A stretch of DNA of 64,000 nt from positions 225,504 to 289,503 of the forward strand of contig NMRA01000384.1 of assembly GCA_002633005.1 (NCBI GenBank), in the 5' to 3' direction. Shown piece after piece: positions 1-64,000 of this stretch; positions within the stretch are counted from its first letter, which is position 1, and every line of letters begins with the position of its first letter. The position numbers and the translations under genes were made by a program. The stretch is from Phoronis australis. Lineage: Eukaryota > Animalia > Phoronida. The notes beneath the pieces are model-generated. The model had not been told where the DNA came from. It saw only the letters and a program-made list of their open reading frames with translations, and made no database searches.

Positions 1-2601
1 GGGAACCAACACACAGCTCAAACTTCAAAAGGCTTGATGAACTTTCACTGTTGTCTTTTGCAGCTGTCAGGATTCTCTGAAATAGCAGTCGTGGATCCAC
101 TTGTGTAAAATTACTATTAGCAGCATGAATTCAACAATGCTGCGGATGTCTTTGTCGTCACGCGACTGTCTTGCCTGGGTACATTCTTTATGCTGCTGAC
201 TTGTTTCACAACTTAAGTTTGTCACAGTCTGCATGGCAACATTTATACTTGAGCATGCCGGCAAGGAAAGCAGCCACAGTGCACTCTGTGTATCTCCCAT
301 TTCGAAACCTCAAGTTAAACCTCCTGTTGTTTTAATGCTTTTCATGAGCATTTGTTCAATTACAAAGTCTTATCTCATTATGACAAGCCTGACCAGAATC
401 TGTCACTTTGTCTTATGGTTTGTTGGCCGTAGACGTCTGGGCGGGTGTCTTTGAGTTGCTACGTCTGCTTCAGTCAAGTATATGTATGAAGATTTTGCAT
501 AAGAGTTGTGACCAGCAGCAGCAAAGTAAAGTAGCATTTCAAAAACTACTTTTAGGTGAAGCTCCCAATCTGACGTTATTTCTGCTTTTGAAAAAGTCGA
601 AGGATGTCAATCATCTTAATATACTGTAGTCAAAGACTAATGATTGGACTTCGCATAGACAAGTCTGATTTATGTGCTTTGATTTTTTATGGATACCCAC
701 AAGACACTCCGACGAGCATACATCGTCGCACACAGACGTCATGCCAGCAATAAGATCATCATACCGCTTCAGACCATGCAGCTCTCAAATCATCATGAAG
801 AATATCATTGGCCATTGATTCTTCTGACGAACTATTCTCTGTCACTGTGTATTCTGAAGACCTATACTCTGATTCAGTCGTTTTTGAATATACCAATGGC
901 AGTAGGTCGGAAACCAGAAGTGAACTCTCGTGAGGGCATTCCACTGTAATCCAAGGTTCAGAATCAGAAGACACTGGCTGGACATGGCATGCCCCAGAGT
1001 ATACATCTAGTTATGTGATCAGTTGGGATGTCTGGGATGTCTGAAGTATCTGCCTCCATATTCTGACGAGCCAAAATTTGTGTACAAGCATTGAACTGCT
1101 CCACCTCTTGGCATGTAATCTGTGAGTCCTGTATTGGTGATATTCCGGACTCCTGGAATTTCTGAAGAACCTGAATTTATTTCTTCATTGGTTTTGGATT
1201 GGCGTTACTTGATCTGTCAATATTTGGAAGTGGGATGTTGAATGTTCTGGCTTTTATGATAGCATTCAGTGCTGAGTCTACCAACATAGGCCCCCTCATT
1301 GCTCTATCCACACTTTTTCCATTTAACATAAGGATCACACTGTTTGATGCATACACCGTCTCAAGAACTCCTTGAAGCCCTGTGCTTGACATTACGTATC
1401 CAATACATTCCAGAAAGCTCATCTCAGTATGAAATCTTCCAAGCCTGGCTAAGAACAAGTGACTGCAGATCACTATCGTTTTGTTTGCACGCACTAATTT
1501 CCTATAAAATCAGTTGAATATGTTCATAAAAAGCATGCATATTAACCAAATTGTGGGTCCTAACTATTAAAATTTAATTAACAACTTTTTGTTACACTAT
1601 CCTGTTTGCTTTTCATCAAATTCAGGTGAAACCAGCAGCCAATTCTCAATACATGCCAGCAGCAGACGAAATCAATGCTTGGGAACAACTAATAATATCT
1701 CCAATAGCAGAGAAAGAAGCCACTTCCTGCCCAATTTTATTAAGGGTTTGTATAATGAATAAGCCAATAACTCCACCAGAATAACATATTTTTCTAACAA
1801 ATATTATTTTTGATACCTCAAATGAATATATGTTACAGAAAAATAATTGAGTTTGTGAAATTTATAATGAAAATTTAACTAAAGCCTTTTCTGAAAAACA
1901 CTCCAATTTTTATGTTATGTAATCTAAAATGTGATTAAAATTCCACATTTAGTGTATAAATCTTAAATCAAATTATAGAAACAATCAAGTCATTAACCCT
2001 GACTGTAGATTGTAAGAAGTTTTTGTGTAAATGCTTATCAGGTTACAAATAAAGTTTGCAGAACGTAAAAGCGGTAAATTGGGGTTTGTGAATTGGCAGC
2101 CATTTTGGCGGCCATTTTGTCAGCCATCTTGATTTTTTTCTCGCAAACCAGTGTCCAATTGTAAGTTCCAGATATTTTAAATTGTCTAACTTGTAAAAGA
2201 ATAAAACTTTTGCCATTTTCAGGGCAAAATATAAAAAGAAATCTTGCAACATGTACCAAATTGCCCTTTCGGCCGCCATTTTGTCGGCCATATTGGTTTT
2301 ATTTTACGGAAAATTGGCATCTTTTGAATGGTATGCCTGTTATGAAAAGTATATAATCAATGACAAACTTTATTGTTTTATTTTTAGCTGTTTCATAAGA
2401 GTAATATGCCAGAAAACAGTAATCACCGTTTTTGTCGGCCATTTTTTCCGCCATCTTGAAAAACCGACTTCCGCCACTTCGATTTCGGTAGATTTTTTTT
2501 CTGACACCAAGGGAGGTTTGAAGATGCCATTTATGCAAAAAAACCTTCTGTTGCAATTTTTTCTAGGTTGGGCCCTCTGGAGCCCTAGAATGACTGGACT
2601 A
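1..2601 (-). mobile_element. Degenerate Academ-type DNA transposon (frameshifted transposase relic plus one terminus)
   Basis: Minus-strand fragments RLGRFHTEMSFLECIGYVMSSTGLQGVLETVYASNSVILMLNGKSVDRAMRG (1177-1494) and WLLSLPACSSINVAMQ...TSQQHKECTQARQSRD (67-300) resemble invertebrate Academ transposases as I recall them. Stops and frameshifts lie between the fragments. There are subterminal GCCATTTT repeats at 2098-2460 and a terminus ...GAATGACTGGACTA at 2601 (TAG...CTA-type end). Confidence 0.6.
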
Positions 2602-4899
2602 TACATGTAAGTTGTCTGGGGCTTAGAGAATCAGAGCAGTAACCAGTGTAAGCGAGAAATTCTCCACTTGATTTCAGTTCATTGTTGTTAAATAGGTTAA
2701 TTTTGTTGGATCCAACGTGTAGAGAGCTTTGTGCATGACCGAGGAAAAATTTTCTTGCGTAATGTTTCGGTCCAGATGCCATTCTCAAACTGCTATTGCC
2801 TTGTAGGTGAAGGTGGTCAGTATAATCCATACTCAGTATAGTTGGAACCCCCGTCCCTATTCACATCAGCAGGCTGTTATTTATTCAAACGGCTTCTTAT
2901 GTTCTTGGTTTTATCATTAGCTTCAGTGTCGCCAATCCATATACTGTCCTTATCAATGACGCCCCATGGGAGACGACTTGTTTACCTTGACGTGCGACCA
3001 TATGCGCTCCACTCCAGTTACTCTCCGCTGCCACACTCCCTCCACGCCTATTCTCTTGTCTCACCTAGAGTTTATCACAGTTGTGCCAAGAAATTTTGTA
3101 TACACACTGCTATTCGGCTGTACTAATGGTTCCATTTTCTAATTCCCTGTGACCTAGGCTACTATTGTTTACTTTACAGTGATACATCGGTACATGCAGT
3201 AAACTGACCTGGACTTTTTAGGCAATGACTGCGCTACTTAAATTGATTCATCGTCGAGACATTTTATTTCTCTTCTATTCGGATAATGCGAAGACTTACT
3301 TCCGTGGCGAGTAGGGTGAAGTCCTATTTTGTTGTAAATAATATTACTCAGTGGAGGTTTATTGCCCCCACGTTACCCGTATCCGTATTGCGTTGGAGAT
3401 CGAAGCTTCTGCTAATTCTAAACCCTTGACATTTGTGTGTGATAGTACAGGCTTTACTATCTCATTGGCAGTCTCATTTCTTATCTGCCTCAATGCTGGA
3501 TTTCGGTCTGATGTTTGTTTTTCACGGACTAGCGATTTTTGCATAGGGAAATACATGCAGTCTCATTTAGATAATTTCTGACGTAGGGACCGGGAGTGAC
3601 AATTATCTAAGTTTGTCATCAGCAGGTATTTTCTGATCACGTCAACCGAAGAAGGGGTTCAGTTGTCCAGGTGAGAAAAGACAACGCGAAGCGTAATTGT
3701 CTTGGCCATTAGCTGTCATGTTAGCTCGTACATATACAGTTAGAGCCATTTATAGAATAATGAGACTTTTTACTTCAATTTCTCTGTCATTTGTAGAATA
3801 ATGAGACTTTACTTTGATTTCCCTGACTCATTGTCTGTCACCACTACTAGATAAAAGAATTATTCAGCTAACACAATTCCTGGGAATGCACCAAAGTGGA
3901 TCTAGCGGTTCAAAGTATTTTTCCTCTCCCTAAGCCGATTAAATTGTACAAAGTATCATTAGCACTTGCTGTTTTATCTTGATTTCTAAACCAGCATTTG
4001 TTTCATTTCTGTTTTTAGTCGTTGACATGTGATACATATTGTTCCGCCAAATGAACATATATAGAGCGAAATAAAGTATATATGTTCATTTCACTCATTG
4101 CCTGATAATGTGACATGAAGTCACGAAATATAGCTACTGTTTTTGTTTGGCTGTTTGTTTGCTATGTCTCACTGTTCTTACTTCATACCTGCACATCAGA
4201 AGAAAAGAGACTGTTCCGAAATTACGAACGTACCAGTATCAAGCTTGCTAACTAAAAGTCTAGTCGTGTCTTTAATGAAGTTTGTATACCCACAAACAGT
4301 AATGTTGCTGCACTGGGCTTGTAAAAGCAACAATAATGGTCCAATATTGGCACTGTACTGGCCACCACTGCACTTTCGCCAATATAATTAGTATACTGTC
4401 TTAATATGAGCCCATCAACACAGTTTGTAAATACTGTGCATTGCTGTGTAGCAACTGAGAAATTGGCCACGATTTCAGGTAGCCCTCAAACAAGCCAGAG
4501 TTGCAAAAAATCTAGTTGGTTGACAGTACTTTTGGACCACATCGGTAGGAACTTTGCTTTCGGAATCTAATGTTGGCTTTAATCGAGCATCGGCAGGAAA
4601 GTGGTGATTTTGTGGTGAAAAGTGCCGATTTTGCATTTTTTGCCCCTATTTTTCTTAGTCTAGCTTGGTTTTTAGTGGGAGTGAAAAAGTCAAAAATACA
4701 AAAGAGAATAAAGTTTCTGTGGTCATCTGTAGGGATTGTGATGTGAAATGACTCAAAACTTTTCTTTATTTGCATGCAGTTTTTGACTGAATGAAGAAAG
4801 GGTGACGAGTCCATAGACATGTGTTCTGATAGGCAAAACCCCTGTGAGAACTATTCTGTGCCTCCTTATTGATGACGAGACCTTCCGTGTCCAATCCGC

Positions 4900-5074
4900 A
4901 ATTGACCTATCACAAGCTCCACCCCCTTAATGTCGACTAACAAACAATAAGTTTCACCCGGCAACGTGTTGTTTGTCGGGTAAAATGGCGGCTTGGAAAC
5001 GAAGGTGTGTCAGTAATGATGCTTTCTAAATGGTCAGTTAAGCCTTCACTCAAAATCCTGGCGATAGGTCAATT
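4900..5074. mobile_element. MITE, copy 1 (TIR AATTGACCTATC...GATAGGTCAATT)
   Basis: Terminal inverted repeats are visible, and a diverged copy lies in the opposite orientation at 60865-61043. Confidence 0.7.
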
Positions 5075-5913
5075 TCCGTGGGGCACAATGACTGTATGTA
5101 TCGGATTTTTGGGAAGATTTTTGTGCTTTGATCGCGAATTTGTTGCGAACTCACTGGAGTAGGACACCGTATAATTTGCTATCAGAAGAAAGAACAATTA
5201 CTCGTGATTTGTTCGATCTCTGTTTATCGAGATGCTGCTTTGTGTACATTTACTGAGTTTTGTGTTTGGTATGGACGGTTGAAGTGAAGTACCCTTGGAA
5301 TGGTTATGTTTACAATCCGACTCCATTAACGTACATACTTGATATTAATATTTTCTGAGTCCTCTCGCCATGGTGACCATGATAATTTCAAAAATGTATT
5401 ACTCGTACCTCTTAGGTTCTTCTTATTTATGCATTCACTGATCTCCATTATAAAACTGCGACACCTCTCGACAGGAATGATAACTACAATGATCACGCGT
5501 GTGTCAGCAAAAGACCCCAAAATTGGCTAGTATATTAAAGATACTGCGTGACACATTAGGGAAACTCTGGATAAACAACAGTAATAGTCATTTATAAAGG
5601 ATTGCATCTTCAAGGCTGTAATAGTATTTTGGTTTGTACTGGAACTACACTTACCTTATATGGCACAATTAGTTAGAATGGTTGCCAAACAGTTCTATGG
5701 AATGTGACTCATTTGCATGTGGTCTTGTGTATTGCAAAAATATGTTGTTGTAGAGTAGTTAGTCAGTCCGCAATAAAGTAGCGTTCAAGTAAAGACGTCT
5801 TCTTCACTCCTCTCTCCACAAGACATTACATGGTGTCAGGAATTGGCGATTTTTTGTGCAGTTGTTGCTTACTGTTCTAAACAATGGCTGCTAAGCTAGA
5901 CTTGAGCCCGCCA

Positions 5914-6789
5914 NNNNNNNNNNNNNNNNNNNNNNNNNNNNNNNNNNNNNNNNNNNNNNNNNNNNNNNNNNNNNNNNNNNNNNNNNNNNNNNNNNNNNNN
6001 NNNNNNNNNNNNNNNNNNNNNNNNNNNNNNNNNNNNNNNNNNNNNNNNNNNNNNNNNNNNNNNNNNNNNNNNNNNNNNNNNNNNNNNNNNNNNNNNNNNN
6101 NNNNNNNNNNNNNNNNNNNNNNNNNNNNNNNNNNNNNNNNNNNNNNNNNNNNNNNNNNNNNNNNNNNNNNNNNNNNNNNNNNNNNNNNNNNNNNNNNNNN
6201 NNNNNNNNNNNNNNNNNNNNNNNNNNNNNNNNNNNNNNNNNNNNNNNNNNNNNNNNNNNNNNNNNNNNNNNNNNNNNNNNNNNNNNNNNNNNNNNNNNNN
6301 NNNNNNNNNNNNNNNNNNNNNNNNNNNNNNNNNNNNNNNNNNNNNNNNNNNNNNNNNNNNNNNNNNNNNNNNNNNNNNNNNNNNNNNNNNNNNNNNNNNN
6401 NNNNNNNNNNNNNNNNNNNNNNNNNNNNNNNNNNNNNNNNNNNNNNNNNNNNNNNNNNNNNNNNNNNNNNNNNNNNNNNNNNNNNNNNNNNNNNNNNNNN
6501 NNNNNNNNNNNNNNNNNNNNNNNNNNNNNNNNNNNNNNNNNNNNNNNNNNNNNNNNNNNNNNNNNNNNNNNNNNNNNNNNNNNNNNNNNNNNNNNNNNNN
6601 NNNNNNNNNNNNNNNNNNNNNNNNNNNNNNNNNNNNNNNNNNNNNNNNNNNNNNNNNNNNNNNNNNNNNNNNNNNNNNNNNNNNNNNNNNNNNNNNNNNN
6701 NNNNNNNNNNNNNNNNNNNNNNNNNNNNNNNNNNNNNNNNNNNNNNNNNNNNNNNNNNNNNNNNNNNNNNNNNNNNNNNNNNNNNNNNN
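5914..6789. other. Assembly gap (N run)
   Basis: Run of N. The long ORFs spanning it are artefacts. Confidence 0.99.
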
Positions 6790-6951
6790 CAGTGGCGGAT
6801 CCAGGATTTTGAGTTGGGGGAGGGGGGTCAAGGCAGAGTATTAGCCAGGATTTTGCCCGTCAGACATTCGCACCCACGAACTGCCAAATTGAATCTGAGA
6901 GAATGTTAGGTTGGACATGGCCCCCTTGGCGACCCTCTAAATCTGCCATTG
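6790..6951. mobile_element. Short non-autonomous element with CAGTGGCGGAT-type TIRs (hAT-like MITE)
   Basis: CAGTGGCGGATCC...ATCTGCCATTG ends. A related copy is at about 19794-19910 and similar ends occur at 55935-56669. Confidence 0.6.
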
Positions 6952-7575
6952 GTAAACAACCGTACAATGCGGCACAATTAGTTAAAATAGCTCAAATCTT
7001 TACTGGGAAGTTGTGAAAAACACACTTATTGACAATCTAAACTGAAGCGATAGGAGATGAAAACATTATTGTTTAATGGCAATGATTACTCAGCGAGGTT
7101 CTTTGATTGAACTTTTGCTTTGATCTCACATTGAGTTAATGTTGTAATGCAACTCAGGTTTAAATTTAATTAGATTTATATAAATTATTAAGGTAATGCA
7201 AGACCTTAATAAGGAATGTTAATTCAAAGTCAATTACAGAAAAAACTATTATTTGTCAACTAGTAAAATACATAGAATATATTTTCTGAAAGACGTAAGA
7301 TCAGGTATTATTAAAGTACACTTTATACTTATGTGCCATTGTTAATATAACATGGACACCTTTTAAGTCAAATTTTCATTTTTAGCAAAGGTATATTCTT
7401 AGCACAATTACCCGTAATCGATTTTATAAAGAAACCTTTAATGACAACTTGCTAATATCTCTCAAAACGCAGCTAAGGATTTTCGATTACTTATTTTATA
7501 GTTTTGTTTCTACATCAAATTAACTCTCAAAACCTAAGAAATGTTTATAAGAAAACACCGGTTATTTTCGTTTTG

Positions 7576-7617
7576 GGCACAGTACAATAAGGCTAGGCAC
7601 AGTACAATAAGGCTAGG
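7576..7617. repeat. Tandem 20-bp duplication (GGCACAGTACAATAAGGCTA x2)
   Basis: Seen directly in the sequence. Confidence 0.85.
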
Positions 7618-10600
7618 CGTTTAAAAACAGCGTTTTCGAGACTGGTTAATGAATATTAAAATTGGAACGTTTCAGTGAAATCTACACAGCCGTTTTCGAG
7701 AACTCGTGTTCCTAAGTTCAACTTAAGTCGATGATTTGCTGAAGCCGAGCAAAAGTCGAAAACATCGCAAATCGTCAGTCTCAAGATTTTCGCTTGATTG
7801 TTCTGTGAAAACTTGTACATTTTGCTAAACTACTTGTATATGTCTTAACCACGTTCACTATTTCAGCATTCACACTCAATGTCAACTGAAATTATAGTGC
7901 GTAGTTAACTTAATAAGTCGGAGTTCAATGCCCCATGTCAAACTAGGTCCGAGTCCGAGTCGACGTTAAATAGGCCAACAATACATGGTGGTACACAACT
8001 TTTGAACCCCTACCAGGGGAGACAACTGCACCATTAAATCAGCTTCGACTATAAGTGAGCACTAGACAGAAACAGCGAAACGTCAAGTTACCAATGAATT
8101 TAATGAAATTGGATGAGGATTGAACTTTTTTCACAACTTGCTGTGTTCCCGAAAACAAGGTGCAAGACGCAGTGCGGCGAATCGGCGCATTCGTCACAGG
8201 TTATCAACGGTCCTATTTACGCAGACGCACAACTCTGTCCAAATCAAAACTGTGTTTCGGCTTCGTGCTCCTCGTTGCCTCTAGTGTCAGTGAATGGAAG
8301 GAAGTGTGAATTGTGGGAACATATGGAACTGCTCATGCCTGGCGGTACCTTTGATTTGAGTGACAGCTCTGTTAGCTTTGAACTTCAATAAGTTGTATAC
8401 AAATTTCTCAGCGGTTGAGATAGGTCCAGGAAATCTTTTTTTTTAATAAACAGGCAAGATATCGATTTTAAAGTTAACTAGAAATGAAAAAAATATCGTC
8501 ACACGTACTTAATATTGTAAAAAATTAAAAGCTTAAAAGTAACGTCCTACATGTCCTCTCCGCTCTACTGGTTTTTGACATGTGCTGTACTTTGAACTGA
8601 AAATTGTTTTAAATTTGAATCGAATTTCCTTATCAACGTTACTTAACTTTCTAAATTGCTTCATAAATGACTTGAATATGGCAGTGCTCTATTGTATTAG
8701 TTTACATATGTGCACTTGGGTACGTTATTTCTGGAACTGGTTGCTTGTGCGGCTTAAAAATCACTATACTATAAGTGATATTCAAGTTGATTTAAGCGAG
8801 AGTCAAGCCCGAGATTAAAACTGTTTTCAAGACGAACATTTACACGTATCTTCTGAGTACTAAGCGGTAGTATCTGTTTATATTTCGTTGCAGAATTTAA
8901 TGCTTTATTCCACTGTACCATAGCAACTTTTATAAATTTAGTAACATACGGAACAAATTGTCTTTTGCTACTTGTACTGCCGGCAGAAGGTTGAGCAGAC
9001 GATCAGAACAAGGCGCTGTGTTAAAGAAGAAAATTACTTGGGATGATTTCATTGAATTGTAATAAAACGATATCATAATACGAAACCTGTATGACTATTA
9101 ATGACTTTTTTGCTCATATTATGGACAAAGTGCAACACGGTTAGGACCTGGGGGCTTGGGACTCTATGAAAGGTTTCAGGTCGGAAATGGAAGAAGTACC
9201 AGTCGATACAATTTTTGGGATGATCCTTGTACGCTATTTTCGATTTGTGCCGACATTCGTAACACAACATGCACGGGCATGGACACGGCCATTTTGCTTT
9301 TCAACACCACCAGGTGGGAGATGAGTGCTAATAACGCTAATGTCCCTTAAGGTTGTTCTTGGGTGTTCCAAAGAATCAACATTTTTCTAGCACAAACCAA
9401 CCAACCTACATGCAAATATATTATTGATTTCTGGACTTTTGGCACGAACTCTGCATGCGTGGCAAACGCGCACAGACGACTTACTTACATTGCTCCAAGC
9501 TACACGTCTACATGTATCCACTTGCAACCTAGCTAGAGTTACTATATTTATTGCAATCTGCAAGCGAAGTTCGAAGTTTTACGTGATTGCTTGGACCACA
9601 GAAGACACAAACTTGCTAGATCCAGCGTAGTACCGAAAACAGAGCTTGGGTCGCGAGAGTGACTCACCGGGATTCTTAAGAAGAAATGGGCACAGGTATG
9701 CCTCGATCCGTGATATGAAAAGTAGAGCCATTTCAATATCAACAAATTGTGAAAATGACACAAAGTATCTTATTTCGATACCAATATCGGCAAAAACCCT
9801 ACCCCTTTAAATGGCACGAGAGCAATCAGCCATATTATGGGAGAATCCCCGGGAATGAATGATGAACATGCGCTTTTTGAAACATCGTTGGACAGTAGTT
9901 CTAACTTGAACCAGGCACCAGGTGGTGAGACGCTCTCGTCCAATAGTCGGCTACCCTAGATCTGCTAAACAACATTTTTTTGGAAATCGACATTTTGTGA
10001 GTCCGCTCACAAACTGTGCGGAGAAAAAGCAGTCTACGATGAGGGAATTCGAAGAAACGAAGCTCAGTTATAAAAATAGTTATTTGGCATTGCTTTTGGT
10101 GTCTCATATTACAAGATAATGACATGTAATTTTGTTCTGATTATACCGCATAGGGAGATAACGGAATACGGTGTTGTCAAAATAGTTTTAGCAGCTAAGT
10201 TGTGACCGTATAATCAGGGATATCAACGAGCGCAAGTTCCTGTGGACAAACATATCTGATAGACCGTTAAACTGTCCATTGTAAGTTTTAATAATATAAA
10301 GACCAAGCCGTGCTAAAAAGAAAATTTTCACCAGAATAGCCTATAGCACTAATGATATCCCGGACAGCACTTCTAAACTCAGTGTTTTCTTTAATGGGGA
10401 GTGGGGGGGGGGCAAAGCGTAAGTGCATTTCCTCCACCGGTCGGGCGGCCACCAGTTCCCGATCGTCTCCAATTCATCAACAGACGACACCAATTTGGAC
10501 GTTCTCCGCTCGCCAATTTCACCCTACCAGTCGACACAAGCCCACCCACGGCGCAACTTCGACTTGAGGCATTGCTAAGATCTGTGCGGTTTCAGGGTGT

Positions 10601-12740
10601 GCATTTCCATTTTAGAGCGATGTTTTTAACTCAGAACGTTGACGATTAAAGATAATCTTGAAAAGGCCATAATGCTATATTTCTCCAATACACTCTGTTG
10701 ATCAACACCAGTTCTCAGCGGACACCCATACTAATGAGCTCATAAAAAGACGTCAGTTGCAGTGACATGTTTACATAAGAGGGAGTGATGCAACCTTATA
10801 CATGTACATGTAGCTGAGGACGACCAGAAGGGGATTTATTGTAGAAGTTGCTGTGCTGCCAACAGAGGTTCCACCGTGCACAAAATGATCGCGATTGCAT
10901 TGGTTTTGTAAAACCAGTGGTTGCAATTGATTGTCTTCGCCAGTTCATTCGACAAACAGGCTTTAGTTTTTGATGACTTGAGTTTTGGCATTTACCAATA
11001 AATCTCGCTGTATTTACCCACAATGCCGCGAATATCCGTCAGACACATTTGTTGCTTCGTTTACGTGCCATTGAATTTTCAAATGTCATTTGTTTTTGTC
11101 TGATTCTTTATCAGTTTTTCTCGGCTGCATTGCTATATTCGTCCAACGAAGTATTACTGCTGTGCTGCGGACTGCAACTCCGACGTGAGAAAGTTTGATA
11201 AACGGGAAAAATACCCGTGAATGTGTGATGTGAAACTCATCAGTCGCCTTCCCGACATCAATTAGAGACACGAAAATGTGCCTGATTTCCAAAACGAGGT
11301 CACGACCTTTTTTATCTCAGGAACAAAGGAGGGTTCTATCGCTGTGTAATCCGGGACGGCACTATGATTTGGGACTTGTTTCTCGAAATGTCTATTGCCA
11401 AAATTTGATTTTTGTCTTTTGCCTTTGGATTTAAGTCTACTCCGAAGCAAACTACGGATTTCCGTGTTTTGTCCTCGAGTTGTATGTAGCCTCAGTAATT
11501 TTGTGAAACTGTAGTCAAGAGACTCTTTGTGAAACACGTCCCAGTTGTCTCAGCCAGTTGACCAGGCTGGTAATGCAAATGCAATCACGTGGAACCATTA
11601 CTGTTTTTCAATCTCCCGGATGTTAGGTGAGTGCTTTTCTGTGATAAAAGTGGTTTTACTGTTATTAAAATTTATTGAAAATATATGATGCGTCAATGTG
11701 TTTAGGATGTGCATTGAACCCGCAATACTGCTATGGTGTTTCAGTTGTCACAGCGCTCTGCACCATTAAGCCGCAGGGTGAGAGGCCTGACTAGGGCGTG
11801 ACGAGCATAATGTTTGCGTTGAAAGATACACTGCTTGAAAAACTTGATGACGATACTGAAGTGTTGTACGCAATCACTCCATTGCAGGCAGTAAACCATT
11901 TACTATAATGTCTACGATCCACGGATGTCTCACTTGATAGTTACAGGTGGAATCCAACGTCACTGTAGCTCCTTGTCCATTTACAGTGTGATGCGATCGA
12001 CCGTTGGGTACGCGCCCGTCCCAGACTTCCAAAAAATCCGTTACCATAATAGCTCTGCCTTTTGAAAGTATAAACTTTGGGGAAGGCGCTGAGAGTAAAT
12101 ACAAACTTTTGGCTTTCCTATGTGCATATTGGAAATCACAAACATTAGGCGAATATGACGAATTTGAAAACCCACCGAGTGGACGTAGCCACCCTGGTTT
12201 CTTTGACCTCGCGCACATATCAGCTTCACCAATTTTTCTAATGTGAAAGTGGAGACAGCATCATAATGACCGTGGACGTCCTGGGTTTGGTTGTCTCTTG
12301 TTACAAATAAACCTTGCCTGACTTTACTGAGACATTGTTTCTGCATAGTTTTGTGTTACCGTTGGGTGAATTTGTCTATATTGTAAAAACACCCACAATT
12401 GGTTTTTGAAGCATCAAAATAAACCCCGAAATAGTAAACTTAAAACTTGTGTTAGCTTTCAAACAAAGTCCTTCAGCACACTGCCCACAAACACGTGACT
12501 CACAAACACGTGACTCACAAACAACGACATGACTCTTCTACCACCGCATCATTTGAGAACAGCCTTAAGTAACCTGTCTGGCGATGACTCATGTTTCATG
12601 CATACCTTTAGTTCCAATATTTCGCCTGATGAAAGATTCACGTTTCATCTTCTTTGGATTTCCTGCATTTCTTAGTTTTTACTGCATATCATTTAACAAG
12701 TTTCTTACTTGAAACTGTGTTCATGCCACTAAGGTGCCGC

Positions 12741-13079
12741 TTATTTGGGTTCGTTTCCAGGAAAAACTTCTTTACAAAGGACTGGATGCTTTGCTCTCAG
12801 GTCTTTGTAAATTTCTTCGATACGTACGCCTTGTTCAACTGTTTTGTCTGGAGGTATAGACATGGCCCCAGCATGCGGTGGGAGGTTTGGGAACTGAAAC
12901 GCGTGAAGAACTGCCACACAGGCATTCTGTCCTGCGTCGCCAACCATTCCTGGAGACCCAGAACTTCCTCCAACGAAATCCTTTCCAACATGATACAAAA
13001 CTCGTCTTGAATCCAGAAAATGCTTTGGATAGGCATTCACACGAAGAGTCTGCTGGGACCACTCACTAAGCGCCCGATA
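12741..13079 (-). CDS. Gene B terminal exon: protease C-terminal part with catalytic Ser
   Basis: TTTACAG| acceptor, phase 0; YRALSEW...VLYHVGKDFVGGSSGSPGM...AVLH...TVEQGVRIEEIYKDL...PK*. Confidence 0.9.
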   Translation of the reverse strand, partial: YRALSEWSQQTLRVNAYPKHFLDSRRVLYHVGKDFVGGSSGSPGMVGDAGQNACVAVLHAFQFPNLPPHAGAMSIPPDKTVEQGVRIEEIYKDLRAKHPVLCKEVFPGNEPK

Positions 13080-16000
13080 CTGTAAATAATAACACCTACA
13101 TGTATAGAATTACTACTGTTCATCAAGCCCATTTTGGTTGGCTCAAAAATTTTACCTAGTATTAATCTTTGATTTTACTTATGATAGTCAGAAAAAATAT
13201 CCCGACTGGACCAGTGTTGCCTGTTTTATATATCAACCATAATAAAACAAAGTTTCTCGCATCATGTATCTGGGTACGTAGACATCAATTGATTACTTAA
13301 TTGTAGGAAAAAACGTTTTAATTGAACAGGATGTTGAACATATGATGTTACTGGAACAAAAATTCTTTATGCAAATAATAAAATGAGATCGCAGATGTAA
13401 GGGTTAGATGGTAACCTGCAGTAAATGTGAAATTTAAGTGTAACTTTCCTGATGAGATGAGCTGGGTTAGAATCAGAGTATGTTTTGGAATGCTGACGTT
13501 CCCAACAGTAATCGCTACTTTGTTTTTCAATTTTTTGCCAGCTTGGTGTAAATGCCTGTCTTGTGAGCTTTGGTCACCAAGAGGTGCAAAAATGTGAAAG
13601 ATTGGCGTAAAACGAGAAAATTTGTTATTAAGCTTGAAAGATTGACAGAACACGTGAAAGATTGACATAAAACATGACAGATTGGAATAAAACGTGAAGG
13701 AGTGATAAAAATGTGAAAGATTGGCATGTGACTCCTAGCTGATCCACACAAGAATTGTAGCACCTGTTCACAAGTTGCTACAATCAGTGCATGAAAATGG
13801 GTTATTTTTTCTGACAGTATGAACTCGTTTCTACATAGTGTGCACAAATACCACAAATTGTTGACAACGTCTACAACAACCTGAAAATAGTCTACAGTTG
13901 CGACTCGTGCAAAATAATATGAACTAGGTGTTATTCATAAACGTAGCCTTGCATGTTTTTGAAATTTTCACAACTAATTCTCCAGTGCCATAGACTTTCA
14001 GAATGTATATATTATCTTTATTTCCGTAGCAACAACGTGTTCAGTGATTTCATGCCGTTCTTTTCGATCACGAGATAGACCTCGCCAGTTTTGGTAACGT
14101 TGACCATCGTTTTTATGATACCAGAGGAGTTCCAGAAGCCCTCAAAAGTGAACGCTATTTGCGCATAGTCGAACTTCAGTCACGGAGCAAGTCATGTGAC
14201 TTTCAAACTTGATATTGATTTGCTGTATGACAGACGCTTCTACATGCGCAGATAACGTTCATATCCGACGGGAAATTTGAGGCTACGAAAATATCCGAGG
14301 TGTTCCAAAGAAGATAAAGATAAAGAGTTACCTCTCGGTGAAGCTCCTCGCGGTCCAAGTGAATTACTTTGCACCCATAATCAACAACTTTCGCTTCGCC
14401 TTTAGGGTGGCCCGCGAAAATTACATATTCGTGCATGCCAAGTTTCATAAACCTGTTTATGGGTTTTGGCAACGAGGATGTTTCACACGCACATTCTAGA
14501 ATAGCATAATCCAATTCTTTATTCCAAGCAATGATTGGGTTGGCAGTGAACCCAAATTTTCTGTATCTTTGCTCATCATCTTCTTGAAACGTCCTGTCGA
14601 AGTTGAACAAACAACTTCTTCCATATTTTCTCCTTTCTTTTTCTTCATCTGAAGCAACAATGAAACGGAACATATCGAGACTCTTCAAAACCCTAAGTAT
14701 AACAATCCCTTACATCTTTGTTTTTTCATTACATTATTTGCCCACAAAAGTGGCCTAGAAGGACTTCATTTTGCCATCAGCTGTAAGAAGATATAGGGCA
14801 ACGCAAACCCACACATAAAGTGCAGAAACTTCGCTCGCTCAGTGTCAAGTGTACACGAAGGACCACTGGTCAGTGATTAGCGCACAAGGATTATTCAACA
14901 GGGGACTTTTGATACTGGTGCACTCTAGCATAATGAGAATACGAAAGTGACTTCCGAATGATGCGACTCAGATCTGGTGGAGAGAAATTCAATTACAAGT
15001 TAGTGGTTCATAAGTATAAAAACGGAAAAACAGAGAAGTAAAGTTCTCTGTCAGCTGCCCCTCCCATTGTTTGGTTAGTTAAAGTTCATTAATTTAGCTT
15101 TTTGACACAGGCTGTGGTCGAAATTCTCATACTTTATGAGCGGCAACCAATGGCTTTGTCGCAGATATACCTTCCCAGTGTTAAATATATGGAACAGAAC
15201 ATCGTTGCTCATCTGTTGACATTTCAAAAGGTTTGCCTTTTTTCGTTAAGCATTGGTACATCCCACTGCACAGCAGTGAAAATTTGCCTGTATTATAATT
15301 TAGTAGGAAAAGTGTTAAAACGCTGTTTATACCAGTAGGTTGAAACCTCCCGTCCGCATTACAGAGGATCTGTAGGTGGCGCTGAACTCCTGTCTGCCAA
15401 AGACCTGATCGCCATCTAGAGGTTTAGTGAATTTTGAAATGGCGCAGTTATTTCGAAAGTCACCTGTTGGTCTTCCAGGAGTTCAAATGTCCACCTTTCA
15501 ACAAATGTTTGCTCAAGATGAGAACGATGTTAAATTTTTTATCAGCACTATTATTCGGTCACTTGAAGTACTGCCAAATTCGAAACTTGAAATCGTAAAA
15601 TTGTGGCCGTTAAACTGTTCAGTAACAGACCAATAGCAGTGCTAGATATCCTCTCCCACTAACTGTGCTGAAAGAATCATATAACTGTCAGATGTATTCT
15701 CGTGACTGGTGTTAAATATTTCACTTCTGTGTTATTTCATCCCACGCCAATAGCAAGCAATGACTTTACTTGATTTATCGGTCCGGTTTTCTTCTGTTCT
15801 ATTGTGAATTTTCGTGAGTACATAGCGACACTAGTGTTCACAGAATTTCAATTTGAATTAAAACCAAACCTACTCCCTGATATATATAACAACACGAAAG
15901 AAATTTCAATTAAAGACCGCATCGATTGTATTTTACATGGGGCCAACTGCAAACCCCGAAATTCCAAAAGTTGTTACCATCGTCAGAATCTACATCGGGC

Positions 16001-19000
16001 TCCTTTACTACGTGGTAATTGGTCATTAAGTATCGTCTTCCAACTCGGAAGCCAGTGCCGCAGCTTCCGTTCGACCAATTAATTCGGGCGACAGACGCAG
16101 ATGCCTCCACAATTGTTTGATGTAGATGACTCGACAGAGAGTGTTTGCCGCAATCTCGAGCAGGTCCACTGCCTGTTAAAATGTTAAGGAGAAGGTTAAA
16201 CGTGGCATTTAGTAACGATGGACAGCATTTAAAGTTTATCGGAAACATTTCTTTTGATTATTGCTTAATACTTTGCACGCATCTGTCGTCATTTGCGAAC
16301 GATAAGCCCACTTAAACACCAATTAATCTAATACAAGTAATGTCGTTCTCGTTAAAGGGATACCAAACCCGGTTTTGACTTACTAACGGATACTTAAACA
16401 CGACTTTCACACCCTCTTCTCTGAAACAAAAAATACTCTATAAACCTCGACAGCACTTAGAAGGTTGGAGCAAAACTCCTTGCAAAGTGTGGTAAACGAA
16501 CAAGCGTGACCTACGCTTCGGGTGAGATATACGACAGACGTAGGGAAGTACCATAATAAGAGAGTACGAGTTTTCGGTTGAGTTCTGCTTTCCTTTTCCT
16601 TTCGTGACATGATCTTTTTGTTTGGGTGGTTACAAAGAGAAAACGCATATTAATTGAAAGACAGATTTAACAAATACCGCTTTTGGTCTGTAGTCTTGAT
16701 GCCATAACAATCTGAAACAGAGCAACTCTGCACGCAGTTAGCTTCCTTGTAACACCTGACCCTAGTCTCCCTGAGTTCCAGGGTAATACAATAGGGAAGC
16801 CAACTATACATGTACATCTCGTGCACATCTATGTAATTATCTATACCAATGCAAAGGGATTAATACCCTCAGGAGCGGAAAATAACATTTCTGGTCACCC
16901 TCGACACCCAATTTCACGAGCTGTTCGCCACCAATTTTGTGCCGTCTTCCGTCATTTGTGCCGCCCGTCATCCCCCGCCTCCCCCCTCAATCGTGGTATC
17001 GCTAGAGTGATCTAACTAAACCGTACATGCTTCTTCAAGTGACGAACGCCTCCCACCAAAAGATCCACGATTGGATAATTCCGAGTAACACTGCCTGCTT
17101 TCTTTATTTCCGTCGATCTACAAACAAACAAGCACAGGGAATATGATTTTATCATTACATCGTGGTCAAAACACCACCAGGGGCACGTTTCATGAATAAT
17201 TGTTTGTTTTAACCGAGCCTGAAATCGGGATAACTTAACATCAAAATGTCAGCGCTGTTTCATGAAAACTCTTCAGACCAAAATTAAGACAGAGATCGGT
17301 CTAAGTTCAAAAGTTTACTTGATAACTGAGTAGATTTTTGTTCTTAATGACTAAAATTTATCACTACCATAACTGTTGACTGCAAAGTAACACATTTTGA
17401 TGATATTTTTCGCCATCTAATGCCCCTAAATGATGTCAAATTGAAGATCGTCTCTTTCCGATCCAAGAGTCGGCAAAGCGGCCTAGACTTGTACTGACAA
17501 TGCAATCCGACTAAGCCAACCTGCATTTGGGAAATGATATTTCCAGCCATACCAGAGTATTCGTAAGTTAACGATATCTTTATTGTTGTAAATAAATCTC
17601 CGCTTAGCGTTTCAAGGCTAAAACTTTGAGACCGTATTTCACACACTGCCTCGCTTACTTTTTTCAATTCGTAATAAGTGATTAGAACGTAGGCCTAGTT
17701 TGCGTGCTCACCTATGATCTAATACCACGGTTAGGGACTTACAGGTGCGCACGGCAATTAAGAAATTGGTGAGCCAGGTTTGACGGTTTTATGGACTAAA
17801 GGGAATATGATTCCCACGAATCGCATTCAATGATCTTTTAAAGTTATTTTGTGTAAATGAATCAAAAAATTTGACCTTTGTTCTTGTTTACCCGGATACG
17901 GAAGTGCCGCCATCAGAGCACATCCTTTTTCAGACTTGAATTCTTGGGGCGAATTCAGGTACCTTTCAGACAAGTGCAAATTTAAAAAAAATCTAGTTGG
18001 CAAGGGCATATTTAACTTTTGGAATCTAGAGTGAAGGAGCATTCGGATTTTGCTCCCCTCTCTTACAACGGGGCACCAGGGCAGTTAGGCCTACAATGTT
18101 TGATCATTTTTTGGCATCTCACTCTTTTCCGGTAGACGTAGCAAAGCAGAAAGATATGGTTTTGTTGAATTTCTTAGAGAAACTCCATCGAGTGTACTTT
18201 TTGTCAGTTATGCTTTTAGGTGTCTTAAGACTGCTGTAAAAACAAGGGCTTTCATTGACCCAGACCAGTGATAAGGACAAAATCGGCCACTCAAACTGTC
18301 GTCATTGCCTTATATGTCAAAACCTGGGGTAAGGCAAGACCACGACCAAAAAGCGACTTTGAGTTCATGTAACGAACTTTGAATTCATATAAAGGACTTT
18401 TGAGTTCATGTTACGGACTTTCAGCAATGTCCACTTTCAACCTTAACGTAGTCCGAATTTTGAGTTTAACTAAGACACAAATTTTTGGTCTTAAGTCACT
18501 TTTCATGGACTATTATATCAGACTGACTCAATCTATTTGACGGTATACCTGTGTCAAATAAAACTTACTTTTACGGTTCTTGAAAACAAGAGGATTTCTT
18601 TCTTCCTTTTCCATATCTGGAACACTTTCATCAGCACTTCGCTGCTGAGTTTTTTTGTGCCAACAAAATGCCTGTCATCAATGAGCATACCCGTTCTCTC
18701 ACATATTTTTCTGTCCACTTTCATCGGGCTTGATTTCTTTTCCAACACTCCTTCACTGCAGGTGATTTGAGCGGAGAACATAATTTCCTGCTGGCTATGC
18801 AACTCGCTAGGGTGTTGAAAATCACACTGATGCTGTAGAAAACTTGCCTTATCCGAGTGGCAAAGCAAGCTCAGAGCTATTTCGAACTCCTCTTTTGAGG
18901 CAGAAGGACAAAACTTGACCCTGAAAGTCCTTTTTAAGTAACCTCGTATGAATTCGTAAGCCTTGCGTCGAAATTTAGTCCACCCAATAACGTGTTCTGA

Positions 19001-22000
19001 GAACTTTGAACAATAGTAGACTAAATCAGAGCCTTGCAGCTGTACTTCACTCTGACTGGTAATGTCTGTCACTTCATCTTTAGACTTCCGAAATATGAAG
19101 AAGTCAGAGACATTACAGAAACCATTCAGGTGGTTTACTATGGCACTGACGTCCACTCTCATTTCCACGGGTACTTTGAAGGAGTGTTCAGTGTGCACAC
19201 AAATTCTTTGGGGATGCAAATAAATTGTCCCTTCGTCAAATTCTTCCAAAACAGCCTGCACCAACAAAGGCTGTTCCACCCTCATAATGCTAAATTCTGT
19301 GCTCGAAAAATCCTCCAAGCCTCTTTCAATTACTGGAAACAAAGCGTTGTGCCACAAATGTTACGGCCTAAATTTAATGTAAGCACACACGGTATTGAAG
19401 TGTTCATTTTACCACATGTTCAAATTTATTGAGTGGATGTATAAAATTATAAACAGTGGGGGAATTAAGTTCATACAATACCATCTTTATTTTATTTTAC
19501 CATGGCAAAAGGAACACTGTTGATTAAGTCGTATGTACTTAAAATGAATAATAGAAAATTAACGTGAATTTGTTAACAAGTAGAGAATTTTCGTAGTTAT
19601 TTGGTGCATAGAGATTTTATGCGCGTGAACATGGTTGGTCCGTGCACTAAGAAGTCGCAAAAAGTGGCCCAGAAGAAGAGAACCTGCGTCCACGAGAGGG
19701 GCACAGTGTGCACTAGAGAAAAAAATGTTTGTTGCCTGGTAGAAGCCACGCGCGGGCAAAGAACTTTAATGCGTTAGGATGAGATGTCTCAAGCAGGGGC
19801 GGATCGTGGATTTTGAGTTAGGGGGATAGCCAGAATTTTACCCATCAAATATTCCCATCCCCCCAACTGGCAAGTGGAATCGGCAATGGCCCCCTTGGCC
19901 TCCCTCAGCCTTACAGACCATATCTTGCATTGACATTACTGTGGAAGCCATGAATTGTTGGCGAAATAAAAAATCCAATAACTACATAAAACACAGATAA
20001 AAGTAACAAAAACATCAAGGTTGAACAGTAACAGCAAAAATTAGCGGTTCTTTGGGTTCCTTGGCAAGGAAGACGAATGTACTTTTTCCCATGCAAAAAA
20101 TTCTTTTGGAAATTGAATTACTCAAAAAGTCAGTGTGACTGGTGTTTTACTTGATGCGAAATACTACAGTTACTTTCCTCTATCTTAATTTACCAGAGTG
20201 CATGGCGTCCGCTTCCCTTCCTTTCGTCATGTCTTCAATTCCTGTGTGCTGTTTCAGAGTGCCATCGTACGCGTCATTACACACGTTATCACGTAGGTCT
20301 TTTCCTGGTGTTTTTACGATATCCTCTAGATCAACACTCAAGTGTTGATCAGATGAACTTGCAGTCGCTCCCATCGACTCTTGTTGTACTTTTGAGGCAA
20401 ACCCCGATGACTCTGACACAGTTTGCTTGACCTGCTTTTGCAGATCTAGAGGTCTCTAGAAATTACAATGTACACCTAAATGTAATAAATACTCTCGTCT
20501 CATTTATTTCTCTGTGCGGACCCTTAAAAGGACAGTGAATCTAATTACACATTTTGTCAATAGCTGGCGCTAGTGACACTCGTTTGGGCTTTATTTTGCT
20601 GTTCTATTTGTTTACTAGCAGACAGCACTAGATTGACGTGACTCATGGGTCAGGACCGCGATGGTGTAATTTGTTTACAATAGCATACTAGACAACATTC
20701 CAGGAGAGCTGATGTTCCATGGGGTTGGTCTAATGATGATGTGATTTGTGTACTATAGAAAGCCAAGAGCGCCAGTTTATCGTTATTGAAATCATTTAGT
20801 TTCGTTATTGTCAAGGTAGAAGAATGTTCCATCACCCAGTTTGGAACATTCTAGAGCCTTGTTACATTTACACAAATTTGAAAAGTTCCAGAAAGTGTTT
20901 GTTTACAGGTAAGAATTTCCAGAACATTGTAATAGACTATAAATAATTGGGCTCGGGTCAGCTGAAGTTGAGCTGAGTTGAAGTAACAGTTGTAATTACA
21001 GCTTTTGTCAATAGAGGGCCAGCTATAGAGACAGCAGGTTTTGGAAAAGTAAAATCTAACCAGTCTTCAGTCTATAGTCGCACCGAAAGCTAGCTGTTAA
21101 CACCGGTCAGTAACAACCTGCGTCCACCTATCCATGGGGTTAAATGTGACAAATAATATCGTAAATTACGTGCGACTAGGTGACGTTACTACAGAATGAC
21201 AAATTTCAGTGCTCAGTAAACCTCTCAAAACCCCCCACAAGTCTTGAAACACGCTTTAAAGCACAGTAAAAAAATCATGCAAATCAGTTATATACATGAA
21301 GGCCCTAGGAGAAGGAATTAATGGCTCCGCTGAGGACCGTTCACTTTGAACCACAAAATCCAATGCGTGCACATGTCACTCCACCGGTTCGCTAGGGTCA
21401 GCTCGTGATTGAAACACGTGACATGTCTTTTTAACCAGAAGTCGTTGTCTGGAACCAATCAGATGCATCAGCCGGCTGGTCCGGTTCAACAGGAAAAATG
21501 TATCAAAAAGCAGCCAATGAGGAAGTGCTTAACTAGAATAACGTTTTTATTTGTCAGGGTAGGTGTTAAATGTGCAGTAGCACGTGGCTGAACCAGATTT
21601 GGCTGAACACGTGAAAATCGTGTTTTAAAAAATCACCAACAAGTGTTTAGTATTCGTTTAAAACAACAAGTGTTCGGGGAGATTTTTCAGTAATGCTCGT
21701 CATTTTGGAAGAAACCGGAAGTTGAGGTCGCAGTAATTCAACGCCCTTCTGTTTGATGTATTCTTATATTAAATTCTTTGTATTTGCAGACCGCAGTGAT
21801 ATGGGTTTTACTGACCTCACGAAAAGCTGTTGCATCAGTGCTCTTCTCTAGTAGGAGACTAATCACTTCCGGGTTTCCGTTTTCGGAAGCAAGTTGTAGA
21901 GGTGTTTTCGCTTCCTACAAAAATAGAAATCCCGAAATCTGGATGGAAAATGTTGGATAAGGTTTAAGAAGAGCATCACGTGGTGTGGGACTTGGGTTGC

Positions 22001-25000
22001 AGCCCCATTCAAATAACCAATGCACATATTTGTGTAAGTAATGAGTTCAGTACCTGAAGCCGAATTTTAGGAAATGAAAATAAGCGAATGATTTCCGATG
22101 GAAATGACAGCTGGAGGCCATGTTTCAGCCTGAGAATAGAAAACGAGGTCTTAAACAGTGGCTAGAATTCTGTTCGGCAACTGCGAAAGTGTAACAAACC
22201 CGAGCCTGTCTATAATCACCTTTTGAATTAGGACAATTTCTATTAAAGAGCAGCCTCACCTTGTTCTTTACTAACATTAAAAATGATTGCTAAGCTTGAC
22301 AACAATTGACAGCACGTTACTGCCTCAGACTAGACTCGTGAAGTTTCCTTGTTGCGGCACCAGTTTCAGCCGCCGAGGCAGTATCGGACTGTCTCGGAAA
22401 TTCCTGTGGATTTATTGTTCACCATTTCCAATAGAAACAAGGGATAGGACGGTTTTACTTTGGAGGTGTAAATTACACATGAGAAGAAACTTGATGTTCG
22501 AACATCAGAACGTGGATGATAGTAGCTACGATTGGGAGAAACCACCCCACCACGACGGCGACAAATGAAGCAGTAGTAGCAGAACTACGCCAGATGGCGC
22601 TAATTTCCTATCGCCAGGAAATGGGTGTCGAAGCTGATCGTCCAAACTGCCAGGAAGTGCAAATTTCAGCAGCTTGCAGACGGTTATATAAGCATGAGGT
22701 GTGTAAAAAAGACAGCACGTTTCTGTCTTTCAAAGCGACACCAAAGCCGAACCAAGTCCTCGGTGGTAGGACTGCGGTCTGTGAAAGTACGAAATCGGGA
22801 TCCTTTAAACTACTTTTGACGTATGTTTTGAGTATATTTTAAAAAATTTGAAGTAAATTGAATGCTGGTGCAAACTTCTTATGTGGTAGAAAGCTTTCTG
22901 GAACATTTTTGGCATACCTTATTGACGGCATTAAGTACAGCGCCTGCCGAGAGAAGACGTTTCACCACTTGAAGACTACCACGACTGGATGACATGTGCA
23001 GTGCAGTGTTGCCATCCTACAGTATATCGGTTAAAAATGTCAACGTCACAATTATTAAAGAAACGATGCCGCGCATTCAGACAAGAATACTTATTTTCAT
23101 TCAATGGATCTATAGGACCACCAAGTCTACTTTCTGATCGTTTTCTTTATTTTCAAGCAGAAACATTCTGTCCGCTTTTTCCATATATCGGACAACTTGT
23201 CGGATAACCAAAAGAAAAAGTGAGATCAAGTTTAATATTAAAAAGCAGTGCACAAGAAGGACGTTTCACCCTACCCACGCAAATACCACTATCCACTGAT
23301 AAAAATTCAGAGTAGGCAATTTCTCATAGTAAAATTCATTATGTACATGTACATACAACAACCCTATAGCAGTACATAGTTGTTATGTTATAGTTGTTCA
23401 CAATGACAAAAGAAAAGGTAACAGCACATCTGCAAAAATTGCCAAATTGAAAATTTACAAAAACGTAACTTTGTCATATTACATTTCCTATTGCGTCTCA
23501 GTGCTTTGGGTAAGAAAGTGTGTCAGACACGTTCTGTACACGTAGTTTCAAAGACATGAAATACAAACCAGTTCCTCTATGCCAAAACGTCGTTGTGTGA
23601 AAAGCCAAAGTTTTGGATTTCTGTTAACTGATCTTTGAAATATGCATTGGTTATGTATGTATACCCTTGTATAAACCAAATGCCAGCCCTAACGATTGTT
23701 ATGTTAAAAAAACTTCCTGAAACAATTTTCCAAACCTTATTTTTCGCTTCCAGTACAGCGCCTTTGCTGAGAAGAAGTTCCACAACTTGTAGACTACCAC
23801 GGCTGGATGACATGTGCAGCGCCGTGTTGCCATCCTACAGTATAACGTTTGACAGCGCCGTCATCACAAATACTTAAGTACGTATGCATGCACTGTTTGT
23901 CAAGTCTACGTATTTCATCGTGTTCACTTTCTGTGACGTAAAGTCAACGTGCTGAGGCAGGTGTACGTTCCGTAGAGCAAAAATCTCTCACGAATACGTA
24001 AGAACACTCAAGTTTTCACAACAAATCCCCATGTAGGATAAGCAAAGTACGTGATTACACGAGATTTTTGCGTCTCCGAAAGTTTGCCTTGAGGTCTGTT
24101 TTATGAAAAATGTCTCGAGATTTAACTCAGAAATTTGATCTTACGTTCTAGAACAAATAATTAAATCTCAATTGAGCAAAATTGCAAAGTCTCTGAGTAT
24201 TTACACACAACTGGTAGTCCCTGAGACAATTTCCACAAATCATTTCTAGGCTGTGTTGTATTCATAATTGCTTCGTTGAACCTTTTGTCAACAACGGTTA
24301 AGTGGGAGCGAAATACCAATTTTCTGTCTAAGTCTTCAATCACTTTTCTTGAAACAGGTCCCGCCACAGCGACATCTTGCGTCCAGGTTGAACTAAAAAC
24401 AGTAGACCTCGATCCATTAAGCCTGGTAGACGTACCGATGCCGAACCTCAGACACCAGTAAGTCTCGAATAACCCGAGAACGATATGTTGGAGGCAAAAA
24501 TGTTTGCAGGTTTTTGTAGCACAAGATCTATTCACACTCCAAATTTCAGACAGATTAGCCAAAGGACGCCGGAGCTACGAAACCATAAGTCACAAGGTAA
24601 AGGAAAAGCCATCAGAAACTCTTGAATAACTCTACAACGGTAGGTGGTAGCGAGAAACAGAAGGCACACATCAGACACACCCCTTGATAAGGTATATCGT
24701 ACATATCAGCCTTCCGAAGAGTCCTTCAAAGAACCGCAGAGCTAGAGCTCCACGAAGAGAATATTTGAAATTTGTCCGAGACAATGTCACCTTTTGACTC
24801 CTTTTGCCCAAAACTCTAAGCTTCGAAATTTCAACTAGATACATGTTGTGTATGAATTTCCTGTCAACCAGTAGAAAGTGGGATCTGTAGCGTACGATCA
24901 AACAAACGTACAAAAAACAAAAACAGAATACAAACTCTATGGCAAAGCATAATACTTTAGGAAATTTAATTACACCAAGTAAAAAACCAGGTGCGTAACG

Positions 25001-28000
25001 TTTACCTGATCAACGGCTGTTGCATCAGCGCCTTTCTCTAGAAGAAGAAGGACCACATGCGGGGAACCTGTTTCCGATGCAAGGTGCAAAGGTGTTTGCT
25101 CTTTCTACAATACATGTAAAATAAAGGGAAAGTTAGTAAACCGTCATGCAAATTAGGATGTTGGCAAAAATTTTACACAAGTATCAGGAGATATGTAACA
25201 TTGACTGGATGCAGACAACTGCAGACGACCAGTTTGCTTCCATGTCCTTACCACAGTACTTCAGTTTCACCGACGCACGATTAAGGTTTCTGGTGGACCA
25301 TAAAAATGTCCAAATTTTGCTAAATTCGGAAAATAACGTCTCAGAAATGACTGATCAGATTGCCACAAAACTTTAATATACCGTGACGCTTTATGCATTT
25401 TTTTTCGAAATCGCCGATAGGTGTTGCTCTTTAAAACGCCCATCCTCCGGCTACGCGACGAGCCATCGAAATAAAACATTTATTTTGATGAAAAAATCTG
25501 GATGTATAAAGCGAAAAAGAAACGATAATTTTGGACACGATCATTTTTTTGAAATTTAGCTTTGAAATTTGATACCAAATGCAATTCGATTGTTTCGGAT
25601 GTACTTTTCATTTTGTTACGTGACCCAATTAGTGGCAGATGGATAAAAAGCCAATAATATTAATTCCATAGTTTCTACTTTCAGAAAATATTCACTTTTT
25701 ATAAGTTAAAGGAAAAAATTGGAGACATTTTTCTATACACCTACGCGTGTTTAAGACAGCGCCGATCAGGGAACGCTTAAATGCGGTCTTCGGATAGAAG
25801 TCAACAGCTCAACTGTACTTTGCTGAGAACAAGTGGATTTCACAGTGAAACGTCGACGCGTCCTTACAGTGGGAACGGCCAGTTTCGGTGCCTATCGAAG
25901 TTATCGGAAGGGTTCACTGCTGTGACAATGGTAAAGGTCATGTCAACCCACCTTGCGATAACTTCGATGGCGATAGCGTCACCTGGAGATAACTCTGAAG
26001 TCTATTAAATTCCAAAGCTAGTGCAAACGCACACATTAACTTCGTAGATTACGTCTACCTTCGGTAGTACTTCATACCGGGTTTAATTTAATGGGAAAAG
26101 ATCTTGTGTTCTTACAAGACGAGCGCACGGTACTCCTACTCCATTCCAGCACACACTTCTTGCATCCTACAAACATCACGTCATTGTCACCAACAGTTTA
26201 AGAACTGACATAACGTCACAGGTGTGTTTAACTCAATGTATTATTAATGAAGTACGACAATTGAATAACTGGAATAGGCTCAAACGCGACCTACATTATT
26301 TGCCACTTGAACATCAGCGCCTTTGTTTAGAAGATTCACCACCGCTTTTAACACACCACGTCGGGATGCGAAGTGCAGTGCCGTATTGCCATCCTGCAAA
26401 ACGTCAATTAACAAAGTTGACAGCACAAATATTAAAGTGACATTGCATTCCACCTGGTGGGGTCACAAGCAACGACGGTCTGCCATCTCATACCACGAAC
26501 AAATATCAGTTTATTTAATTAAGGAACAAACAATTTTCAAATTCAAATTAAACTCTTGAATGAGTTTCACTTTACGCATACCAGTCCACTAATAATTTAC
26601 AATAAGTAATTGCTTACAGATTAATAGTTTGTGCATATAAATCGGGACATTTGGGTCTATGCGAAAACATAAAGATGAAATGCCGCTGCAGCATCTACAG
26701 TGTAAAAACGCCTCGTCAGTGTTTATTATTTTTGCTCGAAGGGGAAATTACGGGTACTGCAACCCCCAGAAACTCCCTGACAGCTTTTTTGTATTGCGTG
26801 GAATATCTCAGAAAAATATGATAATAAGCCAATTTCGTAGTGTGTCAAACAGCAGGATATTTTGCGGGTGTAGCGAGACGGCAGGTCAAGTCTTCAAAAA
26901 GTGGGAAAACTCTCGACAAAAGCGGGAGAGATGGCAATTGCGTAATACAGATTGAAAGCGTGACGTCACCGTACTGATGGAGAACAGGGCACGATTCCTA
27001 ATCGTTTTACTCGACATGGAACGAGGAATTATGTTTAGCAATTTCTACTCTACTTTTGTGCAAACTCAAGATAATTGTCTATTATTCAATGCCCGAGTAT
27101 ATGATGACTTAGGTAGTTTATTAGTCCTAGTTTGCACCTGATGAACCCAACATTAAGGCTAAAAGTTCGAGTTTAAGCACGAAATTTGAGTTTTTACTCG
27201 AACTAGTAGCACGAATATAAGGCTCTTCATTTGCAAACTTGGACTAGAAACTCATTTGCATATATTATAATATATTCGAACACAGCCGGATAACCACTTA
27301 TCTTGAGTTCGCATAAAAGGAGCAGAGAAATTGTCAAAAATAATTTCAAGTTCGTTTCGAGTACAAATATTAGAGACCAGGCCCAGGAGATTCGGTCATC
27401 TTGGTTCTTTATGGGAAAATACATTGAGGCAACGTTATAATCGGAAAACCACCAACTGATCGCTGTTAAAAACGCAGTCAATATGCTAATTTGCGGGGTT
27501 TACATATCCTGTGAATTGAGCTTCAGATTTCATAAGGTTACTTTTTTAACTTTGCGGGTTTAAACATATGTGTTACTGCAAGTGATTAGACAGATGCCGA
27601 ATTGTTCGTCTCCAATTTGGAGCAATTGCTTATGGGTTGACCTATTCACTTTCTGTCACGTTTCTTAATAGGCAAATCTATACAGAGCACATGCAACTCA
27701 AAAATACTAGGTTCTTAAGGCGCGTTTTAAAAGCCTGCTTGCATCCAAAATTGACATCATGACGAAAGGTATATCTGTCAGCGTATTTACAAAAAGGCAT
27801 ATGCATAACGTACCCGATCAACAGCTGATGAGTCAGGATCGTGCTCTAGAAGAAGGCCCATCACCACCGGATGACCACTTTCGGATGCAACGTGAAGAGG
27901 TGTTTTCGCTTCCTACCAGGCATTAAGAGTGAAAACAGATACGTTATCAAAGGAAATGACGTTTGCGTATGTTTAAGGAGTACATGATGGGGTGTCATCC

Positions 28001-31000
28001 AATTCCGAAATCTACATCAAAAGAAACTTTTTTCCTTGCGCAGGGTCAATGCATGACGAGTTATCTGTTGAAAGAAAATGTATAATGCCTGCTAAAGGAA
28101 TTTTGTATAGTCTGTATTCGTTTATAACTATTTTGTTTTGTGGATAGTCGTCCTGTGTCATCTGTGCCTTAGTGGACTGTTGCAATGGGCCCTGAAGAAG
28201 AACAATAAAGTTACTGAAACGGCCACCCACTTTCAATTAAATGAATCTGAGAAATTCTGCACAGAAACAATGCTGCATAAACTTCACTGTCTCGTGAACT
28301 GATGACATCAATTTAATTTCATACAGCTCCAATTTATGAATAGATTCCTTAACTTTTACAAAGTTGGCGCTGTCACATTACTTTCGGGGACACGTGGAGT
28401 GCATTTTATCACAGGTCGTACGTGCCTCTCTTAGCTAAGACAGTGGTAACTTTGATTTCGACTTGCACACAATTCATAAACGTTACTCATGAAGGCAGTC
28501 GTTAAGTCTGAATATAGAAAGTTATATCGTATTTCTTGACTTATTGATAGAAGGAAATTGGCTCAGTTTGAACAGCTTATGTACCAGCGACAGTGCTGGA
28601 AATGATATTCCGTACTACACTTAGTGTAAATGCTCTTAACCAGCAAAGCTTTATTGTTACATTTAGAATATGCTCCAAGAACAGGCTAATAAGGCGCTAA
28701 AAGCAAGTTTGTGATTGTATATTTACTCTTATTGAGCAATTAATATTGAGAAGTACTTTGGTTGGAGAAAAAGGAGAACAAAAAGAAATGTTGAAGTTCA
28801 TGACTGCCGGGGGGGCAAAAATTGTGGCCAGAGGGGCAGAGTTTGATGACCTCGAAATCAGAATTGTCCAGTGGGTAAAGAGAATCCCGCGCAAACTGTG
28901 CCGTGGATCACACGACGAGTCGCGTGACAACTCAGTGGCCTGATGAAGTCCTCGAGAGGAGGACATAACGTAGCCATCTCCATATATTCGTAAGTCGAGT
29001 AATTGATTTATTATGTTTCTTCCTCAATCTAGCATACCTTATTTGGTATTTTAGCTCCAACATCTTGGGTAAGTAAATGCTTTACCAGCTTTGAATTACC
29101 ACGGCAGCATGCAATGTGCAGAGCGGTATTGCCATCCTACAAGGTGGAAATAAACAAATGTAGGCTACTCAGCAGATATTAAAACACAAACACTGCAACT
29201 TCCTGTCAAGAACACTGACTTTCATTTAGTAGACAAAGTAGGCTGGCAACCAAAAACAGTAGTCCTTGGCTTCAGGCAACATCGACCTTTCACGTCTTTT
29301 CGGCGGATCCCATATAGAAGGGGGGGGGGAGNNNNNNNNNNGGGGGGGGGGAGAAGGAGGGGAAGGGGGAAGGAGAGACTTAGGGAAGGAGGCTAGGGTA
29401 AAAGAGGGGAGAGAGAAATCATCAAAGACTGTAGCCGCTTCTTTGGTAACCACTGACCAATATGTATTTGTGCACTGCATTGGAGTCCAAGAAATATAGA
29501 TTATTACATGGCGAAGTCGTTATCCCCCGTTATCTAGAGCCCGAGTGGATTTTGGAGAATTATCGCCCGAGGGTGATAATTCTCCAAAATCCACGAGGGC
29601 TCTAGATAAGGGGGATAACGACTGAGAACATGTAATAGTCTATTTATATCACATACTAAACGAGAAACATTGCAATGAATCGATCTACCTTTCTCGACTC
29701 GCCTCGGCTTTGTAACTACTTTCTATGTCAGAGACCCGGGGTCGGAGGTCGTGACCTTTAAGAAAAGCCGAGCTATTTTTGTCAAATTATACTTATACTC
29801 AAAACCAATTGGAAATTTAAACAAAATAGAAATGAAGTGAATCTCTAAATTAAGGTTAAGCAACTATTATAGCTTAAAACACGTTTTTTACACGCTAAGC
29901 TTCGACCGGGAAATTATCGTCTGCTAAAGTAGGTTACCACTGGTAACTGAATATAATTCTCAAGTCAAAGATCCTGATGACACGATACCTGCATTCAAAC
30001 TGGAGATCGGTGATTTAAAAGTAAGAGGACATGAGAGAAAAAAATCACTGAATTAAGATATCATTTTTATGGAAATTATGTGTCTTATTTTTCGGAGCGT
30101 ATAAGTACAGTACAATGCGGTTTGTTGAACGTGCGATTATTGCGCGTGCTCATTTAAGTATTCTATTTTTACACTTGATGACGTCAGTTGCTGAGTGGTG
30201 TAGTGGTTAAAGTCGGCGACCGGCAATAATACGGTCCCGGGTTCGAACCCGTCCTCGGTTTCCCGCCAAATCGTTATCTCACTAGTGAGATAACTTTATG
30301 GGTTATTTATCTTAACGGATTCAGATGCAACCAAAACGCCAGTAAATTTAAAAGTTTCTTATCAAGTTGTGATGAAAATGTCACAAATTCGTCTGGTCTA
30401 AGAGAGAAAACTGTAGGTTCTTCCAATCATTGTTAAGTTACTATTTCTTGTTTTGGTCCTCTGATGGTTACGTAACCGACTACGTTCACTTTTTACGGAT
30501 TACTTGCAACTTTAATAATGTATTTTCGGGTACAACGGGTCAATGGCCTCGAGGTATATACACTAAGGAAACTGATTTACGTTTGAATGCTCGTGGGCTC
30601 TTGCATGTGCGCGCGTGGTCAAAAACATCCGAGACATATTATATTTTACACTTGGAAAGTTGTAGTCTATGGTGAAGACTTAGTTGAATGTACCAATACA
30701 CTTTTTGTTAGACTTTGTTAGACAGCTTAATAAATACTATCTGGTCTCTGTACAATCTCTTCAGGCGTGCAGTTATGAAGCAAATCACCAGGATATATAA
30801 CGGACAAACAAGTCAAAATTGTTACTCTAGTAGAATTATCAGGAAGAATTACACCCTGAGCATACGTGAACCATTCTCCTGTTAAACCAAAATACGCTGT
30901 AACCCTTAAAATGTCATTGTGTACAAACTAGATCAAAATGACTGGTGCTTAACGATATGTTAAAACTGTTTGCAGTGACAAGTTTGAAGATCAAGTGAGT

Positions 31001-34000
31001 ACATGCTAATATATCTTCCGAACTCGGTTTTAACTATATATTAATAAAGCACAAATATGGTTTCAGGTGATCAGTGCACTGGCCCCACATGCGTGGCCTG
31101 CACACGTTTGGTAAACGTGCAAAGGGCAGTACCGTCGTACAGTATGCCAATGTTAACAAAATAAATGTCACTTAAAAGTGCTAATACCGCTACTCCCGCG
31201 TTTTTAGGCAGATCCCCAACAACAACGAAATGTCGGATCTTTTCAAGGTGCAGTCTCATCTAAATAATGGTGAAGCTGACACCAATATTGTAGTGTTAAA
31301 TTTTAAATCAAATTTTATAAGTCTGTGGAACATTGTGATTTTGAGTCTGGCTAGCCCAATGTAAATTGCAATTGAAAGCTGTTGAATGTGCTGCAGAACG
31401 ACCATGGACATTGCGTTGGCCGATTCAGGATGGTCAAGGTCATTTTCCCCTTGATTTTAGTGATATCTAATCTAAAATTTTGAAATTGTTGACTTTGACG
31501 AACTTTTAAAAAAACCCTTGACCAGTCACCCCCTTTTAAACATCCTTGATCCACCCTTGAGCTACACATTAAGTATCCACGTGCATGTACCAGTCCATTG
31601 ACTAACAATGTTAACAAAAGATTTACTACAACGCATCGCAAATCCCCGCCTTCATACTACCCTACAACACAGTGTTATTGTGACAATAAAATCGTTTGCT
31701 GCGGAAAAGTTACAGAAAAAGAATACTTTTTGCATACTTTCGAAAAGCAGACACGTTTACCGTTAATTCTCACCTGATCAATTGACTTTACTTGTGCCCC
31801 TTTCTCTAGAAGAAGACTAACCACATCCAAGTGGCCGTTAGCAGATGCAAGGTGAAGAGGTGTTCTCGCTTCCTACAATAAGACAAAAAACGGAAAAAGG
31901 TAAATGACAGGGAAAACGACGTCGAAAAACATTTAACAGTCGCTAGTGCCTGTAATAAGAGGCATTTCGTCTTAACCGCGAGCGATGCAACGACCACCGC
32001 TTCACTTGGAGTATACTACATAAATAATAAAAAAGCATAGAAGTATCCTTTGATACCGTACCAAATACGCACACGTAATTAATCACACAAGTGGGGATTT
32101 TTAAAACTAATATAAAATACTCAAAGTGGAATGGGGATAGAACGAGAATGCAAGATCAAAATATTGAAATAGTGCAGTAGAAGTATGTATAAAAGCAGTA
32201 GAATCTTACTACACACTAGAATATTAAATATTACGACAATTACACAATTTGGAGAAACATGAGAGTGATGAAATTTTGGCCTAATCTGTTTGAAAATGTC
32301 GCCCAGACATGTCGACGAATCTTGTATTTCGGCAAGGTTGCGTTTTCATAAATCATCGTGTACGCAAATACAGCCGTCGTGTCTTGGCTGTAACGTAAAA
32401 TGGTTGACACGGGATAATAAGAACATGCTGTTCATATTCTAACTTGATATCGCGACAAAGACAGTCTTGTTTCTGATCACAGCAGTAACTTTTGCTTTTT
32501 GTAATATTAATGATTTGAACCATGCTGGAACCTGTGTGTTGTAGAAATATCGTTAAATCACACTGGAGAACGCTGAGTCCCTTACACTACACTACAATCT
32601 ACATGTAGGAATTGTGCTCAGTGTGAATGTATTGTTCGCCTTTGGCTTTGAAAGTGTAAAATTAACTGTCTTCATAAATAACAACATTCGTTGCTGTAGA
32701 AGGAATATTGGGACCCCGAACCACGGGCACTTGTTTAAATCCCGCCCACTATGGTCTACGTCGTCTCTCAGTTGATGGTGTGACCATCATTTACATCCTG
32801 TATGGTGAAATCCGAAAACGGCCTTGGACAACGTGCTTAGAGTTTCAGAGTTAAAATACACTAATTCCTTCTTTCCATAAATTAGCGTTATGTTTGAAAA
32901 TTAAATTCAATAGCAAACGGACATGTTTATGCTTGAGGTGTATCCGGATTGAAAGGTCGGAGTTCAGAATGTAGATTACATTGTCAATCGACCATCTTAG
33001 GTGGTAACTCGCGCAGCTAGCCACAGATATACCAGACGTACTGTACGGTGGACTAGGTGAAACTCGAATAAGAATTTGGTAACTGAGTGAAACGTCACAG
33101 ATACTTGAATACGCCACAGATGCTGAGACGGCTGCTTAGCGTAGTTTGGAACACAAATCGAAACCAAAACACTGAGTGTTCGACTGTTTGAATATGATTG
33201 TGAGTAATGGGTTTCAATACAGTATACAGTATACAGGGACATTGTTTATTACATCGAAAGTTATTAATGTTCGGAAAACTCATACAATGAAAAGCATCTT
33301 TGATGGATCCTCTTCAGCTCTGGTTAAGATTTGTAACAATATTTTAGAAACCACAATAATGTCGGTTTTCTTTAACTGCGACCGATATTTATATCTCATT
33401 ACCCAATCTCTCGCTTCCACGTCGGCTCCACGGTCCAATAAGGACCTCGTGATCACTGCGTCGCCATTTTTAGATGCCTCGAGCAGAGCGTCTCCAATGG
33501 AAACCTGTTGAAAAAATGAACAATGACAAACTTCACCGCAATTAAATTATTCCAGTTTCCTCTACATAGACGTTTTTAACCAAAATTGAAGTAAAATGTT
33601 CACCATCCTTCGTTTATGAATGATAGGGGTTTATCAAACATGTCACGGAGCATAGTTATAGAGGACGAAACTTGTTAAACCAGTTCATTAAAGAATTTAT
33701 GAGGATAATCATCGTTAGACGATGCTGTTTCAAGTGATCAAAAAGTTACTGATTTTTAAATATTGAAACCTTAGTACATGCGCGCACCCAAGAGGTATCG
33801 GGGGCTCCAACGAGCCCCCCATTTGTCGAAGAGGGCAAAAAGGCCCGCCTCAAAGAAACAAAACCTCGGAAAAATTGAAAAACGAGACGAAAGTCCACTA
33901 AAAAGTCAGGAACTACCAAAATTTGGCGAATGCACAATTCATAGCTCTGAACGTACCCGTGAATATAAGCAAAAAGATCCACATTCTCAAAAATTAGAGC

Positions 34001-34107
34001 CCCCCCCCTTTTAGGCTGGGTTCGCGCATGTGGTAACATCATATTTGGAACACTTTTCACATTTCACAATACTTCTTGCAAAATACCAAGCCTACATGTA
34101 CCTCCAT
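12741..34107 (-). CDS. Gene B (17-exon model, about 1,010 aa): 9 ankyrin repeats - linker - ZU5/UPA-like domain - FAM111-like trypsin-fold serine protease
   Basis: Exons joined in frame with GT-AG and matching phases: 34102-34107, 33403-33504, 31774-31872, 29038-29136, 27814-27912, 26295-26393, 25006-25104, 23736-23834, 22918-23016, 21816-21914, 20194-20455, 18569-19332, 17521-17694, 17027-17117, 15978-16172, 14332-14648, 12741-13079. Triad motifs TNYHV, LDYAIL and GSSGSP are present. Confidence 0.85.
14332..14648 (-). CDS. Gene B protease exon with catalytic Asp
   Basis: Phase 1-0; FNFD...ELDYAILEC...IFAGHPKGEAKVVDYGC, a FAM111/Trypsin_2-like GHP motif. Confidence 0.9.
15978..16172 (-). CDS. 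Gene B protease exon with catalytic His
   Basis: Phase 1-1; ASASVARINWSNGSCGTGFRVGRRYLMTNYHVV. Confidence 0.9.
17027..17117 (-). CDS. Gene B linker exon
   Basis: GTTTGTTTGTAG| acceptor and |GTACGG donor. IDGNKESRQCYSELSNRGSFGGRRSSLEEA; phase 0-1 restores the frame into the protease. Confidence 0.6.
17521..17694 (-). CDS. Gene B exon after the ZU5/UPA-like domain
   Basis: Open 174-nt phase 0-0 exon AYVLITYYELKKVSEAVCEIRS...IISQMQ. The acceptor is weak and the frame is kept with or without it. Confidence 0.5.
18569..19332 (-). CDS. Gene B large exon: ZU5/UPA (FIIND-like) region
   Basis: 764 nt, phase 1-0. Shows a ZU5-like pattern F-x-x-PV-x-M ... V-T-D-I-T ... L-V-Y-Y-C-S-K-F-S. Colinear homology with 51754-52553. 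Confidence 0.8.
19794..19910. mobile_element. Truncated copy of the CAGTGGCGGAT-type MITE
   Basis: CAGGGGCGGATCGTGGATTTTGAGTTAGGGG...TAGCCAGAATTTT...ATGGCCCCCTTGGC matches 6790-6951. Confidence 0.6.
20194..20455 (-). CDS. Gene B low-complexity linker exon between ankyrin repeats and ZU5
   Basis: Phase 0-1; RPLDLQKQVKQTVSESSGF...DAYDG...DAMHS; TTTCTAG| acceptor and |GTAAAT donor. Confidence 0.8.
20555..21151 (+). mobile_element. Solo-LTR-like repeat, copy 1
   Basis: TGTCA...TGACA ends and an internal TATAAATA. It shares blocks (TAGCAGAC...ATTGACG...GTAATTTGTTTACAAT; GTCAATAGAG...CCAGCTATAGAGACAGCAGGT) with 43188-43755. No clear TSD. Confidence 0.5.
21816..21914 (-). CDS. Gene B ankyrin exon 9
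   Basis: 99 nt, phase 0-0: EAKTPLQLASENGNPEVISLLLEKSTDATAFRE. Confidence 0.9.
22918..23016 (-). CDS. Gene B ankyrin exon 8
   Basis: 99 nt: DGNTALHMSSSRGSLQVVKRLLSAGAVLNAVNK. Confidence 0.9.
23736..23834 (-). CDS. Gene B ankyrin exon 7
   Basis: 99 nt: DGNTALHMSSSRGSLQVVELLLSKGAVLEAKNK. Confidence 0.9.
25006..25104 (-). CDS. Gene B ankyrin exon 6
   Basis: 99 nt: KEQTPLHLASETGSPHVVLLLLEKGADATAVDQ. Confidence 0.9.
26295..26393 (-). CDS. Gene B ankyrin exon 5
   Basis: 99 nt: DGNTALHFASRRGVLKAVVNLLNKGADVQVANN. Confidence 0.9.
27814..27912 (-). CDS. Gene B ankyrin exon 4
   Basis: 99 nt: EAKTPLHVASESGHPVVMGLLLEHDPDSSAVDR. Confidence 0.88.
29038..29136 (-). CDS. Gene B ankyrin exon 3
   Basis: 99 nt: DGNTALHIACCRGNSKLVKHLLTQDVGAKIPNK. 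Confidence 0.9.
29497..29642. repeat. Near-perfect palindrome of about 145 bp (transposon-derived hairpin)
   Basis: TAGATTATTACATG...TATCTAGAGCCC...TGGATTTTGGAGAATTATC is mirrored by GATAATTCTCCAAAATCCA...GGGCTCTAGATA...CATGTAATAGTCTA. Confidence 0.85.
30190..30259 (+). mobile_element. tRNA-derived head (SINE or tRNA pseudogene)
   Basis: A box TGGTGTAGTGG and B box GGTTCGAACCC with an imperfect acceptor stem. The anticodon arm is not canonical. Confidence 0.6.
31043..31118 (+). repeat. Dispersed repeat ending in a GC hairpin (second copy at 49877-49954)
   Basis: AATAAAGCACAAA...CAGGTGATCAGTGCA..GGCCC.ACATGCG.GGCCTGC.CACGT.TGGTA occurs in both places. Confidence 0.6.
31774..31872 (-). CDS. 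Gene B ankyrin exon 2
   Basis: 99 nt: EARTPLHLASANGHLDVVSLLLEKGAQVKSIDQ. Confidence 0.92.
33403..33504 (-). CDS. Gene B N-terminal capping ankyrin exon
   Basis: 102 nt, phase 0-0: VSIGDALLEASKNGDAVITRSLLDRGADVEARDW. Confidence 0.88.
34102..34107 (-). CDS. Probable first coding segment of gene B (Met-Glu)
   Basis: GCATC ATG GAG|GTACAT has a good Kozak context (A at -3, G at +4) and a phase-0 donor that matches the next exon. Confidence 0.55.
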
Positions 34108-34229
34108 GATGCGATGCGTCGCTTCAAGCTCCGTATCAACCGAACCCAGCAGATGTCTTTAAAGTTTCGAGCTGTAGTGAGTCATGCAAACCGGTTTTAT
34201 CCACCGCCACTGTCCACTCGTTGGCTGAC

Positions 34230-34285
34230 AATCGAGGGAAACTACCCACTCACAACGTTACACGCATGCGCGAGGATAATTGGAT
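34230..34285 (-). promoter_or_regulatory. Candidate proximal promoter of gene B
   Basis: CCAAT (34279-34283, minus), NRF1-like CGCGCATGCG (34263-34272) and a Rel/kB-like GGGTAGTTTCCC (34236-34247) lie 130-180 bp upstream of the putative ATG. Confidence 0.3.
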
Positions 34286-34800
34286 TAACAGTCGTGCTTT
34301 TTACAGGAAGTTACTCCACAGCTATCTGTGTGCCAAAATTTGTTTGCACTGATCGAAATATTGTGCCTGTCTTTTGTGGCGCATGTCTAGCTACACAAGC
34401 AAAGCGGATACGTAGTGAACACCAGTACAATAATGTTTGTACATTCAGGTACATTTGATAGTGCATTGATTATTAAAAACGTATTTTTGAGGAAGATGTC
34501 TCGAAAAGCTTGTGTAGAATTTTTTGATACGCAAAATTGATTTAATACACGACACATGTCGTTATTAACAGTCTTTATTCCGTTCCGTTCTACACTACAC
34601 GGAACATTGGCGAAGCAACTGGCCAAGAGACTTGACTAAAAGACACACGTTATTTTGCAACATACTTGTTTTATTCTCAAGTGTAAATAAAACGACGCAG
34701 TAATAACACCACAGACCACAAGCTGGAGACATGCACAGTGGGACACAGCAGGTGTGAAGTACTGCAAAGAATGACTATTGAAAGCGGGGTAACAGGAAAG

Positions 34801-35230
34801 TCACCCAAAGAAGTGTAGCGTTCGGCGCGACCCAGTTTGCTGCTCAGTCAAAACAGGCTTCTCAAATGCAATCAAAAGGGACTCCAATACTTTCAATCGC
34901 AGCATATCGTGCCCTACATACCAAATTGACGTGTTTTCCACAATTTCTTGACGGGGTATTTTTCGTTCGTGGCATTGCAGAAAATGATCGTGGATGACGC
35001 CATTTCGAAGATGCTTACATGTAGATAACCAACGGGAAAGACTGCAAATTGTTTGACCAATATAACACCGTTTGACATGTGAACGAAGACATTCGTTCAA
35101 AGGAGAAAAACTCATGAACAACACTACACTGGCAACGGCGCGGACTTTTGCTTTAGAATGTTATTTTTCATGAGCAAAAATTTTTTGTGAATGTCCACAG
35201 ATTGTTAGGTTTAATTAGCCAGGCAAATGT
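34801..35230 (-). mobile_element. Penelope-like retroelement relic (GIY-YIG endonuclease C-terminus)
   Basis: YIGQT..SLSR...H...G.IHDHF...H...I...EIVENTSI.....DMLRLKVLESLLIAFEKPVL is typical of the PLE GIY-YIG domain. The upstream LLMKNN block is frameshifted. Confidence 0.8.
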
Positions 35231-35792
35231 TATCTCTGCCACATGGGGCCAAGACATGTTTTTCCTGGAATTCACTTAGTTTCAGTTTCCGATATTCTGA
35301 CTGATGTGAAATTGTTTATCTGAATTATAATATTATCCTCGCTACAGATGTATTGAAACGATAAACTTTGAGGAAGTTTTCCTTAATTTAATTCCCCATC
35401 AGCTTAAATATCAGAAAGATCCTTGGCAAAAATCTAGAAACCATTACGTCACGAAACAAGCTGTTGTCACTGGCTGTTATAAGCAAACAATGCAGTATAA
35501 TCCATAACCAGAATCTGTCAATTGTTTGCTGGTAAACACCCCGTTCAAAATAAGTTTAATGTCGTGAAACACTCGACGAGTTATTTATAAGGTATACTTT
35601 TTATCTAAAACAGACCACAAAGGCACTGTTTGCGGTGTGATCCCGCTTTAAACCAGGGAAAATGACTCTTGTTTACCACTGGGCTTATCCTGTACACGAT
35701 AATGAACAGCGAACTTGAACACCGTTATCCGCTTCATGTGTTCAGATGTCCAATAGGCAGATATAGTCTCTTGCCATTGCTTCACGATCGAG

Positions 35793-36279
35793 CCGATGTG
35801 CCAGTGACACCTGGCGACAACACAGCAAGCTGAGGCACCGGAAACATGCCTTGAAAGCAGGATCAATTGTTAAATCAAATAAGACGACGAGCGTCCGTAC
35901 TAGAATGTATTAAAATAACCCCCACGTCTCGAGCCATAGGCTCTTTGTCAAGGGTATGATACAGACTGTCGAAAACATGTAGACGGATATAAATAAAATC
36001 GCACAGGCCGGGAAACCACGTGGTGGCATACTATTGTATACTAATGTATGCCTTCATATGGTCTCCTGTGCGATTTTATTTATTTCCATCTACATGTTTT
36101 CTGCAGTCTGTATCATACCCTTGACAAAGAGTGTATCGCTCGAGACGTGGGGGATATTTTAATACATTTTAGTACCGACGCTGGTCGTCTTATTTGATTT
36201 AACAATTGATCCTGCTTTCAAGGCATGTTTCCGGTGCCTCAGCTTTCTGTGTTGTTGCCAGGTTTCACAGGCGCATCGG
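35793..36279. repeat. Foldback of about 490 bp (two inverted arms of about 215 bp)
   Basis: 35793-36007 is the reverse complement of about 36066-36279. The ORF track shows MILLSRHVSGASA on both strands. Confidence 0.9.
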
Positions 36280-36579
36280 GACCGAGGAGACAAGTAGATA
36301 CTTAACAGAAGTCTCTCCAGTCATCGCCCATGTTTGTTTTACCACGTCATTCCATATGCATCATTTCACTGTTTTTACATTGTCTACACCAATGGTGTGA
36401 GCTTCCACCAAATCAACACTACATGACTAACATTTCTTGGAAAAACAACGTACACGCAGCACAGAACACGTGAGCTCCGCTAGGACCTACTCCGAGTCCT
36501 ACGGAAAATTGGAAGCACTCTACGAATGAATCTTGGAAAAAAGTCAACATTACGATGGCACTCGCAATGATTCTTCTCA

Positions 36580-36850
36580 GTAGTAAGAATAAGTAAAAAT
36601 TAGCAAAGATTAGTGGAAACAGTAAATTCAGAAAAAATAGTAGAAGATAGTAAGAACCAATAAAAATAGTAAAGTATATTAATTTAAAAAGTATAACAAT
36701 TAGGTAGAATTATCTATAAAACCCAGTAATAACAATAAAATTTAATGAAAACTAGTACAAGTTTTAAAGACTAGTCAATATTAAGGAAAACTGTTAAAAC
36801 TAGTGAAATCTAGTAAAAGCTGGTAAAACTAGTAAAAATTTGTAAGAACA
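36580..36850. repeat. Degenerate A-rich simple repeat (TAGTAAAA-like)
   Basis: Repeated tagtaa/ctagt units are visible. Confidence 0.6.
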
Positions 36851-38129
36851 TTTCATCTGTTACACGAATAATTTCACGGGGACACACGTGTTCAACTAAC
36901 CGTAAGCGATCCCCAAAGTCATTTAATTGTGTTTTATTTCAAAAGTGAAAGCAAGCACCATGGCTCGTCATCAGTCCACGACTCTCCGCGTTTGCCAGTC
37001 ATTTTGAAGTGTGATAGCTGTCTTGCTCATTGAAACATGCTCGACTGACCAATGCCCAGGGTCTATTTACTCGAAACTGACTGTGTCTGTGTTTCATCAC
37101 ATGTTGCTGGGCCTAGCAAGATGGACACTATATTCTCTCTTCTGATGATGGTGCGTGAATAAATGACACCGAGACATGTCAAGGTAATTTAAAACCGTAG
37201 TTGTTTTTACTAATATTCCTGGAAACTGCTCACATTCGAGATGCTCCCTGGCATGAGTTTCACAAGAGTTCATGTCCATGGTAAGACGATAGCCAGGGCA
37301 ATTGTTGAACTGCGTGGTTAGTATTTACTGAGTGCTGTTTCCGTGATGAACGTTCGGTCATCCCCTGAAGCTTAGTTAGTCAGTTGAAACTTACCCAAAA
37401 ACTTCGCCACTCATGTCACAGAATCTATTCGTAATTGCCTTTCATTTCATAATTCTAATTTCTATCAATTAAGGAAATCGTATCAAAAACAAGTGTGACA
37501 GAGAGATTGTGGTATCGCTGTTTACATTAAGTGATTGTTGTTCCGTTGTCGAAACGTTTGTTCTTCACTTCTAAATTAATGGTATTTCCGTATATTAACT
37601 GGTCAATGAAATGACCAATAACAGCTGACTGTGATTAAACTGTTTTGCAAATCTCTAATCCCACAAAGAGTTTTGTATCTAGGTTGGCATTTTCATTTGG
37701 TAGTGAGATCTGCTGCCAGTCTGCTTAAATTAGCAGATCACTGGACTTTTTTTCCGATCGGTTGCCGACCCGCTACCGACCTGTCCCATAAAAGTTTGTG
37801 ACCTCTGCTTTATACAACAGCTAGCTGTCTTTCCATACAGATTTACTATGTGTATTTTAGAAATTTGCACTTCGGTTTCAAATGCGTTTTTCGCATTTAG
37901 TTGCATGCGCCTAAGTCCAAATGTAATAGATGTGTCTCATATAGGCCAAAATACGTGCATAAAATTGTATATTATATCCTTCACACATACGACATACACA
38001 CGCGCGCGCACGTACAAACGAACACGCTCACCTACGTATGCATACTCACAATGCAAACACATACGAATTACCCAGAACCGCAGAGATCTGATGAGTCATT
38101 GTAAATGTTAGCAGTCACATATAAAATTC

Positions 38130-38395
38130 TCACTTGGAAGGGTCTTTTCCGCAGTGAATGCACCGTACGGAAGCTTCAAAGGGAGTACCTTTAGTGTGAA
38201 AGTACATGTGGCGAGTCAAAGTACTTTTAAATTCTGGCATTTGAAATGCATCGTTAAACTTCATCTTTGACAGTTTTCTGTTGACTATCGTAAGTATGTC
38301 ACATAAATGTAGATTTTTGTGTTTTTTCTTGATAACTTTACAAAGTTCATCGATGTACGGCGACCCCTCTTCAGCACATCGATGCGCATAGTTAC
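38130..38395 (-). CDS. Gene A terminal exon: caspase small subunit
   Basis: GNYAHRCAEEGSPYIDELC...LCDILTIVNRKL...QMPEFKSTLTRHMYF...CIHCGKDPSK*. Confidence 0.92.
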
Positions 38396-41300
38396 CTGTA
38401 AATAACACAGAAAAACGTTTTATGACCCAGTGCATGCAGGTAATCAGCATACCGAAATCCCATATTTAAACACAAGATCACCCTGGCGTTTTTAAAAACA
38501 GACTGACAAGACCTCAGTTTTCATCGTCGTAATAAAATAGTCGGGGACGCCTCAGGAATTGTCGCGGAAAAGATCAGGATAATAAACACCAGATGGTAGC
38601 CTAAGTTCAGTTTTTGAATATCACTGCATAATGCACTTTCATCTTCTGGTAAGTTCCATACACTATATTGTTACGAAATTCATTAAATGCTTTCAGTGAA
38701 CTTCCGTATAATGTGTTACCAACGGTTTACCTTCAGTCGTCGCGTATGCCGTGAGCATGTCTGAGTCAGGTGGTCGGGTCATAGGCCTACATGCATTTAA
38801 TGAAGCCCTGCGTCTGGCTTTTGCCGCGTCTATGTCGTTACTGCATGCTGTAGCGTCTGCTTCATCCACACGGCATGACTGATACACAAAGACTTTTGGA
38901 CATTCTGAAACAAATGAATCTTCTAACCGTAAGCATATCATGCGGTAACCAACATTAAAATGAACTATGAGTAATCAACGTCCATTATGAGAATAAGATG
39001 ACGTAAAAATACATTAGGCGAGTTACCAACTTTAAGATACTGGTGAAGAACCGTGTTGCATGAATTATGCTATTCATTAAAATTATAATAACAAAAACCT
39101 TTTAGAAAAGGCTTAGGTAATTATGTTAATGTTTTATAGGCATTTTTCTTTATTTTAATTGAATGTGTAAATTTCGTCTACTCCGTAAAATCATTTTTGT
39201 AGAACTCAAATGAGACTATGATAAACGGAAGACGAACGAGTGACGTATGTGACATATATCTTATAGCGTGCAAAAAACCACCAGACGAGTGCGAGTACCG
39301 ATACTTTTGAATAAAATAAAATAATATGTCTCTAAATTTTGAATAAACGCATTTCAAAAATAAGTTCACAGCATGTGGTGTACTAACTCATGAAGCCATT
39401 TCGTATTTAATGATTCCGCGTTGAGATTGAGTACGGAAGCTTGTATTGCTTGTGAAACAGAGTCGTTGTATTCACTTTCACCGATGAAACGTTGAACATG
39501 TCTAGTTGATTTACACAAACGTACCTCTCATTTTTGACAATTTGTCGCCACGGAAGTATGAGCATATTTCTTTGAATGTTATCAAGGGCCCGTCTATGGT
39601 ATATATGCCATCCTACAAATGATTTCGATGATAGATGCAGAAATATGCAGAAAATTACGAGTCATTACTGAACTTCATTGAAATAAAAGGGCGACGTGTT
39701 GCCAGCGTCTGCTGGCTTTTTTAAGCATGTGCGACCTCTGGTGGATTCGGTTGGAGTTTTAGGAAATCTGTGGGAAACTTCACTCAGAATCTTGTCGCAG
39801 TGGTAAGATAATGCGGTTGAATCTCAAATCTTCTCTTCGTTTCAAACCTGGGCAGGATTCTGACTTAAGTTTCCCGCCAATTTTCTCAACTCCAACCCGT
39901 CCACCAGAGGTCGCACATGCTTGAAAAGCCAGCAGGGCGCTGCCAAAACGTTGCCTTTTCATCTCAAGTAAGTTCATTAACAACTCATAACTTTCTGCGT
40001 GTTATATTCGTACTGAATAATTCATAGCATATATTGACTTAGATACAGAAATAGTTACGAATCACAATTTTCAAGTACGTCTCACTTTGAGAACCCACTA
40101 TTCGTGTGTTCAAGTAATCATAAATAACTCACATACTTAGCGCTTTCATCCTCTTACGGATGCATTTGATCGAGCGACGTTGTGTACGTCAAAGCTTCCA
40201 GTGCAGCCCATTCGAAACCAACGAGAGTTGCACAAATTCTCGAATGAATGAGAGCACACAATGAAAAACAATTTCACAACAGAAATATTTAGTTGTGCTT
40301 TCCCATTAAAATGATATCAGCAAAGTAAACAAACCGCTTTGTGAAGATGACGATCATTAAAAACTACACAGCCATTAAAATATATTTTATGAGTTTCCAT
40401 GTGATAGGACAATCTATGTCATTCTATGTGATTTTGACCAGTGCTTTAAAGTGTACACAACATGACTCTTAGTACCTCAAAATAAAATTTATTATTATAT
40501 CTTACTTGATTTCAGTGCCTTTAGTGCACAGCTCATAACGAAACACGCAAAAATTGAAAAAATAATAATTATGTACAACGTCATGGGTTGAACCCAAGTC
40601 ATTCGCTATACTGTTCGGATCAGAGACAAAGTGTATAGAGTGAAGAGAAAGCAAAGTACATTTAGCGTCGAGAAGGTTCGTAAAGGGATCAAAAGATATG
40701 TTTCCGGAGGCTGCAGCAACAGCAGCCAGGCGGAGAACGTCTCGGTGTTCCGAAGGACACCAAAGTTGCGCAGAAGTGGCATCGCTTCGTGCGCCGAACG
40801 AGAATGTGGGACGTCATCGTGGACCAAGCGATTCGGTCCGGGGCCACTCTGTGTTCTGCCCAATTTGAGGACTCGTGTTTCCACTCCAGTCACAGGAGAC
40901 GTTACGATGAAGGGCTGGTTCAATAAAGGACAATATTTATGATTCAGAAACATCAGCTCTTAATTCAGGATCGTCTCTGATGACTGAGTTGACTCGCTGA
41001 GCCCGAGGCCGCTTCTCTCGCGAGAGGATCCAGTTAGTAAGGCTCAAAATAGAAAAGTACGCAGCCGGAAGCACATTAAACTTGTTCTCGCTTTCGTGCA
41101 ACCCCATTTCCTCATCCTGGCCACCATTCCCGTACGTTTCTTCATAGTATTTGTTCAATTCTTGCTCATAATCGTCGTCGCTTTCTAATTCCCTGCTCTC
41201 CGTCATTGTTCAATGCTAGTCACTGATCTCTTGTGTTCAACCCATGACGTCACATGGCGGCAAATGTGAAAATTGGCAAAATTGAAAGAAAAATCAAAAT

Positions 41301-44300
41301 TTCGAGCTAATTACACAAAATAAACATGGGTTTAGCTGCATTTTACGTCATACATTTAGTCTGTGGCCACCGGTAATTCAAAATGTGCAAAATCCATGGT
41401 GTGTACTGTTTAAGGCTGTGTTGGACCTTATCGACCAGTCAGATTTTTTACTAAATATCTGCAAAACTGTAGATTTTAACTCAATGAAAGAATGTATTTT
41501 CGGACAGTGGAAACACTGTAAAATGTTGTTTTAGACTTTATACTAATCTGGCTCACGTTACCATGTGATTTTAGTTAAATTTAGCCAAAGGCAAGGTATA
41601 TCCATAGCAAAGCAACCGAATGACGAGCATGACCAAGAAATCTTGACAACCATATTACAGTTTTCAGTTCATTAAATCGTTTTTTAAGACACTATTTTCG
41701 CTTTTGAGAGGTTAAAGAATAGCAAATTTAAGATATGCAATCAATGTAATACAATGAGAATTTTACCATCGAGTGGCTCACCTTTTTGCCATGCGAGAGT
41801 ATGAAACAAATCAGCTGACTGAAGTCTTCATGCAGCAGTTTCTGTTGGACGCGCATAAGCATTTGTTCAAATTTGTCCTTGTTCAAGTCTTTGCCGTGTA
41901 ACACGATGTATCTTTCTCCCAAAATCTGCTGAAATGTTTTTGTCAATTCTCTCTCATCATTGTTAGAACCTGCAAGGTAAATCTGTATTGAAAGTGCCTT
42001 GGACAAAAAAAAAACAATAAAACGGTTGAACGTGCCGATATCCGTTTTATTCAATAACTAGAGTTCCTGCGAGGAATGGTAAGAACGATGTCCAAGCAGT
42101 TACCTGCTGTTGTTTATATTACGGATGCAACAAGGGAGCGCAACACTAGTAAGATCCGTCCAAAATTAGCGGGTTCAGCCTTATCGCTATTAAAGACGTG
42201 TTGAACCATTAAGTAGAGTGTTGAACTGAGAACCGAATGGACCCGAATTCAAATCCCATTGTACGTCAACAAAAACACAATTTCGAGAAAGTCCTGATCA
42301 TTAATCATCATGAAAGTGTACCATACCACACGTTCGTTGTTCTAAGAACGTTGTAACACCTGAAGATGGTCGGAGAAATGACCGACCGAAAAGTCGTGCC
42401 AAAGTAAGTACTCAAAAGATTGGTTTAAAAGGACCTAAATTTTAANCCAATTTGCGGCATAGATCACGACTAAACTGAAACTCAAGATACATGTAAGAAC
42501 GTTGAAGCACGAATGAGCTAAGCTGGCGCGCGTTACAGCTATAAACCATGGTGTGCCGAGCAGTTATACATATGCAAAATTCTATTGAAGAATTAGTCAC
42601 GTGGAAAATATACGCGGTAGAAGCTGGAGAGCAAACACATAAACCACCAACAGATGGCGAATATAGTCAGACTACAAACACAAGAGTGCGTCGGCACTTA
42701 CATAGTCTGTTTACTTTTAAACGGTGTTTCTTTATGTGGGTCTTACCATCTCTTCTTCTACGAGCCCTTTCCTCTTCGTTTTCGGCATAAAAATTTACGT
42801 TGTTGATAATAACAACTAGCCCTTTTCCCGCTCTTGGATAGTCACCTTTAAAATAACACACGCAAAAGAGTGTTGATAACATTATCAGAGTCGCCCTAGC
42901 ATGACGCCGCAAAAATCACGTACAGTAATGGCGGCTCAGTGGCTTCAAATGCGAACAAGGTTTGTTGCTGCTGAGTATAGTGTTAAGAGTTCCTAAATCC
43001 TTCAACATGAATTAGAAAATCACTAGCTTATCTAGGATGTCTCAACGAGACAAGGCTACATTTTTCACAAGAGAAACATGGCCTAACTTAAATTTTGCAT
43101 ACCACAACGAACTAATCATAGCAGAATTGATACATGCTTGCTAGGAGTAGACCTGGAGTTTTTCACTGTTCTCTTGGAGTTTTTTACAGTTCTATTTCTT
43201 TATAGCAGACAAAGCTTGATTGACGCGACCATGGTTTCAGGCTATTGATGACGTAATTTGTTTACAATGGAATACTTCAGAACATTTTAGCAAATTCCGA
43301 TCAGCAGTGATTAAAACACAACCGTCGTCTGGAAGGGGATATAGCCTAGTGGACGAATTGAATGATTGGATAGATACTGGCAAGTTCTAGAATTTGCTTG
43401 AATAGGCGAATAAGTTCCAGAACCTTGTAATGCTCAGGCATGGGTTAGTGAAAGTCACTTGAAAAAGTTAAAATTACAGTTGAGTTGTTGTTTCACAATC
43501 ACCAACTACAGCGTTAGTCAATAGAGAACCAGCTATAGAGACAGCAGGTGTTCATGAAAAATCAAGGCTTCCGGCAGCACTAGCTGGAACACAGAACAGA
43601 CATTATGTCGGACTTCTCGTTTCAGTACATTTGTGAACAAATGATTGAGATTAATAAAGTGATGAGCTCGAACTAATCTTAAGTCTATTATAGCAGTGAA
43701 AGCTATAAGCAACTGTCAACGAGAACTTGCGCCACCCATTAACGGGAAAAACACAATGGTCGATACTTGACGTATGGTATTAGTAACAACCGTCTTCATT
43801 CCACGCCTCCTTCCTACTGTGTCAGCCGGTGTTTACGGCTACATATCTGTCCCAGTGTCCATACGCCAGCACCGACAGGGCAGCTGCGGCCAAATTTGGC
43901 CTACAGTGCCGTGTCGGTGTAGCTACCAGAATTTTTAAAATAGGTCAATGGGTGGATATCGCAAAAACGTCAAATGAAACCAAATAAGCAGTAGGGCGTA
44001 TTTTTAGAAATGGGGGAAGTATTTTCGGAGTGTTTCAAATAAATATGTCTTTTTATTGCATGTTGTTGTATCCCACCACTGTATTTGTCCATACTTAATT
44101 TGCTTTCAAAAATTGTGCGTTAAAAACTGCCCTTCACATTGTGCTAATACGGTTAGTCATCAGAAAAATCATCTCATATCTCGTTAAATGATCGTCACTT
44201 GAGTAAAATCCCGATAACAATATATAATAGTTAGCCAAAGTAAAAACATTTTTACACTTACTCAGGATTAAGGGTAGAGTAAGTGTTAGCTTTCGATGAA

Positions 44301-47300
44301 ATAATGTTAGGATTAGGGTCACGGCCTTCAATCCTGGTGTGAAGTATTAGCTCTCGATCTCGGAGTTAGGATTGCGATTAGCTCGTTATCTTACTGTTGA
44401 GCCACCACCCATCAAACTCAGTGTCAAGACCACTGTTCCTCGATTTATGGCCTAAAGTCGATGAATCTCAATCTTATTTATCTATTTATTTAAACTTGTT
44501 TAAAAGACTGTGTTGATGTGCTAGCAGTGAAAGGCATTCTGTTCGGTTAGGAACGTTGAATGCGCGACACAGTGCGAGAACGCGGTCCAAGGATAATACT
44601 AGTCTGAAGGAGGATAATAGTTTTATTACATACTCTTCTGCTGATACTACTGAGTCTGTTACAATCCATGCGATCATACACTTATATAGTGACATACATG
44701 AATCATAACAGGATATAGTGAACAAACATGTTTACTACAATTCCTCATGTTGGGGGTGTATTACATAATGGTTAATTCTCTGAACTACTCCTACACATGC
44801 ACTCACTGGGATATGAGATCATACTCTAACAGACTGGGTGACCACGTCAGTGAATACACTGATTTTCAAATTGGTCCGGTTGGAAATAGTTACATGAAGT
44901 AAAATACAGAGAGCTATGTACATTAGATTAAAAAGATTGATAAATAAAATAAATTAGTTATAAAAATTAGTTAATACGGTATGTACAATTAGATGAATGA
45001 TTAAGAAAAAATAGAGTATAATAATGATGAGCTGAAACCTACAGTCTTGAACCGCGCACTCGGAAGTCGCCAGTATTTCTGTTTGAAGACGTGGACATTG
45101 GGCGCTTTCGTGACGGCAGTCCCCAGCCCGTTATAAGCGCCAGCACCTCTGTATTCAAAAGTTCTTTTGCTGCAATTGTTTTTAGGTTTATCTGGCACCA
45201 GGGGGGCCATAAACACTCGCTCTGGTATTGTAATTGAGAGAATCTCTGACTTATTTGAATTTAGTTGTGAGATAATTAGGTGCAAGGCTATGTGTGGCTT
45301 CCTTGTACACCATAAAGTTTGAATGAAAGGCAGGCTGCACCAACGGAGTCTATATAGTTCCCTACCAGCCTCCAAGCCTTGTTTTGTATTTATTTAAGTC
45401 TACCCTGGAGGTATGATGCACAGTTACCCCACACATCACAGTAATCAGACTCTTGTACTGAGTCTGAAGAGTAGCCTGATCGACATAGATCTTGACACTG
45501 TGCAAACGCCCAATCCGTTGTTAGTATCACCGCACCTCAATATGGTACATTGTACGCCAACAACTACTCTTCTAGAGATATACTGCAGCGTACTTCCCGC
45601 TAAAATAACAAAGAAAAATGGGCCTACCACCCAGTGACCTACTAGTCCTGGCACGTGAGGGCCAAAAGTTAGCAAAAGTGCTAAGATTTTAGGGTAATAG
45701 CTTCTGATCCATCGAGATCATAGCGTTATGACCACTGGCCGTCAACTTAATGTGAAGATTATGGATAGTATTATGTCTCCGTTGATTTAGGATTAGGATA
45801 ATAGGGTAGAGTGATTGTTAGTTTTTGATCTAATAAAGTTAGGGTTAGGGCCAAGGCCCATCATTCCTAGTCAGGGTCAAGACTACCGCTCCTCCATTTT
45901 AGGCCTAGAGTCGTTGACTCTTATTCTTAGGGTTAGAAACACCGCCCCTCAATTTTAGGGTTACGGCTATGACGCCCCTCGATCATAGTCTTAGGACTGT
46001 TCCCCTCGATGTTAGGGTTAAAGCTAGGGGAAGCGTCTTCCAATGTGAGATTAATTTATGACGTACAACTTCCGGAAAGGATGATACTGACTCCCTCTAA
46101 GTGCAACATACTCTCTAACACAACGCCACCTATACTGCAACGTGGCATGATGAACGACACGGCGTAGTTCAGTGTGTCGGCTTCAATGCGAATGCTTGGT
46201 CGGAAGTTTATCGATCACATCGCCCACACTTTCTAAGCACTGTACTTGTTTGGGCTTAAGCCACGGGATCGGGCTTCCCGTTAATTTTGTATGTTTCGAT
46301 CACTGTCCGTTTTAATAATTCTCATACCAAAATACCAAGTTTGCCGTAAGCTTGCAGCAAACATGCGGCAAGCTTGCGGCAAACAATTTTGATTGCAGCA
46401 AACCAGCCGCAATGTTTACAGGAGTTTGCCGCTACCCGCAACTCAGCCGCACACATTGCTGCAACCTTGCTGCAAACACTGAAGATTGCAGGAAAGTTGC
46501 GGCAAACTTGGTGATTCAAAAAGTGTTTGCGGGAAAGTTGCAGGAAACCTTATTGATGAAAAAGTGTTCGCTGAAAAGTTGCAGGAAACTTTACTGGTTG
46601 AAAAAGTGTTCTCATGAAACATAGTTTTTGTGGCAAAATTGCAGGAAACTTTAAATAAAAAATTGTGGAAAGACTACAACAAACTTAATATGTGAAAAAG
46701 TGCTTGCACGAAATTTGCAGTAAACTTCAATGTTTAAAGTGTTAGCATTAAGATTGTGACAATGTTAGTTGTTTTTTATTTTCTTAATTTCAGAGAAACC
46801 TCAAATCCCAGACCCTAAGCAGGACAGGTACCTATGTTAGATAACTTACCTAAATGTGACTTACTGTTGGGTAAGTGTTACGGGGAGATTTTATGTAGGA
46901 TGAACATGTCATTTATTTATCATTAAAGTATGATACAAACACATTAGAACTTGGGTTAACTATGTACATGAGAATAATATTACATGAGAAGTATTAGTAT
47001 TAATTAAGTATATAGTGGTTGCTGTGTAATTAATTAAGGGTATTAGTTGTTTACTGAAATTTATTGCCTCCTATGAGTGCATAGGAAATGAATCAGCATA
47101 TTTGTCTCTAACCATGTGTTTATGCTCTGCTAGCAGAATTATGTAACTTTAAATTCACCGGAATTGGTCAACTGTGGGGTTAGCCAGTTCTGACAACAAC
47201 AATAGTCTTGTTATTATTCAGCAGAAATTACTTAAAGATTTGTCTGTCCGTGACCATATTTGGCGAAAGCTTAGGTTCATATGTGGAATCTGATGATGTT

Positions 47301-50300
47301 ATTCTGGGAAGTTGTTTTGGGACTATATGAGTACATTTGGAGGAAGCTGGTGGGTTTTATGTTTTGATCTAACCTGCCCACCTTTATTCTGTTTGAGTAT
47401 AAGTATACCGTTAGCTTTTCAAGAAGATATATTTCCAACGATAGGCAACCAGATTGGTATAGAGGTATTAGATATTTCTTGGAGAGAGGCAACCAGCTTG
47501 CTAGAGAGATATCGCAGATATTCCTGAAGAGATGCTACTGGTTTGCTGAGAAATATCACAAGCTGTAGAAATTCGATGGACTGAATTTCAATCCGATACG
47601 TGTAGCAGAAATTCGATGGACTGAATTTCAAAGAGGGTACATTGTATCTAGAATTCGATGGACTGAATTCATGTTAACATATATGTTGTTCGATGGACTG
47701 AACTTCATAGTTATTCCGAAGCATTTCATCAAGTGAAGACTGCTTGGAAGACTGGATCGAATGATCAAGAGAAGAGGAAACTCCTCATAACAAGTATAAC
47801 ACTGGATCAAAGGCCGACGCCAGGAATGGGAAACGTGATCACAGACTGATTAAATTAGGCTTCTTTATTAATCTTTATGATTATTCATTTAGGGAAATTC
47901 AAACATTTAGTCAATATACTCATTATTACATCCAAATCAAATTGTGTTATTTCAACCGCCTACCGGCAAGATATACACCACGTGACAGTAAGTTACATTG
48001 TTAAAAACAGCAAATGCTCAAAGACACCTAAATGTGACCCATAACACAAGAGAATATAACTGTATCCATGTCTGCGTGTACTTTGTTTTTTATTCAGTCA
48101 CCATACTTAACAAATTTTCAACTTTCATACTGCTGTTAGTACAGCAAAATATTAAATGCAATTGCTTTAAAAAAACAAAGGCAGTGTTACCTGCATGTTA
48201 CATAATAAATATCAGTACAAACCATACACAAATATATGATCCAATTTTACCAATTGTGCAAGTACTAGCATTTAGAAGAATTTGTACTTTTCCTACCTTT
48301 GGAATTATCCCATAATCAGGGGGCAGCAGCCACTGTAGCTACAGTAAAATTTTGTCTATTTCAAACAAAAATAATTGCCGAAAATTACTCATTTTGATGT
48401 TTTAAGGGCATTTAGCATTGTTGAAAAGACTCAAATTTTTTCAAAATATTGTCTGTCAACAGCTATGGTACGGACTTAGATATGGCTCAGGATTCTTGTG
48501 GTACCGCACACTATTTATGAAAAAATAACAAAATTAAATTTCACTAGTGGACCCTTACATTAATGTTTTATGCCTCTATAGGATTATTGATTGTTTCTTT
48601 TAACTATGCTAGCCCAGCTACATGTTGAATTGCTAGGATTGTTATCAAGGAATGCCTCTTGGAATACATTAATTTTTAATGCCTCTAGGGCTGTTGATTG
48701 TTTGTTTAAATTATGCTGGCCCAGCTACATGTTGAACTGCTGGGACTGTTGTCAAGGAAGGTCTCTTGGAATACATTAATGTTTAATGCCTCTAGGGCTG
48801 TCGATTGTTTATTTAAATTATACAAGCTCAGCAACATGTTGAGCATGGTGGTACTGTTATCAAGGAAAGCATGTGGTTGTCAAGGTTACATGCCTGGGAA
48901 GTGACCTAAGCTTTCATTTGAATCATATTCAAACGGTTTTGGTACAGCATAGACTCTACATGGATAACTGAGAACTGTATGGATGTGAGTTTTGATTTTA
49001 AAATTGTGTTTATGTTGATGTGATTGTGAAGTAACATTACCTAAATTTCATTCATGAATCAGTAGTTTTGGTCTTACTAACAAAAGGAAGTTGCTCTTCT
49101 AATTGATTCAGCCAAATTGGAGGTTACAATGGTTACGGAAAAGTACAGCACCGATTTCAAAATGAGTTGGGGTTGAGACCAGAACCAACTATGTTTCCAA
49201 AACGTTGTCAAGTTACATGTAGCGAGAATTTCTAATTAATGACTTAAATGAGGCTGTAAAACTTAATTTTGTGTCAATTTTCACATCACTCGCTGACTGT
49301 TTGATTCACAGTAGGGAACACCAAATTTTTATTTTATTTTAGTTTAATGCATGGTAACTATTGAGCACAAAACAAGTTTTGCATAATTGTATATCAACAA
49401 CCTGTAAATGTTTTAACTGCCATCATGTTCAGTCATACGCCAGTTGTCAGTCTGCAGTCATACTGGTTAACTGAACACAAGATGAGTTCAACTGTCTGTT
49501 CATACATGAGCAAGAGCCAATTTCGGCTAAATACGTAATTTGAGATTACAATATAAATGCCTTTTTGTGGAAAGTGAAATAGCATTCATATTTTAGGTTT
49601 ATGAATATTGAGATACATAATTACTTGATGAAAGCCAGTCACACTGCAGAGGTTTTGAGGCAACAAGTTTGAGTTGAAAACACCGGAACAGCACAGCATC
49701 TCAAGGTTGGTTAGAACAAACAAGGAAGAAACCTGGAGCAATCATCCCATGATCCCTATGGAACACCACTGATTGCTGTAATGCTGGAGTAGAATGTGCT
49801 TAGAACGTCTACTAGTATGACTATAACGGGAGATTTATAATTTATGTTTGACTCCTTAGATAAATAACCATGTATCAATAAAGCACAAAAATATTTCCAG
49901 GTGATCAGTGCAATCGGCCCACATGCGAGGCCTGCGCACGTCTGGTACAACGTGTATCAGACCGCCTGCAATTATTTTTTTTTTTTACATTAGATAAATG
50001 AATGTTGCTGCTGGATGATATCCCTATATTCGAAATATTGCAAATTTCAACATACAAGTTCAACAATAATCCATTCGGTAGACTGGTGCTTCATGAAACC
50101 ATATTGGGAAGTAAAAATAGTAATCAATGAAGTATTAGACAGTTTTCAAGTATCATGGGAAAAATAAATATGTTTATAATTGTTAAGAGGGATTTCGTTC
50201 AGTTGATAAGTAATGAGGTAATGTAAAATAAAATACTTAAATGTGCTGTTCTAAGTATGCCTTTCCACGGAGGGAGAGTGATTTAATGGTTTTCCCCACT

Positions 50301-53300
50301 GGCATTCGACATATTTTGCGCCATTTTCAAAGCTAATGAACACTCCGTTTGCGGCGCGGCCGTGGGTGCATTTCAACGCTCTGTGTTGCTGTTGTTAGTT
50401 TAGTCAGGTATTTAATATCATTGTTACAATTACCATAGATTTTGTCGTGCGTTCAGAATAAAACATTTTGGTATATTGTAATTAAGGCTTTCAAGTTGTT
50501 CTCTTTAGACACAATTTTGATTGTAATACAAGTACTATTATTAATTGCCACTGTAGACACTTTTATAGTTTCTGTTGTTCATTGTCATGTGTTTTTGGTT
50601 TGAAAACTATCACGTTAAATCCAGTATGCAGCTGATTCTGTATTTTCTTGTTTTAACAAGTGGGCATGCAATAAAAATTATTTGCCAAGGACATTTCTGC
50701 ATTAAATCGTTCATGCCACAGTTCAAGTATGTTGTAGTCTTGAAGCAATCTTTTTTTCAGGTGGTTCGCAGAAACTTCTTTATAATCCCATGAAGATGTT
50801 TGCGGCAACTGAGCTTGCAGCAATGTGTGCAGCTGGGTTGCAGGAACTGCTCCATACAAAGACATAGAGATGTTTGCAGCAAGCTTGCGGCCAACTTCAT
50901 CTGCATGGTAAAAGTTTGCGGTAAGCATGCAGCAAGCTTAAGGTAATGTTTGCGGCTGGGTTACAATAAATTTGCATAAACTCTTTGGTCAGAGAGGATT
51001 CCATGTGTTTGCGGCTGGTTTGCAGAAGCTTTTGCAGCAAGCTTGCCGCAAAATTGCGGCAAGTGTTTGCAGGAAGGCATTTTTGGTATGGGAAATTGTA
51101 ACTATTCAAGTTAAAGGTGGTCACCATACTACATAATAGCAAACTCAACGAGTTTCCCAGATTTCAACCAATGGGAATGACTGAATGTTATGACCTCAAT
51201 TTCACATGATAAACAACATTCCGCAGTAAAAGAAAGAGTAAGTGCAACAAAGAAACGCATGAACATACCTACTGCCATATCACTGTCATGGCCTTCTGTG
51301 ACCTGTAAGAGATACATAAAGCACGTGACTGTTTTTGAATTCAGTGAAACAGTAAGTAACACGAATCAGCATTAGTGTTAATTAATATACGAAATTTAAC
51401 ACCAGCTCCTTACGAGCTTCTAGGACCGCCACACTCCCAGCTAGAATGGAGGCGTTAAGCAATTTATAACACCGATGGTGCCACAGTGACATCTCAAGAG
51501 AGAGTCATGAGATAGTCGTGGAAAGTAAACCCTTGGTTGATAGTACATGGCCATATTTTAACTGCTGTCAACAATAGATTTAAGCGTGTGCAATTTGTGC
51601 AAGCATCACAACTAGAGCAGCAGATTAATCGTGACTGCCTGGCCCCCATAGACTATTTACACAATGTTGTTTTGTTTCTAATGAATAAATGATGAAGGTA
51701 GTGTGCTCTACAAGTAGTTCACGTAAAATAACGTCACGCGCAAACATGTTTACCTTCACTATCTGCCTCGTAATGAGTTGCTTTTTGGAATAGATGGATA
51801 ACTCTATCAAAGAGTCAACAGCTGATCCAAGATGAGATTTGATAAGTAGAGGCTCCGTTCCTTCGCAGACATTCTTGTCGATACGATAGCACCCTAGATC
51901 CACTTTTACTTGTTTTCTTGAGAGGGTATCCATGAATTCCGCTTCCACATTGATCTCGGCGCCGTCCACCATTTCTCTTGGAGCTTCGCTATCACACTGA
52001 TGGCTGAATGATTCGCTACCGCTAACATTTGGACGGTGGACGAACATTTCGAACATCAGCGTCTTCTCATCTATGCTTGTTACAACAGGACAAAACATAC
52101 AATCGAATGTAGTTTTAAAAGCGGAAATGACAGAACTGAGTTGCGCAGGCGAACACCATACCACAGAGTGCTTGCCATTATTTTGAGAGACGATAACCAA
52201 TTCTTTTCCTTCTAAACGACAATTACATTCTTTGGTGATGTTTGCTACCTCATCACGATGGGTCACCAAAACGTGTATGTCATCCTCAGCATTACTGCCA
52301 CCTGGTGTTTGTTTTAGTGTCGACTCCACGTTTATTCGAATTTCGCAGGGTTCCAACGCGGTTTCGTTTTCTTCTTGAAGTACTTCAATTTTTTGCGGGT
52401 GAATGACAACGTTGGCTTCCTTGATATTTCCTTGGATGATTTGTGACGAACTTTGGTAAGTGACTGTTACGTGTGCGCTGCAGTTGGCCTTTGGTTTCAC
52501 TGTTACACCGTTACACTCAGGATAGTGATGGTTGTCATTTGGTCTAATATCCCCTAAAATAGATTTGAAATACAATGGTATCATGTTGTTCATCTTTTTA
52601 ACGGCAAGAAATCGGTTACTGGCAGTTTCATTCTTGGTCCATCCAAATTACCTATGTCTCTACTGGCGGATCAAGGAAATCGTAGGGTAGTCCAATAACA
52701 ATTTTCAAAAATACCCCAAAATGACGTGTCATGGCGTTTTTATTATTTCCTCGTCGTGTCCGATGGGGAGGGCTGTCCCATAAGTCCAGTCATGGTCTTG
52801 CTGTAAAACTGAATAACAGCTACTGGGCTACACCGCCAATTCTCGCAAATCTGTGTTTTTCAGGTTAAAGAGGAGTGAATTGTCCTCGTTGATGAACACC
52901 GCCGTTAGACAAAACTCGCTGAATAAAATAAATAGAAGTGGCCCAACTGCAATTACAGTAGTTGATTAATTTCAATCATGTACTTTCCCCCTAACCCAAT
53001 AGAGGGAGCACATAATACTACGAGCAATATTAAAGTCCTTGTCTCACGCGTTGTTAACCCTTATTACATGGTTAGAAGATGTTATAAGGATCCAAGAAGT
53101 ACCTACTCCATAACTAATACACGATCCGTACTCGAAAACAGTTTAAATGAACGCGCCACTCACGATTCGCACCCGAAGAAACACCGCCATTTTGAACTTG
53201 CCGCAAACCCGGAAGTACAATTCATTCAGGAACCCAGGCCGAGAAAACGCCGTCAGTGCGACTGGANNNNNNNNNNNNNNNNNNNNNNNNNNNNNNNNNN

Positions 53301-56300
53301 NNNNNNNNNNNNNNNNNNNNNNNNNNNNNNNNNNNNNNNNNNNNNNNNNNNNNNNNNNNNNNNNNNNNNNNNNNNNNNNNNNNNNNNNNNNNNNNNNNNN
53401 NNNNNNNNNNNNNNNNNNNNNNNNNNNNNNNNNNNNNNNNNNNNNNNNNNNNNNNNNNNNNNNNNNNNNNNNNNNNNNNNNNNNNNNNNNNNNNNNNNGT
53501 TCCTGAACTGATGAGCCGGAAATGTGGGTACGGAAATAACCGATGACAACCGGTAACCATACGCTCAGAGAGAAGGGTCAAATACTGTTACAAAATCGCT
53601 TTTGGCAAGAAAGGCGAAAAGAATATAAAGAAAGGGTGTCGAAAATAAGAATTTATGTAGTAAGTATTTTCGGATACTGGAACCACATGGGCAGTTTGCA
53701 ACAAGGAATTTAAAGTCAGCAAGTTTTTGATTCCCTACCTAAAATCGTTGATTTTGACAAGCAAAGTAGTACACTCAAGCTTGGCAACTCCACATAGTTT
53801 CAAAGGAGGGTCAATATAAACATGGTTGCTTGCTTGTAATATGACTTTCCCACTAAGATTTTTAATTTTGGCCGGCTAACTAATACAGTTAATTATTCTC
53901 GTTGTTCTCTGTATGTGACCCTGCTTTTCGTTGGCTAGTGTAAAACAGAAGTTAAACAATGAGAGTGTTGCTAAGTGAACGACCTGAAATGACCTACTTT
54001 GTTACCTCATTTTCATGAGGCAAGATTAAATAGAACACTGCTAACTTAAAAAGTTATAAGCAGTGCTGTAGTGGGGCGTAGGCGCACGTAGGCGAAGCCA
54101 ACCACGTTTTAGCATTAGGACGTAGCGCCTACGCACCGTAAGTTACGTTCAGTGCTCAAGGTGATACGGTGGGCTTTGGGCGCCCACTTACCTCTAATTT
54201 TACCACTACAGCACTGGTTATAAGCTTGGTTTATTCACAAATTTGAGCTTGGTAACTCCCCTCCCCCAAACAGTGATCAGCTTTGGGTGATGTTGTTTAC
54301 TTCTAGCATGACTTTTCCATCAAAACTTTATTTGAAAAACATTTATTTCTATGCTTCAAATTTATCCTCGACGGCACTTGTAATGGAATCTGAATGGCAA
54401 TTTTGACATTTTACTTGAACATCCCCTCTCACGCCACTCATGCGAGTCTTTGCGGATTTTTCCGGAGTGTTCTCCGAAATTTTGGTGATAAATTTTTATT
54501 GGAGTAAAGAAAGGTAACAACTCCGTAATTTTGCGTTCATGTGATTTATTTTCATGATTCTGGAAAAAATCGTAAAAATTTCTCGAATGAATGTGCCTTA
54601 TGTCGTTATGAATAGGCAAGAACTCAGATCAAAACGATAGGCGTATTGTTATCAACGACATTTATCAGTTTGAAAGCACATTGCCGAAAAATTCCTGAAT
54701 ATGCTTTTGTTTTTCGTAACTCGGGCAACGAATTTGAGGATACATTTGTACCAAGACTATGGGTTTGTTTCCTGTATAGTGATTCAAAACGCAAGTCAAA
54801 AATCTCGTCTCCCAATTTTGAATCATTACTAAAAATGGTTTAGCCATGTAAATATACATGAAAGTACACCACAGCCTCAAAATGACTCATACAAATGCAT
54901 TCTAAAAGACTTTTTGTTAAACAGAGTTATAGGTATTTTTAAGAAATATTTTTGTAAGATGAGTCATTTTTCCTAAAAAGGGCCTCATGAAAATTTCGTT
55001 TTAATTGGCACTTACATTCTCCCTCCATGTCGTCAAAGTCTTCCACTTCCGGAAGTTCTCCTTCAATGTCGTCCATCGCCTGGGAACTTTTGCGTTTCGC
55101 CTTCATATCCAGTTCATTGAAGAATGTCTGCAATATATAAAACTAAGTTTTGTACACAATATCGATAAAAAAACGGACAAAAGATATGTTTATTATTTGT
55201 GTTGAATTAAGTCCCCTGTTTACAGGGGCCTTAATCAAACATACAATTGCGTCGTGATGTCACAGTCATTCCTATTTCTAGTTTGTTATCATTACACCAT
55301 CCACAGCCAACAAAGAAATCATCGATCGAAACTTTTGGGATTTCTTTTATTTGTGTCATCTATATTGCTTTAATCATACAGATCACACTGTCTTCTAGAC
55401 CTCAACGATAAATACCTGTTTACAACCCCATCATTACGTAAGCATACAATACATGTTGGTGTCAGTTCAAAGTTAACATTGCCTGATCCTCCTAAGCTAA
55501 TTAAATCTTTAAGAATATTTCTTTAAATTTGTAGACAGCTACTTTACTGTGTAATACAAGTAATTGCTGGCATTGTCAAGTAAAATTTAAGTAAGTGATG
55601 GGAATTCTGAGTAATTTAGCTGCACACAATTTGGTTAAATCACTTGTAAAATTATTCGTTGCAACATCGAAAAAATCCATCCCGGGCTTACCTGAAACAA
55701 TTCTTCCATTTTTTCTCGCATTTTTTTGCCACTTAGCGATTTCCCACATATATCGTCAGGTGTTTGTCTGTCCTGAAAATACAAGTGAAACGCGAACAGT
55801 TGAAAAATCCTCACCACAGCACCGCAAATGGCAACCTTGTAATAGTGTTAATTAGTATCACAAAATGGCCACTACAGGTATATTGCGCAAAACACGTTGA
55901 ACCTGTCTGAAAATTGAAAGGCGACGTCTTATCCCATAGGCGGATTTAGGGGGGGGGGGGGGGNCCGTCGTCTGCTCCACTGTGCAATGAAGAAAATTTA
56001 CTTCATTTTTTAAAGAAAATGGAACCTGAGTGACGATGAAAAAACAGAAGCTGCTGGTAAGATGTGAATTTTAATCGAAGCCTTAGTGAATCACTCAGAA
56101 ACTCGCAATACTCTCTTTGTCAAACCTTATCTTAAGACGATTTCCAAAGCAATCCCGTCATTATTGCCAACACGAAAAAAGGATTTGGTCTTTTGGGCAT
56201 TTGAACACTATTTTAAATAAGACAAATTTGTTAAGAATTGATGGCACAAAATATAAAAAACGTGTAATAAGCATTACAAAAAGAAGCAGATTTCGCGCGC

Positions 56301-59300
56301 AAACGCTGTGGACCATAAATAAGTAGGTCTCTTAGAAAGAGGTTGGTAGTTAAGTTGTGGTGGTGTAGTGGTAACGCACGCGCCCTCTGTCCGCCAGGTC
56401 GTGAGTTCAAGTCTTAGGTTCTTGCAGTTTGTTCTGTTCGAAACGTTCTCCGTTTTTTTTTTATTTTTTGCCTCTTTTGTCTTCAGGAATCAAGGAAAAT
56501 GCTTGATTTTTAGATGTAAAAGCAGAAAAATTTCTTGGGTGGAAAGGGGGGTTTGCCCCCCCCCACTTCGGTGCTATGCGCATCTACAATCGTGGTTCAG
56601 TTTGCGCAAATGCTTACAGCCGGACAAAAAGTTGCCCCCCCCCCTTGTGATATCCTAGATCCGCCACTGTATCCCTAATACAAAACTATATGCCGCATTT
56701 CATGAAAAACCGAGGAGGCGCTCAAGAGATTCAAGAGCAAAGATAAAAACACACATTCCACTAATCTACTGAAGAAACAGAAGTAAAATGTAAAAACTAA
56801 AATTATCCACTGAGGGGCAAAGCTGTAACATGATCAGATCCATCGAAAAGTCGTGGCAACCGTTGTCACATTCATAGGAAAACACTTGCCACAGTTTCAC
56901 TAAGGTCCGGCCAAGGATTAATGAGTTACAGCTGTGTTCGAAAAATATGACATTGGAGGAACCACACCCGTGAACACGTCAGAAAATCAACGTCTTATAA
57001 GCAACACATCTGCCAATTTTCAAAATAATCCTTTGAGCGGTTTGGCAAATGATGATAAGGTGGCCACCAGGTGGCGCCAAATAAGTCAAATCCGTTCGAA
57101 ATGGGAAAGACATATTCTCTTCTTAATACAAAGCTATTTAACGTTGTTCTTGAAAATCCTATCAATGAACTTTTACAATACAGAGGCAAACGCAAAGAAA
57201 AAACAATTTGCCACAGGAGGAGAAAGCGGTACTCGGATCGGTCCAAAACTTGTTATCGGGTGTCTTCAGCTCCATGGAAACACATGTGACAAATTTCCTT
57301 CACTGGGCTAGAGAGAAACAGCCGCTGATGCAAACAAAAACAACATTGCACCTATAGGGGAAGAGTATTCGGACTCCTCCGAAAATCACCCTCAGTCATG
57401 GTTTTCTCATAAGGATTACAGCTGCAAATTTTCAAGTTCACTATTACTCTTTGAGCGGAATGGTGGATAAAGGGGAGGACGCCAGACTAACGGATTCAAA
57501 AATAACAAAAATTTCCACAAGGTGGAGCAAAATACGTCGAACACGGCACATCCTCGATTGACGGTGATTAAAGGAATGGGTCACGATGGATCCGCCAACG
57601 AAAAACGCAACCCTGCAGTCACAACTACGGGCTTTTGGCACTACATTAACTGGAAAATTCATAAAATTATGCATTTTAACATTTTTTACATCAAAGTGGC
57701 ATTGACAAACCAGCCTCGTCCCCCAGTCTCAAGATGTCACTGATCGGCTTAGTTTTTGAGGGCTTTAAGTGATGAAGAGGAATTTACTTGTCAGTATTCT
57801 GACGCATTTTTGCGGAACCAGTGATATTAAATTCCATGCTGGAGTATAATACAAAAAATCAAAATAAGCGGTATTTAAGCAGCAATTTAAGATTTAAATC
57901 ATTGAAAAAACGAAGCCTTCCATTCAAAAGCAGGATAATTCTTATCATGGTGCTTTCAATAAAACAGAATTGAAGATGAGAACGCGAGCACCTTTTATTT
58001 GAATTAAACAATAACAAAAATTGTAACCTCTGCTGCCGAATCACGATTGGCAGCAACAACAACGCCTCTGCAAAATAGTGAAAATTTTGCCTTTAGATTT
58101 TGTTTATTCTCTGAAAAAATAATCAAATTTATCGTATCGGCAGCGCTACTAAGGCCAAACCAAAATCTGTAAAAGCTTCAAACTGCAATAAATCAAATTA
58201 ACGTAGGTGAATCATCCCGTTGAACCAGTCACAGAACTCTATTCGGTCCACGGTTTTATCACATGGAAGTTTGAAACGTTAGCTCGCCGTGCGAGAAACC
58301 AAATAAAGAGTTCCACTGCACGAAGTTAACCGAAATTATGCTTTTCAAAAATGGCGCTGCATGGGGTTGGAAAAGTATGTAAACAAGTTCAGGAAAGAGT
58401 GTTCACACTTTGAATAAAGTCCAAATCTAATGCCAAAATGTCTTGAGTCCCTTTCATATTGACTTAACTCCTGTCTGAGAGGGGCGTCAACGTATACTAG
58501 CTGCGAAGTTAGCTGGACCGTGCATACTGTTTTAGGTAGTTAATGAACATCGAAGTAAACGGTAGGTGACGCTGTCGTCATCGAAGTTATCGCTAGGTAG
58601 CGCTGCACGCTAAGATTTTTTCAATTTGACAATTTGGGAACATTTACATGTGCTAAATGACATAAAACTTATTTTTAAATCGATTGGTGATTATTAGAGC
58701 AAAATATAAGTAACTATTAGTGACAGCACTACACTGTAATTGTTGACGGTAATAGTGGCACCCAGTGATAACTTCGATAGGACCAAAGTTAACCGTTCCT
58801 ATTTCACCGCAGCGTCGACGTTGCGCTGTTAAATCCACCTGGTAACTGCGATGGTAACTGGAACTTCGCGTCTTTTATTACAGTTTTCTACACTCTTGGA
58901 ATACCTGATTAACAACAGCTATGTCGGCGCCTTCTCTAAGTAGAATGTCTGCCACTTCTAGTTGACCAAAACGGGAAGCGTAGTGAAGAGGTGTGTTGCC
59001 CTTCTACAGAAGTTACAATTTGAAGACTATCGATCAATTTCATAAGAAGAAATCTGGATGGCTCAAAGTCATTTAGCAGGTTAAGTGATGATGACGTTTG
59101 AGCCACCAGCTTATGAAGTGAAACTGGAACCCATTTTATCAATGACCGTAAGGCCCATGCCGGTTGGCTGAAGACGGTAGTAATTTATTTGCAGACAATT
59201 TATGAATTTAGCACATTAAAAAATTGCAAAGTTTCGCTTTTCTGGAAAAAGTCAGCCTCGGGTTTCTAATAATGTGTCTGCGACAGTCTTAGTAATGATC

Positions 59301-62300
59301 GGACTTTGACAAAACGGGCCCCAATTCACAAGTGTGCAGAAGTGTCAATAAGTAGTTGTGTGATGTTCCCCCATCCTGATGTTACGCGGCCCTCGCCTTC
59401 CCTACGTGGTTCCCCAATATTTCTTTGGCCGGGTATACTTCAGCCAAGTGTTCCTTCGGCTGAATGTTCTGTGGAAGAGATGTTCTCGAACTCGAAGTTT
59501 TACTTATCGTTAGCTTAATTTCATCGTTGAAAAAGTGCAAGTTTAATGTGCAGTTATGAATGAACGCACGCATATCTTCAAAAAGATATCACTGCTGTTA
59601 CGGATGGTAGTGCTTGCGCCTAATTTACTGTGGGTCGATTCTGAGTGAATGAATATTGCTTAGAGAGAATGGAGTAAATTTTTAACGTGACCGGGTGCAC
59701 AGCTGGGTGGAGGAACATCAGTCGAAAAACAGTGAGGAGGAGAACTACGGAGGGTGGAAATACCGATTTAGACCTCTATTGACTTTCCTGAAGCACCAGC
59801 CGTGTTCGCCAATTTAGCTGACTTTGCCGACAAAGTGTCAAAATTGTTCAAAGTTTTTGGGTTGGCGGGGATAATAGAGCATTGATTTATTTCAAAATTT
59901 CAAGTTACGCGCCACCTTTGTTACTTAAGGTAGCATTTCATCTAAGGTCATTGTTGATAGTACTTCTAAGTTTTAACCTAAGAATTTTGTATTTTGAAAA
60001 CGTATTGAACGCAAGAACTAATAATGGTCACGAAAATTATACAACAATGTCAGTCGTCAGGGGACTTCATTCAATAAATTGTATTTTTACGGAGATTGTG
60101 ACTTTCTAAAACCGCTTAGAGGTGGTGTTTCAGGTGTAGACCTATATTACTCTACAAGTGCAGTCTCCATAGACAACACATAGAACGGACGCACGCGCTC
60201 CTGCCGCTGACAACTTGACGCCATATTGGAGAGTGTTTCTAGTCACGTGACACGGCTAATTGCCGTGTAAACAAACGGGGCAAATTGCCCTTTTCAAAGC
60301 GCGATATCTAACAAATAAAGAGGCCCAAGAGTGTGATTTTTTCCAGAAACATAAAAACATGTGACGTAACACTTACATGCGTTTTTAAGAGTCAATCAGT
60401 CTATAGGGAAAATATCAAACTAGTGGAAGATCGCGAGTGAGATTCTCGAGTGGCCTGAGCGGCTGCACGCTTGTCAATCCACTGCAAGCGTTTTATTTTT
60501 TCGTTTTTTCAACAGAAACCAGTAAGATCGCGCAAATTTAACATTTAATTCGTGTTGCTCGTTACAAATACATTATATCCAGGAGACGTGGTGCTCACTT
60601 GGGACGTACTTTCGTGTTGCCCCAATAGGAGACTTCTCAGTCTGAAAAATGACCCCGGGTAACTTTCTAAAATTAAAATATGACCCGGGTCGCTTTTAAT
60701 AGGGGTCTAAATTTAATGTGAACTTCTGTGAAAACTGACCTCATTGGGGTCATGTAAATGAATGACACTGAAGTTTTTAAAGTTCATTAGGGCGTTCTCC
60801 CGTTCAGTGACTTCACTAGACGGCCAGCGGTTGCGGGCGTGTCATAACATCTAGCTCCTTTGCTAATTGACCTATCGCCAGGACTTTGAGTGACAGCTTA
60901 ACTGACCATTTAGAACTCGTCATTCTTGAAACACCTTCGTTTACAAGCCGCCATTTTACCCGACAAACAACCCGTTGCCGAGTAAACCTTATTGATTGTT
61001 AGTCAACATTACGCAAGGGGGCGGAGCTTGCGATTGGTCAATTGCTGAGCACAGTCTTTTGTCTGGTAGAAAAATATGCAGTTCAGTTATCTACAAGACT
61101 TATTACCGATGACCTGTGAACACAGTCGAACCCAGTGCGTTGGTACGTTCGGATAGAATAGTTAGATTGTCTTATCTTCGACTGTAGTTGGGCGATTTTG
61201 ATGATTCAAAAACTATAAGCATGATCAGAGTATGTGATGGGGAATTCAGAAATGTCATTGGTTCATGTTCAAACATTTTATAACTTATCTCATGTTTAAA
61301 AGCACAGCCCAATGAGGCAATAAGATACATGTACGATCTCATTGGAGATTAGACCAATTATCGAACAAAAATGCTGACCCTCCATCCCCTAATTGCCAGA
61401 ATGGAATTCTGAATCGTCAGTGTACTAAGATATTGGCTACATGTGCGGTGCACCATAGGGGTCTGGGGAAGTTACAGTGTATAGCCTTCCCCCACTTTTT
61501 TCAGTCCATGCACCGTCATCCGCCCAACTTGTTGTGCTATGCAACCTAACAAATTTGAATCAAAGGGACAAGGTCGTAATGTAAAAAGCAAAGAACACAG
61601 ACTCAATTCTTTCCTGTGCATCGCTCGGGATTTTCAACATACAAATATTCTTCTCTCATGCACAGTATTCCTCTCTCACGGATCTGAAGTCCTCCCAAAC
61701 AAGCGCCAGGCACTTGTTGGCGTTTTGTAGTATCCCCATACCGCGTAATTATGTGCTCACAAAGAGATCATCCCCTCTCCCACACATTATTTCGTATCGT
61801 TCCTATCCATCCCCGCCCTTAATCAGATATACACAGAGCGCACTCTGCCGAAAAATTTTAAACAAATTCTTCTCTCAAGCACGCTTGGCCTTCTCATGGT
61901 ATCAAATTTGACTTTGATAGTAAGAAAACGCGGCTGCGATCGGAAGATTCTTAACATGTGGCCAAGTATTTTGGATTAGTCTTCATGCAGTTCAGTAGTT
62001 AGATATCATATCCTGGCACGAGCAGTGCAAAAATCGCCAGAACAGCCAATTTGGGCAACTGAATGAAGGGTGACTGTTAGAAATATAGTGATTGTTTTCG
62101 CTTCAACCCAAATCCCCCACACCATATTCCTGGTCTGCACGCCGTTCAGTACTTTCACTCCCTAATTGCGTCATTCATTGAAAACGCAAAATTGTCCTTG
62201 CCGCGCACCAACTCAGGTGACCCCCAGACCTAAACATCAGCGTATCGAACATTGTTGAAAGATCGCCAATTGCGGGTAACCTGCTTATCCTAATCCCCTG

Positions 62301-63604
62301 TTGCGGGGGAACCGTTGAGTAATGACGTGACAGATTTTCACAGACGTGAGGTACTTTTTTTCATGGGCTGAAAACTCTTCACATTAAATTTAGACCTTGT
62401 GAAAAAACTAACTGGGGTCATTTTTCACGAGGTCATTATTTAAAGCTACACTGGCTCGGTTAGGTATTTTTTCACTCGGTTTCGAGTGGGAAATTCTGTA
62501 TTTCGGCTATACTATAGCTCGGTTGCGCAATTCAGTCGTACAGGTTTGATATTTTGGTTACTACGCACTTTACTTTTTGCGCAAGTTTTGAGTCGCAAAA
62601 CAAAGAGCTCGTAAGCAAGCAGTGCAAATCTACAAAATTTCCAATATCAACCTCGACATAAGTACAGATTTTGCAGTGATTTATTTGTTTTGATACAACA
62701 GAAAACATCTGATTTTGGAATACGTATTAAGAAATGAATTTTTAAAGCAGTATATATTTCAATAGAGAATACATTATTCTTTTAGATGTATTGATTTGGA
62801 TGGCTGGCGAGAAAGTTCGAGGATGTTATTTTTCAGTACGAGTAAAAATACATATGATTGTCATTAATACCAAATATTTACTTAATTACAATTAACAAAC
62901 ATTATCATCATTGGATAACAGCATATGCTGGTCAATAACTATCTTTTTAATTGATCTTATATGGCCTCAATCACCAAGACTGATGTGGAAACAACGCATA
63001 GTCATTCCGCTTAAACTTTGTTGGCAGAACATAAAAACCTAGTGGCAGCACCACTAAGCTCCAAGGCCGAACCAAAAAACCCATGACTCAAGGGCAGGAC
63101 CAAAAATAATTTTTTGGCTGCAGGCATGACACTGCGAGCCCCCGGATTTTCTGATTGATGCCGTAGGGCTCCCAGTGTTTTCCGCCATTTTTGTCCTGTG
63201 TAACACTCTCCAATATGGCGTCATATTGACAACGCGAGCTTCATGGATCTGAGTGGCGCGCGCCCGGTCTATGTATTAAGATGTCTATGGCAGTCTCTGT
63301 TTTAGTTGGTTATTTGCTAGAAATAAAGTTTAGCATAGAATTGCAGAAATTATAACTAAAATTATATTCAACTTAATGCAATGGATTTCATCAAGAGATG
63401 CCCGGTTTTACGGCTAATTTTCCTCACCGACTCAGGGATAACAGTTCGTGTTTTGCGTTTGGTGAACACTCACTTCGAGCAAACAACCTCCATGTAACCA
63501 ATTACCTCATCGGGAGCTGACACGTCTGCTCCGCAAATAACCAACAACTCCACAACTTCCCAGCGACCGTTCAACGCCGCCCAGTGTAGTGGTGTCCGTT
63601 TGTC
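38130..63604 (-). CDS. Gene A (5'-partial, 11 exons, about 680 aa in window): ankyrin repeats - acidic linker - ZU5/UPA-like domain - caspase (peptidase C14A p20+p10)
   Basis: In-frame GT-AG exons with matching phases: 63506-63604, 58905-59003, 55692-55772, 55016-55127, 51754-52553, 51269-51302, 42747-42845, 41782-41969, 39525-39612, 38731-38904, 38130-38395. Caspase motifs GLVVIINNVNF, ILSHG, PKVFVYQSCR, DMLTAYAT, GSPYI and QMPE are present. Confidence 0.85.
38731..38904 (-). CDS. Gene A caspase exon with catalytic Cys and inter-subunit linker
   Basis: Phase 1-1; ECPKVFVYQSCRVDEADA...PPDSDMLTAYATTE. Confidence 0.92.
39525..39612 (-). CDS. Gene A caspase p20 exon
   Basis: Phase 0-1; DGIYTIDGPLITFKEICSYFRGDKLSKMR. 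It is missed by the ORF track. Confidence 0.9.
39647..39998. mobile_element. Foldback MITE (inverted arms of about 150 bp)
   Basis: GCAGAAAATTACGAG...AAGCATGTGCGACCTCTGGTGGA is mirrored by TCCACCAGAGGTCGCACATGCTT...CTCATAACTTTCTGC. Confidence 0.85.
40450..41409 (-). mobile_element. Non-autonomous Kolobok-like DNA transposon
   Basis: TTAA flanks both sides. Imperfect TIRs AGTGTACACAACATG / CATGGTGTGTACTGT and an inner inverted ACGTCATGGGTTGAAC. A decayed ORF has an acidic N-terminus and an RRSPPGCC...LRKHIF fragment reminiscent of Kolobok accessory proteins. Confidence 0.55.
41782..41969 (-). CDS. Gene A caspase exon with catalytic His
   Basis: Phase 1-0; GSNNDERELTKTFQQIL...FSQLICFILSHGKK. 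Confidence 0.92.
42747..42845 (-). CDS. Gene A first caspase exon
   Basis: Phase 1-1; GDYPRAGKGLVVIINNVNFYAENEEERARRRRD. Confidence 0.92.
43188..43755 (+). mobile_element. Solo-LTR-like repeat, copy 2
   Basis: Shares blocks with 20555-21151; boundaries are approximate. Confidence 0.5.
45001..45660 (-). mobile_element. LINE (CR1/L2-type) reverse-transcriptase 3' relic
   Basis: PKNNCSKRTFEYRGAGAYNGLGTAVTKAPNVHVFKQK is the typical C-terminal motif of CR1/L2 ORF2. The upstream part is decayed. Confidence 0.65.
46321..51092. mobile_element. Non-autonomous TIR DNA transposon of about 4.8 kb (EnSpm/CACTA-like ends)
   Basis: CTCATACCAAAA at the left end and TTTTGGTATGGG at the right end, with arrays of AAGCTTGCGGCAA-like subterminal repeats at both. 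Internal tandem repeats are at 47570-47705 and 48555-48870. Confidence 0.7.
51269..51302 (-). CDS. Gene A 34-nt adaptor micro-exon
   Basis: TCTCTTACAG|VTEGHDSDMAV(G)|GTATGT converts phase 0 to phase 1, exactly as needed to join the caspase exon. Confidence 0.8.
51754..52553 (-). CDS. Gene A large exon: ZU5/UPA-like region
   Basis: 800 nt, phase 1-0. Homologous to 18569-19332: IHPQKIEV/LHPQRICV, DEVANIT/DEVTDIT, FDCMFCP/FRVKFCP, HQCD/HQCD, IDKNVCE/VDRKICE, RQIVK/SRTVK. Confidence 0.85.
53267..53498. other. Assembly gap (N run) inside a gene A intron
   Basis: Run of N. Confidence 0.99.
54061..54216. mobile_element. hAT-type MITE with 8-bp TSD
   Basis: TIR CAGTGCTGTAGTGG...CCACTACAGCACTG flanked by GTTATAAG on both sides. 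Confidence 0.9.
55016..55127 (-). CDS. Gene A acidic linker exon
   Basis: TTGCAG|TFFNELDMKAKRKSSQAMDDIEGELPEVEDFDDMEGE|GTAAGT; phase 0-1. Confidence 0.8.
55692..55772 (-). CDS. Gene A C-terminal capping ankyrin exon
   Basis: TATTTTCAG|DRQTPDDICGKSLSGKKMREKMEELFQ|GTAAGC; 81 nt, phase 0-0. Confidence 0.8.
55935..56669. mobile_element. Non-autonomous element with CA(G/T)xGGCGGAT-type ends containing a tRNA-derived head
   Basis: CATAGGCGGATTTAGGGGG...CCTAGATCCGCCACTG ends, with an internal A box TGGTGTAGTGG and B box GAGTTCAAGTC at about 56361-56413. Confidence 0.55.
58905..59003 (-). CDS. Gene A ankyrin exon
   Basis: 99 nt, phase 0-0: KGNTPLHYASRFGQLEVADILLREGADIAVVNQ. Confidence 0.92.
60168..63289. 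mobile_element. Non-autonomous P-element-like transposon with nested insertions
   Basis: CATAGACA...TGTCTATG termini, a perfect 8-bp TSD GCAGTCTC (60160-60167 and 63290-63297), and subterminal inverted TGACGCCATATTGGAGAGTGTT. Confidence 0.8.
60865..61043. mobile_element. MITE, copy 2 (family of 4900-5074)
   Basis: Reverse-complement match to 4900-5074. Confidence 0.7.
63506..63604 (-). CDS. Gene A ankyrin exon (most 5' exon confidently seen)
   Basis: 99 nt, phase 0-0: DKRTPLHWAALNGRWEVVELLVICGADVSAPDE. Confidence 0.92.
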
Positions 63605-64000
63605 CTATATAATATATAATGTAAGAGAACTTTAGAAGCTAGATTTGGTTGAACATACGTTAAAAAGTGAATGGCATTGCTAGTCTGTCAGCTATTTCCA
63701 CCGCGTTGTGGTGGACACGAAAAAAACTTAGACAGTTGGTTTAAGTCTCAAGAGAAAATGGTTCAGCTTGATACAGTCTGTTGTGAGGTTAAGAGTGGAC
63801 TTGTTTGAGAGCTTGTGTACTTAGCTGAATGTATTCTAAAGGCAACCATATATTTTACAAGAGCAACGCGGAGCGTTGAAATGCGCCCACGAATGCATCG
63901 CAAACGGTGTGTTTTAGGGTTGTTCATTTGTGTCATAAAAATGGCCACTAGATGGCGCAAAAACGTAACATACATCTGTAAATGGGAACATGTCATAGCT

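Follow-up and report, generated by a model that had tools for sequence, protein, structure and literature searches.

To our knowledge, the well-studied ZU5-UPA sensors all act on a protease by way of death-fold adaptors. PIDD1 (LRR-ZU5-ZU5-UPA-DD) leads through RAIDD to caspase-2 according to PMC11637483, and in CARD8 and NLRP1 the FIIND, itself a ZU5-UPA unit, precedes a CARD that acts on caspase-1 as described in PMC3210808; for these two proteins UPA is reported to lower the threshold of assembly, and UPA-promoted clustering offers a model for activation (PMC7794386). Ankyrin-caspase fusions are already known as the ANK-caspases, which have been reported from parasitic flatworms and one annelid and as unseen in deuterostomes and ecdysozoans; the term 'ZU5' is absent from the flatworm paper. 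FAM111 proteases of vertebrates have UBL domains along with a PIP box, coral and lancelet members are without UBLs, and the word 'ankyrin' is absent from the available text of a FAM111 review (PMC9798293). In a literature search of largely open-access papers, we found no description of ZU5-UPA-protease fusions, nor of an ankyrin-ZU5-UPA chain joined to a caspase or a FAM111-like protease.

The window analysed here is a stretch of 64,000 nt from Phoronis australis (assembly GCA_002633005.1, contig NMRA01000384.1, positions 225,504-289,503, forward), in which two genes span 12741-63604; all coordinates are window positions, 1 being the first letter (Table 1). The two genes are encoded on the minus strand, with 4.6 kb between the stop of gene A and the first exon seen of gene B, in agreement with an earlier note on this DNA that had placed two same-strand genes about 4 kb apart. 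Gene A (63604 to 38130) has 11 exons and 679 codons up to its stop, with AG acceptors and GT donors throughout, and it begins beyond the edge of the window. Gene B runs from 33504 to 12741 with 15 phase-compatible exons and 953 stop-free codons before the terminal stop, and no ATG exon was found for it. Our preferred reading, to which we give a probability of roughly 55%, is that these are two anciently diverged genes with an ankyrin stack and a likely ZU5-UPA module, followed by a spliced caspase in gene A and a predicted FAM111-like protease in gene B, and that they probably encode cytosolic one-chain sensor-proteases of immunity or regulated cell death.

Table 1. Features of genes A and B in the window, each listed from its 5' end
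Feature	Position	Strand	Details
Gene A ankyrin exon, first seen	63506..63604	-	99 nt, phase 0-0; Pfam Ank E 4.7e-10; splice sites
Gene A ankyrin exon	58905..59003	-	99 nt, phase 0-0
Gene A 81-nt exon, end of ankyrin stack	55692..55772	-	phase 0-0; RNA contig joint skipping 564 nt
Gene A acidic linker exon	55016..55127	-	phase 0-1; RNA contig record 7; joint 52552/55015, CT..AC
Gene A large exon, inferred ZU5-UPA-like module	51754..52553	-	800 nt, phase 1-0; homology to gene B exon
Gene A 34-nt microexon, module to caspase	51269..51302	-	phase 0-1; joints 51300/51752 and 42843/51267, CT..AC, depth 37.2
Caspase exon 1	42747..42845	-	phase 1-1; joined in RNA contig; open frame
Caspase exon 2, catalytic His (SHG)	41782..41969	-	Peptidase_C14 E 1.3e-6; aligns to caspase-3 LSHG
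Caspase exon 3	39525..39612	-	phase 0-1; joint 38902/39527 in 4 X3 reads, 4 other letters between
Caspase exon 4, catalytic Cys (QSCRV), Asp-containing intersubunit linker	38731..38904	-	Peptidase_C14 E 0.006
Caspase small-subunit exon and stop	38130..38395	-	Peptidase_C14 E 4.5e-10; RNA contig record 1
Gene B ankyrin array, nine phase-0 exons, two alternating repeat types	21816..33504	-	
Gene B ankyrin exons 1-3	33504-33403 (102 nt), 31872-31774, 29136-29038	-	
Gene B ankyrin exons 4-6	27912-27814, 26393-26295, 25104-25006	-	
Gene B ankyrin exons 7-9	23834-23736, 23016-22918, 21914-21816	-	
Gene B linker exon	20194..20455	-	262 nt, phase 0-1; sparse sense RNA reads
Gene B large exon, ZU5-UPA-like	18569..19332	-	764 nt, phase 1-0; ESM Atlas, sense RNA reads
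Gene B bridging exon, predicted	17027..17117	-	phase 0-1; prediction alone; no reads
Alternative gene B bridge, 34-nt candidate	16711-16678	-	
Serine protease exon 1, catalytic His (TNYH)	15978..16172	-	Trypsin_2 E 0.002, below curated cut-off
Serine protease exon 2, catalytic Asp (ELDYA)	14332..14648	-	best PDB match FAM111A, E 0.049
Serine protease exon 3, catalytic Ser (GSSGSP) and stop	12741..13079	-	sequence, triad spacing

The comparison of the two genes supports a common chassis of ankyrin exons and one large exon that ends in proteases of two unrelated kinds, each with its active-site residues in place: the His-Cys dyad in A and the His-Asp-Ser triad in B are both present as the earlier note had read them. 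The 99-nt phase-0 ankyrin exons that it recorded in each gene number two in A and eight in B, where a ninth measures 102 nt, and both of the ankyrin exons tested matched Pfam Ank. Two adjoining ankyrin exons of gene B are identical at 80/99 nt, from which we conclude that its array grew via exon duplication; the 81-nt exon of gene A is extra relative to the gene B plan. A phase 0-1 linker exon is likewise present in both genes, as claimed, but homology between the two is undetectable, and a common origin for them was rejected when 613/1000 shuffles reached the alignment score.

The large exons, one of phase 1-0 in each gene and about 0.8 kb long, are homologous and colinear, as had been proposed. 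By BLASTP they align at 68.6 bits (E 3e-18), with 53/207 residues identical (26%), and their local alignment score of 175 exceeds those of all 1000 shuffles (33.8 +/- 5.2, maximum 68); each half aligns significantly on its own (0/1000 shuffles reaching the score), and the two exons have identical phases and an identical end point. No match between A and B exons was found at the nucleotide level. At 26% identity the pair is therefore old, so that the description 'tandem paralog pair' holds for adjacent genes with homologous large exons, but with 'tandem' meaning adjacency only.

The naming of this exon as ZU5-UPA draws mainly on the ESM Atlas. There the gene B exon has a first match of 0.96 to a cluster in which 47% of members carry ZU5 and the commonest phylum is Echinodermata, 9 of its 10 best family-bearing matches share a family or clan, and UNC5B, FIIND and UPA clusters follow. 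These ZU5/UPA/FIIND matches lie at 0.91-0.96, a first-match level seen in about 1 in 100 shuffled proteins, and the 0.96 counts as weak evidence because the recognition value of 2189 is below the 2300 mark. The gene A exon has Ig-like Atlas matches only (0.79). A Pfam search with both exons returned no ZU5, UPA or FIIND match, and weak matches to MPN/Abraxas were rejected as below cut-off. AlphaFold models from two-sequence alignments were poor (pLDDT 33 and 42); the low-confidence model of the gene B C-terminal half adopts a beta-sandwich fold, matched weakly and about equally by C2 and Ig folds (Z about 5) and by NLRP1/CARD8 chains (Z 4.4-4.5), with no UNC5, ankyrin or PIDD chain among the matches listed. 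No Foldseek match reached E 0.001, and a PDB sequence search with the A and B pair profile gave one weak match. The earlier name is thus retained for gene B through its language-model match, by which the exon likely resembles ZU5-UPA families, but it found no confirmation in Pfam or in fold searches, and the gene A exon would be ZU5-UPA-like through homology to that of gene B. A K-F-S motif at 19006-18998 in gene B, at the inferred position of the ZU5/UPA boundary, is a candidate self-cleavage site, so placed that gene B may self-cleave; the F-S motif is missing from the gene A large exon.

In gene A the large exon is spliced to the caspase in contigs of one run. This run, X1, is presumed to be RNA and its joints track predicted introns: one contig joins the large exon to the 34-nt microexon and on to caspase exon 1, the joints fit four predicted gene A introns by length, three of them with CT..AC ends, and both joints flanking the microexon have a depth of 37.2, equal to that of a record of 478 nt on the large exon. 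In runs X2-X4, the reads on this exon and in most caspase-exon bins were exclusively of sense direction. A reading of gene A as a fossil or pseudogene was rejected, its frame being open and spliced. Peptidase_C14 was matched by 3/4 caspase exons scanned together, two above the curated cut-off, and not by the fifth exon, and the best PDB matches of the small subunit are caspase-6 small subunits (E 5e-8). Both dyad motifs, SHG and QSCRV, are present, and the three S1-pocket residues (Arg, Gln, Arg) presumably are as well, judged by eye against caspase numbering. In QSCRV a Val replaces the usual final Gly, and QSCRG is reported to be active in an amphioxus caspase (PMC3196919). Asp-specific proteolysis by gene A is a putative activity.

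Gene B is predicted to end in a trypsin-fold protease whose nearest relative may be FAM111A. The earlier label 'FAM111-like' agrees with the top PDB match of protease exon 2 and with a triad spacing of 58 + 99 residues against 54 + 102 in FAM111A, but the E-value of that match is only 0.049; exon 3 alone had no Pfam or PDB match, and a PDB search with exons 1 and 3 was without a FAM111A match. A pseudogene is unlikely, given the open frame and intact triad. The long ORF in the intron between module and protease has no death-domain or other Pfam match.

Blank searches for relatives say nothing on absence, because the collections used are poor in animal genes. With that scope, homologous-protein searches restricted to longer proteins (queries: gene B large exon, pair alignment, protease exon 2) and metagenome scans returned 0 matches, and two weak representative-protein matches of the gene A large exon, to repetitive proteins, were judged spurious. 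No member of the 'modular receptor-protease family' proposed earlier, beyond the two genes themselves, came up in homolog, representative and metagenome searches of these animal-poor collections.

That the chassis is spliced to its protease, as first claimed for both genes, was borne out for A by the contig joints, but no such joint is among those listed for B, where the join is a prediction. It is accordingly conceivable, if unlikely, that only gene A is a fusion and that gene B, an ankyrin-ZU5-UPA gene, has the large exon as its last, the protease being separate or rarely joined. None of the 13 predicted gene B introns in the stretch searched for reads appears among the 8 joints listed, the bins covering the bridge and the first two protease exons (600 bases of exon) hold zero sense reads at 96% likeness, compared with a summed sense depth of 1.7-3 on the linker and large exon, and sense reads map to the intron that follows the large exon. 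The choice of bridging exon is ambiguous as well, an equally good candidate occurring by chance in 2/11 control blocks, and an open frame extends upstream from the 16172 acceptor, with an in-frame ATG near 16248 that could start a separate protease. Set against this are a strong donor on the gene B large exon, at the position homologous to the RNA-confirmed donor of gene A, the strong acceptor at 16172 and the fitting, stop-free phases; sparse sense reads occur in other gene B introns too, so that depth is near noise. The evidence for a missing join is itself limited because depth is very low and the 96% setting, chosen against repeat noise, is stricter and may lose divergent gene B alleles; the stretch searched for reads leaves out the first exon and 5' end of the gene.

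Should both fusions be real, they could yet serve a non-immune purpose, the ankyrin/ZU5-UPA part being a scaffold that localises a regulated protease for a task in development, in regeneration or in the repair of DNA-protein cross-links. ZU5-UPA does occur in ankyrins and UNC5 too (PMC3210808), the gene A small subunit is nearest to an executioner, caspase-6, and FAM111A is described as working also in DNA replication (PMC9798293). We nonetheless consider this improbable: the strong divergence, the duplication of ankyrin exons, the weak expression and the presence of two different effectors on one chassis are a better fit to conflict genes, and no close homologs were found, unlike the case of conserved scaffolds, in searches that are weak for animals. 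Slighter still are the chances that the large exon is another beta-sandwich pair, Ig- or C2-like, that acts as a spacer, in which case the analogy with PIDD and CARD8 fails. The blank Pfam search, the Ig-like Atlas matches of gene A and the C2/Ig matches of the gene B C-terminal half, at Z values like those of NLRP1/CARD8, point that way, but the Atlas matches of gene B are consistently to ZU5/UPA/FIIND, and the length, the place after the ankyrin repeats and the position of F-S all fit a ZU5-UPA module.

On the preferred reading of one-chain sensor-proteases, the ankyrin stack would bind a ligand, or be itself the target of damage, and this event would free the ZU5-UPA module to cluster, like UPA in NLRP1 and CARD8. 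Clustering would bring the attached proteases together and so switch them on. The protease would occupy the death-fold slot of PIDD1, UNC5 and CARD8, with the adaptor step skipped, and where gene B may self-cleave at F-S, gene A would stay one chain. Caspases depend on dimerisation. The FAM111A protease domain does so too (PMC10920703), and this common dependence would explain how a single chassis can take either of two unrelated proteases. An immune role for either gene is putative. More tentatively, and at clearly less than even odds, the genes may represent a family of invertebrate 'one-chain PIDDosomes', undescribed so far and free of adaptors, in which a fixed ankyrin-ZU5-UPA sensor activates whichever dimerisation-dependent protease was shuffled onto it, one copy self-cleaving and one not. 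If true, this would be the first sensor-coupled setting for a FAM111-type protease, and would suggest that such proteases were immune effectors before their DNA replication role in vertebrates. A protease-bearing chain would offer a minimal system in which to test if clustering of UPA is enough to activate an enzyme, and a FAM111-like protease coupled to a repeat sensor would give a handle on how this antiviral family is switched on.

Compared with PIDD1, these genes would likewise pair a repeat sensor and a ZU5-UPA module with protease output, in gene A a caspase, but with ankyrins replacing the LRRs, a single module (about 255 aa), and the protease in the chain itself without death domain or adaptor; gene A is also without F-S. 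No death-fold domain follows the module: that of gene A is spliced to the caspase, and none was matched in the exons and ORF scanned after that of gene B. As in CARD8 and NLRP1, a likely ZU5-UPA module precedes the output domain, and the F-S of gene B would stand at the matching place; here, in contrast, CARD, NACHT and LRR are absent, the candidate self-cleavage site is confined to gene B and the protease is built in. With the ZU5-UPA-DD supramodule of UNC5 and canonical ankyrins these genes would share the succession of ankyrin repeats and ZU5-UPA, and UNC5B clusters are among the Atlas matches of gene B, but an enzyme replaces the death domain and nine ankyrin exons are seen in gene B against 24 canonical repeats. 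Gene B, as a predicted intracellular trypsin-fold protease, resembles FAM111A and FAM111B in triad spacing and in the ELDYA and GHP-GE-K motifs, and differs from the vertebrate members in its N-terminus, which is ankyrin and ZU5-UPA-like with no UBL. Gene A, compared by description with the flatworm ANK-caspases, is also an ankyrin-caspase, with an extra module and a p10 nearest to caspase-6, and would place this architecture outside flatworms.

The two genes are encoded on the minus strand of what is animal DNA (39% GC, long introns, scattered repeats), in which no further gene was recognised within 1-12700. In gene A, the ankyrin-caspase gene, the joining of the large exon to the caspase is shown by RNA joints of run X1 that match predicted introns, sense reads from X2-X4 and X3 reads over a caspase intron; the key joint comes from one run, X1. 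RNA from four runs, of which X2-X4 belong to a different study from X1, was aligned to 37900-55900 at 90% likeness. Among the 15 joints (skipped stretches in the alignment) listed of 37, four come from X1 and skip 8423, 451, 2462 and 564 nt, the predicted lengths of gene A introns, and three of these four have CT..AC ends. The weak point of the gene model had been the 8.4-kb intron upstream of the caspase. The joints flanking the microexon have a depth of 37.2 on both sides, as does a 478-nt record with its first 363 nt on the large exon, and from this shared depth we infer that a single contig spans large exon, microexon and caspase. In X2-X4, low, sense-only depth covers the large exon and most caspase-exon bins, and four X3 reads cross one caspase intron.

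Positions of genes, exons and other features in the window
Feature	Position	Strand	Remarks
Gene A	63604-38130 (stop)	-	11 exons, 679 codons: two 99-nt ankyrin, 81-nt, acidic linker (phase 0-1), 800-nt large (phase 1-0), 34-nt microexon, five caspase
Gene A large exon	52553-51754	-	800 nt
Gene A caspase tail	38133-38220	-	Short, C-terminal, Cys/His-containing; weak zf-H2C2_2 match (E 0.004), far below cut-off
Gene A caspase intron	38902-39527	-	X3 reads differ from the window by four letters at the joint; allele or close paralog
Repeat in gene A intron	40500-41500		Many RNA reads, both strands
Two short ORFs in that repeat	40940-41209, 40609-40959	-	By eye resemble a transposon remnant; no Pfam match
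RNA in gene A 8.4-kb intron	46876-48100, 49300-50500		High depth, mainly opposite strand, diverged contigs; most likely expressed repeats of other loci
Gene B	33504-12741	-	15 exons, 953 codons, stop-free: nine ankyrin, 262-nt linker, 764-nt large, predicted bridge, three protease
Gene B large exon	19332-18569	-	764 nt
Differences in gene B large exon	18986, 19008		3/3 X2 reads; one is synonymous, the other changes Ser to Leu three residues ahead of the candidate self-cleavage serine
Gene B bridge candidates	17117, 16711	-	91 nt or 34 nt
ORF between genes A and B	34804-35160	-	By eye resembles what is left of the GIY-YIG endonuclease of a Penelope-type retroelement; no Pfam match
ORF	1180-1509	-	110 aa, resembles part of a gene of mobile-element origin; no Pfam match
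Assembly gap	about 5900-6800		One of two; the window contains 1120 N in total
Assembly gap	53260-53500		In a gene A intron, spliced out per RNA

Pfam Ank matched the one gene A ankyrin exon tested. The most 5' exon recognised is an internal one, which puts the start of the gene, and possibly further ankyrins, beyond the window. Peptidase_C14 matched three of the four caspase exons scanned, and the small subunit is closest to caspase-6 (E 5e-8). The catalytic dyad described in the earlier note is intact, with its His within SHG and its Cys within QSCRV.

The translations of the two large exons are 26% identical over 207 aa (E 3e-18), with a score far exceeding 1000 shuffles and each half significant separately, which bears out the colinearity claimed for them. 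There is no nucleotide match between the two exons and no third copy in the window, so the duplication behind them is, on sequence grounds, old. The common exon plan that had been proposed holds for the ankyrin exons, the phase 0-1 linker exons and the phase 1-0 large exon; between the sequences of the two linkers no relationship was detectable. The proposed ZU5-UPA identity is likely. Pfam gave no ZU5, UPA or FIIND match on either large exon. The ESM Atlas, which matches protein-language-model clusters, grouped the gene B exon with clusters of ZU5/UPA type (0.96 for the top hit, 185/256 features), followed by UNC5B, UPA_2 and FIIND clusters, the nearest clusters being mostly echinoderm; because the recognition value is under the mark, this is weak-to-moderate evidence for ZU5/UPA in gene B. 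The gene A exon alone drew Ig-like matches only (0.79) and takes its label from homology to the gene B exon. Fold searches with poor structure models returned a beta-sandwich in the C-terminal half, and nothing more. With the Pfam result on one side and the Atlas grouping on the other, we regard a shared module other than ZU5-UPA as very improbable. Near the middle of the gene B exon lies K-F-S, a candidate self-cleavage site. According to PMC3210808, S-F-S of CARD8 and H-F-S of PIDD are placed ahead of the last ZU5 strand, and CARD8 cleavage depends on the Phe and the second Ser, the first residue being minor and another His assisting; K-F-S of gene B would be at the corresponding place, whereas gene A has no F-S there.

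The ankyrin exons of gene B alternate between two types and one adjacent pair is identical at 80/99 nt, which points to enlargement of the array through exon duplication. The first protease exon matches Trypsin_2 (E 0.002). As to the putative FAM111-like assignment, FAM111A is the top of five PDB matches for the second exon, at a weak E of 0.049; the third gave no match in the PDB sequence search. The His-Asp-Ser triad is intact, as the earlier note had read it, with spacings of 58 and 99 residues as against 54 and 102 in FAM111A (H385, D439, S541; PMC10920703).

Splicing into the protease, asserted for both genes and confirmed in gene A, was not recovered in gene B, where alignment to 12650-32600 at 96% likeness placed none of the 13 predicted introns among the eight joints listed. 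Sense reads from X2-X4 are sparse over the ankyrin, linker and large exons (summed depth 1.7-3 on the linker and large exons) and absent from the bins that cover the bridge and the first two protease exons; a 3' UTR may account for the few in the last bin. Comparably sparse reads also occur in some bins within introns, so these data, which count against the join rather than for it, are near noise. The bridge exon is ambiguous, its shorter candidate having the length of the gene A microexon, and an equally good candidate occurred in 2 of 11 control blocks. In favour of the join, the large exon has a strong donor, homologous in position to the RNA-confirmed donor of gene A and with compatible phases, and no other domain was found in the long ORF of the following intron. 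A protease gene separate from the ankyrin and large-exon gene, as the empty protease bins would allow, is unlikely set against the conserved donor, and the predicted join is probable.

We give roughly one chance in three to the reading that both genes belong to an adaptor-free, one-chain family in which a fixed ankyrin-ZU5-UPA sensor is combined with a shuffled caspase or FAM111-like protease. Caspases are activated by dimerisation. Substrate cleavage by FAM111A likewise requires it (PMC10920703), so both effectors fit a proximity switch. In the favoured explanation, the ankyrin repeats would bind ligand, the module would then cluster, like the UPA of NLRP1 and CARD8 (PMC7794386), and clustering would switch on the attached protease. 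Analogy and the pattern of effector exchange would suggest an immune role; a non-immune scaffold role for both fusions seems distinctly unlikely. Overall, the original observation was confirmed and its interpretation supported in part, the gene B join being unconfirmed by RNA.

Ankyrin pro-domain caspases have been described from parasitic flatworms and one annelid, and stated as unseen in deuterostomes and ecdysozoans, in a preprint whose available text contains no occurrence of ZU5 (10.1101/2023.12.11.571055). FAM111 members of coral and lancelet are without UBLs according to a FAM111 review in which ankyrin is unmentioned (PMC9798293). The portions available of PMC3482391 and PMC13228809 hold nothing on these fusions, and in the main texts searched neither full architecture (ankyrin-module-caspase or ankyrin-module-FAM111-like protease) was found described. 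Domain shuffling around ZU5-UPA and caspases is a known theme in marine invertebrates (PMC8195603, PMC3196919), and PIDD1 carries a death domain where gene A, and by prediction gene B, place a protease (PMC11637483). Genes A and B are probably a variant of the ZU5-UPA sensor, with the caspase fusion of the former seen in RNA and the protease fusion of the latter predicted.

Follow-up and report, generated by a model that had tools for sequence, protein, structure and literature searches.

Vertebrate-type FAM111 proteins carry two ubiquitin-like (UBL) domains and, in mammals, a PIP box. FAM111A and FAM111B are assigned to MEROPS family S1 and Trypsin_2 (PF13365) and are represented in the PDB by 8s9k and 8s9l. 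According to the available sections of PMC10920703, FAM111A requires dimerisation for activity and dimerises unaided, with a Kd of ~4.8 nM. UBL-less FAM111-like proteins from soft coral and lancelet are mentioned in the accessible part of the FAM111 review PMC9798293, in which the word 'ankyrin' has no occurrences. In the excerpted text of PMC7794386, homodimerisation activates caspase-1, and UPA oligomers reduce the assembly threshold ~100-fold. The supplement extracts of PMC8195603 catalogue amphioxus TRADD-N(+Death)+Trypsin and Acropora ZU5+ZU5+GT4; among the places listed there, Trypsin stands with ZU5/UPA in none of 12 'Trypsin' places of file 4 and none of 17 of file 6, and ZU5 with caspase in none of 30 of the 96 and 30 of the 66 ZU5 places. 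We found no literature on FAM111, ankyrin and ZU5 combined, and none of the related papers listed, by title or abstract opening, describes an ankyrin-ZU5/UPA-trypsin architecture.

Here we analyse a predicted gene of this architecture, and its neighbour, in a 64,000-nucleotide stretch of Phoronis australis DNA (NMRA01000384.1:225504-289503; hereafter, the window). All features described below lie on the minus strand.

Homologous tandem scaffolds precede unlike protease classes

The target gene comprises 16 exons across 21 kb, assembled from predicted exons with canonical splice ends into one open frame of 955 aa, in which nine ankyrin exons are followed by a 764-bp ZU5/UPA-like exon and three trypsin-fold protease exons. 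Its ends agree with those proposed in an earlier sequence-only reading of this DNA: 34107 is the ATG that opens the first coding exon, of 6 bp (Met-Glu, 34102-34107; predicted, without read support), which is followed by a GT donor and is in phase with exon 2, and 12741 is the stop.

The ankyrin array consists of eight exons of 99 bp and one of 102 bp, all of phase 0 with AG/GT ends. PF00023 matches each of the nine repeats counted in that reading and exceeds the Pfam cut-off in eight. Repeat 1 (33403-33504; 102 bp, phase 0-0), a degenerate N-cap, scores 19.1 bits (E 0.0017) against a cut-off of 21.1 bits. Type A comprises repeats 2 (31774-31872; 38 bits), 4 (27814-27912; 24.9 bits), 6 (25006-25104; 33.4 bits) and 9 (21816-21914; 23.6 bits), and type B repeats 3 (29038-29136; 34.3 bits), 5 (26295-26393; 32.6 bits), 7 (23736-23834; 35.4 bits) and 8 (22918-23016; 35.8 bits), the last two sharing 81% nucleotide identity. 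Rather than one uniform repeat diversified at its binding positions, the array has two fixed types in alternation, which argues against a hypervariable DARPin-like sensor. Between same-type exons, pN/pS is high (~0.5-0.95, from few repeats), and pN is below pS in 12 of 12 pairs.

The next gene upstream, missed in the sequence-only reading, has ankyrin exons and a homologous ZU5/UPA-like exon and is predicted to end in a caspase. It includes ankyrin exons at 63506-63604 (PF00023, 39.6 bits) and 58905-59003 (41 bits), its start probably lying beyond the window, and two predicted linker exons with AG/GT ends and an open frame (55772-55692, phase 0-0; 55127-55016, acidic, phase 0-1). The ZU5/UPA-like exon (51754-52553, phase 1-0), covered by sense reads, is followed by a predicted 34-bp linker exon (51269-51302, phase 0-1). 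Five exons (42845-42747, 41969-41782, 39612-39525, 38904-38731 and 38395-38130) encode the caspase domain, with SHG and QSCR intact. Peptidase_C14 was detected in 3 of the 4 pieces scanned (E 1e-10, 1.9e-8 and 0.0011), and the His-Gly and QxCR catalytic dyad identifies a caspase. Four reads of run X2 contain a caspase joint at the predicted intron, although 4 junction letters differ from those of the window.

The two ZU5/UPA-like exons share 26% identity over 207 aa (E 4e-18), the homology spans the whole exon, and both finish at the same Val-Lys donor. Furthermore, the intron phases (0-1, 1-0, 0-1, 1-1, 1-0) are identical in the two genes. Thus, the tandem scaffolds are homologous, with unlike protease classes behind the same phase-1 intron, and the sequence makes the pair look as if one scaffold had exchanged its effector. 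The earlier description of the target as a 'non-caspase alternative effector' gains strength from this tandem paralog.

Protease and ZU5/UPA-like domains of the target gene

All seven protease motifs named in the sequence-only reading are present in the order claimed, spread over three exons; in the six frames of the window, six occur once each and AVLH has two further chance occurrences. Protease exon 1 (16172-15978, phase 1-1), with GTGFRV and TNYHV, contributes an N-terminal segment and the catalytic His726, and matches Trypsin_2 below the cut-off (E 0.0022) and a MarP-family protease (E 0.0015). Exon 2 (14648-14332, phase 1-0) carries LDYAIL, GHPxGxxK and the catalytic Asp784; its best PDB matches are the FAM111A entries 8s9l and 8s9k (E 0.049 and 0.054). 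Exon 3 (13079-12741), with GSSGSP, AVLH and VEQG, supplies the nucleophile Ser883, His902, Glu925 and the stop, and matches trypsin-clan clusters of the ESM Atlas at 0.95. With His, Asp and Ser in order and the nucleophile in GxSGxP, the domain has the features of a clan PA/S1 trypsin fold.

The trypsin fold with an intact triad is therefore borne out; the more specific likeness to FAM111 rests on a weak match and on triad spacing. FAM111A is the top PDB match for one of the three protease exons, at the weak E of 0.049, and is absent among the PDB matches listed for exons 1 and 3; when the longer open frame is the query, a methylase ranks above it. The Atlas matches listed for exon 3 all belong to the trypsin clan and are mainly bacterial Trypsin_2 clusters and unnamed fragments, with no FAM111-named cluster. 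The spacing His726/Asp784/Ser883 is 58/99 versus 54/102 in FAM111A, and beyond the nucleophile a His stands at +19 and a Glu at +42, versus +15 and +32 for the S1-lining His556 and Glu573 of FAM111A. A segment of suitable length for the FAM111A-type N-terminal dimerisation helix precedes the first strand and is only modestly amphipathic (moment 0.3-0.5). The two UBL domains of the vertebrate type are absent, the N-terminal 640 aa being ankyrin, linker and ZU5/UPA-like; however, since invertebrate FAM111-like proteins also occur without UBLs (PMC9798293, in the part available), the wider group stays open to the target, which we predict to be a FAM111-like member.

The ZU5/UPA-like exon (18569-19332, phase 1-0, aa 388-642) is divergent. 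Pfam gave no ZU5, UPA or FIIND match at E<=1, whereas the first ESM Atlas match is a ZU5/UPA cluster (0.96, with 185 features in common); of the 10 best matches that bear a family, 9 fall in the ZU5/UPA family or clan. The top three (0.96, 0.95 and 0.94) have ZU5 on 47%, 39% and 85% of members, and the neighbours include UNC5B, echinoderm and sponge ZU5/UPA clusters and, at 0.92, FIIND clusters; the recognition value of 2189, below the guide value of 2300, weakens this Atlas support. Structure models reached a mean pLDDT of only 47 and 42. The C-terminal half was modelled as a beta-sandwich, residues 132-254 matching C2/Ig-like sandwiches (best Z 5.4, rmsd 3.2, 85 aligned), and NLRP1 and CARD8 UPA rank 34th and 48th (Z 4.5 and 4.4) amid generic sandwiches (NLRP1 FIIND: rmsd 4.1, 93 aligned). 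A first AlphaFold model was set aside as unreliable (small alpha/beta folds only; no Foldseek match at E<=0.001; best Z 5.7).

We found no relative of the scaffold or protease module that confirms the architecture. A word-based homologue search, covering longer proteins only, gave 0 of 778 candidates for the ZU5/UPA-like exon, 0 of 26 for protease exon 2 and 0 of 15 for exon 1. A two-sequence profile had no match among 1.84 billion representatives and one, at E 0.41, among PDB sequences. None of 152 and none of 127 metagenome-contig stretches matched, and plasmids gave no match in one search and 3 chance matches at E 7-8 in another. With single exons as queries, these negative outcomes carry little weight.

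Transcript model, candidate switch and rival readings

Joining scaffold and protease in one frame requires, after the polar linker exon upstream of the ZU5/UPA-like exon (20194-20455, phase 0-1; AG/GT ends, open frame, sense reads in its bin), a predicted 91-bp linker exon (17027-17117, phase 0-1). The latter is the top of 19 candidates in its interval, but its score of 15.0 equals the best pseudo-exons of 4 of 4 control intron stretches (15.0-16.5), that is, chance level, and its bin holds no reads. A longer frame at 17694-17347, considered as linker, has no Pfam match and is absent from the 15 best phase 0-1 candidates. The 34-bp linker of the paralog, top of 98 candidates, scores 19.6 against the same controls and thereby provides a local precedent for a scaffold-to-enzyme splice. 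Four runs labelled as the same species were used, three of raw reads and one of contigs (X1, X2 and X3 among the run names); reads were sparse, and in none of the four did a splice joint of the target gene pass the listing threshold. The fusion proposed in the sequence-only reading thus holds as one open frame, with the nine ankyrin, ZU5/UPA-like and protease exons in a single transcript being predicted rather than joined by reads. As that reading had it, the protein appears cytosolic: a hydropathy scan, used in place of a dedicated predictor, gave a 19-residue maximum of 1.03, and the N-terminus is a polar ankyrin cap, which together indicate no signal peptide or membrane helix. We detected no further domain in 103 of 254 stop-to-stop frames and no death-fold Pfam match in the exons or those 103 other frames; the C-terminus is the protease.

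We give about even chances to the reading that the target is a single cytosolic 955-residue protein, probably the product of an effector swap with the ankyrin-ZU5/UPA-caspase gene next to it, and switched on by scaffold clustering. The pair is likely an immune-type switch in which the clustered scaffold would turn on either kind of protease. The ankyrin array would bind a partner or trigger, and the ZU5-like part would keep the UPA-like sandwich inactive. Upon release, UPA-like domains may self-associate, by analogy with NLRP1/CARD8 UPA, and gather the directly fused proteases, which, like caspase-1 and FAM111A, could be activated through dimerisation; no death-domain adaptor step would be required. 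As both these proteases are dimer-activated, UPA-like clustering would be the likeliest switch. Only the domain vocabulary points to a role in cell-autonomous defence or cell death. That such genes are one-component inflammasome-like switches, with a caspase exchanged for a FAM111-type serine protease on a ZU5/UPA scaffold by phase-compatible exon shuffling, we advance tentatively.

The reads bear on an unlikely, though not far-fetched, alternative, in which the locus forms two transcription units or is dominated by a short isoform. That product would be an ankyrin-ZU5/UPA adaptor that reads through to a stop at 18556-18554 and ends near an AATAAA at 17584, with the protease separate or a minor isoform. 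The frame of the ZU5/UPA-like exon does run past its donor to this stop. Run X2 has a sense depth of 0.78 in 17612-18275, within the predicted intron and upstream of the AATAAA, where X1 and X3 have no sense-strand reads; 16948-17611 has no reads. Furthermore, an in-frame ATG lies ~76 bp upstream of protease exon 1, and protease exons 1-2 hold ~20 sense bases where coverage of the ZU5/UPA-like exon would predict ~930 (3 fragments; rough P 0.04, loss of junction reads ignored). These observations fit a protease-less transcript or two genes, as does the background score of the 91-bp linker. However, the counts amount to 1-4 fragments, stray sense reads occur in other introns too, and two AATAAA-type hexamers per 2.4 kb are about what chance provides. 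The scaffold and protease parts are only 2.4 kb apart, a pyrimidine-rich acceptor precedes protease exon 1, and the paralog keeps the Val-Lys donor at the same place. Sense reads are found on the ZU5/UPA-like exon (~1.5x in X1) and in the bin holding the protease stop and downstream sequence, and the read order X1>X2>X3 is common to both (1.17/0/0 and 0.52/0.40/0 against 3.65/1.47/0.04).

Even in one protein, the scaffold might only target or restrain the protease, with regulated proteolysis but neither clustering nor an immune role. The ZU5-UPA part of ankyrin binds cytoskeletal partners, the ankyrin repeats are of two fixed types, expression is low, and, FAM111A dimerising by itself, the scaffold need not be what dimerises the target protease. 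We nevertheless hold this to be rather improbable: the sister gene has a caspase on the same scaffold; the low scaffold identity and the lack of relatives among the representatives searched are unlike conserved housekeeping ankyrins; and ZU5 and trypsin domains recur in the available portion of the catalogued marine-invertebrate immune architectures. A true FIIND-type switch, in which self-cleavage at Phe498/Ser499 and degradation of the ankyrin-ZU5 half free a UPA-protease fragment as in NLRP1/CARD8, seems highly improbable. Phe-Ser does lie where the ZU5-like part is predicted to end, CARD8 tolerates change at the residue before Phe (PMC3210808, as excerpted), and FIIND clusters are among the Atlas matches. 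The motif is Lys-Phe-Ser, however, rather than the SF/S or HF/S of FIIND/PIDD with an assisting His, no His being found adjacent to the motif or at 20-32 residues upstream of it. The paralog has Asn-Gly in place of Phe-Ser, so that cleavage cannot be a switch common to both genes. A His two residues after Ser499 is kept in target and paralog. Hence the 'FIIND-like' scaffold of the sequence-only reading survives as ZU5/UPA-like, whereas FIIND-type self-cleavage of the target is unlikely, judging from these residues. Very low read depth and the high pN/pS of the ankyrin exons would suit a decaying shuffling product without function; this we find barely credible, given 16 exons without stop or frameshift, intact catalytic residues and splice ends, and pN below pS in every same-type pair.

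Significance and comparison with known systems

The gene pair is a natural experiment, with two unrelated protease classes on one scaffold, in which one can ask two things: is UPA-like clustering alone enough to activate a fused protease, and can a serine protease do the work of a caspase when animals defend themselves or their cells die? A further question to which the pair is relevant, raised in the accessible part of PMC9798293, is why invertebrates have FAM111-like proteases without UBL and PIP modules. If the exchange reading is true, the target would represent, in an animal, a counterpart of caspase signalling that is executed by a serine protease and a parallel to the caspase/trypsin interchange of bacterial conflict systems, and would hint that induced-proximity defence signalling is an ancestral role of FAM111-like proteases.

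The target resembles FAM111A/B, as far as sequence can tell, in being an intracellular trypsin-fold protease with comparable distances between the triad residues and with a His and a Glu beyond the nucleophile; FAM111A is also the top PDB match for exon 2. It differs in having an ankyrin-ZU5/UPA scaffold instead of a PIP box or UBL pair. Like canonical ankyrins and UNC5-type ZU5-UPA-death domain proteins, with UNC5B among its Atlas neighbours, it places ankyrin repeats before ZU5/UPA; unlike them, it has nine repeats, apparently one ZU5-like unit and a catalytic C-terminus with no death domain found. With the FIIND of NLRP1/CARD8 (ZU5-UPA-CARD) and with PIDD1 (LRR-ZU5-ZU5-UPA-DD) it shares the succession of repeat array, ZU5/UPA and a C-terminal module leading to protease activation, whereas its module is the protease itself in place of a death-fold adaptor, its repeats are ankyrin rather than LRR/NACHT, and the self-cleavage motif is incomplete in the target and absent in the paralog. 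The architectures in the PMC8195603 extracts and the bacterial EAD-trypsin and caspase conflict systems likewise have an exchangeable trypsin, caspase or other enzyme effector on an immune adaptor scaffold. The target belongs, as a variant, with the known ZU5-UPA/effector immune architectures.

Exons and domains of the protease gene

The window is eukaryotic DNA rich in introns (GC 39%), and 16 exons on the minus strand between 34107 and 12741, including the first, of 6 bp, at 34107 and a predicted one of 91 bp (17117-17027), give a single 955-aa frame. All seven protease motifs named in the sequence-only reading were found on this strand, in the order it gave, within exons 16172-15978, 14648-14332 and 13079-12741. 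The nine ankyrin repeats were likewise recovered upstream of these exons, as nine phase-0 exons that all match PF00023 (8 above the cut-off), and the predicted frame carries no hydrophobic leader, in agreement with the proposed absence of a signal peptide. Between the ankyrin and protease exons, also on the minus strand, lie a linker exon of polar composition and one of 764 bp (19332-18569).

The ankyrin repeats comprise one cap and two alternating types in the order A B A B A B B A. At the nucleotide level, their exons are 62-81% identical within a type and 44-55% across types, suggesting that a two-repeat unit was duplicated locally. Ankyrin exons 7 and 8, together with flanking intron (22890-23060 and 23709-23878), represent a recent duplication, 77% identical over 171 bp. 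A non-autonomous repeat within an ankyrin intron (29492-30307) has many copies elsewhere, and transcripts of these cover it on both strands.

The trypsin fold of the protease is secure: the triad of His726, Asp784 and Ser883 (spacing 58 and 99) is intact, and the ESM Atlas places the third protease exon among trypsin-clan fragments, mostly bacterial (0.95). The first exon has a Trypsin_2 match under the cut-off (E 0.0022), the best PDB match of the second is FAM111A (E 0.049; with a longer frame, a methylase ranks higher), and the PDB search with the third gave no match. In FAM111A, the triad is described as His385, Asp439 and Ser541, with His556 and Glu573 lining S1 (PMC10920703); after its nucleophile, the target has a His at +19 and a Glu at +42. 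More likely than not, the protease belongs to FAM111. Homologue searches with single exons among longer proteins, metagenome contigs and plasmids gave no relative of it.

The 254-aa middle exon received no name from Pfam or NCBIfam. In the Atlas, its neighbours are animal clusters and ZU5/UPA clusters ranked at the top (0.96, 185 shared features; of the 10 highest-ranking family hits, 9 agree), with a recognition of 2189, below the guide value of 2300. AlphaFold models of the exon were poor (mean pLDDT 47 from one sequence and 42 from two); a C-terminal beta-sandwich in the second matches C2/Ig-like folds, and NLRP1 and CARD8 scored no higher than background against it (Z 4.5 and 4.4). We accept the exon as divergent ZU5/UPA-like on the Atlas evidence, so this part of the earlier domain assignment stands by feature match and not by family name. 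Its FIIND-like scaffold, in the self-cleaving sense, fared less well. The reported cleavage motif is SF/S or HF/S, aided by a His (PMC3210808), and the target has Lys-Phe-Ser at the candidate site (Phe498-Ser499), with no His 20-32 residues upstream. Since this motif is incomplete and Phe-Ser is absent from the corresponding exon of the neighbouring gene, FIIND-type cleavage is possible but unlikely as a shared switch.

A caspase-bearing neighbour

A second gene on the same strand (63604-38130) ends 4 kb upstream of the target. Its ankyrin exons, at 63604 and 59003, are followed by two linker exons and a ZU5/UPA-like exon (52553-51754), which is homologous to that of the target (26% over 207 aa, E 4e-18) and ends at the same Val-Lys donor. 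Downstream lie a predicted 34-bp exon and a caspase in five exons. The caspase retains both catalytic residues, His and Cys, the latter within QSCR, and its short tail, rich in Cys and His, weakly matches zf-H2C2_2 (E 0.0017, below the cut-off). From the linker onward, intron phases are identical in both genes (0-1, 1-0, 0-1, 1-1, 1-0); thus, both effector modules start behind a phase-1 intron and in-frame exchange is possible. A death-fold prodomain was not found within 63604-38130 of the minus strand, and the 5' end of this paralog is probably outside the window. No further domain turned up in the 103 frames scanned out of the 254 stop-to-stop frames (at least 62 aa) of the window.

A multi-copy element in a caspase intron (40400-41413), with heavy RNA reads on both strands (depth about 30-110) and an acidic 90-aa frame (41209-40940) without a Pfam match, is probably a transposon remnant. 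Copies of a 184-bp dispersed repeat, forming an inverted pair (4895-5074 and 61048-60865, 87% identical), flank the two-gene cluster. Assembly gaps, present as runs of N, occupy about 5910-6795 and 53267-53498; the latter, in the paralog intron upstream of the ZU5/UPA-like exon, could conceal a small exon.

The predicted join between scaffold and protease

Direct splicing from 18569 to 16172 loses the frame. With splice-site matrices trained without linker exons, 17117-17027 tops 19 candidate exons and has the phase needed, and its score of 15.0 is no better than those of the top pseudo-exons in all four control stretches (15.0-16.5). The paralog linker exon scored 19.6, the top of 98.

RNA reads from three runs of the same species label (X1, X2 and X3; 18-19% of each run was covered) were sparse, and at this depth no splice joint of the target gene reached the listing threshold. 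The ZU5/UPA-like exon reached a sense depth of about 1.5x in run X1; several ankyrin bins stood at 0.2-0.3, and the bin holding the stop codon at 3.65, 1.47 and 0.04 (X1, X2 and X3). Two observations count against fusion: coverage of protease exons 1-2 falls short (about 20 sense bases versus 930 expected; rough P 0.04), and a few X2 sense reads occur in 17612-18275, downstream of the ZU5/UPA-like exon and ahead of an AATAAA at 17584. The latter reads could come from a protease-less isoform, which, if real, could serve as a decoy. In the paralog, sense depth is alike on caspase and ZU5/UPA-like bins; one joint at a predicted caspase intron is covered by 4 reads, whose four junction letters unlike the window indicate an allele or close copy, and the scaffold-to-caspase splice was not seen among the sparse reads. 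A full-length fusion transcript of the target remains, in our assessment, distinctly probable, with the predicted scaffold-protease join as its weak point.

Proposed clustering and known systems

For a scaffold able to carry either enzyme, the simplest role would be to supply proximity. In NLRP1 and CARD8, UPA oligomers are reported to lower the assembly threshold about 100-fold, caspase-1 is activated by homodimerisation (PMC7794386), and monomeric FAM111A is inactive (PMC10920703). We favour a clustering mechanism in which the ankyrins would bind some partner or trigger, self-association of the UPA-like domains would follow, and the fused proteases, once paired as dimers, would cleave substrates, bypassing any death-fold step. 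That the scaffold merely targets or restrains the protease is a real rival to clustering, given that FAM111A dimerises without help (PMC10920703).

The target gene region is genuine and intact, its architecture was not found in the sources searched, and its caspase-bearing sister adds to its interest. A literature search combining FAM111 with ankyrin and ZU5 found nothing, and ZU5/UPA occurs in none of the trypsin rows listed from the supplements of PMC8195603, in which 30 of 96 and 30 of 66 ZU5 places were covered. ZU5 proteins are expanded in sponges, and the ZU5 architectures described there (PMC3482391) may bear on novelty. FAM111A has a reported antiviral role (PMC13245274), and FAM111-like proteins without UBLs occur in a soft coral and a lancelet (PMC9798293). 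The supplementary tables of PMC8195603 include amphioxus TRADD-N(+Death)+Trypsin and Acropora ZU5+ZU5+GT4 proteins, and in the bacterial systems described in that work caspase and trypsin interchange as effectors. The design principle of the target is already known; its join is a prediction and the mechanism an inference.

Follow-up and report, generated by a model that had tools for sequence, protein, structure and literature searches.

Animal caspase activation is normally routed through death-fold adaptors, and this locus raises the question of how a caspase would be controlled when the parts in front of it are ankyrin repeats and a likely ZU5-UPA module. We analysed a 64-kb stretch of a Phoronis australis contig, here called the window. 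An initial annotation of the same DNA had read the locus as a single-chain analogue of the PIDDosome or inflammasome. Two genes are discussed, gene 1 with the caspase and its tandem neighbour gene 2, both on the minus strand, as are all features given below.

Gene 1 was modelled within the window with eleven exons, and further 5' exons lie beyond base 64000. All ten introns are GT-AG, the phases are compatible and the 679-aa frame is open, its sole stop being the terminal one. The frame starts with two ankyrin repeats and a linker; the 266-aa module comes next, and an 11-residue micro-exon leads from it into a complete caspase. The two repeats are encoded by the exons at 63506..63604 (33 codons, phase 0-0; Pfam Ank E 4.7e-10) and 58905..59003 (E 1.7e-10); at 39.6 and 41 bits both are above the Pfam cut-off of 21.1, which bears out the ankyrin prodomain of the initial annotation, with splices that are predicted. 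A terminal half repeat and the start of the linker follow at 55692..55772, placed by frame, and the acidic linker continues in the exon at 55016..55127, which is covered by a contig of run X1. The module exon is found at 51754..52553, and the 34-nt micro-exon that connects it to the caspase at 51269..51302, with strong splice sites and two Asp among its residues.

None of the runs listed by the run search is recorded as RNA. Run X1 consists of contigs that were taken as RNA by guess, and the joints of gene 1 were read among 15 of its 45 joints. Four of these coincide with predicted introns. They skip 564 bases (from the half-repeat exon to the acidic linker), 2462 bases (from the linker to the module), 451 bases (from the module to the micro-exon) and 8423 bases (from the micro-exon to the first caspase exon). 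The 2462-base joint spans an N gap at 53267-53498. As the 8423 and 451 joints have equal depth (37.2) and each has a 34-letter short side, they are most likely in one contig. The attachment of the module to the caspase through 11 residues, and with it the two junctions singled out for checking, 51754 to 51302 and 51269 to 42845, is thus seen in the X1 joints on both sides of the micro-exon. Gene 1 is genuine and spliced, and it attaches a caspase directly to a likely ZU5-UPA stalk. From the predicted splices, it is likely that ankyrin repeats precede both.

In PIDD1, NLRP1 and CARD8 a death-fold domain (DD or CARD) follows the UPA. It is absent here, where the RNA joints lead from the module through the micro-exon straight into the caspase. 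Pfam gave no CARD, DED or death match in the 44 frames covered out of the 46 minus-strand frames of at least 40 aa in the 8.4-kb intron, and none in 51 hand-picked frames elsewhere in gene 1. Only three symmetric cassette candidates of at least 90 nt exist in the intron, all within frames without a Pfam match. These 95 frames from the intron and its flanks thus gave no death fold between module and caspase, nor elsewhere in the window, in agreement with the earlier claim that no such domain adjoins the catalytic domain. An unseen death-fold exon in the mature mRNA, one of the two counter-cases named by the initial annotation, did not appear in these frames either.

An ordinary adaptor-recruited initiator would still fit if a death-fold exon were located upstream of base 64000, with the ankyrin and ZU5-UPA parts inserted before the caspase. 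The 5' end of gene 1 is indeed outside the window, and in invertebrates ZU5-UPA and ankyrins frequently occur together with death folds (PMC8195603). However, the death domain follows the UPA in UNC5, ankyrin and PIDD, which is the place of the caspase here, and the ankyrin array of gene 2 starts with a capping-type repeat; the few upstream frames scanned gave no Pfam death fold. We consider this explanation very unlikely.

The array of gene 2 consists of nine ankyrin exons with predicted splices (33504-33403, 31872-31774, 29136-29038, 27912-27814, 26393-26295, 25104-25006, 23834-23736, 23016-22918 and 21914-21816), which are of two roughly alternating types. A linker exon follows at 20194..20455 (phase 0-1, placed by frame, with low stranded read depth) and then a ZU5-UPA-like module at 18569..19332. 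For the phase 0-1 connector exon there are four candidates in 16678..17520, with splice-site scores of 15.3, 9.1, 8.0 and 5.8, the best being 17117-17027. A 34-nt micro-exon at 16711-16678, as a counterpart to that of gene 1, has the lowest score of the four and is not secure. The gene ends in an open frame for a trypsin-like, FAM111-like serine protease, with the motifs of the triad spread over three exons, 16172-15978 (His), 14648-14332 (Asp) and 13079-12741 (Ser and stop). The Pfam Trypsin_2 match (E 0.002) is below the cut-off. For the middle exon, FAM111A is the best of five PDB matches, a weak one at E 0.049, and the last exon gave none. The 3' end of gene 2 is transcribed; no RNA joint was seen in the gene, over which the reads are too few for joints. 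On the predicted splices, gene 2 likely carries the same stalk as gene 1 with a FAM111-like protease end. The initial annotation missed this tandem paralogue, in which a trypsin-like end follows a shared stalk and which tells more than the rest of its reading.

The two modules are homologous (tblastn E 9e-16; score 175 against 34±5 for shuffled sequences, with a maximum of 53 in 500 shuffles). Both exons have phases 1-0, so the modules end at the same splice phase. In the atlas, the gene 2 module matches ZU5/UPA clusters at 0.96, 0.95, 0.94 and down to 0.92, the top match sharing 185 of 256 features, and nine of its ten best family matches agree on ZU5/UPA/FIIND. Shuffled proteins give a first match of at least 0.95 about once in 100, and the recognition value of the gene 2 module, 2189, is below the 2300 mark of the tool. 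Since its homologue in gene 2 matches these clusters, the gene 1 module is likely a ZU5-UPA, diverged and non-cleaving.

Tested directly, the gene 1 module has no Pfam ZU5/UPA match at E 1 and no ZU5/UPA match among PDB sequences, and its best atlas match is a bacterial Ig at only 0.79. The earlier label of ZU5/UPA-like is therefore supported indirectly, through the gene 2 homologue, and not by a family match of the gene 1 module itself. An hhalign comparison of 14 bacterial ZU5 domains with a two-row module query, a weak test, scored at shuffle level. A first comparison with seven domains had scored 23.3, where shuffles reached at most 15.9, yet its probability was 8% and we believe its register to be wrong; this signal was gone with 14 and is not counted. 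The two AlphaFold models of the module (pLDDT 33 and 40) are too poor to use, and the matches listed by three fold searches include no ZU5-UPA protein, only generic Ig/FN3-like folds with Z at most 4.9. Word-based searches found no relative of the module among 1602 candidates nor of the two-module alignment among 7373, and a metagenome scan gave no relatives among 127 pattern matches. Two weak HMMER matches against 1.84 billion representatives, both repetitive bacterial Ig-like proteins, were set aside as artefacts, and the weak similarity to an Abraxas MPN domain (E values of 0.41 and 0.02) was taken as chance.

These blank or generic results, together with the sub-threshold atlas recognition, are what one would expect if the module were an unrelated pair of beta-sandwiches, in which case the comparison with PIDD, UNC5 and NLRP1 would be empty. 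Against this stand the rarity of such a first match among shuffled proteins, the agreement of the family matches and a homology between the two modules far above shuffles, so we regard an unrelated module as extremely improbable. In PIDD1, NLRP1 and CARD8 the nucleophile for self-cleavage stands where ZU5 ends, in a His/Ser-Phe-Ser motif. At the predicted self-cleavage position, set by eye from bacterial ZU5 domain ends and PMC9162469, gene 1 reads NNG and gene 2 KFS, i.e., a Gly is aligned with the ZU5 self-cleavage serine. Gene 1 is probably without ZU5 self-cleavage, and in that step not PIDD- or NLRP1-like.

The caspase is spread over five exons. The large subunit starts at 42747..42845, placed by frame and by the 8423-base joint, and continues at 41782..41969, where the catalytic His lies in an SHG aligned with that of caspase-3 (Pfam Peptidase_C14, PF00656, E 1.3e-6). 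A short exon between His and Cys at 39525..39612 is placed by frame and phase, and its joint to the next exon is found in four reads of run X3 with four differing letters. The exon at 38731..38904 holds the catalytic Cys within QSCRV, the inter-subunit linker and the start of the small subunit (E 0.006). The small subunit and the stop are at 38130..38395 (E 4.5e-10), an exon whose best PDB matches are to caspase-6, and an X1 contig at 37953-38397 includes the 3' UTR. Two of these exons are above the Pfam cut-off of 21.4, at 28.7 and 40 bits, the third is below, and two have no match of their own.

Both catalytic residues are kept. The Gln in front of the Cys is present too, and so is an Arg of the small subunit that aligns with caspase-6; these two residues have a role in the Asp pocket. 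QSCRV differs at two positions from QACxG, the canonical Cys motif of caspases (PMC2575513), and caspase activity may for that reason be low. The domain could even be weak or dead, a cFLIP-like decoy or scaffold that binds or inhibits true caspases. Its strong divergence fits this, with no relative of the small-subunit exon at E 0.001 among five candidates in a word-based search, and so does the low expression of gene 1 in three RNA runs. However, the kept residues speak for an enzyme, and we judge a decoy unlikely.

The best PDB sequence matches are to the effector caspases 6 and 3 and to ancestral effector caspases. These matches are weak, and as far as they go the domain does not point to an initiator. 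It could then be effector-like, already a dimer and activated by an upstream protease that cuts the linker, and the ankyrin-ZU5-UPA part would only position or restrain it until cut off at the micro-exon. The Asp residues within the micro-exon and linker agree with such cutting, and a placing role would fit ZU5-UPA modules, which also serve as scaffolds (PMC9162469). However, the caspases in PDB are mainly vertebrate, initiator caspases typically have a long N-terminal region, and the presence of this stalk on the unrelated protease of gene 2 speaks for switching by the stalk. Overall, we find an effector-like caspase rather unlikely.

We suggest that gene 1 encodes a one-chain intracellular sensor whose caspase becomes active once stalks that have bound ligand or have clustered pair two caspase domains, a proposal that we would put at an even chance. 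In ZU5-UPA-DD proteins of the UNC5, ankyrin and PIDD type, the place of the caspase belongs to the death domain, and exon shuffling at the intron that follows the UPA would have put the caspase there. As the ZU5 has no serine where cleavage is expected, the chain would stay whole. The stalk would restrain the caspase in the way that UNC5 and ankyrin-B (ANK2) keep their death domain sequestered by ZU5-UPA (PMC9162469). A ligand bound by the ankyrin repeats, or self-association of the UPA, which in NLRP1 and CARD8 lowers the signalling threshold (PMC7794386), would then dimerise the caspase, and the dimer would cut itself at the Asp residues of the micro-exon and the inter-subunit linker. This clustering-driven activation, as we infer it, is roughly as probable as not. 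In gene 2, the same stalk would likely control the FAM111-like serine protease. Caspases (PMC7794386) and FAM111A (PMC10920703) are both of dimer-activated protease kinds, which we counted in favour of the mechanism; we counted against it that UPA self-association in NLRP1 and CARD8 follows cleavage, a step that gene 1 probably lacks.

More tentatively, and with somewhat less than even confidence, genes 1 and 2 may represent an undescribed family of one-chain animal immune sensors. Each would combine an ankyrin array that changes rapidly with a ZU5-UPA stalk, and at a single intron the death domain would have given way to different dimer-activated proteases, a caspase in gene 1 and a FAM111-like antiviral protease in gene 2. 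If so, ZU5-UPA would be a general proximity switch that works without a death fold, and animals would exchange the effector end while keeping the sensor, like fungal NLRs and bacterial conflict systems.

Ankyrin-repeat caspases have been published from parasitic flatworms and the annelid Alitta virens, and there too ankyrin repeats replace the CARD or DED prodomain (PMC11463336). Compared by architecture, gene 1 differs from them by the 266-aa module between repeats and caspase; ZU5 has no occurrence in the main text of that paper. The amphioxus "shortcut" LRR-caspase and TNFR-caspase also fuse a sensor-type domain to a caspase, which is read as an adaptor bypass, but the sensors are others, the Cys motif is the canonical QACxG and no ZU5-UPA stalk is reported in the text covered (PMC2575513). 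In UNC5, ankyrin-B and PIDD1 the stalk likewise follows a repeat or receptor region and the effector directly follows the UPA, whereas in gene 1 an enzyme replaces the death domain. Judged by module length there is one ZU5 here against two in PIDD1 and ankyrin-B, and the His-Phe-Ser self-cleavage motif of PIDD1 is absent from gene 1 (PMC9162469). NLRP1 and CARD8 share a ZU5-UPA adjoining a caspase-activating output, and the idea of UPA clustering is borrowed from them. However, these proteins cleave themselves, set UPA-CARD free and bring in caspase-1 in trans via CARD filaments (PMC7794386, PMC11760013), while gene 1 has no CARD, no predicted cleavage and its caspase in cis. Of the proposed PIDDosome or inflammasome analogue, the anatomy of a likely ZU5-UPA attached to a caspase thus holds and a proximity-activated single chain is plausible, while the analogy itself breaks down at two defining points, with no death fold found in the window and a Gly aligned with the self-cleavage serine. 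Gene 2 resembles FAM111A, which is intracellular, dimer-dependent and antiviral, in its trypsin-fold protease with a His-Asp-Ser triad (PDB 8s9k, 8s9l), on the weak match given above, but FAM111A has PIP and ubiquitin-like parts in the place of ankyrin-ZU5-UPA (PMC10920703).

In the literature covered we found no ankyrin-ZU5-UPA-caspase or ankyrin-ZU5-UPA-FAM111 protein; the supplements of PMC11463336, PMC8195603, PMC3482391 and PMC2575513, outside that scope, may list such architectures. Ankyrin caspases are already known, and it is the ankyrin-ZU5-UPA-caspase combination that we have not found described. To our knowledge, the UPA of NLRP1, CARD8 and PIDD1 always acts through a death fold. 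A caspase wired to a ZU5-UPA stalk would be a test of whether the stalk alone gates a protease, the question left open by these three proteins, and gene 2, where an unrelated protease follows this stalk, would be the natural swap control and would put a FAM111-like enzyme under sensor control.

Gene 1, the ankyrin-module-caspase gene, lies in animal genomic DNA with a GC content of about 39% and long introns. In our exon model, 11 minus-strand exons from 63604 to 38130 encode a 679-aa frame whose sole stop is terminal, and 10 of 10 introns are GT-AG. Pfam recognises ankyrin repeats in two 99-nt exons; of the five caspase exons, two score above the Pfam caspase cut-off when each is taken alone. 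In an alignment to caspase-3, the catalytic His falls within SHG. The catalytic Cys lies within QSCRV and thus deviates from QACxG, the caspase motif as quoted in the sections of PMC2575513 used here. By fold and catalytic pair the predicted product is a caspase; next to the deviating Cys motif and the retained pair, a weak or decoy enzyme seems improbable. Among solved structures, the small subunit is nearest to caspase-6 (E 4.8e-8). An effector-type caspase with a prodomain for targeting or inhibition is a somewhat better candidate, albeit still an unlikely one.

The splicing was checked by aligning four public runs to 37000-56500. Among the 15 of 45 joints listed for X1, a set of contigs that we take as RNA, there are joints that skip 8423, 451, 2462 and 564 bases, i.e., the four predicted introns from the linker exons through the first caspase exon, and three of these four carry a GT-AG minus-strand label. 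The 8423 and 451 joints agree in depth (37.2) and in their 34-letter short side, and therefore a single contig most likely spans the module, the 34-nt micro-exon (51302-51269) and the caspase. These two joints bear out the splices proposed in the initial annotation (51754 to 51302 and 51269 to 42845), and they answer, for at least one transcript, its concern that the caspase exons might have a separate transcription start in the 8.4-kb intron. The raw reads of X2-X4 cover the exons thinly on the expected strand; in X2 the depth at 51973-52623 is 2.83 versus 0 on the other strand, and X3 has four reads with one caspase-internal joint and four differing letters, which may represent an allele or a paralogue. 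An X1 contig (record 7) extends beyond the 55772 exon by about 157 letters on its upstream side, compatible with the predicted ankyrin splices but no demonstration of them. We conclude that gene 1 and its key splices are real.

Within its introns, an assembly gap of 232 N (53267-53498) lies in an intron skipped in RNA, and a 107-base unit is tandemly repeated about three times at 48556-48867 in the 8.4-kb intron. The caspase intron region 40255-41556 attracts deep reads on both strands with many differences and is probably a dispersed repeat; its open frames of 90-117 aa lack a Pfam match.

Of the 46 frames of at least 40 aa in the 8.4-kb intron, 44 were compared with Pfam, and neither these nor 51 hand-picked frames outside this intron have a CARD, DED or death-domain match, at a sensitivity that is low for short diverged pieces. 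Only three symmetric cassette candidates of at least 90 nt score in this intron, all in frames without a Pfam match. Thus, the claimed lack of such a domain beside the caspase holds within the window. The scan ends at base 64000, and a death fold further upstream is quite improbable.

The module of gene 1 (52553-51754) is hard to place by itself. Pfam and PDB sequences, 1.84 billion representatives and a scan of metagenomes gave blank or spurious results, as did two word-based searches, and against 14 bacterial ZU5 domains the hhalign score is no better than for shuffles. The atlas returns bacterial Ig alone (0.79), AlphaFold models have pLDDT of 33 and 40, and fold searches find generic beta-sandwiches. 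The exon 19332-18569 of gene 2, the neighbouring gene, is homologous to it over most of its length (~25% identity, tblastn E 9e-16), with an alignment score of 175 vs 34±5, maximum 53, in 500 shuffles. This exon matches ZU5/UPA clusters in the atlas (0.96, 0.95, 0.94), followed by UNC5B, ZU5-UPA_2 and FIIND clusters (0.92). Nine of its ten best family matches agree on ZU5/UPA/FIIND, its recognition value of 2189 is slightly below the tool mark of 2300, and the best clusters are mostly echinoderm. The gene 2 module is very probably ZU5-UPA. Since the two exons are homologous, the gene 1 module probably is as well, so that the proposed ZU5/UPA-like label stands through its homologue, with no direct match of its own. 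That the label is wrong appears very remote.

In gene 2 (33504-12741, minus strand), nine ankyrin exons precede a linker, after which come the module, a connector exon with four candidates and three trypsin-like protease exons; one exon model gives 934 aa without a stop. Its module has the same splice phases as that of gene 1, and the stalk is demonstrably common to both genes. In the gene 2 model this stalk is fused to a serine protease whose His, Asp and Ser motifs make up a full triad; FAM111A is the top solved-structure match of the middle protease exon, although a weak one (E 0.049). The ankyrin exons (21816-31872) form two types, with nucleotide identities of 62-81% within and 44-55% between types, so duplication has built up the array, and one pair of exons (23834-23736 and 23016-22918) was duplicated recently. 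Minus-strand reads show weak transcription across the module, the linker exon and the 3' end, and at this low coverage the reads over gene 2 contain no splice joints. The stronger lead is this tandem pair, in which the shared stalk would carry two unrelated protease ends.

About 900 bases past the gene 1 stop, 37234-37254 (minus strand) is one of two candidates for a 7-codon gene 2 start exon. Four self-complementary stretches (35793-36279, 26998-27373, 39647-39998 and 29496-29643; arms 68-88% matching) are probably miniature inverted-repeat transposons. Broken protein-like minus-strand frames of 70-110 aa at 70-1509 have no convincing Pfam match and presumably resemble a decayed transposon-associated gene. 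There is also an assembly gap of 876 N at 5914-6789 and an inverted pair of 184-base copies with 87% identity (4895-5074 and 60865-61048).

In UNC5, ankyrin-B and PIDD1, ZU5-UPA is followed by a death domain, which in UNC5 and ankyrin-B it restrains by folding back (in the relevant part of PMC9162469); gene 1 instead has an enzyme at this position. PIDD1, NLRP1 and CARD8 self-cleave at a His/Ser-Phe-Ser motif (excerpts of PMC9162469, PMC11760013). At the corresponding position, assigned by eye, the gene 2 module reads KFS and that of gene 1 NNG; therefore the gene 1 protein likely remains whole, while self-cleavage in gene 2 is uncertain. In NLRP1 and CARD8, the UPA domain associates with itself and reduces the threshold for signalling, and caspases are activated by dimerisation (both from portions of PMC7794386), as is FAM111A (a portion of PMC10920703). 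By analogy, the simplest reading, to which we give an even chance, is that the stalk would restrain the protease until ankyrin binding or clustering would pair two copies and switch it on.

Compared with known systems, the gene 1 product falls outside the PIDD/NLRP1/CARD8 platforms. As a member of these, the PIDDosome or inflammasome analogue of the initial annotation does not stand, given NNG at the assigned cleavage position and no death fold in the window; it may, nonetheless, work like a shortened version of such a platform. Ankyrin-prodomain caspases are reported from parasitic flatworms and Alitta virens (PMC11463336, citing Lee et al. 2014), and the main text of that paper makes no mention of ZU5. 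Amphioxus has the sensor-caspase shortcuts LRR-caspase and TNFR-caspase (in parts of PMC2575513). ZU5, UPA or FIIND occur in expanded invertebrate families, with no such caspase fusion in the corresponding sections of PMC8195603 and PMC3482391. In the portions of the literature covered, supplements excluded, we found no description of ankyrin-ZU5-UPA-caspase or ankyrin-ZU5-UPA-FAM111 proteins. Gene 1 is a new form of the already known sensor-caspase fusions.
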